From positions 1 to 64,000 of the forward strand of contig JANNXQ010000259.1 of assembly GCA_031409655.1 (NCBI GenBank): a DNA stretch of 64,000 nt, given 5' to 3'. Shown piece after piece: positions 1 to 64,000 of the stretch (position 1 is its first letter; the number at the start of each line of letters is the position of its first letter). Source of the stretch: Chthoniobacteraceae bacterium. Its GTDB lineage: Bacteria > Verrucomicrobiota > Verrucomicrobiia > Chthoniobacterales > Chthoniobacteraceae. A program made the translations under genes and the position numbers. The notes beneath the pieces were generated by a model that saw only the letters and a list, made by a program, of their open reading frames with translations, did no database searches and was not told where the DNA came from.

Positions 1-233
1 TACCAGCCGATTTTTCCGTCGGTGTTGGTGTAGCCCACGGAGGGCCGGTTGAAATCGTCGGCCCGGAGCGACGGGGCGAAAAAAATCCAGAAAAGAAGCA
101 GGATAGCCTGAATCATCCCGCAGCCCCCGGTCATTCCCCATGGTGCCAGTGCACATGGATCGTTGGAGCTGTCCGAAATTTTGGTGCGGGATCGCGTTTC
201 CGGCGACGGACTGAGTTTGTGACTAATGTTCAT
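1..233 (-). CDS. 5' part of a secreted protein paralogous to 3257..6205 (runs off the left edge)
   Basis: Manual translation from the ATG at 233 gives MNISHKLSP...GMIQAILLLFWIFFAPSLRADDFNRPSVGYTNTDGKIGW, matching MNSCNKLSP...MIHAILLLLCLSFAPSLRADDFNRPDVAYTHTASNLGW of 3257..6205. Alternative in-frame start at 116. Confidence 0.8.
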   Translation of the reverse strand, partial: MNISHKLSPSPETRSRTKISDSSNDPCALAPWGMTGGCGMIQAILLLFWIFFAPSLRADDFNRPSVGYTNTDGKIGW

Positions 234-376
234 GATGTGGTGCGCAGCGAGGTGAAGTCGTATTCATCGTCATACTTCCCGGTGAGGCCGTTCGCCGCAA
301 CGACGGTCGAGAGAGAGCCCGCGGGCAGGAGCAGCGTGCCGAATGCAGAACTGATGAGAGCAATTCTAAGGTGCAT
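230..376 (-). pseudogene. 48-codon remnant: signal peptide plus the first residues of a PA14-like domain
   Basis: Manual translation: MHLRIALISSAFGTLLLPAGSLSTVVAANGLTGKYDDEYDFTSLRTTS*. NGLTGKYxDxxDFTxL resembles the start of a PA14 domain. Its ATG overlaps the end of 366..3260 and its TGA overlaps the next ATG (ATGA). Confidence 0.6.
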
Positions 377-3260
377 TTTGTGTGACTTTCAAACGCAGGT
401 AGCGCGATGAAATCGTGCTCGCCGTGGGAATGGTGGCCCTGACGGTTTGCACGGTGCCGTTGTCGGTGAGGATCGCCTGAGTTACTCCGCTGGTGGACCA
501 GGAGTTTGTGGCGAAGGTGTCGCTCCACTCGACGGCAAAAGTCACCCCGCCGGTGAGTGCGGCTTTGCTGCGGGTGTAGGTGATCTCCACAGCGCTGGCG
601 GTGCGGATGGCGGAGAGTGCGACGTGGCTGGAGGCTGTGGGATTCTGCGCGGTGGCGTATTCGAGGAGGTTCTGCTCGCCGTCGTTGTTCGGATCGAAGG
701 TGTCGGCTGCGATGCCGGTGTTCGCGGTGGTGCCGAAGTAGGCGAAGCGCCACGTTTCCAAGGTAGTGCCGGTGACGGTCAGGACAAAGGTGTCGCTGGC
801 GGTCCGGGCGCCATCGCTCACGGTGGTGGCAATCGTGGCGGTGCCGAGTTGATTGGCGGCGGGGGTTACGGTGACGGTGCGGTTCGCGCCGCTGCCGCCG
901 AAGACGATGCCTGAGGTGGGGACGAGCGTCGGATTTGACGATGCTTTCGTGAGTGCGAGCGCGAATGCAGAGGTGAAGTCGTCGCCCACGGTAAGGGCCA
1001 GCGCGGACGTCGCTGAGTTCCTGCCGATGGATTGGTCAGCCGGGCCGGTGATGGTCGGGGCAGTGTCCGGTGCGACGCTCAAATTCTCGGCGCTCGTCTC
1101 AGTCCAGTCGGTCATCGTCGCGGCGCAGACGGAGAGGCCGGCGAAAATGCTCGCAGGCATCGTGATGGTCTGCGGCGCGCCGAAGGTCGTCCACGTAATG
1201 CCGTCCGGCGAGTGTGAGGTAGTGAACACATTTCCGCGCCGATGAATGCGCACCCATTCCACGCGTCCGCCCACCGCACCGAGATCGGCGGTGGCGCTTG
1301 CGGCGGCGGCGGTGCGGCGGATCGTTTCCATCCGGTCGTCTCCGCGCCAGCCGAGGTGGACGATTGCGGAGTCGGCGGAGAGCGAAGCCCGCATCATCAC
1401 GCCGCTTTTGGAAGTCCCCTGCGCAGTCTCAAAGCTCCTCAGCCGCGCCGTCACCGCGCCGTCGCCAGTCAGCCCCGTATGCACGAAACGATGACTGTCC
1501 GCCGTGCTCGAAACATCGCTGCCTGAGCCGCGCAGCACCCAGCGCCCGCCGCGCATCCCGCTTTCGCCGGCCAGCCCCACCGTGCCGATGTCCGTCGCCG
1601 TCCAGCCCGCAGTCAGCGATTCGGCGAGGAAGAAATCATCCACATCCACCACGCTGATTGCGGCGCTCGCCGGGATGTATAAAAAGATCGTCGCGCTCGT
1701 CGCCGACGCGTCCATCGTGAAAGTATGCGTGTGCTTTGTCCATGTGTTGCCCGTGCCCGTCTTGCTCGTCGAAGTCTGCGCCGCACCGTGATTTTTCACA
1801 CCGAGCTGCAGCGACTGATTGTCCGTGCGCATCCAGCACGACAGCCGGTAAGTCGCCCCCGGAGTCAGCCCGACCACGGTCTGTTCGGCCCCGCGATCCG
1901 CCGCCGGGTTATTAAAACGAAACGCATAACCGCCCGAGCGCACCGGCGACACCGAACGCACCAGCGTGTCCCCGTACGGCGACCAAAACTCATCTTCTCT
2001 CCCCGATTCAAACCCTGCGTCCATCGTCGCTGCCGCGCGCCGCACTTGCATATCGTCCGCATACGCATCGCCGTACTGCGCCGGCACCCACGCAAACACG
2101 CGCGCCGATGTCTCCGTCAGCCCCATCGTAAAAGGCACCTCCGCCTCCGTGAAACCCGTGCTGCTGATCGCATCGTAAAACTGCGCACCGCCGAAGTTTT
2201 TCACCCCGAGCCGAATCTCCGGCCACGCCGCCGAGCCCACCGTCCCATAGCCCGTCAGCACATAAGGCACACCCGGCACCAAGCCCGATACCGTCTGCTC
2301 GAAATTCGCACCCGACGCCGTCTGCGGATTAATGCGGCCGCCTGCGCCGCCACTGCGCCCGCCCGTCGCCGACCACGATGAATTTCCCGACTGATCCCAA
2401 TTTCCCAGTCGGTAAGTCCACCCGCCATTTCCCACCCGCTCCGAGCGCGAATAAAAGCGCACATAATCCACCTCCATCTTCCCGTTCGTCGAAGCCCCGA
2501 GCGTCCCGTAGCCGCCCGACGGAATATTGTAAGCCCAGCCCCCCGTCTCCACCTCACTCGTGAGATAAATGAAATGATTAACGTGCGACACCGCAGTCGT
2601 CTGCGACCATACCTCCACGCCATCGATATAAAAGCGATTGATCCCCGGCTCCCACAGCACCCCGTAAGTATGCCAGTTCCCCTGCAATGCAGTCGCGCCG
2701 GGATTATTCACCAGCCCGCTGCCCACGCTTTTGTGCTCCGCGCCGTAGCCGTCCCAATGCACATTGCTCACCGTCCGATTGTTGATCGTCGCCCCGCCGC
2801 TGTCCCTGTGCCGATGCTCCACCACATCGATCTCCGTGCCATTCGCCGCCGGGTTGTCCCCCGTATTATTAACGGTGGGCGACTGGAGCCAAAACGCAGA
2901 CCACATCCCATCCCGCGAAGTGAACCGCGCCCGCGCCTCCCAATAGCCGAAAGCATCCGTGAACTTCCCGCTCGATCCCACAAACCCCGTCTTGTGAACC
3001 CCAGATTCCGTGTAAGTCGCAATCGTCATCGCCCCGCCGCCCATGCTCACTGCCGCCGCCACATTCTGCGCATCGCGCCGCGCGCCCGTCGTGATGCTCC
3101 ACTTCGTCGTATCCAGCGAAGCGCCGTCAAACTCATCACTCCAATTCAGTGCCCACCCCGCCCCCGGAACCTGCGCCCGCACCTCAAAACCAAGGCACGA
3201 CAAAAAGACGCAGACAAGAACGAGGTTGAAACGCATACGAAGAAGGGTGGACATGGTCAT
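366..3260 (-). CDS. Secreted GH16 glycoside hydrolase with two CBM-like beta-sandwiches, a further beta-sandwich, an Ig-like repeat and the shared C-terminal cassette
   Basis: Signal peptide (...GFEVRA|Q); GH16 motifs WSDEFDG, GMWSAFWL, catalytic EIDVVE, WHTYGVLW and MEVDYVRFY; ends ...YLRLKVTQNAP. Confidence 0.85.
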   Translation of the reverse strand: MTMSTLLRMRFNLVLVCVFLSCLGFEVRAQVPGAGWALNWSDEFDGASLDTTKWSITTGARRDAQNVAAAVSMGGGAMTIATYTESGVHKTGFVGSSGKFTDAFGYWEARARFTSRDGMWSAFWLQSPTVNNTGDNPAANGTEIDVVEHRHRDSGGATINNRTVSNVHWDGYGAEHKSVGSGLVNNPGATALQGNWHTYGVLWEPGINRFYIDGVEVWSQTTAVSHVNHFIYLTSEVETGGWAYNIPSGGYGTLGASTNGKMEVDYVRFYSRSERVGNGGWTYRLGNWDQSGNSSWSATGGRSGGAGGRINPQTASGANFEQTVSGLVPGVPYVLTGYGTVGSAAWPEIRLGVKNFGGAQFYDAISSTGFTEAEVPFTMGLTETSARVFAWVPAQYGDAYADDMQVRRAAATMDAGFESGREDEFWSPYGDTLVRSVSPVRSGGYAFRFNNPAADRGAEQTVVGLTPGATYRLSCWMRTDNQSLQLGVKNHGAAQTSTSKTGTGNTWTKHTHTFTMDASATSATIFLYIPASAAISVVDVDDFFLAESLTAGWTATDIGTVGLAGESGMRGGRWVLRGSGSDVSSTADSHRFVHTGLTGDGAVTARLRSFETAQGTSKSGVMMRASLSADSAIVHLGWRGDDRMETIRRTAAAASATADLGAVGGRVEWVRIHRRGNVFTTSHSPDGITWTTFGAPQTITMPASIFAGLSVCAATMTDWTETSAENLSVAPDTAPTITGPADQSIGRNSATSALALTVGDDFTSAFALALTKASSNPTLVPTSGIVFGGSGANRTVTVTPAANQLGTATIATTVSDGARTASDTFVLTVTGTTLETWRFAYFGTTANTGIAADTFDPNNDGEQNLLEYATAQNPTASSHVALSAIRTASAVEITYTRSKAALTGGVTFAVEWSDTFATNSWSTSGVTQAILTDNGTVQTVRATIPTASTISSRYLRLKVTQNAP

Positions 3261-6205
3261 GGCGCGGTGACTTTCAAATGCAGGTAGCGGCGGAAAATGG
3301 TGCTGTCACTTGGGATGGTGGCGTTCACTGTTTGCACGGTGCCGTTGTCGGTGAGGACCGTCTGCGTCACGCCGGTCGCAGACCAGGAGTTGGTGGCGAG
3401 AGTGTCGCTCCACTCGACGGCGAAAGTAAAACCGCCCGTGAGCGCGGCTTTGCTGCGGGGGTAGGTGATCTCCACGGAGCTGGCGGTGCGGATGGCTGAG
3501 AGTGTGACGAGGCTGGTGGTGTTGGGGTTTTGCCCGGTGGCGTATTCGAGGAGGTTCGCTTCGCCGTCGTTGTTGGCGTCGAACGTGTCGGCGGAGTTGC
3601 CGGTGTTGGCCGTGGTGCCGAAGTTGGCGAAGCGCCACGTCTCCAGCGGCGCGCCGGTGACGGTGACGACGAACGTGTCGCTCGCGGTGAGTGTGCCGTC
3701 GCTCACGGTGACCGTGATGGTGGAACTGCCGAGTTGATTCGCGGCCGGGGTGACGGTGACGGTGCGACCCGCGCCGCTGCCACCGAAGACGATGGCCGAA
3801 AGCGGAATGAGCGCCGGGTTCGACGAAGCCTTCGTCAGCGTGAGCGACGTCGCGGCGGTCTCGATGTCCGCAATCGTGAACGAAAGCGCGCCAGTAGCAG
3901 TATTCACCGCGATGCCCTGGGCGGCGATGTTGCTGATCGTCGGCGCGTCGTTCACGGCGCTGACGGTCAGCAGGAAGGTGTCACTGGCCGTGAGTGCGCC
4001 CTCGCTGACCGTGACCGTAATCGTCGCCGTTCCGTTCATGTTTGGAGCGGGAGTCACGGTCACGGTGCGGCTCGCGCCGCTGCCGCCGATGACGATGTTG
4101 GCCGTCGGGACGAGCGCGGTGTTGGAGGAAGACTTCGCGAGTGTGAGCGATGCGGCGGCGGTAAAATCGTCGGCGACGGTGAACGGGATTGCACTCGTCG
4201 CGGTGTCTTCGTTCACGGTTTGATTCGCGACGTTGCTGATGGTCGGGGGAGCGTTGATCCCGTGAGTCAGGGTCGGGTAAACGAAATAGGTTTCCGCATC
4301 GCCCGAGGGATCGATCGCGGCACGATCCACGGAATCCAACAACGCCTTGACTTCCAAGTTCGCGGGATAGCGTTTGTGGGCGACTTCGTAAGCCGCAGCC
4401 TTGTAGCCACCCGCGCCGAACCCCTCGCCCGTGTAAAACCCGCCCTTGATGGATGAAGTGCCCGTGCGGACGAAGTCGGCGTAGAAATCAAACGGCTTCT
4501 CCAACGTTTCGCCATAGGCCCCTGTCCGCTGATAGAGATCCAGGCCGTTGGCGAAGAGAGTCTCCGACATGGCCATCATCTGGCGAAGCGAGAGCTGCCC
4601 ATAGTAAAGGCCGAGATCCTCGACGTGGCGGTAGCGATCGACGATTTCACCGTCCTGGGGCGGCGGATTCATGGTGTCGGCGGGGGCCACGAAGGGATCG
4701 CCGGCCATGAGGATCATGCCATCGAAGAGTTCGAGGAAATCACGGGGGTTTTCCGGGCTGTCCACTGCGAACTGAACCAGCGATTGATCACCGATGGCGT
4801 AACCAATCAACAGATAGCCCATGGTGTGCGAGACCAGATGGTTCTGATAAAGCTGCCCGCCGAAATAGATGCTATCCAGGTTGCTGGATTCCACCCATCC
4901 GCGCGGATCGGTGGTGGAACGTTGGAAGGGCGTATTCCACCGGTCGATGCCTTGCTGAAGCGTCGGGAGCACCGCGCGAAACCAGTTTTCCACCACCGTC
5001 CGCTCGGCGGCGCTGAGCGTGGCGTGGAGATAGTCGTAGGAGAAGACGAATTGGTTGATGCTCCGCGCCAGTTCCATGCTGGCATTTGGAAAGCGAATCG
5101 TCTCGTCAAAGTCCGTGCCGGGCAGAGGCGTCGCTTGCGCCCAAGCCAGCAGGATTTCCCTGGCTTTGGCTGCATGGGCAGCGTTGCCCTTTAACTGATA
5201 GGCCAGCGCCATCTTCGCGGCCTGGCCGCCGGCGACCTTCGCTCGATCAAAAAAGACTGATGAGTCCCGCCCCGTGTAAGGGGCGCCCACGGGGTCATTG
5301 CTCCACGCATCCGCCCGGGATTTCAAATCCAACCAAGCGGAATAGCGGGGCTCCACCTGGGCGTTGATGGCGTTCTTGATTTCGACGACATCGGCGGAGT
5401 TGAGCAGGAGTCGTGGATGCGGCTGGGTGATGGGCGGGACGGTGATTTCCCGGACGTAGAAATTGTCGAAGTGGCAAATATCCGAGTTTCCATCCCCAAT
5501 GCTCTTGATGATGCCGGCGTAGCCGCTCGTATAGCTGGCATCGGTAAACGAACCGCTGGCGACGACGGTTCCCGCTGGGTTTTTGACGTTCCAGTTGAAC
5601 TGCGTGGCGACCGTGGACCATGCGCTGATGGTGTAGTATTTGGTGGTGGCAAAAGTCTCCGATGAACTGGTGTCGCTGGTGTAGATGGTCAGGCTTCCGG
5701 CCGAGCCCCGTCGCAGCACTTGCACCTGCTTGGTATTCAACTGCAGGCGAATTTGATAATGATTCGTTCCCCCGCCGCTCACCATGAATAGCAAACCGGC
5801 GCGTCGGGTAGGGGTTTCGCCCCGCACGTCCACGGAAGCACTCCAATCGCCCGACTGCAGAGTGACTCGGGTATGGTAGAGCGTTTGCTCGGGCTCCTGG
5901 AGTGACGGATTCGCGTTATTCACCAGGATCTCGTGATCGGTCAGCGACCAGGTGCTGGCCCCGCTGGCCTGCCAATACCAACCGAGGTTGCTCGCCGTAT
6001 GGGTGTAAGCCACATCGGGCCGGTTGAAGTCGTCGGCCCGGAGCGACGGGGCGAATGAAAGACAAAGCAGGAGCAGGATTGCGTGGATCATCCTGAAGCG
6101 TCCATCGCTGGGGTGGTCGGAATTCCCCGCTCTCCAGATGGACTCGGGAACCGGGGCTCCGAATGGCGTGTCAGACCACGGACTGAGTTTGTTGCACGAG
6201 TTCAT
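3257..6205 (-). CDS. Secreted alginate-lyase-like (alpha/alpha toroid) polysaccharide lyase with N-terminal lectin-like domain, two Ig-like repeats and the shared C-terminal cassette
   Basis: HPRLLL entry motif, ALAY..G...HAAKAREILLAWA, YDYL and QNH motifs; NEDT...VNDAPTI repeats; ends ...YLHLKVTAP. Alternative start at 6091 directly before the signal peptide. Confidence 0.7.
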   Translation of the reverse strand: MNSCNKLSPWSDTPFGAPVPESIWRAGNSDHPSDGRFRMIHAILLLLCLSFAPSLRADDFNRPDVAYTHTASNLGWYWQASGASTWSLTDHEILVNNANPSLQEPEQTLYHTRVTLQSGDWSASVDVRGETPTRRAGLLFMVSGGGTNHYQIRLQLNTKQVQVLRRGSAGSLTIYTSDTSSSETFATTKYYTISAWSTVATQFNWNVKNPAGTVVASGSFTDASYTSGYAGIIKSIGDGNSDICHFDNFYVREITVPPITQPHPRLLLNSADVVEIKNAINAQVEPRYSAWLDLKSRADAWSNDPVGAPYTGRDSSVFFDRAKVAGGQAAKMALAYQLKGNAAHAAKAREILLAWAQATPLPGTDFDETIRFPNASMELARSINQFVFSYDYLHATLSAAERTVVENWFRAVLPTLQQGIDRWNTPFQRSTTDPRGWVESSNLDSIYFGGQLYQNHLVSHTMGYLLIGYAIGDQSLVQFAVDSPENPRDFLELFDGMILMAGDPFVAPADTMNPPPQDGEIVDRYRHVEDLGLYYGQLSLRQMMAMSETLFANGLDLYQRTGAYGETLEKPFDFYADFVRTGTSSIKGGFYTGEGFGAGGYKAAAYEVAHKRYPANLEVKALLDSVDRAAIDPSGDAETYFVYPTLTHGINAPPTISNVANQTVNEDTATSAIPFTVADDFTAAASLTLAKSSSNTALVPTANIVIGGSGASRTVTVTPAPNMNGTATITVTVSEGALTASDTFLLTVSAVNDAPTISNIAAQGIAVNTATGALSFTIADIETAATSLTLTKASSNPALIPLSAIVFGGSGAGRTVTVTPAANQLGSSTITVTVSDGTLTASDTFVVTVTGAPLETWRFANFGTTANTGNSADTFDANNDGEANLLEYATGQNPNTTSLVTLSAIRTASSVEITYPRSKAALTGGFTFAVEWSDTLATNSWSATGVTQTVLTDNGTVQTVNATIPSDSTIFRRYLHLKVTAP

Positions 6206-9200
6206 GGGGCGGTGACGTTAAGCCGGGCAAAGCGCCCACGAGTGGAACCGCTCGTGGGAATGGTGGCTTTGACGGTCTGCACGGTGCCGTTGTCGGTAAG
6301 GACCGTCTGCGTGACGCCGGTGGCGGACCAAGAACTGATTACGAGGGTGTCGCTCCACTCGACGGCGGAAATCACACCGCTGGTGAACGCGGCTTTGCTG
6401 CGGGTGTAGGTGATCTCCACGGCGCTGGCGGTGCGGATGGCTGAGAGCACGACGCGACTGCTGGCGTTGGGATTTTGCGCGGTGGCGTATTCGAGGAAGT
6501 TCTGCTCACCGTCGTTGTTCGCGTCGGCGAGGTCGGCGGCGTTGCCGGTGTTCGCAGTGGTGCCGAAGTTGGCGAAGCGCCACGTTTCGATGGCAGTGCC
6601 GGTGACGGTGACGAGAAAGGTGTCACTCGCGGTGAGGGTGCCATCGCTCACGGTGATGGTAATCGTGGCGGTGCCGAGTTGATTGGTCGCGGGGGTGATG
6701 GTCACGGTGCGGTTCGCTCCGCTGCCGCCGAAGACGATACCCGCGGCGGGAACCAGCGTGGTGTTGGAGGAGGACTTTGTGAGCGTGAGCGCGGTCGCGG
6801 CGGTTTCGATATCACCGATGGTGACGCCGAGGGCTCCGGTATTGGCATTCACCGCGATGCTGCGGTCGGCGATGTTGCTGATCGTGGGCGCGTCGTTCAC
6901 GGCGGTGACGGTGAGTGTAAATGTGTCAATCGTGGTGAGCGCACCGTCGCTGCCGCTGACCGTGATCGTGGCGGTGCCACTTTGGTTTGCTGCGGGCGTG
7001 ACGGTGACGGTGCGGTTCACGCCGCTGCCGCCGAAGACGATGTTGGCATTGGGCACGAGCGCGGTGTTGCTCGAAGTGCCGCTGACGGTCAGCGAGGCCG
7101 CGGCGGTGAAGTCGTCGCCGAGAGTGACAGGCAGCGCCGTCGTGGCGGTGTCCTCGTTCACGGTCTGATTCGCCACGTTGCTGATCGTCGGGGTGGTGTT
7201 TTCGAAGGTCAGGATGAGTTGAGGCCGATTGGCGACAGTCGAGTTTTCGCGCGAAGCATAGGTGACGTTGCCAGAGCCGCCGTAGTTGTCCGTGGAGAGG
7301 ATGCTCAGCGAAAGTTTGTCATCGCCGAGCAAGGCGTCCGCGACCTGCGGGGTGACGGTAAACTCCACGGGTTGCCCCGTGACCGGGAGCCACTGGGCGA
7401 AGAGTTTGCCCGCGGCGGGCTTGTTGTTGAAGGTCAGCGTGGTCTCGCTCCAGGTATCGCTGCTCACCAAGGTCGCGCAGCTTTCATTGCCAGCCTGGCT
7501 GGCCGAGGTTCCGGCGAGCCGCACTCTGGCCTGCACGATTTTCCCGCTCACGCCGCTGAGATCCCAGCGGAGAAACGCCTCACGATTCACGTCGCTGGCG
7601 GTGATGTCCTTGGTCTGCAACGACGTGGCCGTTCCGAAGTTCGAGTCCGCATTCACTCCGCCCTGCACGTAAGCGTCGGCGACCGGCAGGAGCGTGACGG
7701 TATGTGTGGAGGGCTGGACCTTTTGCACCTGCAGATGCAGCACGGCGAAATCCACCACGCTGTCGTTGCCGACGGCCACATTCAGCCGGCCATCGGCGAG
7801 CAACGCGGGGCTCACCTCGACGGTGCGCACGGTCGGCGCGGCGGTGGAGATGGGCGTCCAGCCCAGGCTGGAACAGGCTTGCGCGCCGCCGATCGAGTCG
7901 AGTCGCAGGCGGTCGTCGCCGGAGCCGGAGCCAATCGCGCGCAGGCTCACGGTGAGCGACGCGGCCACGATGGTATCGCCGGGATCGAGCGTGAAATCGA
8001 AGGTGAACGCCGTGCGCCGTGTGCCGGTGAGCAGGTCGAAGAGCGCATCCGCCGGCGTGGCGTCGATGGCCTGCACTTGCGCGAGCCACGCGGGATCGAC
8101 CGCGGCGGCCTCGCCGACTCCGCCGGTGCTGGAGTGCTGATCGATGTCGCCGAGCCACACTTCGCGAAACTCCGAGGCCGGCCACTTCAGCCGCTGCTGG
8201 AGCTGCCCGTAGTAAAGGCTGCGCGGATGCACGGGCACGCCGCTGGGGCCGCTGCTGTCATAGGTGCCCGCCGGGTCGGCGCCGACGGGGTCGGAACTGG
8301 CATACGTCGGCCCGATGGAACCGACGAGCCAATTGCGCGCCGTGGGCGGATTCCGCACGCGAAAGCCGTCTGCTTTGCAATTCCACACCGCCATGTAAGC
8401 GCCCGCCCAGCCGTGACCGGTGCCGAGGTTGCCGCGGTTCTGAACGTTGATGTAGTGGCCGTTTATCGTGATCAGATCGAACAATCCTCCGACCGACCAG
8501 CGGTGATGCGGCCCGGTATCGGAATAGGACGTATCCGAGGTGCCATGCACGAAGACATTCGGCCCAGGGACGGCGGAGCCGAAGGCGAAATCATGCCGGC
8601 CCTTGCGCGCATGGTTATTCACGAAGAGCGCCAGTTCGCTCCCGTTATTCGAGAATGGATAGCGCCTGCCGCCGTCGATGATCGAGATCGGGTCGAGGCA
8701 CTGCGAATCCGCGACGGTGATCCATTTCCCGTCGCCGTCGAGCCTCACCGCATTTGATCCGAAATACTGCGCCGTGATATTGCGCACCCAGCCGTGCTGC
8801 GTCTTGCCCATGCTGATGAAAGTCCACGCGTGATTTTCGTCCGTGCTGCTCACGTAATCGGAGAAGCCGTAGAGGTCCTCGATGCCCACCTGCTCGATGC
8901 GACCGCTGAAAGTATAACGCCACACCTGCCCGCCGCCGTATTGCGATTCGAAGGTCTGCGGCAGCGGCGCGTCCACGGTGATCCAGTTCCCCTCGATCCG
9001 CGTGATCACGCGATCGAAAAGGAGATGTTTCGACTCGGCGGTCCACGGCTCATCACCCGGATCGCCGCCACTTCCCGGCCCGAGCTGATCCATGTCGATA
9101 TCCGCGATCCAGTTCGCCGTTTTCGGTCGGTTCACCTGCACGGTATGCCCCACGGCGAGGCCGCTGGTGCTGTCCACTTCAAACGTCCGCGCGCCCGCGG

Positions 9201-9750
9201 GCACGAGCTTCTGCGTGAGGTCGTGCGTCGTGCCACTCACCGTGCTGTGACTGCCGGAGCCAGTCACGGAGATGAGCGTGTATTGCCGTGCATCCGTCGC
9301 CCGCAGCCGCGTGCCGGTGGTGGCGGAATCCCCCGCGCCTTTTAATACCACGCCGCTCGCCTCGATCGTGACCGTGCTCGGGAGCTGGTATTCGCCGGCA
9401 TTGAGGAAGACCACGCCGCGCCAGCCATTTGCATCCGGCGTCATCGCCTCCACGGAATCAATCGCCGCCTGGATCAGCGCCGTGTCATCGCCGGTGCCGG
9501 GGCTGACATACACCCAGCGACTCTGCGGGATGAGCGCCATGACATTCGGCAACGGCTCCGTGCCGCCGCGATACCCGCACTGGGAAAAATCCGTGATGCG
9601 TTGTCCGCGGGAGTCGAGTTGGTAGAGCAGATTCCCCGTCGCCGAGGGATAAACCCACGCCCCATTCGGGGCCTGCGCCACGCTCCGCCCGGGACTCCAC
9701 ACCAGAAGGAGCGCGAAAAGAACACGGGAATAGCGGCGGAGGGAATTCAT
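6202..9750 (-). CDS. Secreted parallel beta-helix (pectate lyase superfamily) protein with a DNRLRE/CBM-like module, two Ig-like repeats and the shared C-terminal cassette
   Basis: Signal peptide; DFSQCGYRGG, DDTALIQAAID, GPHHRWSVGGLFD and GHGWAGAYMAVWN motifs; VADAYVQGG..ADSNFG module; ends ...FARLNVTAP. ATGA overlap with 3257..6205. Confidence 0.72.
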   Translation of the reverse strand: MNSLRRYSRVLFALLLVWSPGRSVAQAPNGAWVYPSATGNLLYQLDSRGQRITDFSQCGYRGGTEPLPNVMALIPQSRWVYVSPGTGDDTALIQAAIDSVEAMTPDANGWRGVVFLNAGEYQLPSTVTIEASGVVLKGAGDSATTGTRLRATDARQYTLISVTGSGSHSTVSGTTHDLTQKLVPAGARTFEVDSTSGLAVGHTVQVNRPKTANWIADIDMDQLGPGSGGDPGDEPWTAESKHLLFDRVITRIEGNWITVDAPLPQTFESQYGGGQVWRYTFSGRIEQVGIEDLYGFSDYVSSTDENHAWTFISMGKTQHGWVRNITAQYFGSNAVRLDGDGKWITVADSQCLDPISIIDGGRRYPFSNNGSELALFVNNHARKGRHDFAFGSAVPGPNVFVHGTSDTSYSDTGPHHRWSVGGLFDLITINGHYINVQNRGNLGTGHGWAGAYMAVWNCKADGFRVRNPPTARNWLVGSIGPTYASSDPVGADPAGTYDSSGPSGVPVHPRSLYYGQLQQRLKWPASEFREVWLGDIDQHSSTGGVGEAAAVDPAWLAQVQAIDATPADALFDLLTGTRRTAFTFDFTLDPGDTIVAASLTVSLRAIGSGSGDDRLRLDSIGGAQACSSLGWTPISTAAPTVRTVEVSPALLADGRLNVAVGNDSVVDFAVLHLQVQKVQPSTHTVTLLPVADAYVQGGVNADSNFGTATSLQTKDITASDVNREAFLRWDLSGVSGKIVQARVRLAGTSASQAGNESCATLVSSDTWSETTLTFNNKPAAGKLFAQWLPVTGQPVEFTVTPQVADALLGDDKLSLSILSTDNYGGSGNVTYASRENSTVANRPQLILTFENTTPTISNVANQTVNEDTATTALPVTLGDDFTAAASLTVSGTSSNTALVPNANIVFGGSGVNRTVTVTPAANQSGTATITVSGSDGALTTIDTFTLTVTAVNDAPTISNIADRSIAVNANTGALGVTIGDIETAATALTLTKSSSNTTLVPAAGIVFGGSGANRTVTITPATNQLGTATITITVSDGTLTASDTFLVTVTGTAIETWRFANFGTTANTGNAADLADANNDGEQNFLEYATAQNPNASSRVVLSAIRTASAVEITYTRSKAAFTSGVISAVEWSDTLVISSWSATGVTQTVLTDNGTVQTVKATIPTSGSTRGRFARLNVTAP

Positions 9751-9859
9751 TCGGCTGGAGGGAGCGATACGATAGCCGAGAGGGGCGGTCTCTCAACCAA
9801 ACGTTCCTAGCCTGTTCCTTTGCCCGTCCTGCCCGCACGGCAATCGGATGCGGGGCCGC

Positions 9860-12800
9860 TCACGGAGCCGTGACCTTGAGCCGGGCAAAGCGCGCGGGGA
9901 TGCCGGTGCCGGTGGGAATGGTGGCCTTGACGGTCTGCACGGTGCCGTTGTCGGTGAGGATCGTCTGCGTGACGCCGGTAGCGGACCAGGAATTCGTGGC
10001 GAGAATGTCGCTCCACTCGACGGTGAAGAGGATGCCACCGGTGAGCGCGGCTTTGCTGCGGGTGTAGGTGATCTCCACGGCGCTGGCCGTGTGGATGGCA
10101 GAGAGTGTGACGAAGGAGGTGGCGTTGGGGTTCTGCCCGGTGGCGTATTCGAGGAGGTTCGCTTCGCCGTCACCATCGGTGTCTTGCAGAGCGTCAGCGG
10201 GCGCCGTCGGATCGAGTTGATTGGTGACTTCCCACACGTCGGGGATGCCGTTTTCGTTGAAGTCGCCGTCGCTGCCGATGATGGCGTCGATGCTGACGGT
10301 GCCGGTGGTGTTGGGCGGATCGAAGCGCAGGGCTTTGATGGTGTGGCCGGTCCAATTGGTGTTGGCGGCGACGTTGACGGCATACCATTTATAGACGCTG
10401 CCTGCGGGCACGGAGAAGGTCACGGAGTTGGTGGCGCTGATGCCGGTAAGTTCGTTGCTGAAGAAAAGTTGGGCGCTGCCGCCGGCGCTGCTTTTCATGC
10501 GCACGAGCACGATGGGGACGTTGTTGCCGGGAATGTTCATGGCGGTGCTGCGATTGAACTGTGGGTCGGCACCGCTGAGCGTGGTGGAGAGTGCTCCGCC
10601 GGACACGGTGGCACCGGTGGCTGTGGCGTTGGCTGTCCAGCCTTCGAAGTTGGCGTCGTAGTTGAAGAGGTAGGCGAAGCGGCCGAAGGGGAGTTCATCG
10701 ACGGTGATGAGGAAGGTCTCGGTGCTGGTGAGTGTGCCATCGCTGACGGTGAGTGTGAGGGTGGATGCGCCGCTTTGCATGAAGGCTGGTGTGATGGTAA
10801 CGGTGCGATTGGCTCCGCTGCCTCCGATGACGATGCTGCTCAGCGGGACGAGCTGTGTGTTGGAAGATGCGACGCTGAGTTGAAGCGATGCCGCGGTGGA
10901 GTTGAGGTCGCCAATGGTGAATGGGATCGCGGTGGTCGCGGAGTTTAAGGGCAATGTTTGATCTGCGATGGCGCTGATGGCTGGCGGGAGATCGACGGGG
11001 GCGTTGGTGGTGACGGTGGGCGTTGTGTTGGTGGTGAAGGCGATGTTGAACTGCGTGTTCGTGCCAGATTGCGAGACGGCTTTGCGGCCCTGGTATTGCA
11101 GGCTGGCACCATCGCCGACGTAGAGTGAACCGGTGCCGGTGCCTTTGTCGGTGATGATGGCAAAGCGGCCGGTGAAGGCGATGCCGAGCGTGTCGTCGGT
11201 GTAGCTGTCGGTCGGGGCGACGTTGGAGAGGATGTATTGGACGATGTTCTGCGCGGCGACGGTGCTTTCGACTTTGAGTCCGACGACGATGCCGGCTTTT
11301 TCGAGCTTGGTGACATTGGTCACGGTGCCGCTGGTGGCGGTGCCTTGATGGGTTTCGTAAATGGTGGTGAAAGGGCGATTCCATGCTTCACCGACTTGGC
11401 GGACGGCTAGCACGGGTGCGACTTGCGTGTCGTAAGGCGCGGGGCCTGCGAGAATCGCTGGCGTGCTGGCTTTGGCGTATTCGCGACCTGTCGCGCCGGG
11501 CATGATCAGCTCCATGTAAGTCGGCACGGAGTTGATCGTGGCGGTGAAACGACCACGCACGGTTTGATCATAAGTGGCGGATGCTTGAGTGCCGGTGAAG
11601 TAGCGCCAACCGGGTTGCTGGTAAACATCGCCGATATCGGTTTGAAAACGGCTCGCCTGACTCGTCAGCGGGAGTGCAGTGGTGTCGGTTTGCGTGAGGT
11701 CGAGTGAGTCGCCGAGGTTGTGATAGAGGTAATCGTGGAACTGATTCGAGACGGTGGATTTCGAGCGATAGATGTCCACGTAGTAGCCGGTGGATTGCGA
11801 GGTGCGCACGATGGCCATAGTGCGCTGTTGGGTGCCTTCAGCAGCGGTGCCCATGGTGTCGGCAAAGGTGGTGCAGGTGAAGGAGTTGTCCGGTGAGACG
11901 GCTGGCTGCGAGGCTGCGGGTTCCATCGCGGCGACTTGCACGAGGTTCATCGCAAGGTCGCCCCAGCCGCCGTCTCCTTGCGTGGCGCCATTGACGATCA
12001 CCGTGTTGTGCGCAGCGGCGACTCGATAGTAGTTCTCGTGTGTGGCGGAGCCGTAAGTGCCTTTGCCGCCTTCTGCGCCGAGCACGATGCCTTTGCCATA
12101 GAGTTCCATGTTCATGCCGTGCGCATGTTGATGGACATAGGAGCCGCCGCCGCAGACAAAATACATCAGCGCATTGGCAGCGCTGTTGTTCGTCGGGAAA
12201 TTGCGCTGCAAGGCGAGGCCGGGATAGGAGAGCGTATCCGAGCGTGGAATCGAGAGAGCGACGGGCGCTTCGGTCACGGTATCGGCGAACCAAAACAGCG
12301 ACATCGCGTCCTGCATGGCGGCAGTAACTTGGTCGGAGCGTTTGTATTTAAACTTCGCCACCGCGTCATTGATGAGCGCTCCATACTGCGCTTTCAGGTC
12401 GGGCAGATTGCGCTCGATGGCACGGCGATACACCATCTCGTATTCGAAATACGGGATCTCATAGTTGTCGTCGTTGTGGTAGTCGCCGAAGTGAATCTGC
12501 ACGCTGTTGGGGAAGACGAACTGGAAGTTCCGTGGCATCGACTTCAGCACATTTGGATACGCGCTATACAGATTGAGCGTGGGGTCATAGTGCTCCAGCA
12601 GCGTCATGAGATGCGAGTGCGCCTTGTTGACGTCATTGGAGTATGACAAAGGCTCGGGCCAGATATCGCCGGGGTTCACGTATCTCGCGGCCATCGTCTG
12701 GAGCGACGAAAAATTGGGCGCATCGGTTGTGAGGTAAGTGTTGAGCGAGGTGGCACGTTCGCTGGAACTGTCCAAGGCCAGGACGTTGTGAACGAGACAG

Positions 12801-15193
12801 CCCGACATGTTCGCGGACCAGTTGTTGCCGTCCTGACTGTTGTCCCGCATGAGCTGGTAGTATTTGCGGAACACGGCCTGCGCATCAGTGAAGTCGAACG
12901 CGACATTGCTGCCTCCCGTGGTGCCGAGTTGATAGACTTGATTCCCCGCCTGAAGCCAATCGTAGAGGAAGTCATACATCACGGGCAATTGCGTGCCCAA
13001 GGCCGGTCCCTCGCCGAGCAGTCCATCCGAGAGTATCCAACCATTTGCCGTGGCCGTCACATTGTTCAGCCCTTGAATGGCGTTGTGCAAAATGTCTGCA
13101 GCACATTGAGCATACGCGACATTGCCCGTGAGGTGATACATCACAGCGCAGTCCACGCCGACATTGAAACGCGCCACGGCAGTGGTGTCGGTGGCCGAGG
13201 TGGTGGTCTGCGTGAACTTCGGCACACCGGTCGTGGTCGTGAGAGGCATGGCTCGCAGATAGGTGTCGCGATTGGCTGCGACTGCGGCATCAGCACGATC
13301 TTCCATCATCGCAAACTGCGCCGTGGCCCAGCCTGCATTGCGCAGCTTTGCCAAAACGCCATCGCGCTCCGACATGCGTGACCAAATAAATGGCCGCGAC
13401 GAAACGCCGGTGCGCGGCGACACGCTGAGCACACCGGTGGGCGAAACATTCGTCGCATTCCCCGTCGCCATCACGCGCGCCGTGCCAGAGCCATTGCCTT
13501 TGAACACCGCACTCTTGCCATCCGCAGCGACGACGAGATCACGACTCAAAACGCCGCCTGTCATGTCCTTGAGCGACCACGCTGCGTTCACATTGGCGAT
13601 AAAACTCCCATCCCCTGCACGCGAGATCGCATACAGCGTCAATGCTTGCCCCGAGGCGAGGAGTTGCGATGGCACGGGTGCATTCGCGCTGCCATTCGCA
13701 GCCGTCTCGATTTGGATCAGCGGCACCAGCGCACTGCTGCTCGGCCCTGGACTGGCAGGTGCCATGAGGTCTGCGAACGTCTTCGTCAGTGCCAGGGAAT
13801 CAAACGTTGCCTTATCACCCGAGTCCACACCGGAGGCCCGCAGATTCACCGACGAGATCGAAGTGATGCCCAGATCCTGAATCAGTTGCATCTGACCATT
13901 CGGAAATGCCGTCTCAGCATTCGTCGCAGGATTCACCCAACCTGTGACCTTGTTGTAATTGCCACCAGCGGTCTTCTCGATTTTCAAAACGAGATACCGC
14001 GTATCCGTCACATAGCCGCTGGAACCGATCCATTCATCTTGGGCTAAGTTCTCCGCCGGGACGCTGGTTCCCTTGCCGAGGAAATAGTAGCCATATTGCC
14101 CGCTCGAAGGCAGCCCTGTGACGCCGAAATTGATGCCGTTCGTCGTGTCCGTTGCGCTGTTCGTCAGCGAGACCGCATACGTGTCACCCGTGTTGGGATT
14201 GCCGCCGAGTTTGATCAGCAAGCCGACATAAAACGTTCCCGTTTGCGCCGTGGTCAGTTGTCGTGTCGCAGGCACACCCGCACCCGTGCCCGCGATATCC
14301 ACGCCCTTCACGCCGCCGATCATCGCCCCGCCCGCAGGCACCACGAAGATAGTGCTCGCCACCGTTGTCGCCGTGAGCGAACCCGCCGCGCCCGCAACCC
14401 AGCCACCCGCCCAGCCATATCCGCTCGCTCCTTTTCCCGCGAGTGCGCCGGAGTAGCTATCGAAGTTATCCGATGCAATCACCGTCACCAGCGGAGGTGC
14501 GGAAGGCCCAGGATTCACCGCGTAATTGATCTGCGGCCAGATCGCGACATTTCCCGCCGCTCCTTCCGCCGAGGTCAGCGTGTAGCGATTTCCACCCGCC
14601 ACCGCACTCTGCGAACTGAAACGCAAAAACACAAACTGCCCCGCACCTGCACCGCCTGCGTATTGCGCATTGAGATAGCTCATGAGATTCGCACTCCCCA
14701 CGACGCTCGTGGTTGTGACGCCGATGCTCGAGGTCGGGATGAGCGCATTGTTTTGCAGCAAGGTCGCATCCGTAGCGTCCAGCGCGGTGGTCGCGCCATA
14801 GTAGTCGCCCGCCAAAAGCGTCGCACTCGCCCGCCGCCCCAAACCATACAGATCCACGATCGGCGGAGTGCCAAGCACGCTCGCGTAGTTGAACGAAAAC
14901 GAAGCGCTCATGAACGGATTGCTCACTGCCCCCAAACTCGGCAACTGAAACGCCATCACCACCGAGCGATCCGTCACCACCGTCCCCACACCGCCCACGT
15001 TCATCGTCGTCGTCGTCCCATCCGCAAAGGCACCGGTGGACTGAACCGCACCGTCGGTGGCATTGCTGTAAAGCGTCTGCGCTTGGGTCGGCCCGGCTAG
15101 CAGGAAAGCCAGTGAGAGAGCAGTCGCGAGACGCTTGAGATGAGATTGAAAAAAGAACATCGCTGAATTAACCGGCAGATATTGGCATTTCAT
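9860..15193 (-). CDS. Secreted heparinase II/III-like polysaccharide lyase with several accessory beta domains and the shared C-terminal cassette
   Basis: Signal peptide (...AGPTQA|Q); heparinase II/III-type motifs HQHAHGMNMELYGKG and HENYYRVAAAHNTVIVNG; ends ...FARLKVTAP. Alternative start at 15160. Confidence 0.75.
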   Translation of the reverse strand: MKCQYLPVNSAMFFFQSHLKRLATALSLAFLLAGPTQAQTLYSNATDGAVQSTGAFADGTTTTMNVGGVGTVVTDRSVVMAFQLPSLGAVSNPFMSASFSFNYASVLGTPPIVDLYGLGRRASATLLAGDYYGATTALDATDATLLQNNALIPTSSIGVTTTSVVGSANLMSYLNAQYAGGAGAGQFVFLRFSSQSAVAGGNRYTLTSAEGAAGNVAIWPQINYAVNPGPSAPPLVTVIASDNFDSYSGALAGKGASGYGWAGGWVAGAAGSLTATTVASTIFVVPAGGAMIGGVKGVDIAGTGAGVPATRQLTTAQTGTFYVGLLIKLGGNPNTGDTYAVSLTNSATDTTNGINFGVTGLPSSGQYGYYFLGKGTSVPAENLAQDEWIGSSGYVTDTRYLVLKIEKTAGGNYNKVTGWVNPATNAETAFPNGQMQLIQDLGITSISSVNLRASGVDSGDKATFDSLALTKTFADLMAPASPGPSSSALVPLIQIETAANGSANAPVPSQLLASGQALTLYAISRAGDGSFIANVNAAWSLKDMTGGVLSRDLVVAADGKSAVFKGNGSGTARVMATGNATNVSPTGVLSVSPRTGVSSRPFIWSRMSERDGVLAKLRNAGWATAQFAMMEDRADAAVAANRDTYLRAMPLTTTTGVPKFTQTTTSATDTTAVARFNVGVDCAVMYHLTGNVAYAQCAADILHNAIQGLNNVTATANGWILSDGLLGEGPALGTQLPVMYDFLYDWLQAGNQVYQLGTTGGSNVAFDFTDAQAVFRKYYQLMRDNSQDGNNWSANMSGCLVHNVLALDSSSERATSLNTYLTTDAPNFSSLQTMAARYVNPGDIWPEPLSYSNDVNKAHSHLMTLLEHYDPTLNLYSAYPNVLKSMPRNFQFVFPNSVQIHFGDYHNDDNYEIPYFEYEMVYRRAIERNLPDLKAQYGALINDAVAKFKYKRSDQVTAAMQDAMSLFWFADTVTEAPVALSIPRSDTLSYPGLALQRNFPTNNSAANALMYFVCGGGSYVHQHAHGMNMELYGKGIVLGAEGGKGTYGSATHENYYRVAAAHNTVIVNGATQGDGGWGDLAMNLVQVAAMEPAASQPAVSPDNSFTCTTFADTMGTAAEGTQQRTMAIVRTSQSTGYYVDIYRSKSTVSNQFHDYLYHNLGDSLDLTQTDTTALPLTSQASRFQTDIGDVYQQPGWRYFTGTQASATYDQTVRGRFTATINSVPTYMELIMPGATGREYAKASTPAILAGPAPYDTQVAPVLAVRQVGEAWNRPFTTIYETHQGTATSGTVTNVTKLEKAGIVVGLKVESTVAAQNIVQYILSNVAPTDSYTDDTLGIAFTGRFAIITDKGTGTGSLYVGDGASLQYQGRKAVSQSGTNTQFNIAFTTNTTPTVTTNAPVDLPPAISAIADQTLPLNSATTAIPFTIGDLNSTAASLQLSVASSNTQLVPLSSIVIGGSGANRTVTITPAFMQSGASTLTLTVSDGTLTSTETFLITVDELPFGRFAYLFNYDANFEGWTANATATGATVSGGALSTTLSGADPQFNRSTAMNIPGNNVPIVLVRMKSSAGGSAQLFFSNELTGISATNSVTFSVPAGSVYKWYAVNVAANTNWTGHTIKALRFDPPNTTGTVSIDAIIGSDGDFNENGIPDVWEVTNQLDPTAPADALQDTDGDGEANLLEYATGQNPNATSFVTLSAIHTASAVEITYTRSKAALTGGILFTVEWSDILATNSWSATGVTQTILTDNGTVQTVKATIPTGTGIPARFARLKVTAP

Positions 15194-15296
15194 TCTGACA
15201 GATCGGCTCCATATCTGATAGCAAATCTTGTGTCGGATTCAGCCGATGAGGGAAACAACCGAGACTGAGCCGAAGGTTCCTGGGACTGCGGCAGCA

Positions 15297-15324
15297 CTCT
15301 TCGTTCTTCGCTCTTCGTTCTCCG
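15297..15324. repeat. Heptamer tandem repeat, (Y)TCTTCG x4
   Basis: CTCTTCG TTCTTCG CTCTTCG TTCTCCG immediately beyond the stop codon of 15326..18991. Confidence 0.6.
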
Positions 15325-15325
15325 A

Positions 15326-18300
15326 TCAAGGCCTCGTCACTTTCAAATGCAAAAACCGCCGCATGATACCGCTGCCCGCAGGCACGGTGACTTTAATCTG
15401 CTGCGTGGTGCCGTTGTCGCTGAGGATCGTCGGTGCGCTAACGTTAGTGGTACTCCAGTCGTTGCCGAGGGTGTCGCTCCATTCGACGAGGTAGGTGAGG
15501 TCGGTGGCGGATTTGTTTTTGGTGTAGATGAAGTCGAGGGTCGCGGTGGCTTTGGTGACGGAGGCTGGGACGGGATCGCCGGCGTTGGGGTTCATCGCGG
15601 TGGCGTGTTCGACGAGATTGCCGATGCCATCGTTGTCGGGATCAGCGAGGTCTCCGGCGATGAGCGGGTTGTTGGCGTTGGTGCTGAAGTTCGTGCTTTG
15701 CCAGGTTTGCCGTGCGGAGGGAGTGATGCGGGTGAGGAGCACATCGTTGCCGGTGCCGCCGATGTAGCTGATGCGCCACCACTGGCTGTCTTCGAAAAAC
15801 TCCGCGCCTTCCTGCAGGCCGGTGAAGGTGCCGATGATGGCAGTGGAGTTGCCGCTGTTGTCGATGATGCGGAAGGTGCTGCCTGCGGCGAGGCCGGGAA
15901 CGGCGACGAGGTCGAGTGTGCCTGCCAGGGTCATGCTGCTGCTAGCGCTGGTGAGGCGAAGCTGATCGTATTGCGTGCTGGCGGTGGTGCCATTGATACG
16001 AACTCGCAGCGTGCCGGCGCCGTCCACGGCGAGGCCGCCATTCACAGTGCGGATGCCGGTTGCCGAACCGAGTGCGAGAGTGCCGCCATCGACGGTGATG
16101 CCGCTGTTTAGACTGCCGGCGAGATCGAGCGTGCCTGCCTGCACGGTGGTGCCGCCGGTGAAGGTATTCGCGCCGCTTAGTGTGACCGTGTCGCCAGTCG
16201 TTTTCGTCAATGCGCCAGGGCCGCCGAGACGCGCACTCACGGTCCCACTGCGCACATCGTAGCTCGTGCCCGCGAGGAATTGGGCGGAAGTCCCGGTGCT
16301 ATTCACGATGTTGCCGCCCGCGAGAACCACAGGACCGACCGATTCGGTGAAAGCGTTCAGGTCAAAGATGGCGCCGGTATTCACGGTAACATCCAGCGAA
16401 CCGTTGAATCGCTCGCTTGCTCCGAGTTGCAGTGTGCCGGCTTGCAGATCCAGCGCACCGGGCGTGCTCATGGTGCCCGCCACCGTGAGCGTCGCCGCGC
16501 CCTCTTTGATGTAGGTGCCGGTGCCGCCCCAGTTGTTCGTCGCCGTCCGGTCGATGGCTTCGTCGTAGATGACCGTCCCGCTATTCACGACGGCTCCCGG
16601 CAGGGCGGCGAGGTTCGTGATGAGCGTGCCTTGCGAGACTGTGGTGGTGCCGGTGTGCGAGGCGAGACCGTTGAGCCGCAGGGTGCCGGTGCTGGCTTTC
16701 GTGAAGGCACCTGCTCCAGTAATCGCCCCATTCATGATTGTGGTGCCGCTGCCAGCGAAGGTCAGCGCGAACGCCCCGGCAGTGGTATCCAGGGCGCTTT
16801 CGAGCGTGAGCGTGCCGCTGCCAGCACCGCTGCCGATTCTGGCTGCGGCGTCCATCTCGACCAGTCCGCTGAAACTCACCGCGCTGTTGTCTGCCACATC
16901 CAGCGCCCCTGACGCGCTGGTCTCGCCATTGCCTGCGAGGTGGACGATCTCCGCGCCGGTGAAGTTCACGCCGCCCGCCAGCGCCAGCGTCGCGCCGCTC
17001 GTCACCGTGGTGCTGCCAGCGGTCGTGCCGAGCGCTGCGTTGTGGGTCACGACAAGCGTGCCATTCTGAATGTCCACCGTGCCGGTGAAGGCATTGGCGT
17101 TCGTGAGCCACGCCGCACCGGCGTTCGTCTTCACCACGTTGGCGAAGCCTGCGCTGATGCTGCCGCCGATCGTCACGCGCCCGTTGCCCGCGAGCACGAG
17201 CTGGCGGCCTGTGGCGCTGCTCGTCAGTGCGCCGTTGATGTTCAGCGAAGCCGTGGGCGCAGTGCTGTAGTTAGCGAAAGTGAGATCGTTCCGCGCCTGG
17301 ATGGCGGTGTTGATTGTCTGCGCCGTCTCCACATCGCCATTCACCACGATGCCGCCCACGCCGCTGCCGGACGCCAGCGCACCAAGCAGGAACTTGAACG
17401 AGCCCGCCGCGAGCGTCATCGCCGGGCACTGCGGCGTCGTGAAGTAGAGTTCCTTCACGCTCTTGTCCCCCGCGAGGGAGACCGTCGTCCGCGTCGTCGC
17501 ACCATTAAAAACCGCCGCTGCACCCGCCCCCGGCACATCATCCGGCCCCCAGTTTGACGGCGTGCCCCAATTGCCGTCCACCGCTCCAATCCAGCCGGGC
17601 TTCATCCACACGCGCACATTTGCAATGTCCATGCTCGACCCTTCGGTCAGCGGACCGGGCGTGCCTGCGAAAGGGATCACCTTGGTGCTGAACATGACCT
17701 GCATCGGCGTCATGCTCCCGTAGTTCGCGAACTGCGATGCCGTCATCGTGCGGACGAGCGCCCCGTCCCAATACCAGCGCAATACCCCATCCACCGACCA
17801 TTCGAGGCCTGCGGTGTGATAGCCGGGATAAATGTCTGGGACCGTCTGCGTCGCACCGCTGGAGACATGCGCGGGCCGCCAGTCATGCACGTTCATGTGA
17901 TTGTGGTCGTGGAAGTGCGCCTCGGTGATGTCGATCTCGACGATATCCACGTTGTTGCCATGACTGAATGGCGTGTAGAGCCAGAAGGCATTATTCAGCC
18001 CGTCATCACGTCCTATCTGCATGACCGTTTCATAGTAACCGAAGCGCTGCATGAACTGGGAAGTGTAAAGCCCGCCCTCGACCCACTCGGTGCCGTTCCG
18101 CGTCGTGGCGAGATGAAGCTGCCCACCGCTCACGAAGTTATTTGGCCGTCCATCATACACCGACCACGCCGCCGCGTCGTAGGCTGTGCCGTCAAACTCA
18201 TCGGCAAACGTGACCTGCGTGTAACCCGGCAGTGGCTGCTCATTGAGGACAAGCTGCACCGCGTCCGCGACGACCCAGCCGTTTGCCCCGGCGTTACGCA

Positions 18301-18991
18301 AAAGCACATTTCCACTCGTGCCCGCAGCAAAGTCGAACGCACCCAGCTTCACCCATTCGCCGCCATTGGTCTGCTGGTTCACTTGCAGGAAAGTCGTGCC
18401 AGCGGTGGCGTTCACATCCACCCGCGCGTTTGAGGCGCGGTTCGGATCTGCCGCCCAGCGCAAATACACATCGTAGCGCCCAGCGAGTGGCAGCGTGGGT
18501 GTAAAACGTACGCTCTTGCCACCAGTCCCGCCCGTATTGCCATCGAGGAGGTAATTCGTGCCGTAGAAACCAGCGACCCCGCTGCTCGCGGACCACGCGC
18601 CGGTGAGCGTCACGCCGGAGGCGTCCGCATTATCCACCACGATCGCCGGAGTCGCACTGATCGTCAGAGACGGCGCGCCCTCGCCCGTGCCATCCACCGC
18701 CGTGACGCGGTAAAAGTAACGGGTGCCCGCTGCTGCTGTCGTGTCGGTGAAGCTGGTGGTCGTCGGTGAACCCAAGGCGCTGAAGGACCCACCCACCGCC
18801 GTGGCCCGCTTCACACTGTAGCTCGTGGCACCCGCTGCCGCGTCCCAAGCCAAGCCCACTTGTCCCGCGAGCGGCGCAGCGGTGAGCGCCAGATGCGCGG
18901 GCGGCGGCGGAGCGGCGTCTGCGAAACCACCCAGCGCCACCACGATCGACATGGTGAGCAAAAATCGAGGGGAAAAGGAGGTGCGGCTCAT
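15326..18991 (-). CDS. Secreted FN3 + CBM-like + GH16 protein with passenger-associated beta-strand repeats and the shared C-terminal cassette
   Basis: FN3 (LAWDAAAGATSYSVKR..RYFYRVTA); IVVDNAD..LTGAW CBM-like module; GH16 motifs FADEFDG and catalytic EIDITE; repeats such as LTKTTGDTVTLSGANTFTGGTTVQAGTL; ends ...FLHLKVTRP. Start at 18991 chosen (track gives 19021). Confidence 0.8.
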   Translation of the reverse strand: MSRTSFSPRFLLTMSIVVALGGFADAAPPPPAHLALTAAPLAGQVGLAWDAAAGATSYSVKRATAVGGSFSALGSPTTTSFTDTTAAAGTRYFYRVTAVDGTGEGAPSLTISATPAIVVDNADASGVTLTGAWSASSGVAGFYGTNYLLDGNTGGTGGKSVRFTPTLPLAGRYDVYLRWAADPNRASNARVDVNATAGTTFLQVNQQTNGGEWVKLGAFDFAAGTSGNVLLRNAGANGWVVADAVQLVLNEQPLPGYTQVTFADEFDGTAYDAAAWSVYDGRPNNFVSGGQLHLATTRNGTEWVEGGLYTSQFMQRFGYYETVMQIGRDDGLNNAFWLYTPFSHGNNVDIVEIDITEAHFHDHNHMNVHDWRPAHVSSGATQTVPDIYPGYHTAGLEWSVDGVLRWYWDGALVRTMTASQFANYGSMTPMQVMFSTKVIPFAGTPGPLTEGSSMDIANVRVWMKPGWIGAVDGNWGTPSNWGPDDVPGAGAAAVFNGATTRTTVSLAGDKSVKELYFTTPQCPAMTLAAGSFKFLLGALASGSGVGGIVVNGDVETAQTINTAIQARNDLTFANYSTAPTASLNINGALTSSATGRQLVLAGNGRVTIGGSISAGFANVVKTNAGAAWLTNANAFTGTVDIQNGTLVVTHNAALGTTAGSTTVTSGATLALAGGVNFTGAEIVHLAGNGETSASGALDVADNSAVSFSGLVEMDAAARIGSGAGSGTLTLESALDTTAGAFALTFAGSGTTIMNGAITGAGAFTKASTGTLRLNGLASHTGTTTVSQGTLITNLAALPGAVVNSGTVIYDEAIDRTATNNWGGTGTYIKEGAATLTVAGTMSTPGALDLQAGTLQLGASERFNGSLDVTVNTGAIFDLNAFTESVGPVVLAGGNIVNSTGTSAQFLAGTSYDVRSGTVSARLGGPGALTKTTGDTVTLSGANTFTGGTTVQAGTLDLAGSLNSGITVDGGTLALGSATGIRTVNGGLAVDGAGTLRVRINGTTASTQYDQLRLTSASSSMTLAGTLDLVAVPGLAAGSTFRIIDNSGNSTAIIGTFTGLQEGAEFFEDSQWWRISYIGGTGNDVLLTRITPSARQTWQSTNFSTNANNPLIAGDLADPDNDGIGNLVEHATAMNPNAGDPVPASVTKATATLDFIYTKNKSATDLTYLVEWSDTLGNDWSTTNVSAPTILSDNGTTQQIKVTVPAGSGIMRRFLHLKVTRP

Positions 18992-19164
18992 TCGGCAGGG
19001 GAAAGGCAGGTTCCTTACCACAACCCGGCTTGGAATCGACCGATTGTTCCTCGCAAACGTCCCGCGAAGGTCGCGGATTCAGGGCTGGGTCACTTTCCAA
19101 TGCACGAACCGGCGGAGGAGGGGATTCCGGTCGTGCGTTTCGATGAAAGGGTGGGGCGACGACT

Positions 19165-19272
19165 TCACGGCACCAGCCGTGGCAGCGGCGCATTTGCGAT
19201 GGCCGCATTCACCGCGGCGTCGGGGTGCACGCCGTCCTTCTTCAAGCTGGCTTCCGGCACGACGCCGACGGG
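19165..19272 (-). pseudogene. Possible 3' fragment of an SGNH/GDSL hydrolase gene
   Basis: Manual translation PVGVVPEASLKKDGVHPDAAVNAAIANAPLPRLVP* contains a DGVHP block-V-like motif; an in-frame stop lies directly upstream and there is no start codon. Confidence 0.3.
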
Positions 19273-19273
19273 T

Positions 19274-19355
19274 CATGTTCACGAAATGCGCACTTCCATG
19301 CGATCATGCGCAAATTTCCCTGTGTTTTGCACATGAGGCCACCTACATGTTCACG
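19274..19355 (+). promoter_or_regulatory. Candidate operator region upstream of fic
   Basis: Inverted repeat TCATGCGCAAA (19304-19314) / TTTGCACATGA (19326-19336) and a perfect direct repeat CATGTTCACG at 19274 and 19346. Confidence 0.4.
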
Positions 19356-19363
19356 CGCTGCCC

Positions 19364-20449
19364 ATGTCCGACGCCCGCACGCCTTTCAATGATCTCCCGC
19401 TGCTCCCCCCGAAGGCGCGCCTCGAAACGGAGCCGGTGCTGCGGGCCGTGATCCGCGCCAGTCGCAGCCTTGCGGAGCTGAAAGGACGCACCCGCACGGT
19501 GCCGAACGCGGCGATTTTGCTGAACACGATCGCCCTCCAGGAAGCCCGCGCGAGTAGCGAGATCGAGAACATCTTCACCACCAGCGATGAGCTCTATCGC
19601 GGGATGAGCACGGATTCCGCCGATCTCCCGCCGCACGCCAAGGAGGTGCTGCACTACAACGAAGCGCTCTGGCACGGCGCGCAGGCCTTGCAGAAAAATC
19701 GCGCGCTCACCGCCGACCTTGCGATCGAGATCGTGAATACAATCAAGGCCGACCGGCCTGGCATCCGCACGGACTCCACCGCGCAACTCCTCAATCGCGC
19801 CACGGGCGAAGTCGTGTACACGCCGCCGCAGGGCGAGAAGCGGATCCGCGAACTGCTCGCGAACCTCGAGCATTTCATCAACACCGCCGAGGACGGCCTC
19901 GACCCGCTCGTGAAGCTGGCCGTGCTGCATTACCAGTTTGAGGCGATCCATCCCTTCCCCGACGGCAACGGGCGCACCGGGCGCATCCTGCTCATCCTTT
20001 TCCTGCTCCACCAGCGCCTGCTCGAGCAGCCGATCCTTTTCCTCAGCCGCTATATCATCGAGCACAAGAGCCTCTACTATCAGCACCTCCGCGACGTGAC
20101 GGAAAAGGGCGCGTGGGAGCCGTGGATCCTCTACGTCCTGCGCGCCGTCGAGAGCACCGCCGAGACCACCGTGTTGAAGATCGAGGCCATCGGCGACCTC
20201 ATGACTGCCATGATCGAAGAAGGCCGCCTGAAGCTCCCGAAGCGCACCTTTTCCAAAGAGCTGATCGAGCAACTCTTCGTGCGGCCGTATTGCAAGATCC
20301 GCCACCTCGAAGAAGCCGGCCTCGGCAATCGTGTCTCCGTCTCCCGCTACCTCCACGACCTCGCCGACTCCGGCCTCGTGAACAAAACGCGCGCCGGAAA
20401 AGAGATCCTCTTCGTGAACGATCGGCTGGTGAAGTTGCTGGCGAATTGA
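19364..20449 (+). CDS. fic: Fic family protein adenylyltransferase (Fic_N + Fic + C-terminal HTH-like region)
   Basis: Canonical HPFPDGNGRTGR motif; N-terminal inhibitory-type SSEIENI motif; 361 aa. Confidence 0.92.
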   Translation: MSDARTPFNDLPLLPPKARLETEPVLRAVIRASRSLAELKGRTRTVPNAAILLNTIALQEARASSEIENIFTTSDELYRGMSTDSADLPPHAKEVLHYNEALWHGAQALQKNRALTADLAIEIVNTIKADRPGIRTDSTAQLLNRATGEVVYTPPQGEKRIRELLANLEHFINTAEDGLDPLVKLAVLHYQFEAIHPFPDGNGRTGRILLILFLLHQRLLEQPILFLSRYIIEHKSLYYQHLRDVTEKGAWEPWILYVLRAVESTAETTVLKIEAIGDLMTAMIEEGRLKLPKRTFSKELIEQLFVRPYCKIRHLEEAGLGNRVSVSRYLHDLADSGLVNKTRAGKEILFVNDRLVKLLAN

Positions 20450-20451
20450 AG
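20112..20451 (+). repeat. Left copy of a 340-bp direct repeat (3' third of fic)
   Basis: Aligns without gaps to 24751..25090; 23 substitutions counted by hand (~93% identity). Confidence 0.95.
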
Positions 20452-20570
20452 TGGGTTCATGGACTCGTGGCGCGCAGATGGAGGAAACGATTTCGCAGCG
20501 AAGGCAGGCTGGAGTTTAACTTGCTTCACGCTAGGCTCCGCGGCCACAAGGTATTCTCACCTCCCCAGAC

Positions 20571-23500
20571 ATGAAGTCTTCCGTCCCCCGTTTTCTCGCA
20601 GCCTTCGCGGCTGCCGTGCTGGCGGCTCACTCCGCTCCGGCGGCGTCTTTTTTCTGGGATGCGGATGGGGCGGCGACGACGGTGACTGGTGGGGCGGGTG
20701 TTTGGGATATTAGCTCATCTTTGTGGCGGAGCGGCACCTCGTCCGGGGCGCTTTCGCTCTGGCCGAATACGCTGGTGAATACCGATGCAGCGCAACTCGC
20801 GGGCACGGCGGGCACGCTGACTTTGAACTCCAGTTCTGTGAACCTGAACGTGAACAATGTGACCTTCGGGGTCACGGGGTATATCCTGGCCGGGCCGGTC
20901 AGTGGCACGGCGAAGCTGAATCTCGCGGGCGTCACTCCAACGATGGATACGGGCACCTTCAATGCGACGGTGAGCGCTGGCGTCACCGGTGCCGCCGGCC
21001 TGACGAAGATCGGCACGGGCACGCTGACGCTCTCTGGGGCAAATTCCTACACGGGCACGACGTTCGTCAATGTGGGCACGGTGACGATCTCGAACGCCAG
21101 TGCCTTTGGTGCGACGGGCGCGGGCAACGGCACGACGGTGGCTGCCGGGGCGGAGGTTGATTTTTCGACCGGGAGCAGCACGGCCGAGGCATTCACGATC
21201 AATGGCGCGACCGGGAAAGGAGCCCTGCGGTTTCTGAATGGTGGAATCACTTTGAGCGGGGCGATCACGCTGGGCAGCGATGCGAAGCTCACCGGACTCA
21301 CCAATCCAATGACCGGCACGATCGACCTTGGCGGTAGCGACCTGATCGTGGCCAAGAACAGCGGTCAGTTGGAGAGTTGGAGCGCGATCATCTCGGGCAC
21401 GGGTGGTCTGACCATGGCGGGCGGAGGCGCGACCACGACTCTCACCCTCACCGGCGCAAACACCTACACGGGCGTGACGATGGTCAATGCCGGCATCCTC
21501 AGCGTGGGCACGATTGGCAATGGCGGCGTGGCTAGCGGCAATCTCGGTTCGGCCACCAGCGCGGCGGAGAATCTCGTGCTGGGTGGCGGCACGCTGCGCT
21601 ACACCGGCAGCACCGCGAGCACCGATCGCAATTTTACCATCACTGGCGGCACCACCGGCACCTTTCAAATCACGACCGCAGCGACCACGCTGACCGTGAC
21701 CGGAGCCAGTGCCGCGACCAATGGCGCATTGACCAAGACGGGGGCCGGCAAGTTGGTCCTCGCCGGGATCAATCTCTCCAGCGGGGCAACGACGATCAGT
21801 GCCGGCACCCTGGCCGTGAGTGGCTCCGGTTCGTTGGCAAACTCTTCCGAACTCAACGTGGCCTCCGGGGCGGTGCTGGACGTCTCGGCGTCCGCCTTCA
21901 CGCTCGGTGCGACGCAGACCCTGAGTGGTGCCGGCACCGTGGTCGGAGGCGTGACCGTGAATGGCACACTGGCTCCCGGTGCGGGCTTTGGCACCGGGGG
22001 CACACTGACCTTCAATGGCGCGCTGACCCTCGCGGCGGGCAGCACGACGGTGATCGAAGTTTCGCGAAATGGCGGCGCGGTGACGAGTGCCCGGATTCAG
22101 GCATCGGGCGTGGTGACGTTTGGTGGAACGCTCGTCATCACCGATGTGGGCGGCACTCCTTTGCAGGTGGGTGATGCCTTACAATTCTTCAGCGCACCCA
22201 GCCACAGCGGCAGCTTTGCGAGCATTGTCGCTCCACCCGGCTACACCTTTGACACGAGCCAGGCGGCGAATGGACAGATCGTCGTGCTCACCGCGCCACC
22301 GCCGGTCCGCTTCACCACTTTCAGTAAAAGTGCTGCGACCGTGTCGCTCACCTGGCCGGCTATCTATCGCGGCTGGATCGCGCAGTCCTCGCCGACGCTC
22401 GAACCCAACTCCTGGGCCGATTTTCTCGGATCGGAAGACCTCACGAGTCTGAACATTCCGATCGCCCCGGGCCTCCGGCAGGAGTTCTATCGGCTGCGCA
22501 GTCCCGATACTGCCGACTTTACCTACGACCCGCTGGCGAAGGGGGCCGGCCTTCCCCTTGCGACGGTCTGGTCGGGCACGTCTGTCGGCTTTGATTTTGT
22601 CACCACGGGGAACGTGCAAATCGCCGCCTACTACAATGCGGCGCGCAAGCTGGTTTTGGCGGCGCGGAATCTCGACTCCACTCAATGGTATTTCCAGACC
22701 ACCGCCGAGACCTATGCGGGCTGGGACTCGCATAACTATATTGCGATGAAGGTCGATCCTCTCGGCTATCTGCACGTCTCGGCTAACCTGCACAACGCGT
22801 CGATGAACTATTTCCGCTCGGCGCAGCCTGTCACCGATGCCGTTCAGTTCCAGACTGCGGGTTTCGTGCAGCAGCTTTCCACCCTCTGGAATGCCAGCTT
22901 CGAAGCGCAGTCCACCTACCCACGATTCTTCTCGGGGCCGAATGAAGAGTTGATTTTCACCTACCGTAGTCGCACCAGCTCCACGGCCGGGAGTTGGCAT
23001 CTTCTGAAATACAATCCCGCGAGCAAGACCTATGCGCAGGTGACGGGCGCGAACGCCCTCTTCACCTGGACGGGCAACTACAGCGTCTATCCCAACTTCA
23101 CCGTGAGCGATGGCGCCGTGCACTGCCTCTGGATGTGGCGCCGGACCACGGACGCGGCCACAAATTACCGGCTTTCTTACGTGCGTTCGACGGACATGGT
23201 TAATTGGACCGACGCCTTCGGCCGCGCCGTGCCCCTGCCCATCGGACCATCCACCTCGCTCACCACCATCGACGACGTGCCACAGCAAGGGGGACTGCTC
23301 AATGGTCAGGCCCAGCTCTCGTTCGACCGCGACGGCGTCCCCCTGGTCGCCTACCACAAATACGACGCAGCCGGTTTCTCCCAAGTCTATGTCGCGCGAC
23401 CGGTCCCCACCTCGCTGACCTGGAACATCGTCCGACTCACCAACTCGACCTGGACTTGGAACTTTAGTGGCGGCGGCACCTTGCCGCCAGGCGGAGGTGT

Positions 23501-24746
23501 GAGCAACGGATTCACTGCAGATGATCCCGTGGATGGCTTGGCGACCGTGAGCGTTTCTCTATCCCACCCTGATGGCGTGGCCGATCCTAACACCGGCAGT
23601 TACACCTTCGATGAAACCACGCTGGGCAATGTCACCGGGACCTACCCAAATCCCAGCTCGTATGCGTCAGCGAACACCCCCACCGCCAACTCCGGAAATG
23701 TAGATAGCAGCGTGGTGCAGAACACCTACGTTGACCCGGGCAGTGGAGCCGCCATGGGTGTCAAACGGCGTAACTCATCTGGCCCAGGTTTCGCGAATCT
23801 GCACTACTACCTGCGGTGGGAAACACTGCCCGCAGATAACTCCGACCTGCCCAAGACGGATGGCTCGGGAAACGTGATCACACCGACCCCATCGGCGATC
23901 GAGCTCTACCGCACGCAGGCGGAATTCGGAGACTCGCTCATGAGCATCGGCGGCACCTTTTACGGACGCATGTTCAAGCCCGCGACCGCTTCTCTCTTTG
24001 GTGCGATGACCCGCGCGTCCGATTCCGCCGCGACCTTCGGCGCGTCCCTGTCGAGCGCCACCGCTGGCCCGGCAAATTTCGCGCAATGGACCTTCAACCT
24101 CGATACCGCCGGGGACTACGCCTTGGGCGGCGAGACTTACTCGGCCTCGACCTCCGATGATAGCTTCTGGGTGCAGTTGGACAATGGCCCCCTGATTGAC
24201 TGGCGCATCGCCGGGCGATGGGTGTATCAACCCGTCACCTCGGGCAACACCCAGGGATTGACGCGCTTCACCCTCTCTCGCGGCAGTCATACCTTGCGCC
24301 TCTACGCGCAAGAGTCCGGAGCGAAGCTCGCGTATCTCTGGCTGAAAAAGCCGAGTCTCGCGAAAGCATCCTCGCTCTTACCCTTGTCCTACTCCGGCTT
24401 CACGTTGGTGGCCGATGCCAAAGCCGTGAGCGGCTTTTCCCTGAGCTCTCCTCTGGGTAGCAACCAGGCCGGTAACATCGCGCATTTCGAAATCCCCGTG
24501 GCCCAGACGGGAAACTACCTTCTCTTGGGACGGACCCGCGCGCAGTCCGGCACCTCCGACAGCTTCTTCCTCTCCGTCAACGGCAGCGCACGCCAAGTCT
24601 GGACCATCCCGATCAGCGCGCCGAATTGGACGTGGAAAGCCTTCGGAACGACGATGCCGCTCAATGCCGGAACGCTCGCCCTCGACGTGTCCGGACGCGA
24701 AGGCGGCTCAGAACTCGACTCCTTCATGCTGATGAAAGTGCCGTGA
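20571..24746 (+). CDS. Large secreted protein: passenger-associated repeats, internal sorting-like domain, BNR-repeat beta-propeller (BNR_4-like) and C-terminal CBM-like modules
   Basis: Signal peptide (AHSAPA|A); LTKIGTGTLTLSGANSYTGTT repeats; WDSHNYIAMKVDPLGYLHVSANLH and TYPRF propeller motifs; DDSFWVQLDNGP and SDSFFLSVNG modules. Confidence 0.78.
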   Translation: MKSSVPRFLAAFAAAVLAAHSAPAASFFWDADGAATTVTGGAGVWDISSSLWRSGTSSGALSLWPNTLVNTDAAQLAGTAGTLTLNSSSVNLNVNNVTFGVTGYILAGPVSGTAKLNLAGVTPTMDTGTFNATVSAGVTGAAGLTKIGTGTLTLSGANSYTGTTFVNVGTVTISNASAFGATGAGNGTTVAAGAEVDFSTGSSTAEAFTINGATGKGALRFLNGGITLSGAITLGSDAKLTGLTNPMTGTIDLGGSDLIVAKNSGQLESWSAIISGTGGLTMAGGGATTTLTLTGANTYTGVTMVNAGILSVGTIGNGGVASGNLGSATSAAENLVLGGGTLRYTGSTASTDRNFTITGGTTGTFQITTAATTLTVTGASAATNGALTKTGAGKLVLAGINLSSGATTISAGTLAVSGSGSLANSSELNVASGAVLDVSASAFTLGATQTLSGAGTVVGGVTVNGTLAPGAGFGTGGTLTFNGALTLAAGSTTVIEVSRNGGAVTSARIQASGVVTFGGTLVITDVGGTPLQVGDALQFFSAPSHSGSFASIVAPPGYTFDTSQAANGQIVVLTAPPPVRFTTFSKSAATVSLTWPAIYRGWIAQSSPTLEPNSWADFLGSEDLTSLNIPIAPGLRQEFYRLRSPDTADFTYDPLAKGAGLPLATVWSGTSVGFDFVTTGNVQIAAYYNAARKLVLAARNLDSTQWYFQTTAETYAGWDSHNYIAMKVDPLGYLHVSANLHNASMNYFRSAQPVTDAVQFQTAGFVQQLSTLWNASFEAQSTYPRFFSGPNEELIFTYRSRTSSTAGSWHLLKYNPASKTYAQVTGANALFTWTGNYSVYPNFTVSDGAVHCLWMWRRTTDAATNYRLSYVRSTDMVNWTDAFGRAVPLPIGPSTSLTTIDDVPQQGGLLNGQAQLSFDRDGVPLVAYHKYDAAGFSQVYVARPVPTSLTWNIVRLTNSTWTWNFSGGGTLPPGGGVSNGFTADDPVDGLATVSVSLSHPDGVADPNTGSYTFDETTLGNVTGTYPNPSSYASANTPTANSGNVDSSVVQNTYVDPGSGAAMGVKRRNSSGPGFANLHYYLRWETLPADNSDLPKTDGSGNVITPTPSAIELYRTQAEFGDSLMSIGGTFYGRMFKPATASLFGAMTRASDSAATFGASLSSATAGPANFAQWTFNLDTAGDYALGGETYSASTSDDSFWVQLDNGPLIDWRIAGRWVYQPVTSGNTQGLTRFTLSRGSHTLRLYAQESGAKLAYLWLKKPSLAKASSLLPLSYSGFTLVADAKAVSGFSLSSPLGSNQAGNIAHFEIPVAQTGNYLLLGRTRAQSGTSDSFFLSVNGSARQVWTIPISAPNWTWKAFGTTMPLNAGTLALDVSGREGGSELDSFMLMKVP

Positions 24747-24750
24747 GGCT

Positions 24751-25088
24751 CGTGGGAGCCGTGGATTCTCTATGTGCTGCGGGCCGTCGAGAGCACCGCG
24801 GAGACCACCGTGCTGAAGATCGAAGCCATCGGCGATCTCATGACCGGCATGATCGAGGAAGGCCGCCTGAAGCTCCCGAAGCGCACCTTTTCCAAAGAGC
24901 TGATCGAGCAGCTCTTCGTGCGTCCGTATTGCGAAATCCGCCACCTCGAAGAAGCCGGCCTCGGCAATCGCGTCTCCGTCTCGCGCTACCTCCACGACCT
25001 CGCCGAGTGCGGCCTCGTGAACAAAACCCGCGCGGGAAAAGAGATCCTCTTCGTGAATGACCGGCTGGTGAAGTTGCTGGCGAATTGA
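24751..25088 (+). pseudogene. Duplicated 3' third of fic without the catalytic motif (right copy of the direct repeat)
   Basis: WEPWILYVLRAVESTAETT...VKLLAN* differs from Fic at only 4 residues; begins 4 nt after the stop of 20571..24746. Confidence 0.9.
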
Positions 25089-25107
25089 AGCGCCGACGCG
25101 GGGCAAC

Positions 25108-25217
25108 CCTGGAGGGACATGCTCCGTGATGTCCCAAATTTCCGTGGGCGGAGGTGGTGGGCTCCGCGCCGCCTTCGTCCATTTGATCAGGGACATGACG
25201 GAGTATTTCCGTCCAAG
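25108..25217. repeat. MITE/REP-like element, family A, copy 1
   Basis: Terminal inverted repeats CCTGGAGGGACATGCTCCGTGATGTCCC / GGGACATGACGGAGTATTTCCGTCCAAG; its reverse complement aligns with 52741..52870. Confidence 0.7.
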
Positions 25218-25281
25218 TTTTACCGCCAAAGGAAAACCTCCCCGCGCCGGGCGACTCGGGTAAGGTGGCCGCGAATCACCC

Positions 25282-26154
25282 ATGCCCAAATCCATCACCG
25301 TCACCGAGTCTGCCGCATTGCTGGCCTTTCTCTTCGCCACCTGGCCGGAGGAAAAGAAGAAGCAGATCCGCACTTGGCTGAAGTATCAGGCGGTGTCCGT
25401 GAATGGACGGCCGGTCACCCAGTTTGATCACCCGCTAAAGCCGGGGGACACCGTTTCCATCCGTTCCGATCGGTCGGCCGTGCCCAAGGCGACGCTGCCT
25501 TCCGGGATGAAGATCTATCACGAAGACGCCACGGTCATGGTGATCGAGAAGCCGGAAGATCTGCTCAGCACGGCGAGCGAGGCCGAGCCAGAGCGCACCG
25601 CTTACTTTCAACTCACCGAGTATCTGCGGGAAAACAAACCGCGCAGCACCGATCGCGTCTGGATCGTCCATCGGCTGGATCGCGAGACCTCCGGGCTCAT
25701 GGTCTTCGCCAAGACCGCGGCGGCAAAGACCGCGCTCCAGGAGGATTGGGACAAAGTCACCAAAGTCTATGAGGCCGTCGTCGAAGGGCGGCTGCCGCTG
25801 GATCACGGCACCTTTTCGTCCCACCTCGACGAGACCAGCCCCTTCAAAGTCTATAGCGCCGCGCGCCCCAGTGAACGCACCCGGCTGGCCGTCACCCACT
25901 ATCGCGTCCTGCAACGGACCAAGAGCCGCACCCTGGTAGAACTCACTCTCGAGACGGGGCGCCGGCACCAGATCCGCGTGCAACTCGCGGATGCCGGGTG
26001 CCCGATCGTAGGCGATGAGAAATATGGCGCGAAGACCGATCCGGTAAAGCGCATCGCCCTGCACGCCCGCACCCTGCGCTTTATCCACCCGGTGACGAAA
26101 AAGGAGATGAGCTTCGAGTCTCCGCTACCGCGCTTGCTGGGCCGGCTCATGTAA
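25282..26154 (+). CDS. RluA/RluD family RNA pseudouridine synthase with S4-like N-terminus
   Basis: VHRLDRETSGLMVFAK, LETGRRHQIRVQL and PIVGDEKYG motifs. Confidence 0.92.
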   Translation: MPKSITVTESAALLAFLFATWPEEKKKQIRTWLKYQAVSVNGRPVTQFDHPLKPGDTVSIRSDRSAVPKATLPSGMKIYHEDATVMVIEKPEDLLSTASEAEPERTAYFQLTEYLRENKPRSTDRVWIVHRLDRETSGLMVFAKTAAAKTALQEDWDKVTKVYEAVVEGRLPLDHGTFSSHLDETSPFKVYSAARPSERTRLAVTHYRVLQRTKSRTLVELTLETGRRHQIRVQLADAGCPIVGDEKYGAKTDPVKRIALHARTLRFIHPVTKKEMSFESPLPRLLGRLM

Positions 26155-26169
26155 GCCGTGGCCGAAAAA

Positions 26170-26231
26170 CAAGGAGCCGGGGCGCCCTCGCCCCCAGGTG
26201 CCGCGCGGGGCGAGGGCGCCCTGGCTCCTTG
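26170..26231. repeat. GC-rich REP-like palindrome between convergent genes
   Basis: CAAGGAGCCGGGGCGCCCTCGCCCC ... GGGGCGAGGGCGCCCTGGCTCCTTG, a 25-bp stem with one mismatch. Confidence 0.75.
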
Positions 26232-26277
26232 CGCGGGCCGCTCCGGGTGAAGCCGCAAACACCGCCCGGCGCTCTGG

Positions 26278-26841
26278 TCATCCCATCGCTGTGGGCTGGC
26301 CGCCGCTCGGTCTTTCCACCGTTCGCAATTTCCGACACGGATTGCCGGCATTCACCGTGAATGCTTCGACATCCTTCGTGACCACGGAACACGCGCCGAT
26401 GACCGCACCCGCGCCCACGGTCACTCCCGGCAGGAGAAAGCACCGCGCACCTATGAAAGCATCTTCCGCAATCCGGATCGGCATCGTCTCCAAAGGCAAA
26501 CCCGGAACTCCGAAAGCATGCGTGCCGGTGCAAAGATAAGCCTCCTGCGCCACCACCGCCCGCGGTCCGATTTCCACGAACCCGAGATTGTAGATATTCG
26601 CCCGATCGCCGAGGCACGCCCCATTTCCCAACTTCAAAAGCCACGGCTTCTGAATCCGCGCCCGCTGATGGACAAAGGCCCAGCCATCGACCTCGGCCCC
26701 AAACAAGCGAAGCCATCCCAGACGCCAGCCGTGCAGCGGCTTCGGCGTCCACTGGCAGAAAAAGCACCAGCACGCCTCCCAGAGCAGCATGCGGAGGCGT
26801 TCGCCAACGCCCCAGGGCGAGGTCTGTGTGATCGTTTGCAA
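26278..26841 (-). CDS. WcaF-like hexapeptide-repeat acetyltransferase (polysaccharide modification)
   Basis: RLFGAEV...IQKPWLL.LG...LGDRANIYNLG, AQEAYLCTGTH and AGNPCR motifs. The TTG start at 26841 is inferred and gives 187 aa. Confidence 0.82.
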   Translation of the reverse strand: MQTITQTSPWGVGERLRMLLWEACWCFFCQWTPKPLHGWRLGWLRLFGAEVDGWAFVHQRARIQKPWLLKLGNGACLGDRANIYNLGFVEIGPRAVVAQEAYLCTGTHAFGVPGLPLETMPIRIAEDAFIGARCFLLPGVTVGAGAVIGACSVVTKDVEAFTVNAGNPCRKLRTVERPSGGQPTAMG

Positions 26842-26925
26842 AGGTGCGATGGAAGAGGGGTGCGAGCCGCGTTGCTGATCGTCAATTTTCCCCACTGGGA
26901 CAAGCACAACCAAGGCCCGCCCCTC

Positions 26926-27050
26926 GGAGCGCCGCCGTCGCCGTGCGGGAAACGTGCCCGGTCGCGGAGCGCAAAAAAACTCCGGGCGCGGCGCAGAGAG
27001 GGAAGGGCGCTCCGCGACCGGGACGATGCCGCACGGGACGGCGGCGCTCC
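26926..27050. repeat. REP-doublet-like inverted element, family B, copy 1
   Basis: GGAGCGCCGCCGTCGCCGTGCGG..CCCGGTCGCGGAGCGC ... GCGCTCCGCGACCGGGACGATGCCGCACGGGACGGCGGCGCTCC; related to 46135..46263. Confidence 0.7.
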
Positions 27051-27120
27051 CGGGGGCGGGCCGCTTTGATGGAAGCGCTGTCGCGTGGCGGGCGTTTCGT
27101 GATACGGTGGTGATTCGTCC

Positions 27121-28209
27121 ATGAAGAAGATACCCCTCCTGCTCGCGCTGGCTGCCCTCGGTGGCGGTGGTTGGTATTTTTTCGGCGATCGGCTGCAGGG
27201 CGGGAAGGGCGATCCGCGGGCGGGGGAGAAGCTGCTGACGCGGGCGGAGAAGCGGGACATCGACTTTGCGGTGGAGGTGAGTGGGGATGTGGCGCCAGCG
27301 TTTCAGATCGATGTGAAGCCGGAGGTGGGGGGGAAGGTGAAGGCGCTGCACATCGAGCCGGGGGATACGGTGAAGACGGGGGATCTGCTCGCGGAGATCG
27401 ATGATCGCGATCTGCTGACGGAGAAGGCCTCGGTGCTCACGGAGATCGAAGGGGCGCGGCTGGACGCGGAGAAGGTGCGGCGGAATTACGAGCGAGCGAA
27501 GGAGCTCTTTGAGCAAAAGCTGATCAGCAGCGAGGGCTATGAGAATCTTTCCTCCGAATCCGCGATGGCGGCGAATAACCTGGTGAAGGCGCAGCGGAAG
27601 CTGGATCTCGTGGAGGAGAAGCTGCGCAAGGCGCGGGTGACGTCGCCGATCGACGGGACGGTGCTGACGGTGCCGGTGCTGCAGGGGCAGGTAGTGATCG
27701 CCGCGGCGAGTGTGAATAGTGGCACGACGCTGCTGACCATTGCCAATCTCGCAAAGCTTTTGGTCGAGACGCACATCAACCAGGTGGACGTGGCGAAACT
27801 GGAACTCGACAAGCGCGTGAAGCTGCGCGCGGAGTCGCTGAAGGACGGGGAGATGGAGGCGCGGATTTCTTTCATCGCGCCGGTGGCCACGGTGAAGAAT
27901 AACGTGAAGGGTTTCCAGGTGCAGGCGGTGATCGAGACGCCGGATCCGCGGCTGCGTCCGGGGATGACGGTGAATATGAATGTCCCCATCGCGAGCGTGG
28001 ATGATGTGGTGAGCGTGCCGATCTCGGCGGTCTTTAAGGGGGAGGGGAATAAGAAGATCGTCTATGTGATGCAGGGTGAGGCACCGGAGAAACGCGAGGT
28101 GACGGTGGGGGTGACGAACATCGACTTCGCGGAAATTTTGCAGGGGCTCGCGGTGGGTGAAAAGATCCTGCTCGTGGAGCCGGGCAAGGCGGGGAAGAAG
28201 AGTTCGTGA
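27121..28209 (+). CDS. Efflux membrane-fusion (MacA-like) periplasmic adaptor
   Basis: N-terminal TM segment, lipoyl half-motifs VKPEVGGKV..GDTVKTGDLL and SPIDGTV, coiled hairpin, LRPGMTV. Confidence 0.9.
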   Translation: MKKIPLLLALAALGGGGWYFFGDRLQGGKGDPRAGEKLLTRAEKRDIDFAVEVSGDVAPAFQIDVKPEVGGKVKALHIEPGDTVKTGDLLAEIDDRDLLTEKASVLTEIEGARLDAEKVRRNYERAKELFEQKLISSEGYENLSSESAMAANNLVKAQRKLDLVEEKLRKARVTSPIDGTVLTVPVLQGQVVIAAASVNSGTTLLTIANLAKLLVETHINQVDVAKLELDKRVKLRAESLKDGEMEARISFIAPVATVKNNVKGFQVQAVIETPDPRLRPGMTVNMNVPIASVDDVVSVPISAVFKGEGNKKIVYVMQGEAPEKREVTVGVTNIDFAEILQGLAVGEKILLVEPGKAGKKSS

Positions 28210-28263
28210 GCGGAGGGACGGACTAGCGGTTGCGAGAAACAGCGTGGCGCGCTCTCACCCCAA

Positions 28264-28983
28264 ATGGCCCTCATCGAACTCACCGGCGTGACCAAACGCT
28301 ACCGGATCGGCGAACAGGAAATCGTGGCGCTCGATGGAATCGATCTGACGATCGAACAGGGGGAGTATGCGGCGATCATCGGGCCGAGCGGGAGTGGAAA
28401 ATCGACGCTCATGCACTTACTCGGCTGTCTCGATACGCCGACCACGGGGCGGATGGTGATTGATGGTGTGGATGTCAGTCGCGCGAGCCAGAACCGGCTG
28501 GCAGAGCTGCGCAATGCGAAGATCGGCTTTGTCTTCCAGAGCTTTAATCTGCTGCCGAAATTCAACGTCCTGCAAAACGTGGAACTGCCGATGATCTACT
28601 CCGGCGTCTCGGCGAAAGAGCGCCGGGATCGCGCCCTCGCTGCGATCGAGCGCGTGCAACTGACGAACCGGATCAAGAACACGCCGCTGCAACTGAGCGG
28701 CGGTCAGATGCAGCGCGTGGCCATCGCTCGCGCGCTGGTCAATGATCCGCGCATCGTCTTTGCCGATGAACCCACCGGTAACCTCGACTCGAAGACCGGA
28801 GCGACGATCCTCGAACTTTTTCGCGAACTGAGCGTGCAAGGCCGCACTGTCGTCCTCGTCACGCACGACACCAACATCGCCGCGCGGACGCCGCGGAGGA
28901 TCGAGATGTGCGATGGGAAGATCGTGGGGCAGGGCCGTGCGGAAGCCCTCGACGCCCCAGCGGCAACCCTCCACGCCGGATGA
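28264..28983 (+). CDS. ABC transporter ATP-binding protein (MacB/LolD type)
   Basis: GPSGSGKST, LSGGQMQRVAIARAL, ADEPTGNLD and VTHD motifs. Confidence 0.93.
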   Translation: MALIELTGVTKRYRIGEQEIVALDGIDLTIEQGEYAAIIGPSGSGKSTLMHLLGCLDTPTTGRMVIDGVDVSRASQNRLAELRNAKIGFVFQSFNLLPKFNVLQNVELPMIYSGVSAKERRDRALAAIERVQLTNRIKNTPLQLSGGQMQRVAIARALVNDPRIVFADEPTGNLDSKTGATILELFRELSVQGRTVVLVTHDTNIAARTPRRIEMCDGKIVGQGRAEALDAPAATLHAG

Positions 28984-30326
28984 ATCTCTGGCTCGGCTTT
29001 GGCATCGGTCTGAAGGAAATCTGGGCGCATAAGTTCCGCAGCATTCTGACCATGCTTGGGGTGATCCTGGGGGTGGCGTCGCTGCTCTCCATGTTTTCCC
29101 TCACGGCCGGAATGGCTCGCGGGATGCGCGAATACATGGCGCAGATGGGCGGCATCGAACTCGTGAGCGTCATCCGGCAGGAGCCGCCACAGGAGCAGGA
29201 ATCCTTTGCCGAGATTTCTCCCGGTCGCTCCATCCTTGATGCGGAAGCCATCGAGCGGCACGCGGATCTCGTCTCCGCGGTTTCGCCGGTCGCCACTGTC
29301 GCGGTCGCGAATCTGGTGGTGGGCGCGAATAACTTCAAAGGCTCCGTGGATGGGAGCTGGCCGGACTACATCGCGGTGAACAAGCACGTCGTCGAACGCG
29401 GTCGCGGGCTCTGCTGGCTGGACGTGGAGCAGGCGCAACACGTCTGCGTGATCGGCGCGACGATCGTGGAAAAGCTGTGGCCAGACCGGCCGGGTTTTGA
29501 CGCGGTCGGCGAGTCGATCCTGATCAATCAGCGTCCGTTCAAGGTCGTGGGCGTCTTTGAGTTTTATGAGCGCGAAGAAGACAAACGCCGGCGGGAACTG
29601 GGGATCAAGACGAGTCAGATCAGCAGCAGCGGACGCAAGCGGGAGAGCTCAGGGAGCAATCGTTACAGCCCTTTTTCCCGGAAGAACTCCTGCGTGCTCG
29701 TGCCGATCTCGACGCTCTTTTATGAATTCCGGAGTGCGAATGTGGTCGGGAAGGAAGACCAGGGGCCCGACTACCGCCTGGATAGCTTGCAGATTCAGAT
29801 CGCCGATACCACGCGCTTTGCCGAGACCATCGGGCAGGTAAGTAACATCGTCCGCTCGACCCATCGCGGCATCGAGGACTTCGGCTTCGACACGCGCGAG
29901 GAGTGGTTTGATAACATCGAGAATGCGGTGCGGAACATCCGCAACTCCGGCGGCATCATCGCGGGCATCTCGCTGATCGTCGGCGGCATCGGCATCACGA
30001 ACATCATGCTGGCCTCGATCACCGAGCGCATCCGCGAGATCGGCGTGCGGCGGGCGGTGGGGGCAAAGGGACGCGACATCTTCGTGCAGATCGTCGTGGA
30101 GAGCGCGGTCATTGGGATCATCGGCGGCCTGCTCGGGCTCGTCGCCAGCACCGGGGTCATTCGCTTACTCATCGCCATTTCCTCAAATGAGAATCGACCG
30201 GTGATCGAACTGAACGACGTGCTGGTCAGCTTCGGGTTCGCGGTGATCATCGGGATTGTCAGCGGCTTCTATCCCGCGGTGAAGGCGAGTCGGCTCGATC
30301 CCATCGAGGCGCTGCGCTACGGCTGA
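28980..30326 (+). CDS. MacB/FtsX-type ABC permease
   Basis: RSILTMLGVILGV, GGIGITNIMLASITERIREIGVRRAVGA and PAVKASRLDPIEALRY; the ATG at 28980 overlaps the upstream TGA. Confidence 0.9.
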   Translation: MNLWLGFGIGLKEIWAHKFRSILTMLGVILGVASLLSMFSLTAGMARGMREYMAQMGGIELVSVIRQEPPQEQESFAEISPGRSILDAEAIERHADLVSAVSPVATVAVANLVVGANNFKGSVDGSWPDYIAVNKHVVERGRGLCWLDVEQAQHVCVIGATIVEKLWPDRPGFDAVGESILINQRPFKVVGVFEFYEREEDKRRRELGIKTSQISSSGRKRESSGSNRYSPFSRKNSCVLVPISTLFYEFRSANVVGKEDQGPDYRLDSLQIQIADTTRFAETIGQVSNIVRSTHRGIEDFGFDTREEWFDNIENAVRNIRNSGGIIAGISLIVGGIGITNIMLASITERIREIGVRRAVGAKGRDIFVQIVVESAVIGIIGGLLGLVASTGVIRLLIAISSNENRPVIELNDVLVSFGFAVIIGIVSGFYPAVKASRLDPIEALRYG

Positions 30327-31066
30327 GGGTTGGCGCGGGATTTGGCCTGGCGCAACTTTGCCAGCGCTTCTTCGCCGAGCGGCGTGCGGCTTTTCACGCG
30401 CAAACTCTCAGCCCATTCGCGGGCAAAATCCCGCTGATGGTGGCGGACGATCAGCGCCGTGATCACCATGGCGAGCAGGGCACCAAGACTGGCGAGGGCC
30501 ATGTCTTTGTGCGCGTCCCAGATGTCGCCCTGGGTGCCGAGATAGGCCTGGCCGAGCTCGCCGCCAAAGAATTCCGCCGCCGCCCACTCGATGAGTTCGT
30601 AGAGCAGCGAGGTGGACATGGTGAAATCCAGCGGCAGGAAGTAGCCCCAAAAGCCGCGCACGTCGGCGATGCGCAGGAAGAGTTCGCGCAATGGATAGGC
30701 GAGGAGGAAGCCGTAGAGGAAATGGACGACGCGGTCGAAGTGGTTGCGCTGCCAGCCGAAGAGTTCATTGAACGAGCGCCCGGTGAGACTGCGCCACCAG
30801 GCGTCATACGGCACCTCGGCGTAGGTGTAGTGGGCCCCGACTTCGTGCAGGCAGAGGAAAAGGAAGACCAGCGTGTAAGAGATGCGGGAGAGGGGGCAAC
30901 GCCGATGCAGCACCGCGAGGACCACCAGCGCCGCGACGACGAGGGCATTTTCCAGCAGCCAATCCGCGCGATGCCACGGCGCGATCCCGAGCGGAATCGC
31001 GAGCGCAAGGAAAAGAGCGAGGAGGATGGCAACGTAGCGGTGGTGGGGGATACTTCGGAGCATCAT
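30317..31066 (-). CDS. DUF2238 (YjdF-like) inner membrane protein
   Basis: LHEVGAHYTYAEVP, RNHFDRVVHF, YELIEW and YLGTQGDIWDAHKDM motifs; start between 31063 and 31075. Confidence 0.85.
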   Translation of the reverse strand: MMLRSIPHHRYVAILLALFLALAIPLGIAPWHRADWLLENALVVAALVVLAVLHRRCPLSRISYTLVFLFLCLHEVGAHYTYAEVPYDAWWRSLTGRSFNELFGWQRNHFDRVVHFLYGFLLAYPLRELFLRIADVRGFWGYFLPLDFTMSTSLLYELIEWAAAEFFGGELGQAYLGTQGDIWDAHKDMALASLGALLAMVITALIVRHHQRDFAREWAESLRVKSRTPLGEEALAKLRQAKSRANPQP

Positions 31067-31086
31067 ATCGGGCACAGGAAGGCCTC

Positions 31087-31220
31087 GTTTGGAGTTTGGA
31101 GTTTGGAGTTTGAAGTTTGGCGTTGAACCGCTGCCTTTTGCCCAAAGCGGTCCAGGCCATGGAGGCGCGAGCCGCCGCGTTTAACACCAAAAGCCAAACT
31201 TCAAACGCCAAACTTCAAAT
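31087..31220. repeat. Inverted pair of heptamer arrays (GTTTGGA)n ... (xxCAAAC)n
   Basis: 31087-31127 GTTTGGA x3 GTTTGAA GTTTGGC GTTGAA; 31180-31220 TTTAAC ACCAAAA GCCAAAC TTCAAAC GCCAAAC TTCAAAT; lies between divergent genes. Confidence 0.85.
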
Positions 31221-31322
31221 ACGGATGCGCCCGCACCTTGCTCGCCCGCACGAAGCGGCTAAGCTCGCCCCGCTCTGAACGCTTATCCCCGAGCACCAGA
31301 ATCTCCTCGCACCGCCTTCCTT

Positions 31323-34300
31323 ATGCATCTCGGAAAATCCCTCCTGCTCGTGGCCGTATTGGCCATGCCCTCCGCGCTCCGCGCCAACGCTCTCACCTCG
31401 GAAATGGCCGCCAAACCCGCGCCGGAAGCGCTTCCCGCTGGCGCCCAAATCGCCGGTCTCGAGGTGCAGCCGACGAGCGTCGCTTTGACTGGAAGATACG
31501 AATGCGCGCAACTCGTGGTGACGGCGAAGCTCACCTCGGGCGCCGTGGCCGATGTGACGCGCCTCGCCAAGCTCCAACTGGACGGGGGCATCGCCGAAGT
31601 CACGCCGCTCGGCCAGGTGAAGCCGCTGAAAAATGGCACGGGCGCGCTGCGGATCGAGATCGGCGGAAAGACCGCCACCGTGCCAGTGGCCGTCGTCGAA
31701 ATGAAAGACGTGCAACCCGTGGATTTCATCCGCGACGTGAACCCCGTGATGACGAAGGTCGGCTGCAATGCCGGCGCGTGTCATGGAGCGAAGGATGGAA
31801 AGGTGGGCTTCAAGCTTTCGCTCCGCGGTTACGATCCGATCTTCGATGTGCGTTCGCTGAAGGACGACCTCGCTGGCCGCCGCCTGAATGTCGCGTCGCC
31901 CGATGATTCGCTCATGCTCCTGAAGTCCACCGCTGGCGTGCCCCATGAGGGCGGCCAGAAGGTGAAGCTGGGCGACAAATACTATGAGATGCTGCGGGCG
32001 TGGATCGCCGATGGCGCGAAGCTCGACCTCCAGGCGCCGCGGGTTACGAAGATCGATGTCTTTCCGAAAGATCCCGTCGTCCAGCAGATCGGCGCGCGGC
32101 AGCAGGTGCGCATCGTCGCCACCTTTTCCGACGGTCGCACGCGGGATGTAACCGCCGAATCTTTTGTCGATAGCGGCAATACCGACGTAGCTAAGACTGA
32201 CGGCGGTGGGCTCGTCGAGACGCTGCGCCGCGGGGAAGCTCCGTTACTCGCTCGTTACGAAGGTAACTACGCGGCGACGACCCTGACCGTCATGGGGGAT
32301 CGCACGGGCTTTACCTGGAAGCAGCCTGAGACCTGGGGGCGCATCGACGAACTCGTCGCGGCCAAGTGGGAGCGGATGAAGATCGAGCCGAGCGGCCTTT
32401 GCTCGGATGCGGAGTATCTCCGCCGCGTGTCTCTCGACCTCACCGGATTGCCACCCACCGCCGACGAAGTGCGGGCCTTTATCGCCGATCCCCGCCCCCC
32501 ACGCGAAAAGCGGAATCAACTCGTCGATCAGCTCATCGGCTCGCCGGAGTTTGTCGATCACTGGACGAATAAGTGGGCGGACATGCTGCAGGTGAATTCA
32601 AAGTTCCTCGGCACGGAAGGGGCGAAACTCTTCCGGGATTGGATCAAGAAGCAGGTCGCGGCGAATACGCCTTACGATCAATTCGTCCGGGAGATCGTCA
32701 CGGCGACGGGCTCGAATAAGGAAAACCCCGCGGCGAGTTACTGGAAGATCCTGCGCGATCCAGCGGAGGCGATGGAGAATACTACGCACCTTTTCCTGGC
32801 CACCCGCTTCAATTGCAACAAGTGCCACGATCATCCTTTTGAGCGCTGGACCCAGGATCAGTATTACCACCTCGGTGCTTTCTTCTCCCAGGTGGACCTG
32901 AAGGCCGATCCGGCCGCCGGCAAGCAAGTCATCGTCGGCACCGCGGTGGACAAAGCCAAGCCGCTCTACGAGATCGTGAGCGATGCGCCGAAGGGCGACA
33001 TGATCCACCTGCGCACCAATAAGGTCGCTGAACCGACCTTCCCATTCCCGGCGAAAGCCGAATCCCTAGGCACGCGCCGTGAGCAACTCGGCGCCTGGAT
33101 CACCAGCGCGGACAATCGCTTCTTTGCCTCCAGTTACGCGAATCGTATCTGGGGTTATTTGCTTGGCGCCGGGATCATCGAGCCGCTCGATGACACGCGG
33201 GCGGGGAATCCGCCGACCAATCCAGAGTTACTCGATTACCTCGCCAAGGAGTTTGTCGGCAGTGGCTTCGACGTGCGGCATGTGATGCGTCTCGTGGCCA
33301 AGTCCCGCACTTATCAATTGAGCGTCGCCACGAATCAATGGAATGAGGACGACAAGATCAACTATTCCCACGCCCTCGCCCGCCGACTCCCGGCGGAAGT
33401 CCTCTACGACTCCGTGCTGAAAGTGACCGGGGCTGCGACCAAGCTGCCCGGCGGAATGCTCGCCGGCCTGCTGCCGGATTCGCAGAGTGATCTCCCGAGT
33501 GGTTTCCTCGCGAACCTCGGTCGCCCGGCGCGGGAAAGTTCCTGTGAGTGTGAACGGAGCAGCGACTTGCGGCTCGGCGGCGTCATGGCGCTCTTGAGCG
33601 GAGCGGCGGTGGGGGACGCGATCGGCGATCCGAAGAATGCCCTCGGCAAACTGGTGGCCGACCAGCCGGATGATGCCAAGGTCGTGGACGAGATCTTCCA
33701 TCGCGTCCTGAGCCGGCCGGCGAAGCGGAGCGAGGTCGAGAAGACGCTCGCGAGTTGGTCTGAGATCGATGCCGAGCACCAGACCCTGCTGGCGGATCGT
33801 GACCTCAAGGAAAAGGAGCAGGCTCCGATCGTGGCCCGGATGGAAGGCGAACGCACGGCGGCAATGACGGCCGCAAAGCTGGAGCTGGCGCGCCAAGAAG
33901 CCGAGATCGCTCCGAAGGTGGCCGAGGCGGAGAAAAGGCGCGTCGCTGATGCTGCGGCAGCAGATGCGGCGGTCAAGGAATACACCAAGCTGAAGCTCAC
34001 GTCGGCGCGGGCAAACTTTGAGGAGACGGTGCCTGTCGCCCGCACTTATACGGCCTGGCAGTTACTCGATCCGAGTGACCTTCGCGCGACCAATCAGGCG
34101 ACGCTCACCAAACTGTCTGATGGCTCGATCAAGGCCGGTTCAGTTCGGCCGAACAGCGTCGATTACACGATCACTGCTGATACCAAAGTTGCGGGGATCA
34201 CGGGTTTCCTCCTCGAAGTCCTGCCCAGTGCCGACGAGGCGAACTTCGGCCCCGGACGCGCCGTTGGTAACTTTGTGCTCGGGGAATTCAGCGTAAAAGC

Positions 34301-34949
34301 TGGCGAGTTGCGTGGCCAGCCCACCAATGACGTGGCGTTCACCGAGGCTTACGCGGACTATAGTCAGGATAAGTTCGCCGCCAAGGATGCCATCGACGGT
34401 AAAAAGAACGACGGCAAAAATGGCTGGGCGGTCGCGAGTCAGTTTGGCGTCCCGCACTATGCGGCTTTCGCGGTCAAGAAACCGCTCGGCGACGCGAAAG
34501 GCTCGCGCCTGCGCATTGAACTCAATCAGCCCCGCACCGGTAACTTCAGCATCGGGCGCTTCCGTCTTTGGGTGACGACGTCCAGCCAGCCATTGAGCAT
34601 CGGGCTTCCCATGCCGGTCGCCGAAGCGCTCAAGAAGCCCGCCAACGCCCGAAGCAACGAAGACCAACAGGCGATCGCGACTTATTGGAGCGGGGCCGAC
34701 CCGGCGCTAAGCAAGCTCCGGCTTGCCTTCGAGAAGTTCCAACTGCCGCTGCCGACGGATCCCGGGATCCTCGAGCGCCGCGCGACTTTGGCGAAAGTGG
34801 AGGAACCCATTCGTCTCGATCCGAAGCTCGTCCAACTGCGGCAAGACGCCGAGCAGAGCAAGCTGCTCATGGCCAACAAACGCCTCACCGCCGCTCAGGA
34901 CTTAACTTGGGCGCTGATCAATAACCCGGCGTTTCTTTTCAATCACTAA
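31323..34949 (+). CDS. DUF1549/DUF1553 (PSCyt2/PSD1) protein with Ig-like (Big_2) domains, typical of PVC bacteria
   Basis: CNAGACH and CNKCHDHPF motifs, YLRRVSLDLTGLPPT, NPPTNPELLD, RRLPAEVLYD, and terminal DLTWALINNPAFLFNH. Confidence 0.88.
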   Translation: MHLGKSLLLVAVLAMPSALRANALTSEMAAKPAPEALPAGAQIAGLEVQPTSVALTGRYECAQLVVTAKLTSGAVADVTRLAKLQLDGGIAEVTPLGQVKPLKNGTGALRIEIGGKTATVPVAVVEMKDVQPVDFIRDVNPVMTKVGCNAGACHGAKDGKVGFKLSLRGYDPIFDVRSLKDDLAGRRLNVASPDDSLMLLKSTAGVPHEGGQKVKLGDKYYEMLRAWIADGAKLDLQAPRVTKIDVFPKDPVVQQIGARQQVRIVATFSDGRTRDVTAESFVDSGNTDVAKTDGGGLVETLRRGEAPLLARYEGNYAATTLTVMGDRTGFTWKQPETWGRIDELVAAKWERMKIEPSGLCSDAEYLRRVSLDLTGLPPTADEVRAFIADPRPPREKRNQLVDQLIGSPEFVDHWTNKWADMLQVNSKFLGTEGAKLFRDWIKKQVAANTPYDQFVREIVTATGSNKENPAASYWKILRDPAEAMENTTHLFLATRFNCNKCHDHPFERWTQDQYYHLGAFFSQVDLKADPAAGKQVIVGTAVDKAKPLYEIVSDAPKGDMIHLRTNKVAEPTFPFPAKAESLGTRREQLGAWITSADNRFFASSYANRIWGYLLGAGIIEPLDDTRAGNPPTNPELLDYLAKEFVGSGFDVRHVMRLVAKSRTYQLSVATNQWNEDDKINYSHALARRLPAEVLYDSVLKVTGAATKLPGGMLAGLLPDSQSDLPSGFLANLGRPARESSCECERSSDLRLGGVMALLSGAAVGDAIGDPKNALGKLVADQPDDAKVVDEIFHRVLSRPAKRSEVEKTLASWSEIDAEHQTLLADRDLKEKEQAPIVARMEGERTAAMTAAKLELARQEAEIAPKVAEAEKRRVADAAAADAAVKEYTKLKLTSARANFEETVPVARTYTAWQLLDPSDLRATNQATLTKLSDGSIKAGSVRPNSVDYTITADTKVAGITGFLLEVLPSADEANFGPGRAVGNFVLGEFSVKAGELRGQPTNDVAFTEAYADYSQDKFAAKDAIDGKKNDGKNGWAVASQFGVPHYAAFAVKKPLGDAKGSRLRIELNQPRTGNFSIGRFRLWVTTSSQPLSIGLPMPVAEALKKPANARSNEDQQAIATYWSGADPALSKLRLAFEKFQLPLPTDPGILERRATLAKVEEPIRLDPKLVQLRQDAEQSKLLMANKRLTAAQDLTWALINNPAFLFNH

Positions 34950-34952
34950 GGC

Positions 34953-35636
34953 CTACTTCAGCTCCTTGATCAGGATATTCCGCCAGCGGACCTCTTCGCC
35001 GACTTTCTCGACGTTCTTGCCGATGCCGTGGACTTGCAGGGCGATGAGGCCTTCCTTGGTCAGGCCGTCTTTCAGGTCGGCCGCGGGGACGCCGTTGATC
35101 CACGTCTTGATGCTGTCGCCGCGGCATTCGATGCGGGCGGCGTTCCATTCGCCCTGTTTGAAGGCCTTGCGGGCGGGTTCGTTTTCCTTGAGGTCGTTGA
35201 GCCAGCCACGGCGGCCTTCATCATAGACGCCGCCAGAGTAGGCGCGGTCGCTCGGATCGATCTCGTATTGGTAGCCAAAGACGCGATCGGCATCGAGTTT
35301 CTTTGGCCTGCCGGCGATCTCGATGGTTTTCGCCTCCGCGTTGATTTCGCTGCGGAATTGGACGCCCGAGTTCATGTCTTTCGCGACTTTGAATTCAAAC
35401 TCGAGGATGAAGTCGCCGTACTTCTTTTTCGTGCAGAGGAAGGAGTTGCCGGTATTGGCCACGGTCTTGCCGACGACGGCGCCGTCTTCCACGCGATACT
35501 CGGCAGTGCCGCTGTGCTGCTCCCAGCCATCGAGGGTTTTGCCGTCGAAGAGTTTGACAAAGCCATCGTCCGCTGCGCGGACGGGGAGGGTGAAGGTGAC
35601 GGCGAGGGCGGCGGCGGAGAGGAGGGAGAGTTTCAT
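34953..35636 (-). CDS. DUF1080 (3-keto-disaccharide hydrolase family) secreted protein
   Basis: LFDGKTLDGW, YGDFILEFEFK, NSGVQFR, GYQYEI and GLIALQVH; signal peptide from MKLSLL at 35636. Confidence 0.88.
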   Translation of the reverse strand: MKLSLLSAAALAVTFTLPVRAADDGFVKLFDGKTLDGWEQHSGTAEYRVEDGAVVGKTVANTGNSFLCTKKKYGDFILEFEFKVAKDMNSGVQFRSEINAEAKTIEIAGRPKKLDADRVFGYQYEIDPSDRAYSGGVYDEGRRGWLNDLKENEPARKAFKQGEWNAARIECRGDSIKTWINGVPAADLKDGLTKEGLIALQVHGIGKNVEKVGEEVRWRNILIKELK

Positions 35637-35752
35637 TGGGTGGTGACGGACCAATCCTCGCGGAGATCGCTTATTTGGGGGAGTCTTTTCGGAGGGGTGA
35701 TTTAGCGGTTTCCTTTTTGCCGGCGAACTCGAACGCTCCACGGCACCGCGTC

Positions 35753-36100
35753 ATGAAAACTCCCGCCATCTCGATCCTTTACTTTGCGCTGGCTGCCTTC
35801 TTTGGGGCGCTGGGGCAATTTCTCTACAAGTCCGGTGCCGAGCGCGCGGGTGGCGGGCTGGCCAGTTATCTCCTGAATGGGCGTCTGCTCAGTGGAGTCA
35901 TCTGCTACGGGGTAGTAATGGGGCTTTTTGTGGCGGCGTTTAAGAAAGGCGGCGCGATCACGACGCTCTATCCGGTCTATGCGAGCACCTTCATCTGGGC
36001 AGCGGTGATCGCGTGGTGGGCCTTTGGCGAGCCGATCAAACTGGTGAATGTGGGCGGCATGGCGGCGCTGATTGCCGGGATGTACTTGATGGCGCGGTGA
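35753..36100 (+). CDS. Small EamA/SMR-like membrane protein (four TM segments)
   Basis: GQFLYK.G, LYPVYASTFIW..FGEPI..GG..LI.G pattern; 115 aa from the ATG at 35753. Confidence 0.75.
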   Translation: MKTPAISILYFALAAFFGALGQFLYKSGAERAGGGLASYLLNGRLLSGVICYGVVMGLFVAAFKKGGAITTLYPVYASTFIWAAVIAWWAFGEPIKLVNVGGMAALIAGMYLMAR

Positions 36101-36167
36101 AGGCTTGCGGGAAGATTTCTCCCTCGACCCGCTTGGGTTTGCGGTCGAGAAGCAAGGTCCCGTGAAA

Positions 36168-37079
36168 ATGCTTCCCTCCCTCCTCTTCACGCTCGCGCTT
36201 CTCGGCGCGGGCTCCCCATGCGTTCTGGCGGCGGATGCGCCCGTCGGCACGCCGCTCTTTGGCCGGCATGATTTCATCGAATACACGGCGGGCGATCTAC
36301 CCATCGTGATCTTGGCTCCGCATGGCGGGCGCGAAAAGCCGGACGAGATCCCCACCCGGACTAATGGCGTGGTGGATATCGACACGAATACGCAGGAACT
36401 CGCGCGGGCCGTGCAGGCCGAATTCCGCGCCCGGACGGGGCGCCAGCCGCACCTCGTCCTCTGCCGGCTGCATCGGAGCAAACTGGATTGCAATCGGGAG
36501 ATCGTGGAGGCGGCTGCCGGGTCCGCGGTGGCCGAGACGGCCTGGACCGAATATCACGGCTTCATCGAAAAGGCGTGCGCGAAGGCTGTGGCCAAGTATG
36601 GCCGGGCCTTTTACCTCGACCTCCATGGCCACGGCCACAAACACGCGCGGCTCGAACTCGGCTACCTGCACTCGGCGGAGACCCTGGGACTGCCGGACGC
36701 GGAACTGAACCGCCCGGCCACCATCGCGGCCAGCAGCATCCGCCTCCTCGCGGCGCAATCGAAGCTGCCCTACGTCGATCTGCTGCGGGGTCCGCGCAGC
36801 CTCGGCGCCCTCTGCGAGGCTCAGGGTTTTCCTGCGACGCCCAGCCCGGCGCATCCCACGCCAGCGGTGCCCTTTTTCAACGGTGGCTACAGCGTCCGTC
36901 GGCACACCGCCGCCGGGGGCAAAGTGGCGGGCTTGCAGATTGAGTGCAATCTGAAGGGGATCCGCGACACGGCCGAAAACCGGGAACGCTTTGCCCGCGC
37001 TCTGGTCACGGTGCTGGATATCTACCTGGCCGAACACTGGGACCTGAAGCTTCAGGCCCGACCCGCCGCTGCCCGGTGA
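36168..37079 (+). CDS. N-formylglutamate amidohydrolase-like Zn-dependent hydrolase, secreted
   Basis: Signal peptide; APHGG, LHRSKLDCNR, LDLHGHGH, FFNGGY and LQIE motifs. Confidence 0.7.
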   Translation: MLPSLLFTLALLGAGSPCVLAADAPVGTPLFGRHDFIEYTAGDLPIVILAPHGGREKPDEIPTRTNGVVDIDTNTQELARAVQAEFRARTGRQPHLVLCRLHRSKLDCNREIVEAAAGSAVAETAWTEYHGFIEKACAKAVAKYGRAFYLDLHGHGHKHARLELGYLHSAETLGLPDAELNRPATIAASSIRLLAAQSKLPYVDLLRGPRSLGALCEAQGFPATPSPAHPTPAVPFFNGGYSVRRHTAAGGKVAGLQIECNLKGIRDTAENRERFARALVTVLDIYLAEHWDLKLQARPAAAR

Positions 37080-37347
37080 CCCCCTCGACGCGGCGCCCGG
37101 CCCGGGTGTTTTTCTCCCAAGAGCGGAGGCCGCCCTGCCCAGAGGCGTCAGTTCCGGATCGGGTGGCGGGCAGTCCTTGCCGGTTTTCCTTTGACGGGGT
37201 CACGCACCCCCCCCTATGTGTAGTCGCTTTTCCGACAGTCCCCGGTCCAAAATTCGCTCTGAGGCGTCAGAAAACCTCAACGGTGGATGCTCCGAGGCAG
37301 CCACCCGTCACCCAAATTTCACGCTTTTAACAATAGGTTCACTCTGA

Positions 37348-38388
37348 ATGTTTAATGGTTTTTTCGGATTGTTCTCCAATGACATCGGCATCGATCTGGG
37401 GACGGCCAATACGCTGGTTTATGTAAAGGATCACGGAATCGTGCTGCGCGAGCCCTCAGTGGTGGCCGTGCAGGTGGGGACGAATCATGTGCTGGCCGTC
37501 GGCGACGAGGCCAAGCGAATGCTCGGTCGCACGCCCGGTAACATCGTGGCCATCAGGCCTTTGAAGGATGGGGTCATCGCGGATTTCGAGATCACGGAAG
37601 CGATGCTGCGGCACTTTATCCATAAGGTTCACAATCGGCGGACGCTCTTCCGGCCCCGGCCTCGCGTGGTCATCGCGGTGCCCTCTGGCATCACCGAAGT
37701 GGAGAAACGCGCGGTGAAGGAGTCCGCCCTGCGCGCCGGCGCCCGGGAAGTTCACCTCATCGAGGAGCCCATGGCGGCGGCGATCGGCTGCGGTCTGCCG
37801 GTCCAGGATGCGGCGGGCAACATGATCATCGACATCGGCGGTGGCACCACCGAAGTGGCGCTGATCTCCCTTTCTGGCATCGTCTTCTGCCGGAGCGTGC
37901 GGGTGGCCGGCGATGAACTGGATGAGGCGATCATCCAATACATGAAGCGGGCGTACAATCTGATGATCGGCGAGCGCACCGCGGAGGACATCAAGATCAA
38001 GATCGGCAGCGCCTATCCGCTGGAAAAAGAGACCACCATGGAAGTCAAGGGACGCGACCTCGTGGCTGGTTTGCCAAAGACTCTCACTGTCACCTCTCAG
38101 GAAGTCCGCGAGGCCCTCCTGGAACCCATTTCCACCATTGTGGATTCCGTCCGCGTGACCCTCGAGCGATGCCCGCCCGAGCTCAGCGCCGACCTCGTAG
38201 ACCGCGGCCTCGTGCTGGCCGGCGGCGGCGCACTCTTGCGCGGTCTCGATCGCTTGCTCACCGAAGAAACAGGTCTCCCGGTCCATGTGGCCGAGGATCC
38301 GCTCAGCGCCGTGGCCGAAGGCACCGGTCGCGCGTTGAGTGAGATCAAGTTCCTGCGCAAGGTGGCGACGAGCGATTCCCGGTTCTGA
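37348..38388 (+). CDS. mreB: Rod shape-determining protein MreB
   Basis: [37 protein letters not shown] and AGGGALL motifs. Confidence 0.97.
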
Positions 38389-38440
38389 ACCTGGAAACGC
38401 AAGATGACGGCTCCCGCTGAGCGCATGATGGGAGGGGCGA

Positions 38441-38568
38441 AAAGCTCCAAGATCCAAGCTCCAAGCCCCAAAGAAGCTCCAAGCTCCAAGTTTCAAGGGC
38501 GAGCTTCCGTCCGTCGTGCTGGCAGCTTGGGGCTTCTCTGGTGCTTGGGTTTTGGTGCCTGGGATTTC
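38441..38568. repeat. Inverted pair of heptamer arrays (CTCCAAG)n ... (CTTGGxG)n between mreB and mreC
   Basis: CTCCAAG ATCCAAG CTCCAAG CCCCAAA GAAG CTCCAAG CTCCAAG TTTCAAG ... CTTGGGG CTTC TCTGGTG CTTGGGT TTTGGTG CCTGGGA. Confidence 0.85.
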
Positions 38569-38573
38569 TCCGC

Positions 38574-39386
38574 ATGAACCGCAAGGCCATCACCGCCGTC
38601 TCGGTCGCCGGATTTTTCATCCTCGTCGCGCTGATCATCGCGCTCAGTCCACACAAGACCCGGCAGGTTCAGGCGGGTTTCCTCGGGCTCATTTCGCCCT
38701 TTCTGAAGACCGGCTCTTCGCTGGAGAAAAAATACCGCGAGTACAGCGAGGGGCTGAAGACGATCGAGCGGCTCGAAGACGACAACAAACGTCTGGCCGT
38801 CGTGAACAAGGAACTCAGCGCCACGAACCAAACCTTGCGCGGGCTGGAGAAGGAGAACAACCGCCTCCGCAACGCCCTCCAATATCGCGAGCGCGCCGTT
38901 TTCAAACTCATGCCGGCCCGGATCATCGCCCGCGATCCCTCCACCTGGTACAATCAGGTGACGATCGACCGCGGCAGCGCCGACGACATCAAGGAAGACA
39001 TGCCCGTGCTCACCGAAGAGGGTCTGGTGGGGAAAACGACCATCGTCTCCGCGCACGCTTGCGTGGTGGTGCTGATCGCGGATGAATCCTGCAAAGTGGC
39101 CGCGACCGTCGAAGGCACGCGGGAGCAGGGGATCGTGAAAGGGGAACGGACTGGGAGTAACTCGACCCCGGTGATCAGCCTCAATTTCATCTCCAAGAAC
39201 GGCAACCTGCAGAATGGCATGAAGATCTACAGCTCCGGCGTGGGCGGAGTCTTTCCCAGCGGCGTCCTCATCGGCGCGGTGCGGGACTACAAAGTGCGCG
39301 AGCTGGATGGATTTGCGTATGTCGTGCCGGCGGTGGATTTGACCACGCTGGAGGATGTTTTTGTGGTCGTAAGCAAGGAGAAGTGA
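38574..39386 (+). CDS. mreC: Rod shape-determining protein MreC
   Basis: TM segment and coiled coil (LEKENNRLRNAL), TIDRGS..GLVGK, SSGVGGVFPSGVLIG; follows mreB. Confidence 0.92.
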   Translation: MNRKAITAVSVAGFFILVALIIALSPHKTRQVQAGFLGLISPFLKTGSSLEKKYREYSEGLKTIERLEDDNKRLAVVNKELSATNQTLRGLEKENNRLRNALQYRERAVFKLMPARIIARDPSTWYNQVTIDRGSADDIKEDMPVLTEEGLVGKTTIVSAHACVVVLIADESCKVAATVEGTREQGIVKGERTGSNSTPVISLNFISKNGNLQNGMKIYSSGVGGVFPSGVLIGAVRDYKVRELDGFAYVVPAVDLTTLEDVFVVVSKEK

Positions 39387-39387
39387 A

Positions 39388-39515
39388 GATGGAAGAAAAC
39401 GCCAAACTTCAAACGCCAAACTTCAAACGCCAAACGCATCAGCGCGAGGCGTGGGGGCAAGCACCCGTTTGGCGTTTAGCGTTTGGAGTTTGGCGTTTAG
39501 CGTTTTCTTCTCATC
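39388..39515. repeat. Inverted pair of heptamer arrays (GCCAAAC/TTCAAAC)n ... (GTTTGGC/GTTTAGC)n between mreC and mreD
   Basis: GAAGAAAAC plus 5 heptamers, a ~29-nt loop, then 5 complementary heptamers plus GTTTTCTTC. Confidence 0.9.
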
Positions 39516-39531
39516 CACGGAGGCGTCTCGC

Positions 39532-40080
39532 ATGACCCTCTTCTTCTGCATCCTCGTCGTCGTGATGTTCTGCTCCCTGGTCGTGCAGCATTTCATCCCG
39601 CCGCTCCCGACTATCGACGCCCGCGTGCTCCTCATGCCCATCGTCATGTTCTACGGCTCGCTCGCGCTGCCCACGCCCTTCATGTTGGGGCTCGTGCTCA
39701 TCGGCGGGCTCATGTGGGATGCCATCCATGTGCAGGTCATCGAGGGGAGTATTGAAATCGCGATGGGCTGGTCCATCGTCCTCTACGCCGGTCTCGGCGC
39801 GATCATGGGCGGCTTCCGACCACTCTTTCAACGCGGACGCTGGGAAGTCCACTGCTTCCTCAGCGGCCTTTGCACTGCCTTCATCGTGCTCGCCGAGTAC
39901 CTCATGCTCACCTTCCGGCGCGACCCGGTGGTCTTCATCTTCAATCAGGAGATCGCTTGGCGCATCGGTGGCGCCGGGATCGTGGCGCTCCTGCTTTCGC
40001 CTTTGTTTTTCTTTGCGCTGAACTATCTCGCGCAACTCGCCAACTACGACCCTCAACCGCTGCGCAAGGGGAGACGCTGA
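39532..40080 (+). CDS. mreD: MreD-like integral membrane protein
   Basis: ~180-aa hydrophobic protein with GLMWDA motif between mreC and the PBP2 gene; assignment relies on synteny. Confidence 0.65.
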   Translation: MTLFFCILVVVMFCSLVVQHFIPPLPTIDARVLLMPIVMFYGSLALPTPFMLGLVLIGGLMWDAIHVQVIEGSIEIAMGWSIVLYAGLGAIMGGFRPLFQRGRWEVHCFLSGLCTAFIVLAEYLMLTFRRDPVVFIFNQEIAWRIGGAGIVALLLSPLFFFALNYLAQLANYDPQPLRKGRR

Positions 40081-40082
40081 CC

Positions 40083-42386
40083 ATGGCTTTAAGATTCCGC
40101 ATCGGCTCCGGCCCAGTCGCCGAACTCCGCATTTGGTTCCTCGCGCTCGTCATGCTCCTCGGGCTCGGCGGGCTCGTCGCCAAGCTCTGGTACGAGCAGG
40201 TGCTGCGCGGGCCCAAGTGGACCTCAAAACTGCGCGGGCGCGGCGAAGTCACCGTCCGCATCCCCTCCGTCCGCGGCGAAATCCGCGACCGCAACGGCAT
40301 CACCCTCGTTGGCAATCGCGCGAGCTACGAAGTCGATTTCTATCTCCGCGACATGGTCAAGGGTTACCGCGATCTCACGGGCACCGTGCCGCAGGTCGAT
40401 TTCGAGCTCATCGTGAAACAGATGCGCAAGAAGAAGAAGGAGCCCGACATCGTGCGCATCGTCAATGAGAGCGTGGTCCCGCGACTCATGGAGCTGGACC
40501 TCGCGCGCGACTACAATTCCGAGCGGCTCCAGCGGCACTACCGGAATGACACCGAGGTGCCTTTTACTTACTTCGAAATCGATAAGGACGACTTCGGAAC
40601 GATCGCCAAATTTTCCGAGCACAACGTCGGCCTGCCTGGGGTGGAGATCGCCGCCAAGCCAGTGCGCGAGTATATCTACGGAGCCTTCGCCGCGCACTTA
40701 CTCGGGTATGTCGGCGCGCCGAATGACATCGACCGGTTGCCCGACGTAAAGAAGTACACCTTCTATCAGCCCGACGTGGAGGGGAAGTCGCAGGTCGAGG
40801 AAAAGTATGACCGCTGGATTCGCGGCACGCCTGGGGTGCGCGTCTTGCAGAAAAATGTGAAGGGCGTGATCGAAGGCGAGATCGTCGAGAAGCGCGTCGC
40901 CCCCCAGCAGGGCAATAACATCTTTCTAACCATCGACGCCCGCATCCAGTTCATCGCGGAGCGCGCCTTGCGCGAAGCTGGAGTGGGCCGCGCCGCTGCG
41001 GTCATCGTGAATCCGAAAAATGGCGACATCCTCGCCATGGCTTCTGTGCCGAGCTACGACCCGAATATCTTCATCCCGAGCGTCTCGACCAAGGACTGGA
41101 AGATCCTCACCGATGACGAGACCGACCCACTCACTAATCGCGCCATCCAAGGTTATGCGCCGGGTTCCACTTACAAGGCCGTCACCGCGCTGGCCGGTCT
41201 CCACGCGAAGATTCCCGCCGATCGTGCCTACAATTGTGGCGGCGGTTATCAGTATGGCGGTAAGTTCATGAAGTGCTGGATCAAGGAGAAGGGTGGCTCG
41301 CATGGCGTGATCGCCCTGCCCGATGCGCTCAAACATTCGTGCAACTCCTACTTCTACCAATTCGGCAACGCTGCCGGCATCGACGAGATCGACCTCGTCG
41401 GCGGCCAGCTCGGGCTCGGCAAAAGGACCGGCGTTCCGCTCACCGGAGAGAGCGGCGGCATCCTTCCCGGCCCCGAATGGCTGAAGCTCGTCGAGCCGAA
41501 TGCCCGCTGGTCCACCGGTTACACCGCGAATGTCTCCATCGGTCAGGGCGCCGTCGAGGCCTCGCCGCTCCAGATGGCCATGGTCACCGCGACGATCGCC
41601 AACCGCGGCATGTCCTACGAACCGCGGCTCATCAATCGCGTGCTCGATCAGAAGGGCAACGATGTGAAGGACGAAGACGGCAAGCTCGTCGCTCCGCCAG
41701 AGCCGAAGGTGCTGGCGGATCTGCGCAAAGGCGGTATCCGCGAGGATCAGATAGAGTCCGTGCGCGAAGGCATGAAGCGCGTCGTGGCCACGGGCACGGG
41801 CAAGAAGGCGCAGATCAAAGGCATCACCGTGGCCGGGAAGACCGGCACGGCGCAATTCTGGAGGGAGAGCGAAGGCAAAAGAATCAAGGACAACCACACC
41901 TGGTTCATCTGTTTCGCGCCCTATGAGGATCCGAAGTTTGCCATCACTGTTTTCGTCCAGGGGGCGAAGTCTGGCGGCGGGGTCTCCGCGCCCATCGCCC
42001 AGCGCATCCTAGAGGAAAGCCTCGCGCTCGAGAAAGGCTTTGAGGTGAAAATCGAACCGCTCCCTCCGGCGACTGGGAGTTTCGCCCCGATCGAAATGGT
42101 CGATTACAAAAAGAGCGCCGTGCCCGCCAATATCTCCGACCAGCTCTCCGACGACGATCAGGAGCGCTCCGATCACAATGAGGCGCCGCCGGTGGTGCCG
42201 AAAAAGAAATCCAAACAGATCGCCGCCAAGCCGGACATCCGCGCTGAAGCCGACGCCGCCGGCAAAGTGCGCAAAGGCGAAGCCGTCAAACCCACGGCTG
42301 ACAAACGCGGCTTCTTGCAACGCTTCTTCGGTGGTAAGTCCAATCCACCCAAGCCCGCGCCCGCCCCGAAACCAGGCGGCCGATGA
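40083..42386 (+). CDS. mrdA: Penicillin-binding protein 2 (class B)
   Basis: RGEIRDRNG, SxxK (PGSTYK), SCN and KTGTAQ motifs; ATG at 40083. Confidence 0.92.
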   Translation: MALRFRIGSGPVAELRIWFLALVMLLGLGGLVAKLWYEQVLRGPKWTSKLRGRGEVTVRIPSVRGEIRDRNGITLVGNRASYEVDFYLRDMVKGYRDLTGTVPQVDFELIVKQMRKKKKEPDIVRIVNESVVPRLMELDLARDYNSERLQRHYRNDTEVPFTYFEIDKDDFGTIAKFSEHNVGLPGVEIAAKPVREYIYGAFAAHLLGYVGAPNDIDRLPDVKKYTFYQPDVEGKSQVEEKYDRWIRGTPGVRVLQKNVKGVIEGEIVEKRVAPQQGNNIFLTIDARIQFIAERALREAGVGRAAAVIVNPKNGDILAMASVPSYDPNIFIPSVSTKDWKILTDDETDPLTNRAIQGYAPGSTYKAVTALAGLHAKIPADRAYNCGGGYQYGGKFMKCWIKEKGGSHGVIALPDALKHSCNSYFYQFGNAAGIDEIDLVGGQLGLGKRTGVPLTGESGGILPGPEWLKLVEPNARWSTGYTANVSIGQGAVEASPLQMAMVTATIANRGMSYEPRLINRVLDQKGNDVKDEDGKLVAPPEPKVLADLRKGGIREDQIESVREGMKRVVATGTGKKAQIKGITVAGKTGTAQFWRESEGKRIKDNHTWFICFAPYEDPKFAITVFVQGAKSGGGVSAPIAQRILEESLALEKGFEVKIEPLPPATGSFAPIEMVDYKKSAVPANISDQLSDDDQERSDHNEAPPVVPKKKSKQIAAKPDIRAEADAAGKVRKGEAVKPTADKRGFLQRFFGGKSNPPKPAPAPKPGGR

Positions 42387-42440
42387 CCTTTCCCCCAATC
42401 CAACCCAGTGCTCTCGAAACTTTACCCAACACTTATTTCC

Positions 42441-44012
42441 ATGACCGAACGTGTCAAACGACTCCTCGGCCTGGCCCCGCGCCAGACCGGTAACAAACTC
42501 ATCATCAACTGCGAAAAACTCGAGCGCCGCGTCGCGCTGCTCGAGGGAGGCGTGCTCGAGGAATACTCCATCGAGCGCGAGACCGATCACAACATCGTCG
42601 GCAGCATCTTCAAAGGCCGCGTGAAAAACATTGAGCACGGCCTCAAGGCCATGTTCGTCGATATCGGTTACGAAAAGAATGCCTTCCTGCACTTCTGGGA
42701 CGCACTCCCTGCGGCGCTCGATAGCGGCATCGAAGAAGTGGAACGCTCTGGCAAGAAGAAGGAAAAGCGGATCACCGCAAAGGACATCCCGAGCATCTAT
42801 CCCGTGGGTAGCGAAGTGCTCGTGCAAGTAACGAAGGGCCCCATCAGCACCAAGGGCCCGCGTGTTACTACCAATATCTCCCTCGCCGGCCGCTTCCTCG
42901 TGCTCATGCCTTACAGCGAGCAGTGCGGTATCTCGCGGAAGATCGATAACCCCAAGGAACGCGATCGTCTCCGCAAGATCCTCAAAGACCTCAACGTCCC
43001 GGAAGGCATCGGCATCATCATCCGCACCGTGGGTGAGGGGCAAAAGGCCCGTTACTTCGTCCGCGATCTCGCTTACCTCGTGGAGCAGTGGCGCTCCATT
43101 GAGGCCGCGATGAAAGAGAAAGCCGCGCCGGCCTGCGTCTTCGCCGAGCCCGGTCTCATTGAGCGCACCGTGCGCGATTTCCTCACCGACGAAATCGACG
43201 AGGTCGTCTGTGACGATGAAAACGCGGTGAAACGCATGACCGAGATGGTCAGCCAGATCTCGAAGCGCTCCGCCATCCGCATCAAGCACTACCCCGGTAC
43301 CACGCCGATCTTCGAGCAGTACCAGATTCAGAAACAGATCGACGATAGCTTCCACCGCCAGGTCTGGCTGCCCTGCGGCGGTTACATCGTCATCGATGAA
43401 ACCGAGGCGCTCATCGCCATCGACGTCAATACCGGACGGAATAAAGGCGGTAAGGACGTGGAGAAAACCATCTTGCAAACCAACCTCGAAGCCGCCGACG
43501 AAATGTCCCGCCAGATGCGGCTGCGGAATATCGGCGGCCTGATCATCGGTGACTTCATCGACATGAAGAGCCGGCGCGATCAGCAGGCCGTCTATCAGCG
43601 GATGAAAGATCGCCTGCGCCGCGACAAAGCGAAGACCCACGTCCTCCCGATCTCCCCGCTCGGTCTCATGGAAATGACCCGCCAGCGCGCCGCCGAATCC
43701 ATCAGCGGCACCGTCTATGACACCTGCCCCTACTGCAACGGCCGCGGCACCGTCAAAAGTTCCATGACCATGAGCGTCGAGCTCCAGCGCGAGCTCCATC
43801 TCGTGATGCGCAAATATCAGGACACCATCCACGACATCAAAGTGATCGTGAATCCCCACGTCCTCACCCGCCTGCGCAGCGAAGACGAAGAGCTGCTCGT
43901 CGAGATCGAACGCAAATACGCCGCGCGCCTCACCTTCCGCGGCGACCCCGCCTTTCATCACGAGAAGTTCACCATCACCGACGCCAATAGCGGCGCGGAG
44001 CTGAAGGCCTAA
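42441..44012 (+). CDS. rng: Ribonuclease E/G family (RNase G-sized)
   Basis: GSIFKGRV..AMFVDIG, QVTKGPISTKGPRVTT, AIDVNTG, LRNIGGLIIGDFIDM and CPYCNGRG motifs. Alternative start at 42408. Confidence 0.9.
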   Translation: MTERVKRLLGLAPRQTGNKLIINCEKLERRVALLEGGVLEEYSIERETDHNIVGSIFKGRVKNIEHGLKAMFVDIGYEKNAFLHFWDALPAALDSGIEEVERSGKKKEKRITAKDIPSIYPVGSEVLVQVTKGPISTKGPRVTTNISLAGRFLVLMPYSEQCGISRKIDNPKERDRLRKILKDLNVPEGIGIIIRTVGEGQKARYFVRDLAYLVEQWRSIEAAMKEKAAPACVFAEPGLIERTVRDFLTDEIDEVVCDDENAVKRMTEMVSQISKRSAIRIKHYPGTTPIFEQYQIQKQIDDSFHRQVWLPCGGYIVIDETEALIAIDVNTGRNKGGKDVEKTILQTNLEAADEMSRQMRLRNIGGLIIGDFIDMKSRRDQQAVYQRMKDRLRRDKAKTHVLPISPLGLMEMTRQRAAESISGTVYDTCPYCNGRGTVKSSMTMSVELQRELHLVMRKYQDTIHDIKVIVNPHVLTRLRSEDEELLVEIERKYAARLTFRGDPAFHHEKFTITDANSGAELKA

Positions 44013-44307
44013 GCGCCCGTTCCGGGAGTGGCCTCCGGGAGGGACGTGCTTCCTGTCAGGACTGACGTGCTTCGAGCGGCGAGGGAGGGGACTGGCGAGG
44101 GTCGCGCGAGCAGGGGAGACACCCGGACGATGACGCCCCTGGTGAGCACGGCGCTCGCGGCCCCGTCGTCATATCTCTTTACCCCCCGCCGCTCCGCCCG
44201 CCCCCGAAGTCTCTTTTTCCAACGTCCACTTGGGAACAAAATGACGGGTGGCTCATTGCCATTTGAGGTGCGTTATGCAACCCCTTCGAGGAATTACTCC
44301 CCTCCAG

Positions 44308-46083
44308 ATGACTTCCCGCTTCGTCTTTTGCGCTTTGGCATTCCTCGTAACCGGCCTCGTGGCACGCGGCGAGATTCCGTTTTCGCTACAGTATGCGACC
44401 TATTTGGGCGGCACCAGCTGGGAGCACGCGCGCGATATTTATACCACCGCCGCCGGATTCACTTATGTCGTAGGCGGCACGGGCTCGGGCAACTTCGCCG
44501 GTGCCAGCAATTTTCCCGGCCCAAACACTTACAACGCCGGGCAGCCCAATAGTGCTGCGGACGCGGCGTTTGGCGGCTGCGACGTGTTCATCACCAAAAT
44601 GTCGCCCTCCGGGCAGGTGCTGTGGACGAAATACATGGGGGGCGCGAACTACGATCGGGCCTACGCGCTGGAATTGGACGCGACGGGCAACATCTACATC
44701 GCGGGGCGCGCCGGGCGCGGCTTTCCGATGGTCAACGCGCTGCAGTCCACTTTTTCGGGGACGAGTTCGCCGTCGAATTACGGCGATCAGAATGGCTTCG
44801 TCGCGAAGCTCAGTCCGGCGGGCGACGTGCTCTGGTCCACCTACGTCGGCACGGGCGAGTTGGTACGCGATCTCGCCATCGACGTGGCCGGCGACGTATA
44901 TGTGCCGCTGACGCTCGCCGCCGCGTCCAGTCGCACGGCTTTCAATACCCCGGCGCTGAGCGCGTTTCAGGGCAAGATCACCAACTCGCCACCGACGACC
45001 AATACGAACGACGTAGGCTTGGTAAAGCTTCGCGGCGATGGGACTGGAGTGGTGTGGGCGCGGTGGATTGGCGGGACTGGGTCCGAGGTGACGAATCCCT
45101 CGATCCGCGTCAACGCCGCCGGCGAAGCGCACCTGCTCTGCTCCACCACGAGCACCAATAGTAGCTTGCCGGCGGTCGGCGCCGTTTCGCAGACCAACAA
45201 CGGCGGTGCCGCCGACAGCTATCTCGCCAAGGTAGCGGCCGATGGGGCGAGCCTTATTTATGGCACCTATCTGGGCGGCACCGGCAGCGAGGCCCACGAG
45301 ACACACAGCCTGGCGCTGGATGCCGCGGGAAACGCAGTGGTGTCCATCCACACGAGCTCGGCCAATTTCCCGATCACGCCGGGCGCCCTGAACAGCGCGA
45401 CGCGTGGGGGGAACGACATTGCCATCGTGAAGTTCAACGGCAGCGGGGCGCGCATCTTGAGTGCGGTCATCGGCGGCAGCGGAGGCGAAAATCCGGACGG
45501 AATTTATGTGGATGCCAATGGACGGGTGTTTATTGCCTTCGAGACGAGCTCGACAAATTTCCCCACGACGCCCGGTGCCTTTGATCTCACGGCCAACGGC
45601 AGCAACGACGGCGGGTTCCTAGTCCTCTCCGCGGACTTTACGCACCTGGAATACGCGACGCTCTTTGGCGGCTCGGCCTATGACAACGCCCGCACGATGT
45701 TTCTCGCGGGCGATGGGTCGGTCTATCTCACGGGTGGCACGCTCAGCACCAATCTGCCGACGCTCAATGCCTATGACACCACCTTCAACGGCGGCAGTCA
45801 CAACTTCGCGCCCGGCAGTGGGGACGCGTGGGTCGCCCGCTTTATAAACAACGACCAGGCTGGCGTGAATATCCGGAAGATCGAGGTGCCGCCCGGCAGC
45901 GGCATGAAGGTGACCTGCGCGCGCATCCCGGGATTAGGCTACCGCGTCCAAAGCAGCGACAGCCTGGCCGTCGGTTTATGGATGGACCGAGCGACGGTTC
46001 TGCCGGATGCGCCGGGCGAATTCGAGTTCATCGATCCGCTGCCGTTGCCCGCGCGTCGCTTCTACCGCGCCGTCACACCCTGA
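44308..46083 (+). CDS. Secreted beta-propeller (SBBP-like repeat) protein with a short ...RRFYRAVTP C-terminal domain
   Basis: Repeated YATYLGG, DVFITK, GNIYIAG and T.STNFP.TPGA units; signal peptide from 44308. Confidence 0.8.
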   Translation: MTSRFVFCALAFLVTGLVARGEIPFSLQYATYLGGTSWEHARDIYTTAAGFTYVVGGTGSGNFAGASNFPGPNTYNAGQPNSAADAAFGGCDVFITKMSPSGQVLWTKYMGGANYDRAYALELDATGNIYIAGRAGRGFPMVNALQSTFSGTSSPSNYGDQNGFVAKLSPAGDVLWSTYVGTGELVRDLAIDVAGDVYVPLTLAAASSRTAFNTPALSAFQGKITNSPPTTNTNDVGLVKLRGDGTGVVWARWIGGTGSEVTNPSIRVNAAGEAHLLCSTTSTNSSLPAVGAVSQTNNGGAADSYLAKVAADGASLIYGTYLGGTGSEAHETHSLALDAAGNAVVSIHTSSANFPITPGALNSATRGGNDIAIVKFNGSGARILSAVIGGSGGENPDGIYVDANGRVFIAFETSSTNFPTTPGAFDLTANGSNDGGFLVLSADFTHLEYATLFGGSAYDNARTMFLAGDGSVYLTGGTLSTNLPTLNAYDTTFNGGSHNFAPGSGDAWVARFINNDQAGVNIRKIEVPPGSGMKVTCARIPGLGYRVQSSDSLAVGLWMDRATVLPDAPGEFEFIDPLPLPARRFYRAVTP

Positions 46084-46134
46084 GAACAGCATCAGCGGGG
46101 CGTCGACGCGCGCAGATCTGCCGAGCCGTAAACG

Positions 46135-46263
46135 CCCGGGAGCGCAGCCGTCCCGTGAGGCATCGTCGCCCATGCGCGCAGCGCCACTCATCTGCAAGCG
46201 CGGTTGGAAGAGGCGCTGAGCGCATTTGGGGGCTGCCGCGCGGGGACGGCGGCGCTCCCAGGG
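46135..46263. repeat. REP-doublet-like inverted element, family B, copy 2
   Basis: CCCGGGAGCGCAGCCGTCCCGTGAGGCATCGTC ... GGGACGGCGGCGCTCCCAGGG; same terminal motif as 26926..27050. Confidence 0.65.
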
Positions 46264-46331
46264 CTGCCTGTGCGCTCCGAGTGACGGAGTTTCTTGTTGC
46301 CCGCGCTGCTTCGCCGCATCTTCCGCCTCGC

Positions 46332-48377
46332 ATGTCCCGCATCCGTCTTTTCGATCTCAATCCTGAGCAGGAGTCTGCCGTCCGCACGACGGAGGGGCCG
46401 CTGCTGATCCTGGCCGGTGCGGGGACCGGGAAGACGCGGGTGATCATCGCCCGGGTCGCTTATCTCATCGCGCAAGGCGTGGAGCCGAATCACATCCTTG
46501 CCGTCACTTTCACGAACAAGGCGGCGAACGAAATGCGCGAGCGCCTCGCGGGGATGATCGAGAAAGCCGAGGCGAAGAAGGTCACGATGTCCACTTTTCA
46601 CGCCCTCTGCGTGCGCATCCTGCGGCAGGACATCGAGCTGCTCGGGTACAAGAAGAACTTCTCGATCTATGACGAAGGGGACACGTCGGGCTTGATCAAG
46701 AAGATCATCACCCGGACCGCGGCGAAGGACGAGAAGCTGGACCCAGGTGTCGCGAAAAACCTGATCAGCAAAGCGAAGAACAATGGCTGGCGGGAGCCGC
46801 AGCCGGGCGAGGAGCAGACGCTGGTCGCCGCGGTCTTCGCGCGTTACCAGGCGGAGCTAAAGACGCTCAATGCGGTGGACTTTGACGACCTGCTGCTGCT
46901 CACCGTGCAATTGCTCGCCGAGCACGGCGCCGTGCGCGAGAAATGGAACCGGCGTTTCCGCTACCTGATGGTCGATGAGTTTCAGGACACCAACCGCCTG
47001 CAGCTCGAACTCGTGACGATGCTCGCGAAGCCGGACGTCGGTTCGGAACTCGCCAACGCGAACACTCCCAATATCTGTGTCGTCGGCGATGACGACCAAT
47101 CAATCTACGGCTGGCGCGGCGCGGAAGTGAGCAACATCCTCGAATTTGAGCATCACTTTCCGAATCCGACGGTCGTGAAACTGGAGCAGAACTATCGCTC
47201 GACGAACGCGGTGCTGAACACCGCGAACGCCCTGATCAAAAACAACCCGCGCCGCCGGCCAAAGCAGCTCTGGAGCGCATCCGGCGATGGCGAGAAGGTG
47301 CGCGTGGTCCAGATGACCGACGACCGCGAGGAGGCGCAATTCATCGCCGAGGAGATCCAGCGCCGGCAGCTCGATGGTGCGAAGCACGAGGACTTCGCGG
47401 TGCTCTTCCGGATGAACGCGCAATCCCGGCTGATCGAAACAAACCTCCGCGCGCTGCAGATTCCGTATCGCGTGGTCGGGGGAAAAAGTTTCTTTGACCG
47501 GCGCGAAGTGAAGGACCTGCTGGCTTACGCGAGCTGCGTCTTGAACACCGAGGACGACGTTTCCCTGCTCCGCATCATCAACACGCCGGCGCGCGGCATC
47601 TCCTCGACGACTGTCGAGCGGGCCACGGAGTGGAGCGCGCGCCAGCGGTGCAGCGTCTTCGCCGCGCTGCAGTCGGCGGAGTTTCGCGCCACGCTCCCGG
47701 AGCGGACTTGCCGGAGCATCGATGCCTTCACGGCGTTGCTCGATCGCTTCGAGACCCGGCTCCACGAGCCACTCGCGGTCCAGAGCGGCGTGCTCCGCGA
47801 TTTCATCAAGGAGACTGGCTACGTCGAAGATTTGCGCCGGACCTGCAAGACGCCCGCGGAGTCGCTCGGTCGCGAGACGAACATCGAGGAGATGCTGACG
47901 TCGTTCAAAGATTACGAAGCGAAGGAGACCGAGGGACTGCGCGGTTTTCTCGATCAGATGATGCTGCGGCAGGAGCGCGAGGAGGAGGACGAAGACGGGA
48001 AGGGGAGCGGCGTCACGCTGATCACCCTGCACGCCGCGAAGGGGCTCGAATTTCCGCACGTCTATCTGATCGGCCTCGAGGAGGGACTGCTCCCGCACGA
48101 TCGCTCGAAACTCGAAGGCACGGTGGATGAAGAGCGGCGGCTGCTCTACGTGGGCATCACCCGCGCGCGCCAGACCCTGGCGCTGACGTGGTGCTACAAC
48201 CGCATCAAATACGGCAGCGTCGCGCCCTGCACCCCGAGCAGCTTCATCAAGGAACTGCCCGCGGAGTGGATCGAACATCAGAACGCGGGGCAGATCATGT
48301 GCGCGCCGGTGGCCGAGGAGAGCGTGAAGGGGCGCTTCGGCGCGATGCGGGCGCTGGTCTTGAAACGGAGTTCGTAG
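46332..48377 (+). CDS. UvrD/PcrA/Rep superfamily 1 DNA helicase
   Basis: AGAGTGKT, TFTNKAA, VDEFQD, VGDDDQSIYGWRG, QNYRS, TLHAAKGLEF and EERRLLYVGITRA; ATG at 46332. Confidence 0.95.
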   Translation: MSRIRLFDLNPEQESAVRTTEGPLLILAGAGTGKTRVIIARVAYLIAQGVEPNHILAVTFTNKAANEMRERLAGMIEKAEAKKVTMSTFHALCVRILRQDIELLGYKKNFSIYDEGDTSGLIKKIITRTAAKDEKLDPGVAKNLISKAKNNGWREPQPGEEQTLVAAVFARYQAELKTLNAVDFDDLLLLTVQLLAEHGAVREKWNRRFRYLMVDEFQDTNRLQLELVTMLAKPDVGSELANANTPNICVVGDDDQSIYGWRGAEVSNILEFEHHFPNPTVVKLEQNYRSTNAVLNTANALIKNNPRRRPKQLWSASGDGEKVRVVQMTDDREEAQFIAEEIQRRQLDGAKHEDFAVLFRMNAQSRLIETNLRALQIPYRVVGGKSFFDRREVKDLLAYASCVLNTEDDVSLLRIINTPARGISSTTVERATEWSARQRCSVFAALQSAEFRATLPERTCRSIDAFTALLDRFETRLHEPLAVQSGVLRDFIKETGYVEDLRRTCKTPAESLGRETNIEEMLTSFKDYEAKETEGLRGFLDQMMLRQEREEEDEDGKGSGVTLITLHAAKGLEFPHVYLIGLEEGLLPHDRSKLEGTVDEERRLLYVGITRARQTLALTWCYNRIKYGSVAPCTPSSFIKELPAEWIEHQNAGQIMCAPVAEESVKGRFGAMRALVLKRSS

Positions 48378-48434
48378 GCGCGGGGCGAAACCTTCCGCTA
48401 GACGCGCTCGGCACTCTGCCGAAGATTCCCGTTG

Positions 48435-49139
48435 ATGGATCCTGCCCCCACCAGCGCTTCCGTGGCGCAAGAATTTTCCGTCCTCAAGGACGGCGGCATC
48501 ATCGGCCCCATGTCCCTCGCCGAGCTGCGCTCTGGGTTGGCGGATGGGCGCTTTGCGGAGAGCGATCTCGTGCAGCATGCGAAGGTGCCGCTCTGGCGCC
48601 GCGTCGCGACCCTGCCGGCGGTGGGGGAGGTGCAGGCGGGATTCGCGCGGGAGTGGGGCTGGCGGGAGATCTCCGGCGCGGCGGTCGCTCGGTTGAGGGA
48701 GGATGTGCAGTCGGCTTCGCTCGCCACGGCAGCGGTTTTTCTCGCGCTCGGTCTCGCGGCGTGGCTGCTCACCCACTGGCCGGTCTTTCTCTGGTTGCCG
48801 TGGTTCATCCCGCCGGTGGCGGCCGGCGTCATCGCGCTGACGCGAGGCGATCTCCGACGCGGGCTCCTGCTTTTGCTGACGGTCGCGGCTGTGCCGGCGC
48901 TGGCCACCACCTTCCGCCCGAAGCCAGCGCTCCCGACTTTGCCACCCGAGTCGGCGTCTCCGGATCGTGCTCCAGCGGAGTTGCCGCCCGCGGTCCCGAT
49001 ACCAGTGGCGAAGGTCGCGCCGATCGAACCTGAGCTGCCTTCGGTGAATGTCCGCCAGATTCCGCTGCCTCCGGACAAACCCGCCGCGCTCAAGCCACTC
49101 GTCCCGGCGGCTCCGGGCGAGCACCGCCTCGACCAATGA
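48435..49139 (+). CDS. Membrane protein with N-terminal GYF_2-like domain and Pro-rich tail
   Basis: GPMSLAEL...G......DLV......W pattern, three hydrophobic segments and a Pro-rich C-terminus. Confidence 0.55.
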   Translation: MDPAPTSASVAQEFSVLKDGGIIGPMSLAELRSGLADGRFAESDLVQHAKVPLWRRVATLPAVGEVQAGFAREWGWREISGAAVARLREDVQSASLATAAVFLALGLAAWLLTHWPVFLWLPWFIPPVAAGVIALTRGDLRRGLLLLLTVAAVPALATTFRPKPALPTLPPESASPDRAPAELPPAVPIPVAKVAPIEPELPSVNVRQIPLPPDKPAALKPLVPAAPGEHRLDQ

Positions 49140-49175
49140 TACGATTTCCACGGTCGAATTGCCTGAAAGTCTAGG

Positions 49176-49388
49176 GAACGCCAACGGCGTTTCATCCGTC
49201 AGCCCAGGGTTGCGAGGAACGAGCTACCCTGGGTTTGCAAATTAAAATGGGAACAACCCTGAAAGGGTTGAATCAATCGTGGTCGAGGACGAAACCCCTT
49301 CAGGGTTTGCCTCGTTTTTACCCGATCGAACCCAGGGTAGCTCGTTCCTCGCAACCCTGGGCTGGAAGATGGAACGCCGTTGGCGTTC
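49176..49388. repeat. Long composite palindrome (REPIN/MITE-like) between convergent genes
   Basis: 60-bp arms GAACGCCAACGGCGTT..AGCCCAGGGTTGCGAGGAACGAGCTACCCTGGGTT and the near-perfect reverse complement at 49329-49388; inner hairpins AACCCTGAAAGGGTT and AACCCCTTCAGGGTT. Confidence 0.88.
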
Positions 49389-49464
49389 TCGCAGCGTAAC
49401 TGGGCAAATCGTGTGAAGCGCAGGTCGTCGCCCGCTGGCCGGTCGGGCTCCTGAAGCGCGCTCG

Positions 49465-52400
49465 TCAGAGCGCGCGGATCAGGAGGAGCACTTCGCGCAG
49501 ACGCTTCCTCGGATCGGTCGCGCCGACGCGGGGGAATTTCCCGTCGATCTGAATGAAGTCCCCGTGGCGGGTGAGCATCACGCGGTTCTCCTGCACTTCC
49601 ACGATCGCCACCTTCCGCGCGGCTGCGGAAAGTTTGATCTCGGTGAGCAGGAGCAGATTTTCGACCGGCTCCGGGAGCGCGCCGAAACGGTCGCGCCAGG
49701 TCGCGCGCAATTTATCGAGGGCCTCCTGGGACGCGATCTCGGAGAGCCGGCGGTAGGCTTGGATGCGCGGCTGGGCTTCGGCGATGTAGCTGGCGGGGAG
49801 GAACGCCGCGGCCATCGCGGGGTCGTTTTTTTTCCAATCCGCCTCGCGCAAGGCCACGAAGTCCGTGCGCAAGACCACCTCGAGCCGCGACCGCACTTTC
49901 TCTCCCTTCAGCCTGTTGATCGCCTGCTTGAGCAGCGAGCAGTAGAGGTCGAAGCCGATGGTGATGATGTGCCCACTCTGCGCGGTGCCGAGGATGTTCC
50001 CCGCGCCGCGGATCTCCAGATCGCGCATCGCGATTTTGAAACCGGCGCCGAGCGAACTGTACTGTTTGATCGCATTGATCCGCTTGCGCGCTTCCCCGAG
50101 CGTCATCATATCGCGCGGGAGCAGGAGGTAGGCGTAGGCCTTGTGCTGCGCGCGGCCCACCCGGCCGCGGAGCTGGTAGAGATCGGCGAGGCCGAAGCGA
50201 TCTGCGCGGTCGATGATAATGGTGTTCGCGTTCGGGATATCGAGGCCGCTCTCGATGATCGTCGTCGAGATGAGGACGTCCGCCTCGCCATTCACAAACT
50301 GCTGCATCACGCCCTCGAGCTCGTGCTCATTCATCTGCCCATGGCCCACGACGATCCGCGCTTTCGGACAAAGCTGCTGGATGCGCGCGCGCACTTTCTC
50401 GATCGATTGCACGCGGTTATGGAGGAAGTACACCTGCCCTTGCCGCGCCATCTCGCGGGTGATGGCATCGCGGATGATCCGCTCGTCATACGGGCAGATG
50501 AGGGTCTCGACCGGGATGCGATTGAGCGGCGGCGTCTCGATCGTGCTCATGTCCTTCGCGCCCATGAGGGAGAGGTACAAAGTGCGCGGGATCGGCGTGG
50601 CCGAGAGCGTCATCATGTCCACGAGCTTGAACATCTCCTTGAACCGCTCCTTGTGCAGCACGCCGAAGCGCTGCTCTTCGTCGATCACCACGAGACCGAG
50701 ATTTTTGAACTCGATGTCCTTGGAAAGTAGGCGGTGCGTGCCGACGAGGATGTCCGCCGTGCCTTCGCGCGTGGCGGCCACGGCTTTGCGCTGCTCGGCG
50801 GGCGTGCGGAAACGGCTGAGGACCTCCACGGTCACCGGATAGTCCGACATCCGCTCGCGGAAATTCTGGTAGTGCTGCTGCGCGAGGACCGTGGTCGGGA
50901 CGAGGATGGCGACCTGCTTGCCGCCCATCACCGCCTTGAACGCCGCGCGAATCGCGACCTCCGTTTTGCCAAAGCCGACATCGCCGCAGATCAGCCGATC
51001 CATCGGTTGCTCGCTCTCCATGTCGGCTTTCACGGCGTTGATCGCAGTCAGTTGGTCCGGCGTTTCTTTGTAAAGGAACGACGCCTCGAACTCATGCTGC
51101 CATTTCGTGTCCGGCGAAAAGGCGTGGCCGACCGCGGTCTCGCGCGCCGCGTGGACGGCGAGCAGCCGTGCGGCATAATCGAAGACCGCCTGCTCCGCGC
51201 TTTTCTTCGCCTTTGACCACTTGCCGTCGCCGAGCGTGGAGAGCGGCGGGTTATTGCGACCGACGCCGACGTAGCGCGAAATGAGGAAGGATTGTTCGAG
51301 CGGGACGTAGAGCTTCGCTTCATTAGCAAACGCGACGACGAGCACTTCCTCGGTAGCCGATTGTAGGGCAAGCGCTTCGCTTGCCTCGCCGTTCGGCAAG
51401 CGGGGCGCTTGCCCTAGAACGCCGTCGCCTCGCGGGATCGAGCGCATCCCCTCGTAGCGCCCGATGCCGTGTTCGAGATGCACCACGAGGTCGTCTTCAT
51501 TCAGCTCGCTGAAGTCGATCTGCGTGCGGCTGGCCTGATCGCGCGCGCGGCGCAGGGCGAGACGGCGCGCGCGGTTGTTCCGATAGCGCCCGAAGAGCTC
51601 CGCATCCGAGAGCACCGCGACCTTGGCCTCGGGAAAGGTGAAGCCGCGCGCCAGCGTGCCGATGCTGAAGACGAGCGGATCGAGTTCGACGGCGGGGATG
51701 AGTTCGCGGAGCCGTTCGATCTCGCCCTCGTTGTTGCAGAAGATGTGGGTCTGCCAGCCTTGCTCGCGCCATTGCCGGAGCTGCGCGAAGAAGCTCTCGC
51801 GCTTGAGCTCATCGACCACGAAATCGCCGGCCTCGAATTCGCCCAGCCCGTGATCGAAGAAGGCCGTGGTGAAATCCTCGACGCCTTCGTAGCCGTGCGC
51901 GCCCTCGACCATCGACACCCGCGCCGCCGGAAAGCTGCCGCCCACATCCACTGTCAGGTCGCGTTTACCGAGGTAGTCTTGCAGCACGCAGTCGAGCTTC
52001 TCCACTTCGCCGAGGAGGAGGGTGCAAGCGATCATCGAGCGCACCGAAGTCTGCGTATCGAGGTCGAACTCGCGCAGCGATTCGATCTCCTCGTCGGAGA
52101 GTTCCACGCGGATGGGCAGTCCGTGGTGCAGGGAAAAAATGTCGAGGATGCCGCCGCGCACCGCGAATTGGCGCCGCGCCGAGACCTGCGCCACCCGCTC
52201 GTAACCCGCCGCCGCGAGCTGCGCGATGAGTTGCTCGCGATCGAGCTTCATCTTCGGCCGCAACCAGACCTCCTGCGCCTTCAGCGTCGCTGGCGTCGGC
52301 ACGCTATTGGTCAGACTCGCCTTCGTGAGCACGATGGGGTGGCGGTTCTTCGGATCGGAAAGTTTCTGGACGATGGCCAGCCGCTCGGCGGTGGTCTCGG

Positions 52401-52686
52401 GATCGGCCACGGCCCCGGCAAAGGCCGCGAGTTCCGACTCCGGGAAAAAGAGCGCGTCCGGGAACCAGTTGAGGAGTTCATTGTGCATCGTCTCCTGCGA
52501 GCGCACATCCGAGCAGACCAGCCAGAGCCGCTGCTTCAGCTCCCGCACGAGGATCGCCGCGAGGAAGGGCTGCGCGGATTCCGTGACATGCTCAAAGACC
52601 ACCGTGCTTTCCGCGCCCGAGATCTGCGCGAGCTTGGCCGCCAGCGGCGGAGCCGAGGCGAGGGTGTCGAGGAGGTCGCGCTTCAT
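49465..52686 (-). CDS. mfd: Transcription-repair coupling factor
   Basis: AVRGGILDIF, VVHLEHGIGRY, CGDVGFGKTEVA, DEEQRFG, LYQLRGRVGR and DLEIRGAGN motifs; ATG at 52686. Confidence 0.96.
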   Translation of the reverse strand: MKRDLLDTLASAPPLAAKLAQISGAESTVVFEHVTESAQPFLAAILVRELKQRLWLVCSDVRSQETMHNELLNWFPDALFFPESELAAFAGAVADPETTAERLAIVQKLSDPKNRHPIVLTKASLTNSVPTPATLKAQEVWLRPKMKLDREQLIAQLAAAGYERVAQVSARRQFAVRGGILDIFSLHHGLPIRVELSDEEIESLREFDLDTQTSVRSMIACTLLLGEVEKLDCVLQDYLGKRDLTVDVGGSFPAARVSMVEGAHGYEGVEDFTTAFFDHGLGEFEAGDFVVDELKRESFFAQLRQWREQGWQTHIFCNNEGEIERLRELIPAVELDPLVFSIGTLARGFTFPEAKVAVLSDAELFGRYRNNRARRLALRRARDQASRTQIDFSELNEDDLVVHLEHGIGRYEGMRSIPRGDGVLGQAPRLPNGEASEALALQSATEEVLVVAFANEAKLYVPLEQSFLISRYVGVGRNNPPLSTLGDGKWSKAKKSAEQAVFDYAARLLAVHAARETAVGHAFSPDTKWQHEFEASFLYKETPDQLTAINAVKADMESEQPMDRLICGDVGFGKTEVAIRAAFKAVMGGKQVAILVPTTVLAQQHYQNFRERMSDYPVTVEVLSRFRTPAEQRKAVAATREGTADILVGTHRLLSKDIEFKNLGLVVIDEEQRFGVLHKERFKEMFKLVDMMTLSATPIPRTLYLSLMGAKDMSTIETPPLNRIPVETLICPYDERIIRDAITREMARQGQVYFLHNRVQSIEKVRARIQQLCPKARIVVGHGQMNEHELEGVMQQFVNGEADVLISTTIIESGLDIPNANTIIIDRADRFGLADLYQLRGRVGRAQHKAYAYLLLPRDMMTLGEARKRINAIKQYSSLGAGFKIAMRDLEIRGAGNILGTAQSGHIITIGFDLYCSLLKQAINRLKGEKVRSRLEVVLRTDFVALREADWKKNDPAMAAAFLPASYIAEAQPRIQAYRRLSEIASQEALDKLRATWRDRFGALPEPVENLLLLTEIKLSAAARKVAIVEVQENRVMLTRHGDFIQIDGKFPRVGATDPRKRLREVLLLIRAL
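51361..51419. repeat. GTAG-type REP-like doublet inserted in-frame within mfd
   Basis: TTGTAGGGCAAGCGCTTCGCTTGCC-N9-GGCAAGCGGGGCGCTTGCCCTAGAA; arms are 22/25 complementary and each arm is itself a hairpin. Confidence 0.8.
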
Positions 52687-52740
52687 GAGAGCCCCGACTT
52701 TCGCGAAGCCATCCAGCCAATCCACTACTTTCCATCGAGT

Positions 52741-52900
52741 CCTGGATGGACCTGCTCCATCAGGTCCCTGATCAAATAGGCGGAGGCGGCGCGGAGCTTC
52801 CGGCAGCCTCGGGCTCCGCGCCGCCTCCGCCTGCGGAAGATGGGGACATGACGAAGCAGGTCCCTCCAGGTATGGCCACGACGGAGCGTGTCCCTCCAGG
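52741..52900. repeat. MITE/REP-like element, family A, copy 2, plus an extra terminal unit
   Basis: CCTGGATGGACCTGCTCCATCAGGTCCCTGATCAAAT .. 18-bp perfect stem GCGGAGGCGGCGCGGAGC .. GGGACATGACGAAGCAGGTCCCTCCAGG; GTCCCTCCAGG repeated at 52890-52900. Confidence 0.75.
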
Positions 52901-52902
52901 GC

Positions 52903-53781
52903 TCACGGAATTTTCTCTCCGCTTGGACGCGGGGCGTGGCGGAGTTCGTGGGTCTTGGCCACGCTCAGGAATTCGTAGATGCCGTGGAGCCGGGCAAAGT
53001 AGTAGCCGGCCGCGCCGTCGAGGAAGCCGCGCTGCCACACATACACGTAGAGAAAACGGAGCAGGCCGCGGAAGGGGAGCGCCTGGGAGAGCTCCTTCAG
53101 CCGCCGCCGGGTGCCGACTTCGCTGCTTTGCAGTCGCCCGCTGCTGGCCCGCAGATGGCGGTCCAGCGCGACCCGGGCTTCCCAGTTTGAGTAGCGATTA
53201 TGCTTTTCCACGAAGACGGCCACGGAGGGGAAGGCGTAGTGATCCATCTCGGACCGGAGCCGCGCGGTGGGGCCGGTGACGACGACGTGTTCGTGGACTT
53301 CATTGTCGCCGCTCTGGGTGTCGATGTCGGTGAGCTTTTCGTAACGCCCGAGCCGGTGCCGGAAGAGGCGCAGATTCCAATTCGGGTAATAGGCGTGCCG
53401 CAGCCACTGACCCATGAACATGAAGCGGCGATTGATCCAATAGCCCGCCGTCGCGTGCTGCGGATCGGTGACGATGGCGCGGAACTCGGCCTCGGCCTCG
53501 GGCGGGAGCACCTCGTCCGCATCGAGGATGAAGACCCACTCGTGACGGAAGGGGAGATGCTCCAGCGCCCAGTTTTTCTTCTTCGGCCAGGTGCCGTTGA
53601 AGGCGAATTGCACGACCTGCGCGCCATGTGCCTTGGCGATCTCCTGCGAAGCATCCGTGCTCGCGGAATCGACGACGAAGATCTCCGCGGCCCAGCGCAC
53701 GGAGGCGAGGCATCGGAGGAGATTGTCCGCTTCGTTTTTGATCGGGATGAGGATGGAAACGGGGACGCGGTCGGGGTTCAT
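52903..53781 (-). CDS. Glycosyltransferase family 2
   Basis: VSILIPIKNE, VVDSASTD, WVFILDADE, VHEH and RGFLDG..G motifs; the ATG at 53781 overlaps the upstream stop. Confidence 0.92.
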   Translation of the reverse strand: MNPDRVPVSILIPIKNEADNLLRCLASVRWAAEIFVVDSASTDASQEIAKAHGAQVVQFAFNGTWPKKKNWALEHLPFRHEWVFILDADEVLPPEAEAEFRAIVTDPQHATAGYWINRRFMFMGQWLRHAYYPNWNLRLFRHRLGRYEKLTDIDTQSGDNEVHEHVVVTGPTARLRSEMDHYAFPSVAVFVEKHNRYSNWEARVALDRHLRASSGRLQSSEVGTRRRLKELSQALPFRGLLRFLYVYVWQRGFLDGAAGYYFARLHGIYEFLSVAKTHELRHAPRPSGEKIP

Positions 53782-56066
53782 GCGGGTCGATCGGGAGCGG
53801 CCACGAGGGACTGGAAGTCGTCGAGATACATCCCGGCGATCCGCGTCAGCGAGTAGTTTTCCATCTTCCGCAGGGCGGCGTCGCTGGCGCGGGCGAGGCC
53901 TGCGGGATCGCTGAGCAAGGTGGCGAGCTTTTCCGCCAGCGCGGCGGTGGGCTGCGACGCGCGGTGGTCGAAGACGAAGCCATCCACGTCGGCGCTCACG
54001 AAATCGCGGAAGCACTCGAGGTCCGAGACGAGGGCGGGGCAGCCGTGCGCCATGGCTTCGAGGGGGGCGAGGCCGAAGGTCTCGCCGTGCTCGGCGAGGG
54101 ACGGATAGACGAAGAGCGACGCGCGCAGGAGGTGGCTGCCGAGCAGGCCGGGATCGTAGATGGGGCCGGCGAAAGTGACGCCGCTCTCCGGCGCGCCCGC
54201 GAGGTCGGCGAGACGCTGCTGATATTCGCGACCGCCGCCGCCGGCGCTCACGTCGGACGGGCCGACGATGAGGAGTCGCCAGTCGCCGAAGCGCGCGCGC
54301 GGGAGGAGGCGGAAGGCCTCGATGAGGAGATGCACGCCTTTCTCGGGATGCACGCGCCCGATGAAGAGGATCTCCTTTTCCCGCGTGCTGAAGGGGGGCA
54401 GGGACGCGGGTCGCGCGTGGAGCACTGGGTAGGGGATGGTGCAGGCCTGATGGCGCGGGACGCGGGCCTCGGCGAGGATGGCCTCCAGGACGACGCGCGA
54501 GACTGTCTGCAAACGCGCGACGTGGCGGTAGAAGCGCATCTGGCCGCGGGGAAAGCGCGCGACGTGGACGTAGAGGCGGCCGCGGCGCGCGGAGCGGAGG
54601 AGGATGGGCAGCCAGAAGGTATTCGTGACGAGGATGTCGGCGGGCGGGAGCTGGCGCGCGACGCGCAGGGAGTAGAGGAGATCGAGCAACTTCAACCACA
54701 GGAGTGAGCGCGGGGTATCGGAGCCGCCGATGCGGATGTGGCGCACGCCGGCGATGGTCTCGGTCGTGGGCAGGCTCGGATACTGGCGGGAAATGTGGGT
54801 GACCTGGTGGCCGCGTTGCGCAAACTCCTGGCCGAGCGCGAACCAGACCTTTTCGACCGCGCCGCCGAGGAGTGGCGGCACGGGGAGGAAGGCGCCCTGG
54901 GCGATGGTGATCCGCAGCGGCGCCGCGGACCCGGGCAGTCCGGCATTCCGGGCGCTGAGGGCGCGGAAATCGGCGAGATATTCCTGCGCGATGACGGCCG
55001 CGGAGAAGCGGTCGCGGGCTTTTATGAAAGCGGCGGCGCCGAGACGCGGCAGGGCGTCGCGATGCGTGGAGAAGTACGCGAACGCCGCGCCCAGGCTGGC
55101 GGCGTCACCCGCGCGGGCGACGTAGCCATTGATCTGGTGATCGATGGCTTCCGTCATCGGGCCGAAGTCCGAGACGAGGATCGGCTTGGCCTGCGCCATG
55201 CCTTCGAGCACGGCCATGCTGAAGGTCTCGCCAGTGAGCGACGGCACGCAGATGACGTCGGCGGCGGCGACTTGCGCGGCGAGCTGCGCTTTGTCGTAGA
55301 TCGGCGGGAGCAGCTCCACATTTCCCGCGAGCTGCCGCTGTGCGACATAGGCGGACATTTCGCGGAAGAAGGCGGTGTCCGCGCCGCTCTCGTCGGTCTG
55401 CGGGCCGACGGTGGCGAGCGTGTTTTGCGGATGCTGCGGCAGCGCGAGCTCGAAGCCTTTGATGAGCGACTCGAGGCCCTTGTCGCGCACGAAGCGGCCG
55501 ACATACAGGAACCGCAGCCCGGCCCCGGTGCGCGGTGGAGACGGGGGCGGCTGCGCGTCGGGCGGGATGGCGACGCAATTCCAGATGCGCTTCAGATTGC
55601 GGATGCGCGGGTCGATGGCGAGCGCCTGCTGGACCACGGCGTCGCCACCGCCATACACGCGATCAAGGTTGCGGTAGAGCGGGACGATCGGCTTCGGCGT
55701 CCGATGGATCGTGTGCGCGCAGACGCCGATGCCGCGGCGGTAGCGCAGGAGAAAAGAGAACGCCGTGTGGAAGGTGGTCACGTCGGCGCTTTCGAGCACC
55801 GGCCAGAGGCGCACGGCCCAGCGGAGCGCGTTGAGATGATCGAGCCACAGATTCGGATGCAGCGGGTAACCACGGAGCCGGATGTGGCGGATGCCGTGCG
55901 CGTCCGTTTCGCGCTCGGGGAGTTCGGGCACGGCGCGGGAGTAGGCGACGACCTCGTGGCCGAGCCGCGCGAATTCCCGGGCGAGCATCCAGTTCAGATT
56001 TTCGACGCCGCCGCCGCGGATGGGAGGAAAGACGAGCTGCTGCCCGAGCACGAGATTGATCTTCAT
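53778..56066 (-). CDS. Fusion of two complete GT4 (GT-B) glycosyltransferases
   Basis: Two GG(V/A)VE N-terminal motifs, two GR..K.G motifs and two ExF-x4-E motifs (ETFSMAVLEGM; ETFGLAPLEAM). Confidence 0.88.
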   Translation of the reverse strand: MKINLVLGQQLVFPPIRGGGVENLNWMLAREFARLGHEVVAYSRAVPELPERETDAHGIRHIRLRGYPLHPNLWLDHLNALRWAVRLWPVLESADVTTFHTAFSFLLRYRRGIGVCAHTIHRTPKPIVPLYRNLDRVYGGGDAVVQQALAIDPRIRNLKRIWNCVAIPPDAQPPPSPPRTGAGLRFLYVGRFVRDKGLESLIKGFELALPQHPQNTLATVGPQTDESGADTAFFREMSAYVAQRQLAGNVELLPPIYDKAQLAAQVAAADVICVPSLTGETFSMAVLEGMAQAKPILVSDFGPMTEAIDHQINGYVARAGDAASLGAAFAYFSTHRDALPRLGAAAFIKARDRFSAAVIAQEYLADFRALSARNAGLPGSAAPLRITIAQGAFLPVPPLLGGAVEKVWFALGQEFAQRGHQVTHISRQYPSLPTTETIAGVRHIRIGGSDTPRSLLWLKLLDLLYSLRVARQLPPADILVTNTFWLPILLRSARRGRLYVHVARFPRGQMRFYRHVARLQTVSRVVLEAILAEARVPRHQACTIPYPVLHARPASLPPFSTREKEILFIGRVHPEKGVHLLIEAFRLLPRARFGDWRLLIVGPSDVSAGGGGREYQQRLADLAGAPESGVTFAGPIYDPGLLGSHLLRASLFVYPSLAEHGETFGLAPLEAMAHGCPALVSDLECFRDFVSADVDGFVFDHRASQPTAALAEKLATLLSDPAGLARASDAALRKMENYSLTRIAGMYLDDFQSLVAAPDRPA

Positions 56067-56095
56067 CTAAGCGGGGATGGTGCAGGCCCAGCGGC

Positions 56096-56234
56096 TATTT
56101 GAAAACGCAGAGACGCGGAGACGCAGAGGACGCAGAGAAAAAGCCTTTCGCATTTCCCCGACGGCAAAAGTGAAAAACGCCTGCTTTCTTCCTCTGCGAT
56201 CTCCGCGTCTCTGCGTCTCTGCGTTTTCAAAATA
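56096..56234. repeat. Inverted pair of octamer arrays (ACGCAGAG)n ... (CTCTGCGT)n
   Basis: TATTTGAAA ACGCAGAG ACGCGGAG ACGCAGAG G ACGCAGAG ... CTCTGCGAT CTCCGCGT CTCTGCGT CTCTGCGT TTTCAAAATA. Confidence 0.88.
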
Positions 56235-56256
56235 CAGCGCCTCAGCAGCGTTCCGT

Positions 56257-57023
56257 TTAAGGTCGCAGTTCGGCCGCCAGCTTCGGCCCGATGCTGCGCG
56301 GGCCGAGCGGGCGGCCTTCGAGCGTCGCGACGGGCATGACGCCGAGCCAGCTATTGGTCAGGAAGATCTCATCGGCGGCGATCACGTCTTCGCGGCGGAG
56401 GCGGCGCTCCTCCACTTTCCTCCGCGCGATCACCCACTCGCGGATGACGCCCGCGCGCGCGCCGCTGGAGCGGGCGGGTGTCGCGATCTTGCCGTCGTGG
56501 ACGAGGAAGACGTTCGCCATGCAGGCGGAGACGAGTTCGGCGAGGTCGTTGAAGAGCAGTGCTTCGTCGAAGCCTCGGGCGCGGGTGAGGGCGAGCGCGT
56601 TGGTGTTGAACCAGTAGTTCGCCGTTTTCAATCCGCCGAAGGGTGCGCGGTACGGCTCGTCGTGCAGGGTGATCTCGAAGCTGTCTGCGGTGGGCAAGGT
56701 GCGCGGTTCGATGAAGAGGAAGAGGCGCGGGTGGGTGACCGCAGCGGTCGGCGCGCCATCGCCCGCCGTCACGTAGAGGCGGGCAAAGCCATCGCCACTT
56801 TCCGCGAGGACGGCAGCGGCGGCACGGAGCGCGGATTCCTCGATGGCGAACTCGCGCTCGCCACACGCGTTGAGCAGTCGCGCGAGGTGCTTTTCAAAAA
56901 ACTCCGACTCGCCAGCGATGACCCGCAGGCTCTCGAAGACGGACATGCCGTAGCGGAAACCGCGGTCGGTGAGCGGCACCATTGCGCACGGCGAAAAGGC
57001 GCCGTCGATCCACTGCCACGCGG

Positions 57024-57027
<4 letters not shown>
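56257..57027 (-). CDS. Class IV aminotransferase (PabC/IlvE-like)
   Basis: DRGFRYGMSVFESLR, HLARL, LKTANY, DEALLFN and DEIFLTNS motifs. Confidence 0.88.
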
Positions 57028-58463
<1,436 letters not shown>

Positions 58464-58555
58464 CTAGGCGGCGAAGGCAGAGATGAGGCTACGACGGAAA
58501 CCGTGCATCATTGTCATCGGGCTTCTGCCTTCTGTCTGCATATTAAGTTGGCGCG

Positions 58556-59254
58556 TCATAGACCTCCGTAGCGGCGTTCGCGCTTGTGGTATTCGTCGAT
58601 GGCTTCGCGCAATTCGGCCTTGCCGAAATCGGGCCAGAGCTTCGGGGTGACGTGGATTTCGGTGTAACTGAGCTGCCATAGCAGGAAGTTCGACAGCCGC
58701 AGCTCGCCAGATGTCCGGATGAGCAGATCGGGATCGGGAATGCCGCGCGTATAGAGGTGGGCGCCCACGACTTCCGCGTCGATGGATGCGATGTCGCGCT
58801 GGCCCGCAGCGACTTCGCGGCAGAGTTCCTGGACGGCATCGACAAGCTCGGTGCGGCCGCTGTAGTTCAGCGCGAGGATCAAGGTGGTGGCCGTGTTGGC
58901 GGCGGTCTGCGCGGTAGCGTCGCGCAGGGCAGTCTGGCAGCTTGCGGGCAGTTCATGCAGCCGGCCGATGGCCTGGAGTCGCACGTTGTTTTTCATCAAG
59001 GTGGGCATTTCCTGGGTGATGAAATGTTCGAGGAGCAGCCACAAGGCGCTGACCTCGGCTTCGGGCCGGCGCCAGTTCTCGGTCGAGAAGGCATAGACGG
59101 TGAGATACTCGACGCCGAGTTCGACGCAGGCCTCGGTGACGGCGCGCACGGATTCCGCGCCCTGCTCGTGACCCTTGATCCGCGGCAGCCCGCGCTCCTT
59201 TGCCCAGCGCCCATTGCCGTCCATGATGATGGCGATGTGGCGGGGAGGGGTCAT
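58556..59254 (-). CDS. uppS: Undecaprenyl/isoprenyl diphosphate synthase
   Basis: HIAIIMDGNGRWA, YAFSTENW.RP and DLLIRTSGELRLSNFLLWQ; ATG at 59254. Confidence 0.96.
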   Translation of the reverse strand: MTPPRHIAIIMDGNGRWAKERGLPRIKGHEQGAESVRAVTEACVELGVEYLTVYAFSTENWRRPEAEVSALWLLLEHFITQEMPTLMKNNVRLQAIGRLHELPASCQTALRDATAQTAANTATTLILALNYSGRTELVDAVQELCREVAAGQRDIASIDAEVVGAHLYTRGIPDPDLLIRTSGELRLSNFLLWQLSYTEIHVTPKLWPDFGKAELREAIDEYHKRERRYGGL

Positions 59255-59264
59255 GGGGAAGGGG

Positions 59265-59368
59265 GAACATCGAACGTCGAACGCCGAACGCTGAACATCG
59301 AACACCGAGCGTCGAGCACCGCGGAGTTCGTTCGATGTTCGATGTTCGATGTTGGAAGTTCGATGTTC
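59265..59368. repeat. Inverted pair of heptamer arrays (GAACATC)n ... (GATGTTC)n filling the purA-uppS spacer
   Basis: Eight GA(A/G)CRYY units at 59265-59320, then GTTC GATGTTC x3 GATGTTG GAAGTTC GATGTTC. Confidence 0.9.
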
Positions 59369-59369
59369 A

Positions 59370-60710
<1,341 letters not shown>

Positions 60711-60712
60711 TC

Positions 60713-60740
60713 AGACTATCGGTCGTCCACTAGCGCGCAA
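60713..60740 (-). promoter_or_regulatory. Candidate sigma70-type promoter for purA
   Basis: Minus strand TTGCGC-N16-TAGTCT. Confidence 0.4.
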
Positions 60741-60779
60741 GCGTCGAAAAGGGCCGCCGGGCCTTGCTGCCGCAGGCGC

Positions 60780-61196
60780 TCAAGCCTCCGCGGAGAAGGC
60801 GCCGATGAGGCGCTCCACGGTCGTCTCAAATTCGCGGTCGTCGCTCATATCGAGCATCAGGCGGGACTTAAGGCGCAGGGAGGGGACGGTGCCATCGCGC
60901 AAGATCACGAGCAGGCGCACGGCGCGTTCTTCGACGCCGCGATGATCCGCCAGGATGTTTTCGAGGTCCGTAAATCCGCTCTCACTGTAAGCCTTCGTAT
61001 AGACCGCGATGGTGAAGCGCGACTCGAGCACCCCGCGCTCCATTTCGTCGAGCAAAGCGGCGCCGAGCCGGAAGTCGCGATAATCGACGCAGAGCCGAAG
61101 GCCGGCGGCTTCGAGCCGTGGGACCAGCGTCTTGCGGACCCACTCCTGGTCGGAATGGCGGTAGCTGAGGAAGGCGTCGTAGGGACCTTTGGACAT
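60780..61196 (-). CDS. Stand-alone TIR domain protein
   Basis: YDAFLSYRHSD.EWV...L.P.LE..G.RLC.D.RDF..G; Glu in SGFTDLE at the usual catalytic position; 138 aa. Confidence 0.88.
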   Translation of the reverse strand: MSKGPYDAFLSYRHSDQEWVRKTLVPRLEAAGLRLCVDYRDFRLGAALLDEMERGVLESRFTIAVYTKAYSESGFTDLENILADHRGVEERAVRLLVILRDGTVPSLRLKSRLMLDMSDDREFETTVERLIGAFSAEA

Positions 61197-61205
61197 GGGT
61201 TTGGG

Positions 61206-64000
61206 TCAGGGGTTGGCGACCGAGATGTTTGGGCGGTCGATCAGGGTGGTGGCTTCCTTGAGGAGGATGCCGAATTCGAGTTCGTTCCAGAGCCGGCGTG
61301 GGGCGCCGACCTCGCGGCTCTGGCCTTGCTGGATCTGATCGTAGGTGTCGAGGGCTTTGCGCAGCCACCGCTGCGCCTCAGTGGCGTGCTCCGCGCGCTC
61401 GCCGTCGCTGAGACGCTTCTCACGGCTGAGCTGATGATGGGTCAGGGCGAGGAAGATCTGATCCTGCTGGCGGCCGTCCTCGAGCGCCATCAGGGCGGAG
61501 GCGGCGGACTCGTCGGTCACCTGAGCGAGCGCTTCGCGCACTTGCACCTCGGCCCAGGTTTTGCGGGAGCGATCGAGGGTCTCCCGCGCTTTGGCAAAAT
61601 CCCCGACGCGGAGATACACGGCGCCGAGGGTGTTGAGGCGAAAGTAATTTGGGTCGGCCTCCGCGGTCTTCTCGATGGTGGGCAGGAGTTCGCGGAGCCG
61701 GGCGACGTCCGCGCGGGGATCGAGCACGAATGGCCAGGCAAGGCGCAGGGCAAACTTGCCCGCCCCGTGAAACTTCGCCCACATGTCCTCGAGGGCCTTG
61801 AAGTAGGGGGCTGGATCGTCGGGGTGGAGCTTGAGTTGCAAGCCGGCACGGCGCTGCCACGGGCCGGGGTCGTCCAGCGCCAGCTCCGCCGCTTGGTTGA
61901 CGGCCTGGAGGCAGTCTGCCCAGTGCCTCGTCTCGTCCGTGGCCCGGCCTCGGCGGGAGCAATCCAGAGCCTGGTCGAGATGGATGGTGGCGAGCTGCGT
62001 CCACGGTTCGTGGTCCAGAGGATCCTGCGCCGCCATCAGCGCGCAGTCCTTGATCGCGTCCTCCCAGCGGTGCAGTTCGGTGCGCATCCGGGCCCGCAGG
62101 GCGATGGTCGGAGCCCACAACTTTTCCCCGGGCTGGACGCCGAGCAGCGTCCAATTGAAATAGTGTTCCGCCTCGGCCCAGCGTTCGCTCGACTGGAAGG
62201 CGTCGCCGCAGCGCCGGAGCTGGGCAGGCAGGGGGTCGTCTCCGGAGGCGCGAATGGTCGCCTCGAGGTGCCAGGCGGCGGCGAACCAGCGCCCACTGTC
62301 TTCGCAGAAAGCCGCTTCTCGCTGGTGAAATTTCCCGGGCGGGAGCCGGGGAACTTGCGCGAGATAGTCCGTCTTCAGCCGCTGCCACTGCGGCGGCGAT
62401 TTTTGCAAATCCGCGGGCCCGAGCGCAGCGCCGGTGATCGTCGCCGCGGTGACGAGTTCGGCCCGGCCGCGGAGATCGCCCGTCGGCAGGTGGTCAGGCG
62501 CGATATTCCAGAGACGCGCCTCGTCCAGGCGGAGCTGCGGCGCCCTGGAGACGGCGCCGCTGGCCCGAGTCGTGGAGTAGTGCGGGCGGATGCTGGCGAA
62601 GCTCAAGGTCAGGACCCGCTTTCCCGCGGCATCAAAGGCGGCGCTCCGCACTTCGGTCTGGTGAGGGAGGATGGCGATGAGTTCGCCGGTGCGGGCGTCC
62701 CACACGCGCGCGCGGCGATCGGCGCAGCCGGTGATCACGCGGGAGCCATCGGCGCTAAACGCGGCATCGAGGACGACGCCGCCGTGCGGCAGGCGCGTGG
62801 TGGCAGCGGCCTTTTCACCGGACCATCGCGCGAGATCGTAAAGGACGGCCGAGCTGTCGTAGCTGGCGGTCAGGAGCGTCTGCCCATCGGGGCTGAAGCG
62901 CGCGACGGTGAGGTCGGCACTGTGGATCTTTTCGATCCGCAGGAGCTCGCGATAGGGCGTCGCACTCAGGTCCCAGATCGCCGCCGCGTCGTCGATGCCC
63001 GCGGTGGCGAGGCGCTGCATCGGCGGGTCAAAGGACGCGAAAGTCACGGCCTCGCGATGCGGGAGTTCGCCGCGGAGGGCACCGGTCGCGGCGTCGAAAA
63101 TCCGGGCGGCGCCCGTGCGGACGATGCTGTCGCCGCTGCCAGTCACGGCCAGCGTGCCATCGGGACTGAAGGCGATGAAGGTGACGGCGTGAGCGTGCTC
63201 GAGAGGCGTGATCTTTCCGGTAGCCGGCTCCCAGAGCGTGACCATGCGCGACTGTCCGTCCGCAGCGCGGCTGACGACGAGCAGGCGCCGGCCATCGGGC
63301 GGGGCAAAGGCGAGCGCGGTGATTTCGCCGCCGGGCGTCAAGGGGGTGCCGATCCCCTCCGCGCTGCCCACCTTCCAGACGCGCACCTCGGCCGTCGCGG
63401 AGGGACCGCCGCCCGCGGCGATGCGCTGCCCGTCCGCGCTGTAGGCCACGCACGGCACCGGGCCGGGCATCGTCAGGCGCGGCGCGATCGGCTCCCCGCT
63501 GGGCGAGACCAGTTCCACGATGCTCGTTCCTTTGGCATCGCCTCCGGACGCGGTCAGGATGCGTTCGCCGTCCGGGCTGAAAGTGGCCGCGCTCACGGGG
63601 CGCTCGAATTCCGGCGGCGGCGGCATGGCGGTCATCAAGTCCCAGACGCGCACCACATCTCCGCCCGAGGCCACCACCCGGCGGCCATCTTCGGCAAAGG
63701 CGGCGGAGACCACGCTGCCTTCGTGCCGCAGCGGCGGGAGGAGCAGCCGTCCGGTGGCGAGATCCCAGACGCGCGCTGCCTTGTCGCGGCTGCCGGTGAG
63801 CAGATGGCGCCCATCCGGGCTGAAGCGCGCCTGAAAGACCCAGCCCTCATGCGAGAGGGTGAGGAGGGTGCGGCCATTGCGGATATTCCAGACGCGGGCG
63901 GTGCCATCGTTGCTCGCGGTGGCCACGCGCAGGCCATCCGGGCTGAAGGCGGCCATGGCCACGCGCGCGGTGTGCCGCAGGGGTGGAGTGGCAGGCTCGC
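61206..64000 (-). CDS. 3' part of a large WD40-repeat + TPR protein (5' end outside the window)
   Basis: Many H..V..A.FSPDG..V.T.S.D..ARVWD repeats followed by TPR-like helices (NTLGAVYLRVGDF); the frame is open to the window edge. Confidence 0.88.
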   Translation of the reverse strand, partial: EPATPPLRHTARVAMAAFSPDGLRVATASNDGTARVWNIRNGRTLLTLSHEGWVFQARFSPDGRHLLTGSRDKAARVWDLATGRLLLPPLRHEGSVVSAAFAEDGRRVVASGGDVVRVWDLMTAMPPPPEFERPVSAATFSPDGERILTASGGDAKGTSIVELVSPSGEPIAPRLTMPGPVPCVAYSADGQRIAAGGGPSATAEVRVWKVGSAEGIGTPLTPGGEITALAFAPPDGRRLLVVSRAADGQSRMVTLWEPATGKITPLEHAHAVTFIAFSPDGTLAVTGSGDSIVRTGAARIFDAATGALRGELPHREAVTFASFDPPMQRLATAGIDDAAAIWDLSATPYRELLRIEKIHSADLTVARFSPDGQTLLTASYDSSAVLYDLARWSGEKAAATTRLPHGGVVLDAAFSADGSRVITGCADRRARVWDARTGELIAILPHQTEVRSAAFDAAGKRVLTLSFASIRPHYSTTRASGAVSRAPQLRLDEARLWNIAPDHLPTGDLRGRAELVTAATITGAALGPADLQKSPPQWQRLKTDYLAQVPRLPPGKFHQREAAFCEDSGRWFAAAWHLEATIRASGDDPLPAQLRRCGDAFQSSERWAEAEHYFNWTLLGVQPGEKLWAPTIALRARMRTELHRWEDAIKDCALMAAQDPLDHEPWTQLATIHLDQALDCSRRGRATDETRHWADCLQAVNQAAELALDDPGPWQRRAGLQLKLHPDDPAPYFKALEDMWAKFHGAGKFALRLAWPFVLDPRADVARLRELLPTIEKTAEADPNYFRLNTLGAVYLRVGDFAKARETLDRSRKTWAEVQVREALAQVTDESAASALMALEDGRQQDQIFLALTHHQLSREKRLSDGERAEHATEAQRWLRKALDTYDQIQQGQSREVGAPRRLWNELEFGILLKEATTLIDRPNISVANP

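Follow-up and report, generated by a model that had tools for sequence, protein, structure and literature searches.

An excess of heptamer repeats in bacterial genomes has been reported and stated to be unexplained (PMC4692102, PMC4679880). In Xanthomonas, the word GGGAATC forms inverted pairs of about four heptamers, 70–75 per genome, mainly intergenic and near an ORF; this single word was read as a G-quadruplex, its function was left open, and the main text describes no four-helix protein (Rehm et al. 2015, PMC4692102). In Beggiatoaceae, arrays of two to six TAACTGA units stand directly 5' of start codons, with a patchy distribution among phyla, and these direct repeats were proposed as sites of a translational regulator (MacGregor 2015, PMC4679880). 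As described for Coxiella, the ORF-bearing intervening sequence (IVS) of 23S rRNA encodes an S23p/PF05635 protein within inverted ends and has the heptamer GACAGAT repeated upstream of its ORF; the same account gives XCC0516 as a homopentamer (PMC4990558). The S23-like Avd of diversity-generating retroelements is a pentameric barrel with nucleic acid placed in the crevices between its five protomers, according to its preprint (bioRxiv 10.1101/2023.10.23.563531). REPIN-RAYT systems, as described by Bertels and Rainey (2011, PMC3116915), comprise many non-autonomous inverted doublets and a few cognate genes, which have the same repeats on either side. In the literature, the Xanthomonas heptamer pairs and the rRNA-IVS heptamers were published separately, and we found no paper linking them. 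Pentamer structures of the S23p/four-helix-bundle family have been solved, and we know of no function assigned to it.

We analysed a window of 64,000 nucleotides (the whole stretch of DNA considered here), its genome (G000) and relatives. The cassettes of this genome share the S23p/PF05635 family with the Coxiella IVS, but they sit between protein genes (the flanks of all 10 are protein-coding), their arms also occur inside protein genes, there is no strand bias, and the S23p protein lies between the ends only in filled sister copies, not in the five elements of the window, all of which stand between protein genes and none within an rRNA gene. Unlike the Xanthomonas pairs, the arms comprise many words, without G-tracts, which are linked to a gene family and replace each other at one site; unlike the TAACTGA arrays, they are mostly inverted and cassette-linked. 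Compared with REPIN-RAYT systems, the arms are tandem arrays of 6–9-nt units rather than REP palindromes, the heptamer loops are unique, and the place of the tyrosine (HUH) transposase is taken by a presumed cognate protein that is either a helical bundle without catalytic function or a GxxExxY protein. MITE-type terminal inverted repeats are matched, but heptamer loops are mostly not common to copies (5/169). With regard to diversity-generating retroelements, a search of G000, an assembly 94.9% complete, gave no match to the reverse transcriptase domain PF00078, and arm variation is not adenine-specific. Finally, in contrast to simple sequence repeats made by slippage, the arms are length-limited, partnered and gene-associated.

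The five hairpins of the window carry no gene and belong to a family of inverted arms that is spread over the genome and also frames four-helix-bundle and GxxExxY genes. Judging from sequence comparisons, we regard the hairpins with moderate confidence as insertions or replacements left by a transposase-free, selfish system acting at the DNA level, in which the cognate arms are probably recognised by the small protein.

Paired arrays in the window and across the genome

The preliminary description listed five paired elements and one single arm, all of which we recovered in place; the paired ones were assigned no strand. The first is a heptamer element (31087–31219; arms 31087–31124 and 31183–31219, loop 58 nt) in the spacer of divergent DUF2238 and DUF1549/1553 genes, with the words GTTTGGA/GTTTGGC in its first arm and AAACGCC/AAACTTC in its second. 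The AAGCTCC element (38442–38569; arms 38442–38497 and 38526–38569) stands at the mreB–mreC junction and the AAACGCC element (39392–39510; arms 39392–39436 and 39466–39510) at the mreC–mreD junction. An element of 8/9-nt units, ACGCAGAG (56098–56231; arms 56098–56140 and 56189–56231), lies between aminotransferase IV and GT4 genes, and the AACATCG (GAACATC) element (59265–59368; arms 59265–59303 and 59330–59368) fills the space between purA and uppS. The unpaired heptamer arm, of AAGAACG type (15298–15321, minus strand), lies a few nucleotides past the stop codon of a gene whose end is at 15326. Among the flanking host genes, mreB (37348–38388, plus strand), mreC (38574–39386, plus), uppS (58556–59254, minus) and purA (59370–60641, minus) were identified with Pfam; the probable mreD (39532–40080, plus) was named by position because Pfam gave no match.

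The loops of the five elements measure 26–58 nt and contain no S23p/PF05635 gene. Folding z-scores range from -5.3 to -10.1, with no equally good fold in 200 shuffles of each (0/200). Downstream arms end close to start codons, as had been noticed before, at about 4, 21, 31 and 10 nt; in the element at 31087, one arm is 12–23 nt from the start of the minus-strand gene and the other 103 nt from that of the plus-strand gene. Across 37984–39420 a contig of run X1 is identical to the window, an agreement that is not independent support because X1 may be the source sample. In reads on the window elements no insertions or deletions were seen, and contigs break within two elements.

In the whole genome we counted 273 paired periodic elements, against 0 in the shuffled genome, and 501 period-7 arrays against 25. 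Inverted doublets, which are hairpin-capable, are over-represented in extragenic space. About 200 heptamer pairs are gene-less and use many different words; units of 6, 8 and 9 nt form further families beside those of 7 nt. The strict census entered the element at 38441 as a single arm because of a phase break, and its pairing was examined visually and by folding; a separate census of phase-broken arms missed even this element and carries no weight here. The 4-nt break is present in each arm, as GAAG (38473–38476) and CTTC (38533–38536). It had been taken as a sign of selection on pairing; the break itself is real, but matching breaks recur in other elements (G000 contig C288 and G002), and it is therefore an inherited family layout.

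Association with four-helix-bundle and GxxExxY genes

The small genes guessed earlier as cargo do sit between such arms. In this genome, arms frame 8/10 four-helix-bundle (TIGR02436/S23p) genes, all 10 of which match PF05635, and 2/2 GxxExxY genes; long-range arms were seen to enclose genes of the TIGR02436 or GxxExxY type. Over this genome and its relatives, both arms are present at 90/105 TIGR02436 genes versus 1/200 ordinary small genes. The AAACGCC word and the ATGTTCG-first word were not found in a filled cassette among the 105 loci. The word of the 56098–56231 element is that of the arms at a GxxExxY gene (G000:C28:11572), and such 8/9-nt elements are members of a parallel GxxExxY family, often copied together with their loop.

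Twenty-seven of 61 genomes show a period-7 excess, and 26 of these 27 carry a four-helix-bundle gene; the exception, G036, has a strong array excess and no detected gene in an assembly that is 80% complete. Among genomes without the gene, 15/16 also lack the excess, and 19 genomes have the gene yet no array excess. Gene and period-7 excess correlate with rho 0.66, versus 0.14 for the period-8 control. The repeat word also follows the protein clade (nearest-protein unit distance 1.77 versus 3.30±0.13 shuffled, n=74), a concordance that may be plain linkage among genomes that, being related, are not independent.

Modelling one cassette protein from its sequence alone gave a poor structure (pLDDT 60.5), for which Foldseek returned 2RLD as the best match (E 0.015), and we therefore relied on the sequence match of the cassette protein to 2RLD (E 1e-20), an S23-family relative with five chains in the PDB.

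Turnover at junctions and inside genes

The orthologous spacers were examined in relatives. At mreB–mreC, G003 has GGATGCG, G002 has AAATTCC, and the arms are absent in G001; at mreC–mreD, G003 has AACATCC, G002 has AATGACG and G001 has a 10-nt spacer, while mreC and mreD overlap in most family members. The purA–uppS spacer holds four words in four congeners (AACATCG here, AAGGATG in G001, AACATCC in G003, AATGACG in G002), and in the relative G015 a complete four-helix-bundle cassette with GATTGCT arms. The 56098–56231 element is also present in G001, and the two genes around the element at 31087 are not adjacent in congeners. Orthologous sites thus occur in filled, empty, other-word and plain states, and in most relatives the equivalent junctions lack elements. 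At shared paired sites a near-identical word is kept at 6/13 and the loop at 2/13; some differences are therefore drift in place. Since the gaps in relatives hold other words, a gene or nothing, the elements are likely selfish DNA-level marks rather than RNA switches.

Tightly coupled core operons would put up with such inserts by means of relay ORFs. Short ORFs across the core-operon elements (3/3) are predicted to preserve translational coupling: 57 codons across the AAGCTCC element (38404–38577, plus strand), the stop overlapping the mreC start (ATGA); 50 codons (39383–39535, plus), overlapping the mreC stop in GTGA and the mreD start in ATGA; and 39 codons (59251–59370, minus), linking the purA stop (TGATG) with the uppS start (ATGA). 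The first is open in G003 and in the armless G001, and closed in G002; the last is open also in G001 and G003. Relay ORFs span 23/93 element spacers, versus 84/862 plain spacers and 6/93 and 8/93 when the frame is shifted.

Arms also occur inside conserved genes, as in-frame empties, single arms and codons swapped without change of length; the case in a gene of contig C214 is based on a single pairwise alignment. In smc, in-frame arms of differing words stand at the identical two positions and enclose a divergent native segment, with identity to the congener dropping from 0.81 to 0.45 between the arms; a tree of this segment had too few columns for naming a donor. As far as aligned sequences can tell, these comparisons demonstrate that arm–X–arm units arrive, leave and replace each other at the same congener junctions; as X we saw short unique sequences, four-helix-bundle genes and segments of host genes.

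The window elements had earlier been proposed to be empty sites of a small cassette. The genes between the arms and the G015 cassette at purA–uppS support this, but the term needs amendment, as loops are mostly unique and the arms in smc enclose host coding sequence. A strict version, in which each empty hairpin is a deletion scar of a whole cassette that inserted at a permissive junction, lost its gene and was later replaced, we judge unlikely. It would account for G015, for a site filled in G001 (L043) at which G000 retains remnants of same-word arms, and for a site (C144) filled in G000 and represented by an empty ACGCAGAG hairpin in G001; variable cassette ends inside the arms could also yield unique loops. 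However, loops are no more like cassette interiors than shuffles are (mean 9.6 versus 9.4), which led us to reject them as gene remnants, there are about 20 empties for each filled copy, and insertion of a 400-nt gene would hardly yield in-frame empties, intragenic single arms or the armed native segment of smc.

The loops were not copies of local flanks either (9.63 versus 9.68, n=167). A loop resembles the relative's plain spacer at 5/36 sites; the loop at 38441 looks like the G001 plain spacer by eye, but with z=0.3 this identification was discarded.

We consider it very unlikely that a putative transposase acting in trans moves the hairpins whole, as non-autonomous elements of MITE or REPIN type, with the small gene as a passenger. 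Their inverted terminal arms fit this scheme, as do the loops common to 11/23 8/9-nt and 5/169 heptamer elements, the 12 near-identical 80-bp copies of ACAGGATTC, and the duplication of ATGA(C) at several stop–start overlap junctions that hold insertions. But 164/169 heptamer loops have no sibling, codons are replaced at constant length, host sequence lies between arms, and selection to keep both genes intact may have imposed the ATGA duplication.

Arm structure, pairing and a possible mechanism

An arm consists of about five units, each with a fixed 4–5-nt core; 114/138 AACATCG arms and 75/96 AAACGCC arms have four to six in-phase cores. The core is invariant and the variants are position-specific, and a unit order common to arms is significant for AAACGCC only. 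Arm length is sharply limited at 5–6 units, with occasional long expansions of up to 18 cores.

The hairpins had been supposed to be slip-register RNA structures under selection for pairing, which our data do not support. An arm pairs with its own partner no better than with a swapped one (0.912 versus 0.909, n=117), so that arm-to-arm covariation is absent; the sense strand has no excess of G-U over A-C (129:124, compared with 23:4 in terminator-like hairpins and 21:8 in another control), and the lower MFE falls equally on sense and antisense (63:63). We thus find it distinctly improbable that the arms serve as RNA hairpins in mRNA processing, stability or translation control, like RNase III-cut rRNA intervening sequences, even though the folds are stable, 91/128 co-oriented elements begin within 15 nt after a stop, 71/128 finish within 15 nt before a start, and convergent junctions are rare (10/183 versus 342/2688). 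Coxiella offers a parallel, as its IVS is described as cut by RNase III at the first heptamer (PMC4990558), and the relative Avd is reported to bind RNA (bioRxiv 10.1101/2023.10.23.563531). Besides the pairing data, the lack of elements at these junctions in most relatives and the in-frame copies within genes stand against it; incidental RNA effects of arms are possible. Intrinsic terminators and Rfam cis-regulatory RNAs were rejected on the missing G-U bias, the scarcity of convergent ends and the lack of any Rfam match within the window.

Polymerase slippage has been proposed for the heptamer excess (PMC4692102), and ordinary microsatellites with an inverted partner made by fold-back copying could explain the occasional long expansions. 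This is extremely improbable here: the tie to the gene and the limit on arm length largely refute it, the own partner is no closer than a swapped one, the arrays go with a single gene family and with the clades within it, and they are biased to junctions.

For the DNA-level selfish system that we favour, we infer that each subunit of an S23p-type pentamer would bind one conserved 4–5-nt core, and that host repair or recombination enzymes would furnish both ends of a short DNA segment, during its integration, with arms for which a family master serves as template. Selection would then retain the harmless copies, in frame in variable protein loops and at closely spaced genes, where a relay ORF often maintains the coupling. 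A bolder version, possible rather than probable, is a DNA end-tagging system free of both transposase and reverse transcriptase, in which an orphan Avd-like pentamer would measure five cognate heptamers and have them written on both ends of any short segment that integrates, its own gene included. If true, the system would spread itself and leave hundreds of hairpins behind, it would exchange homologous segments between genes and rewrite protein loops in frame, and it would explain why many bacterial genomes have a heptamer excess. Arms written at segment ends would give genes a new way to move and protein loops a new way to change in frame. Joining the heptamer excess to the S23p family offers a direct test that needs a protein of 120 residues and an arm of 35 nt, for which the many natural word–protein pairs are ready specificity controls.

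As a minor observation, GNA mini-hairpins are more frequent in loops than in shuffles (34 versus 21.7±4.2); we dismissed them as a loop feature, plain spacers being enriched too (889 versus 706).

Periodic inverted elements in the window and the genome

The five paired elements of the window (31087, 38441, 39388, 56096 and 59265) and the single arm at 15297 are present as first described, beside the genes for MreB, MreC, a probable MreD, PurA, UppS, an aminotransferase IV, a GT4 glycosyltransferase, a DUF2238 protein and a DUF1549/1553 protein. None of these elements matched Rfam. A scan of the whole assembly (6.85 Mb, 63% GC), as the preliminary description had proposed, found 273 paired periodic elements versus 0 in a shuffled genome: 198 of period 7, 35 of period 6, 24 of period 9 and 16 of period 8. 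Arrays number 501 for period 7 and 52 for period 8, compared with 25 and 18 after shuffling. The family is real, and the window contains its gene-less copies.

Using gene calls made in this analysis and heptamer pairs with loops of up to 120 nt, we placed 128 pairs between co-oriented genes, 45 in divergent and 10 in convergent junctions, 10 within genes and 3 at contig edges; the background gaps of at least 60 nt are 1717 co-oriented, 629 divergent and 342 convergent. Among the co-oriented pairs, 91 of 128 begin no more than 15 nt from the stop codon and 71 finish no more than 15 nt from the start. Each repeat unit, or word, consists of a nearly invariant core of 4-5 nt and 2-3 variable positions. 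Arm length stays near five units (median 4.9), with 4-6 in-phase cores in 114/138 AACATCG arms and 75/96 AAACGCC arms. Unit variants within arms are position-specific, and AAACGCC arms share unit order more often than either shuffle does (66 versus 11 and 26), which AACATCG arms do not. Among the 169 heptamer elements, 164 have a loop of their own; among the 23 elements with 8/9-nt units, 11 have a loop that recurs in another element.

Two subfamilies deserve separate mention. Arm polarities of the AAACGCC family are equal (24:24); in the T-first form the loops are twice the length (59.5 versus 27 nt) and the elements lie farther from starts and stops. The window has one element of each form, at 31087 and 39388. 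Twelve near-identical 80-bp ACAGGATTC elements (contigs C130, C175, C64, C127, C242, C244, C186, C268, C277 and C258), whose word is related to the arms of the GxxExxY gene at C84:19614, form the most MITE-like family of the genome.

Genes between the arms

The guess that four-helix-bundle or GxxExxY genes lie between such arms proved correct: arms flank 8 of the 10 TIGR02436 genes of this genome, by the arm finder, the other two having degenerate or broken arms, and both GxxExxY genes, by inspection. The arms of one GxxExxY gene share the ACGCAGAG word with window element 56096. Starting from the arms, 6 of 7 inverted heptamer pairs spaced 349-471 nt apart enclose a TIGR02436 gene. We examined 107 loci (10 from this genome, 16 from congeners, the locus L090, and 80 from the top of about 200 matches), and of the 105 with a protein match 90 have both arms, versus 1/200 ordinary small genes. 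In a tree of 89 proteins, from which one near-duplicate was dropped, the word follows the protein clade: five of six hexamer-armed proteins fall in one clade (support 100/100), and words of nearest-neighbour proteins differ at 1.77 positions versus 3.30+/-0.13 in 1000 shuffles. Since kin share word labels, this concordance demonstrates linkage and is not proof of co-evolution.

Across 61 genomes, gene count and the AA-period-7 pattern rise together (rho 0.66, versus 0.14 for a period-8 control). A TIGR02436 gene is found in 26 of 27 genomes with period-7 excess, 15 of 16 genomes lacking the gene also lack the excess, and 19 genomes have the gene without the excess. One genome (G036; 80% complete, ~1000 contigs) has a strong period-7 excess and no TIGR02436 match. 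A hexamer-armed cassette (L010 on C23 here, L058 on C314 of the congener G001) is, together with its flanks, 93-94% identical between the two genomes, where 81-88% is usual; a recent transfer is possible.

Turnover at orthologous sites

Comparison of 30 loci for purA-uppS and 30 for the mre junctions revealed that the segment between arms, and the arms themselves, turn over in place. The purA-uppS junction carries hairpins of AACATCG here and of AAGGATG, AATGACG and AACATCC in the congeners G001, G002 and G003, respectively; remnants persist in three relatives (G006, G022 and G051), and most others are plain. In the relative G015 this spacer holds a four-helix-bundle cassette within GATTGCT arms, as anticipated for an orthologous spacer. 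The mreB-mreC and mreC-mreD junctions have other words in G002 and G003 and no arms in G001, and mreC and mreD overlap in most family members. Element 56096 is common to our genome and G001. Among the matches listed, a site with a filled cassette in a congener corresponds here to a hairpin that is empty and has a different word, to remnants of arms, to a short spacer or to an ATGA overlap.

Of 185 junctions orthologous between our genome and G002, covering 1.19 Mb of the largest G002 contigs, 9 are occupied in both, 20 only here, 16 only in G002 and 140 in neither (odds ratio 3.9, P 0.006); the stretches from G001 and G003 are biased, having been chosen partly via arm matches. At 13 shared sites with a pair in each genome compared, the word is within one change at 6 and the loop is kept at 2, so drift in place and replacement both occur. 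The intergenic loop resembles the plain spacer of a relative at 5 of 36 sites (wrong-site control, 0.9%), and degenerate remnants may account for some of these.

Replacement also occurs in frame. Paired and single arms lie in frame within many genes, coding regions having been checked, and at two intragenic sites a congener has another word in a tract of equal length. In argS (29 of 30 loci aligned), the arms of our genome, G002 and the relative G012 fill a loop whose length is normal (39 codons; most others have 38-41). In smc, compared over 30 loci, both arms were detected in these three genomes at two shared positions, with a different word in each genome, and enclose ~150 nt of SMC coding sequence; the 5' arm alone was detected in G007 and G015. 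Identity between our genome and G001 drops from 0.81 in the flanks to 0.45 in the enclosed segment. There, G001 retains an identity of 0.71-0.81 to six plain relatives, which indicates that the bracketed piece is foreign or fast-diverged. A candidate second case is C239:17332-17821, where in-frame inverted arms enclose ~430 nt of a glycosyltransferase-like domain. Three paralogous proteins (C64:1004, C266:22318 and C154:36856) each have a different in-frame heptamer arm just before the same NPID motif.

A proposed DNA-level reading of the arms

Each of the five window elements folds far better than its own shuffles (z -5.3 to -10.1), and RNA hairpins had been one of the two readings first offered. 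This reading is not supported: the 128 co-oriented elements are strand-symmetric, with 129 G-U versus 124 A-C mismatches on the sense strand (controls: 23:4 in 63 terminator-like hairpins, 21:8 in 57 tRNA acceptor stems) and sense-strand folding better than antisense in 63 and worse in 63. Nor did arms covary, an arm being no closer to its own partner (0.912) than to a same-family partner (0.909; n=117). At 38441 the phase break is real and in both arms, but it recurs in both arms of the element at C288:1226 and of G002 elements. Arm symmetry therefore fits two copies of one putative binding layout better than it fits selected pairing.

A short relay ORF spans all three core-operon elements (57, 50 and 39 codons), beginning at the stop codon of the upstream gene or close to it and ending with an ATGA that overlaps the start of the downstream gene. 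Genome-wide, such ORFs occur in 23/93 element spacers versus 84/862 plain spacers of like length, and in 6/93 and 8/93 after frame shift. At the three core junctions they are present in G001 and G003, including G001 spacers without arms, and missing in G002. The relay ORF is a filter on surviving insertions, not a function of the arms.

The most probable reading of the family is a selfish system that operates at the DNA level and is related to ORF-bearing intervening sequences (IVSs). It does not qualify as an IVS proper, a REPIN, a MITE or a diversity-generating retroelement by the criteria for membership of those classes, and a search for a reverse transcriptase in this genome found none. 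PDB 2RLD has five chains, XCC0516 is reported as a homopentamer (PMC4990558), and Avd is described as having a similar pentameric form and as binding bases in between its protomers (bioRxiv 10.1101/2023.10.23.563531); a pentamer would read the five cores of an arm. Host enzymes would then copy the arm from a master onto each segment end during integration, the chemistry being a guess. A full-text literature search, covering main texts and few subscription papers, found no paper that connects four-helix-bundle or GxxExxY genes with heptamer pairs; the pieces are published separately, as convergent GGGAATC pairs in Xanthomonas (PMC4692102), heptamers and cutting by RNase III in the IVS of Coxiella (PMC4990558), TAACTGA arrays (PMC4679880) and REPINs (PMC3116915).

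The window has further features. Upstream of purA, a stand-alone TIR-domain ORF immediately follows the ORF of a large WD40 protein (60780-61196 and 61206-64000). Non-periodic 60-nt inverted arms at 49176-49388, 93% complementary and spaced 93 nt apart, resemble a REP/REPIN-type element, and a palindromic repeat at 52741-52870 has many copies in all three congeners. Other non-periodic intergenic palindromes lie at 26170-26231, 26914-27062 and 51361-51419, and a relative of the first sits in a junction that has a heptamer pair in G002.
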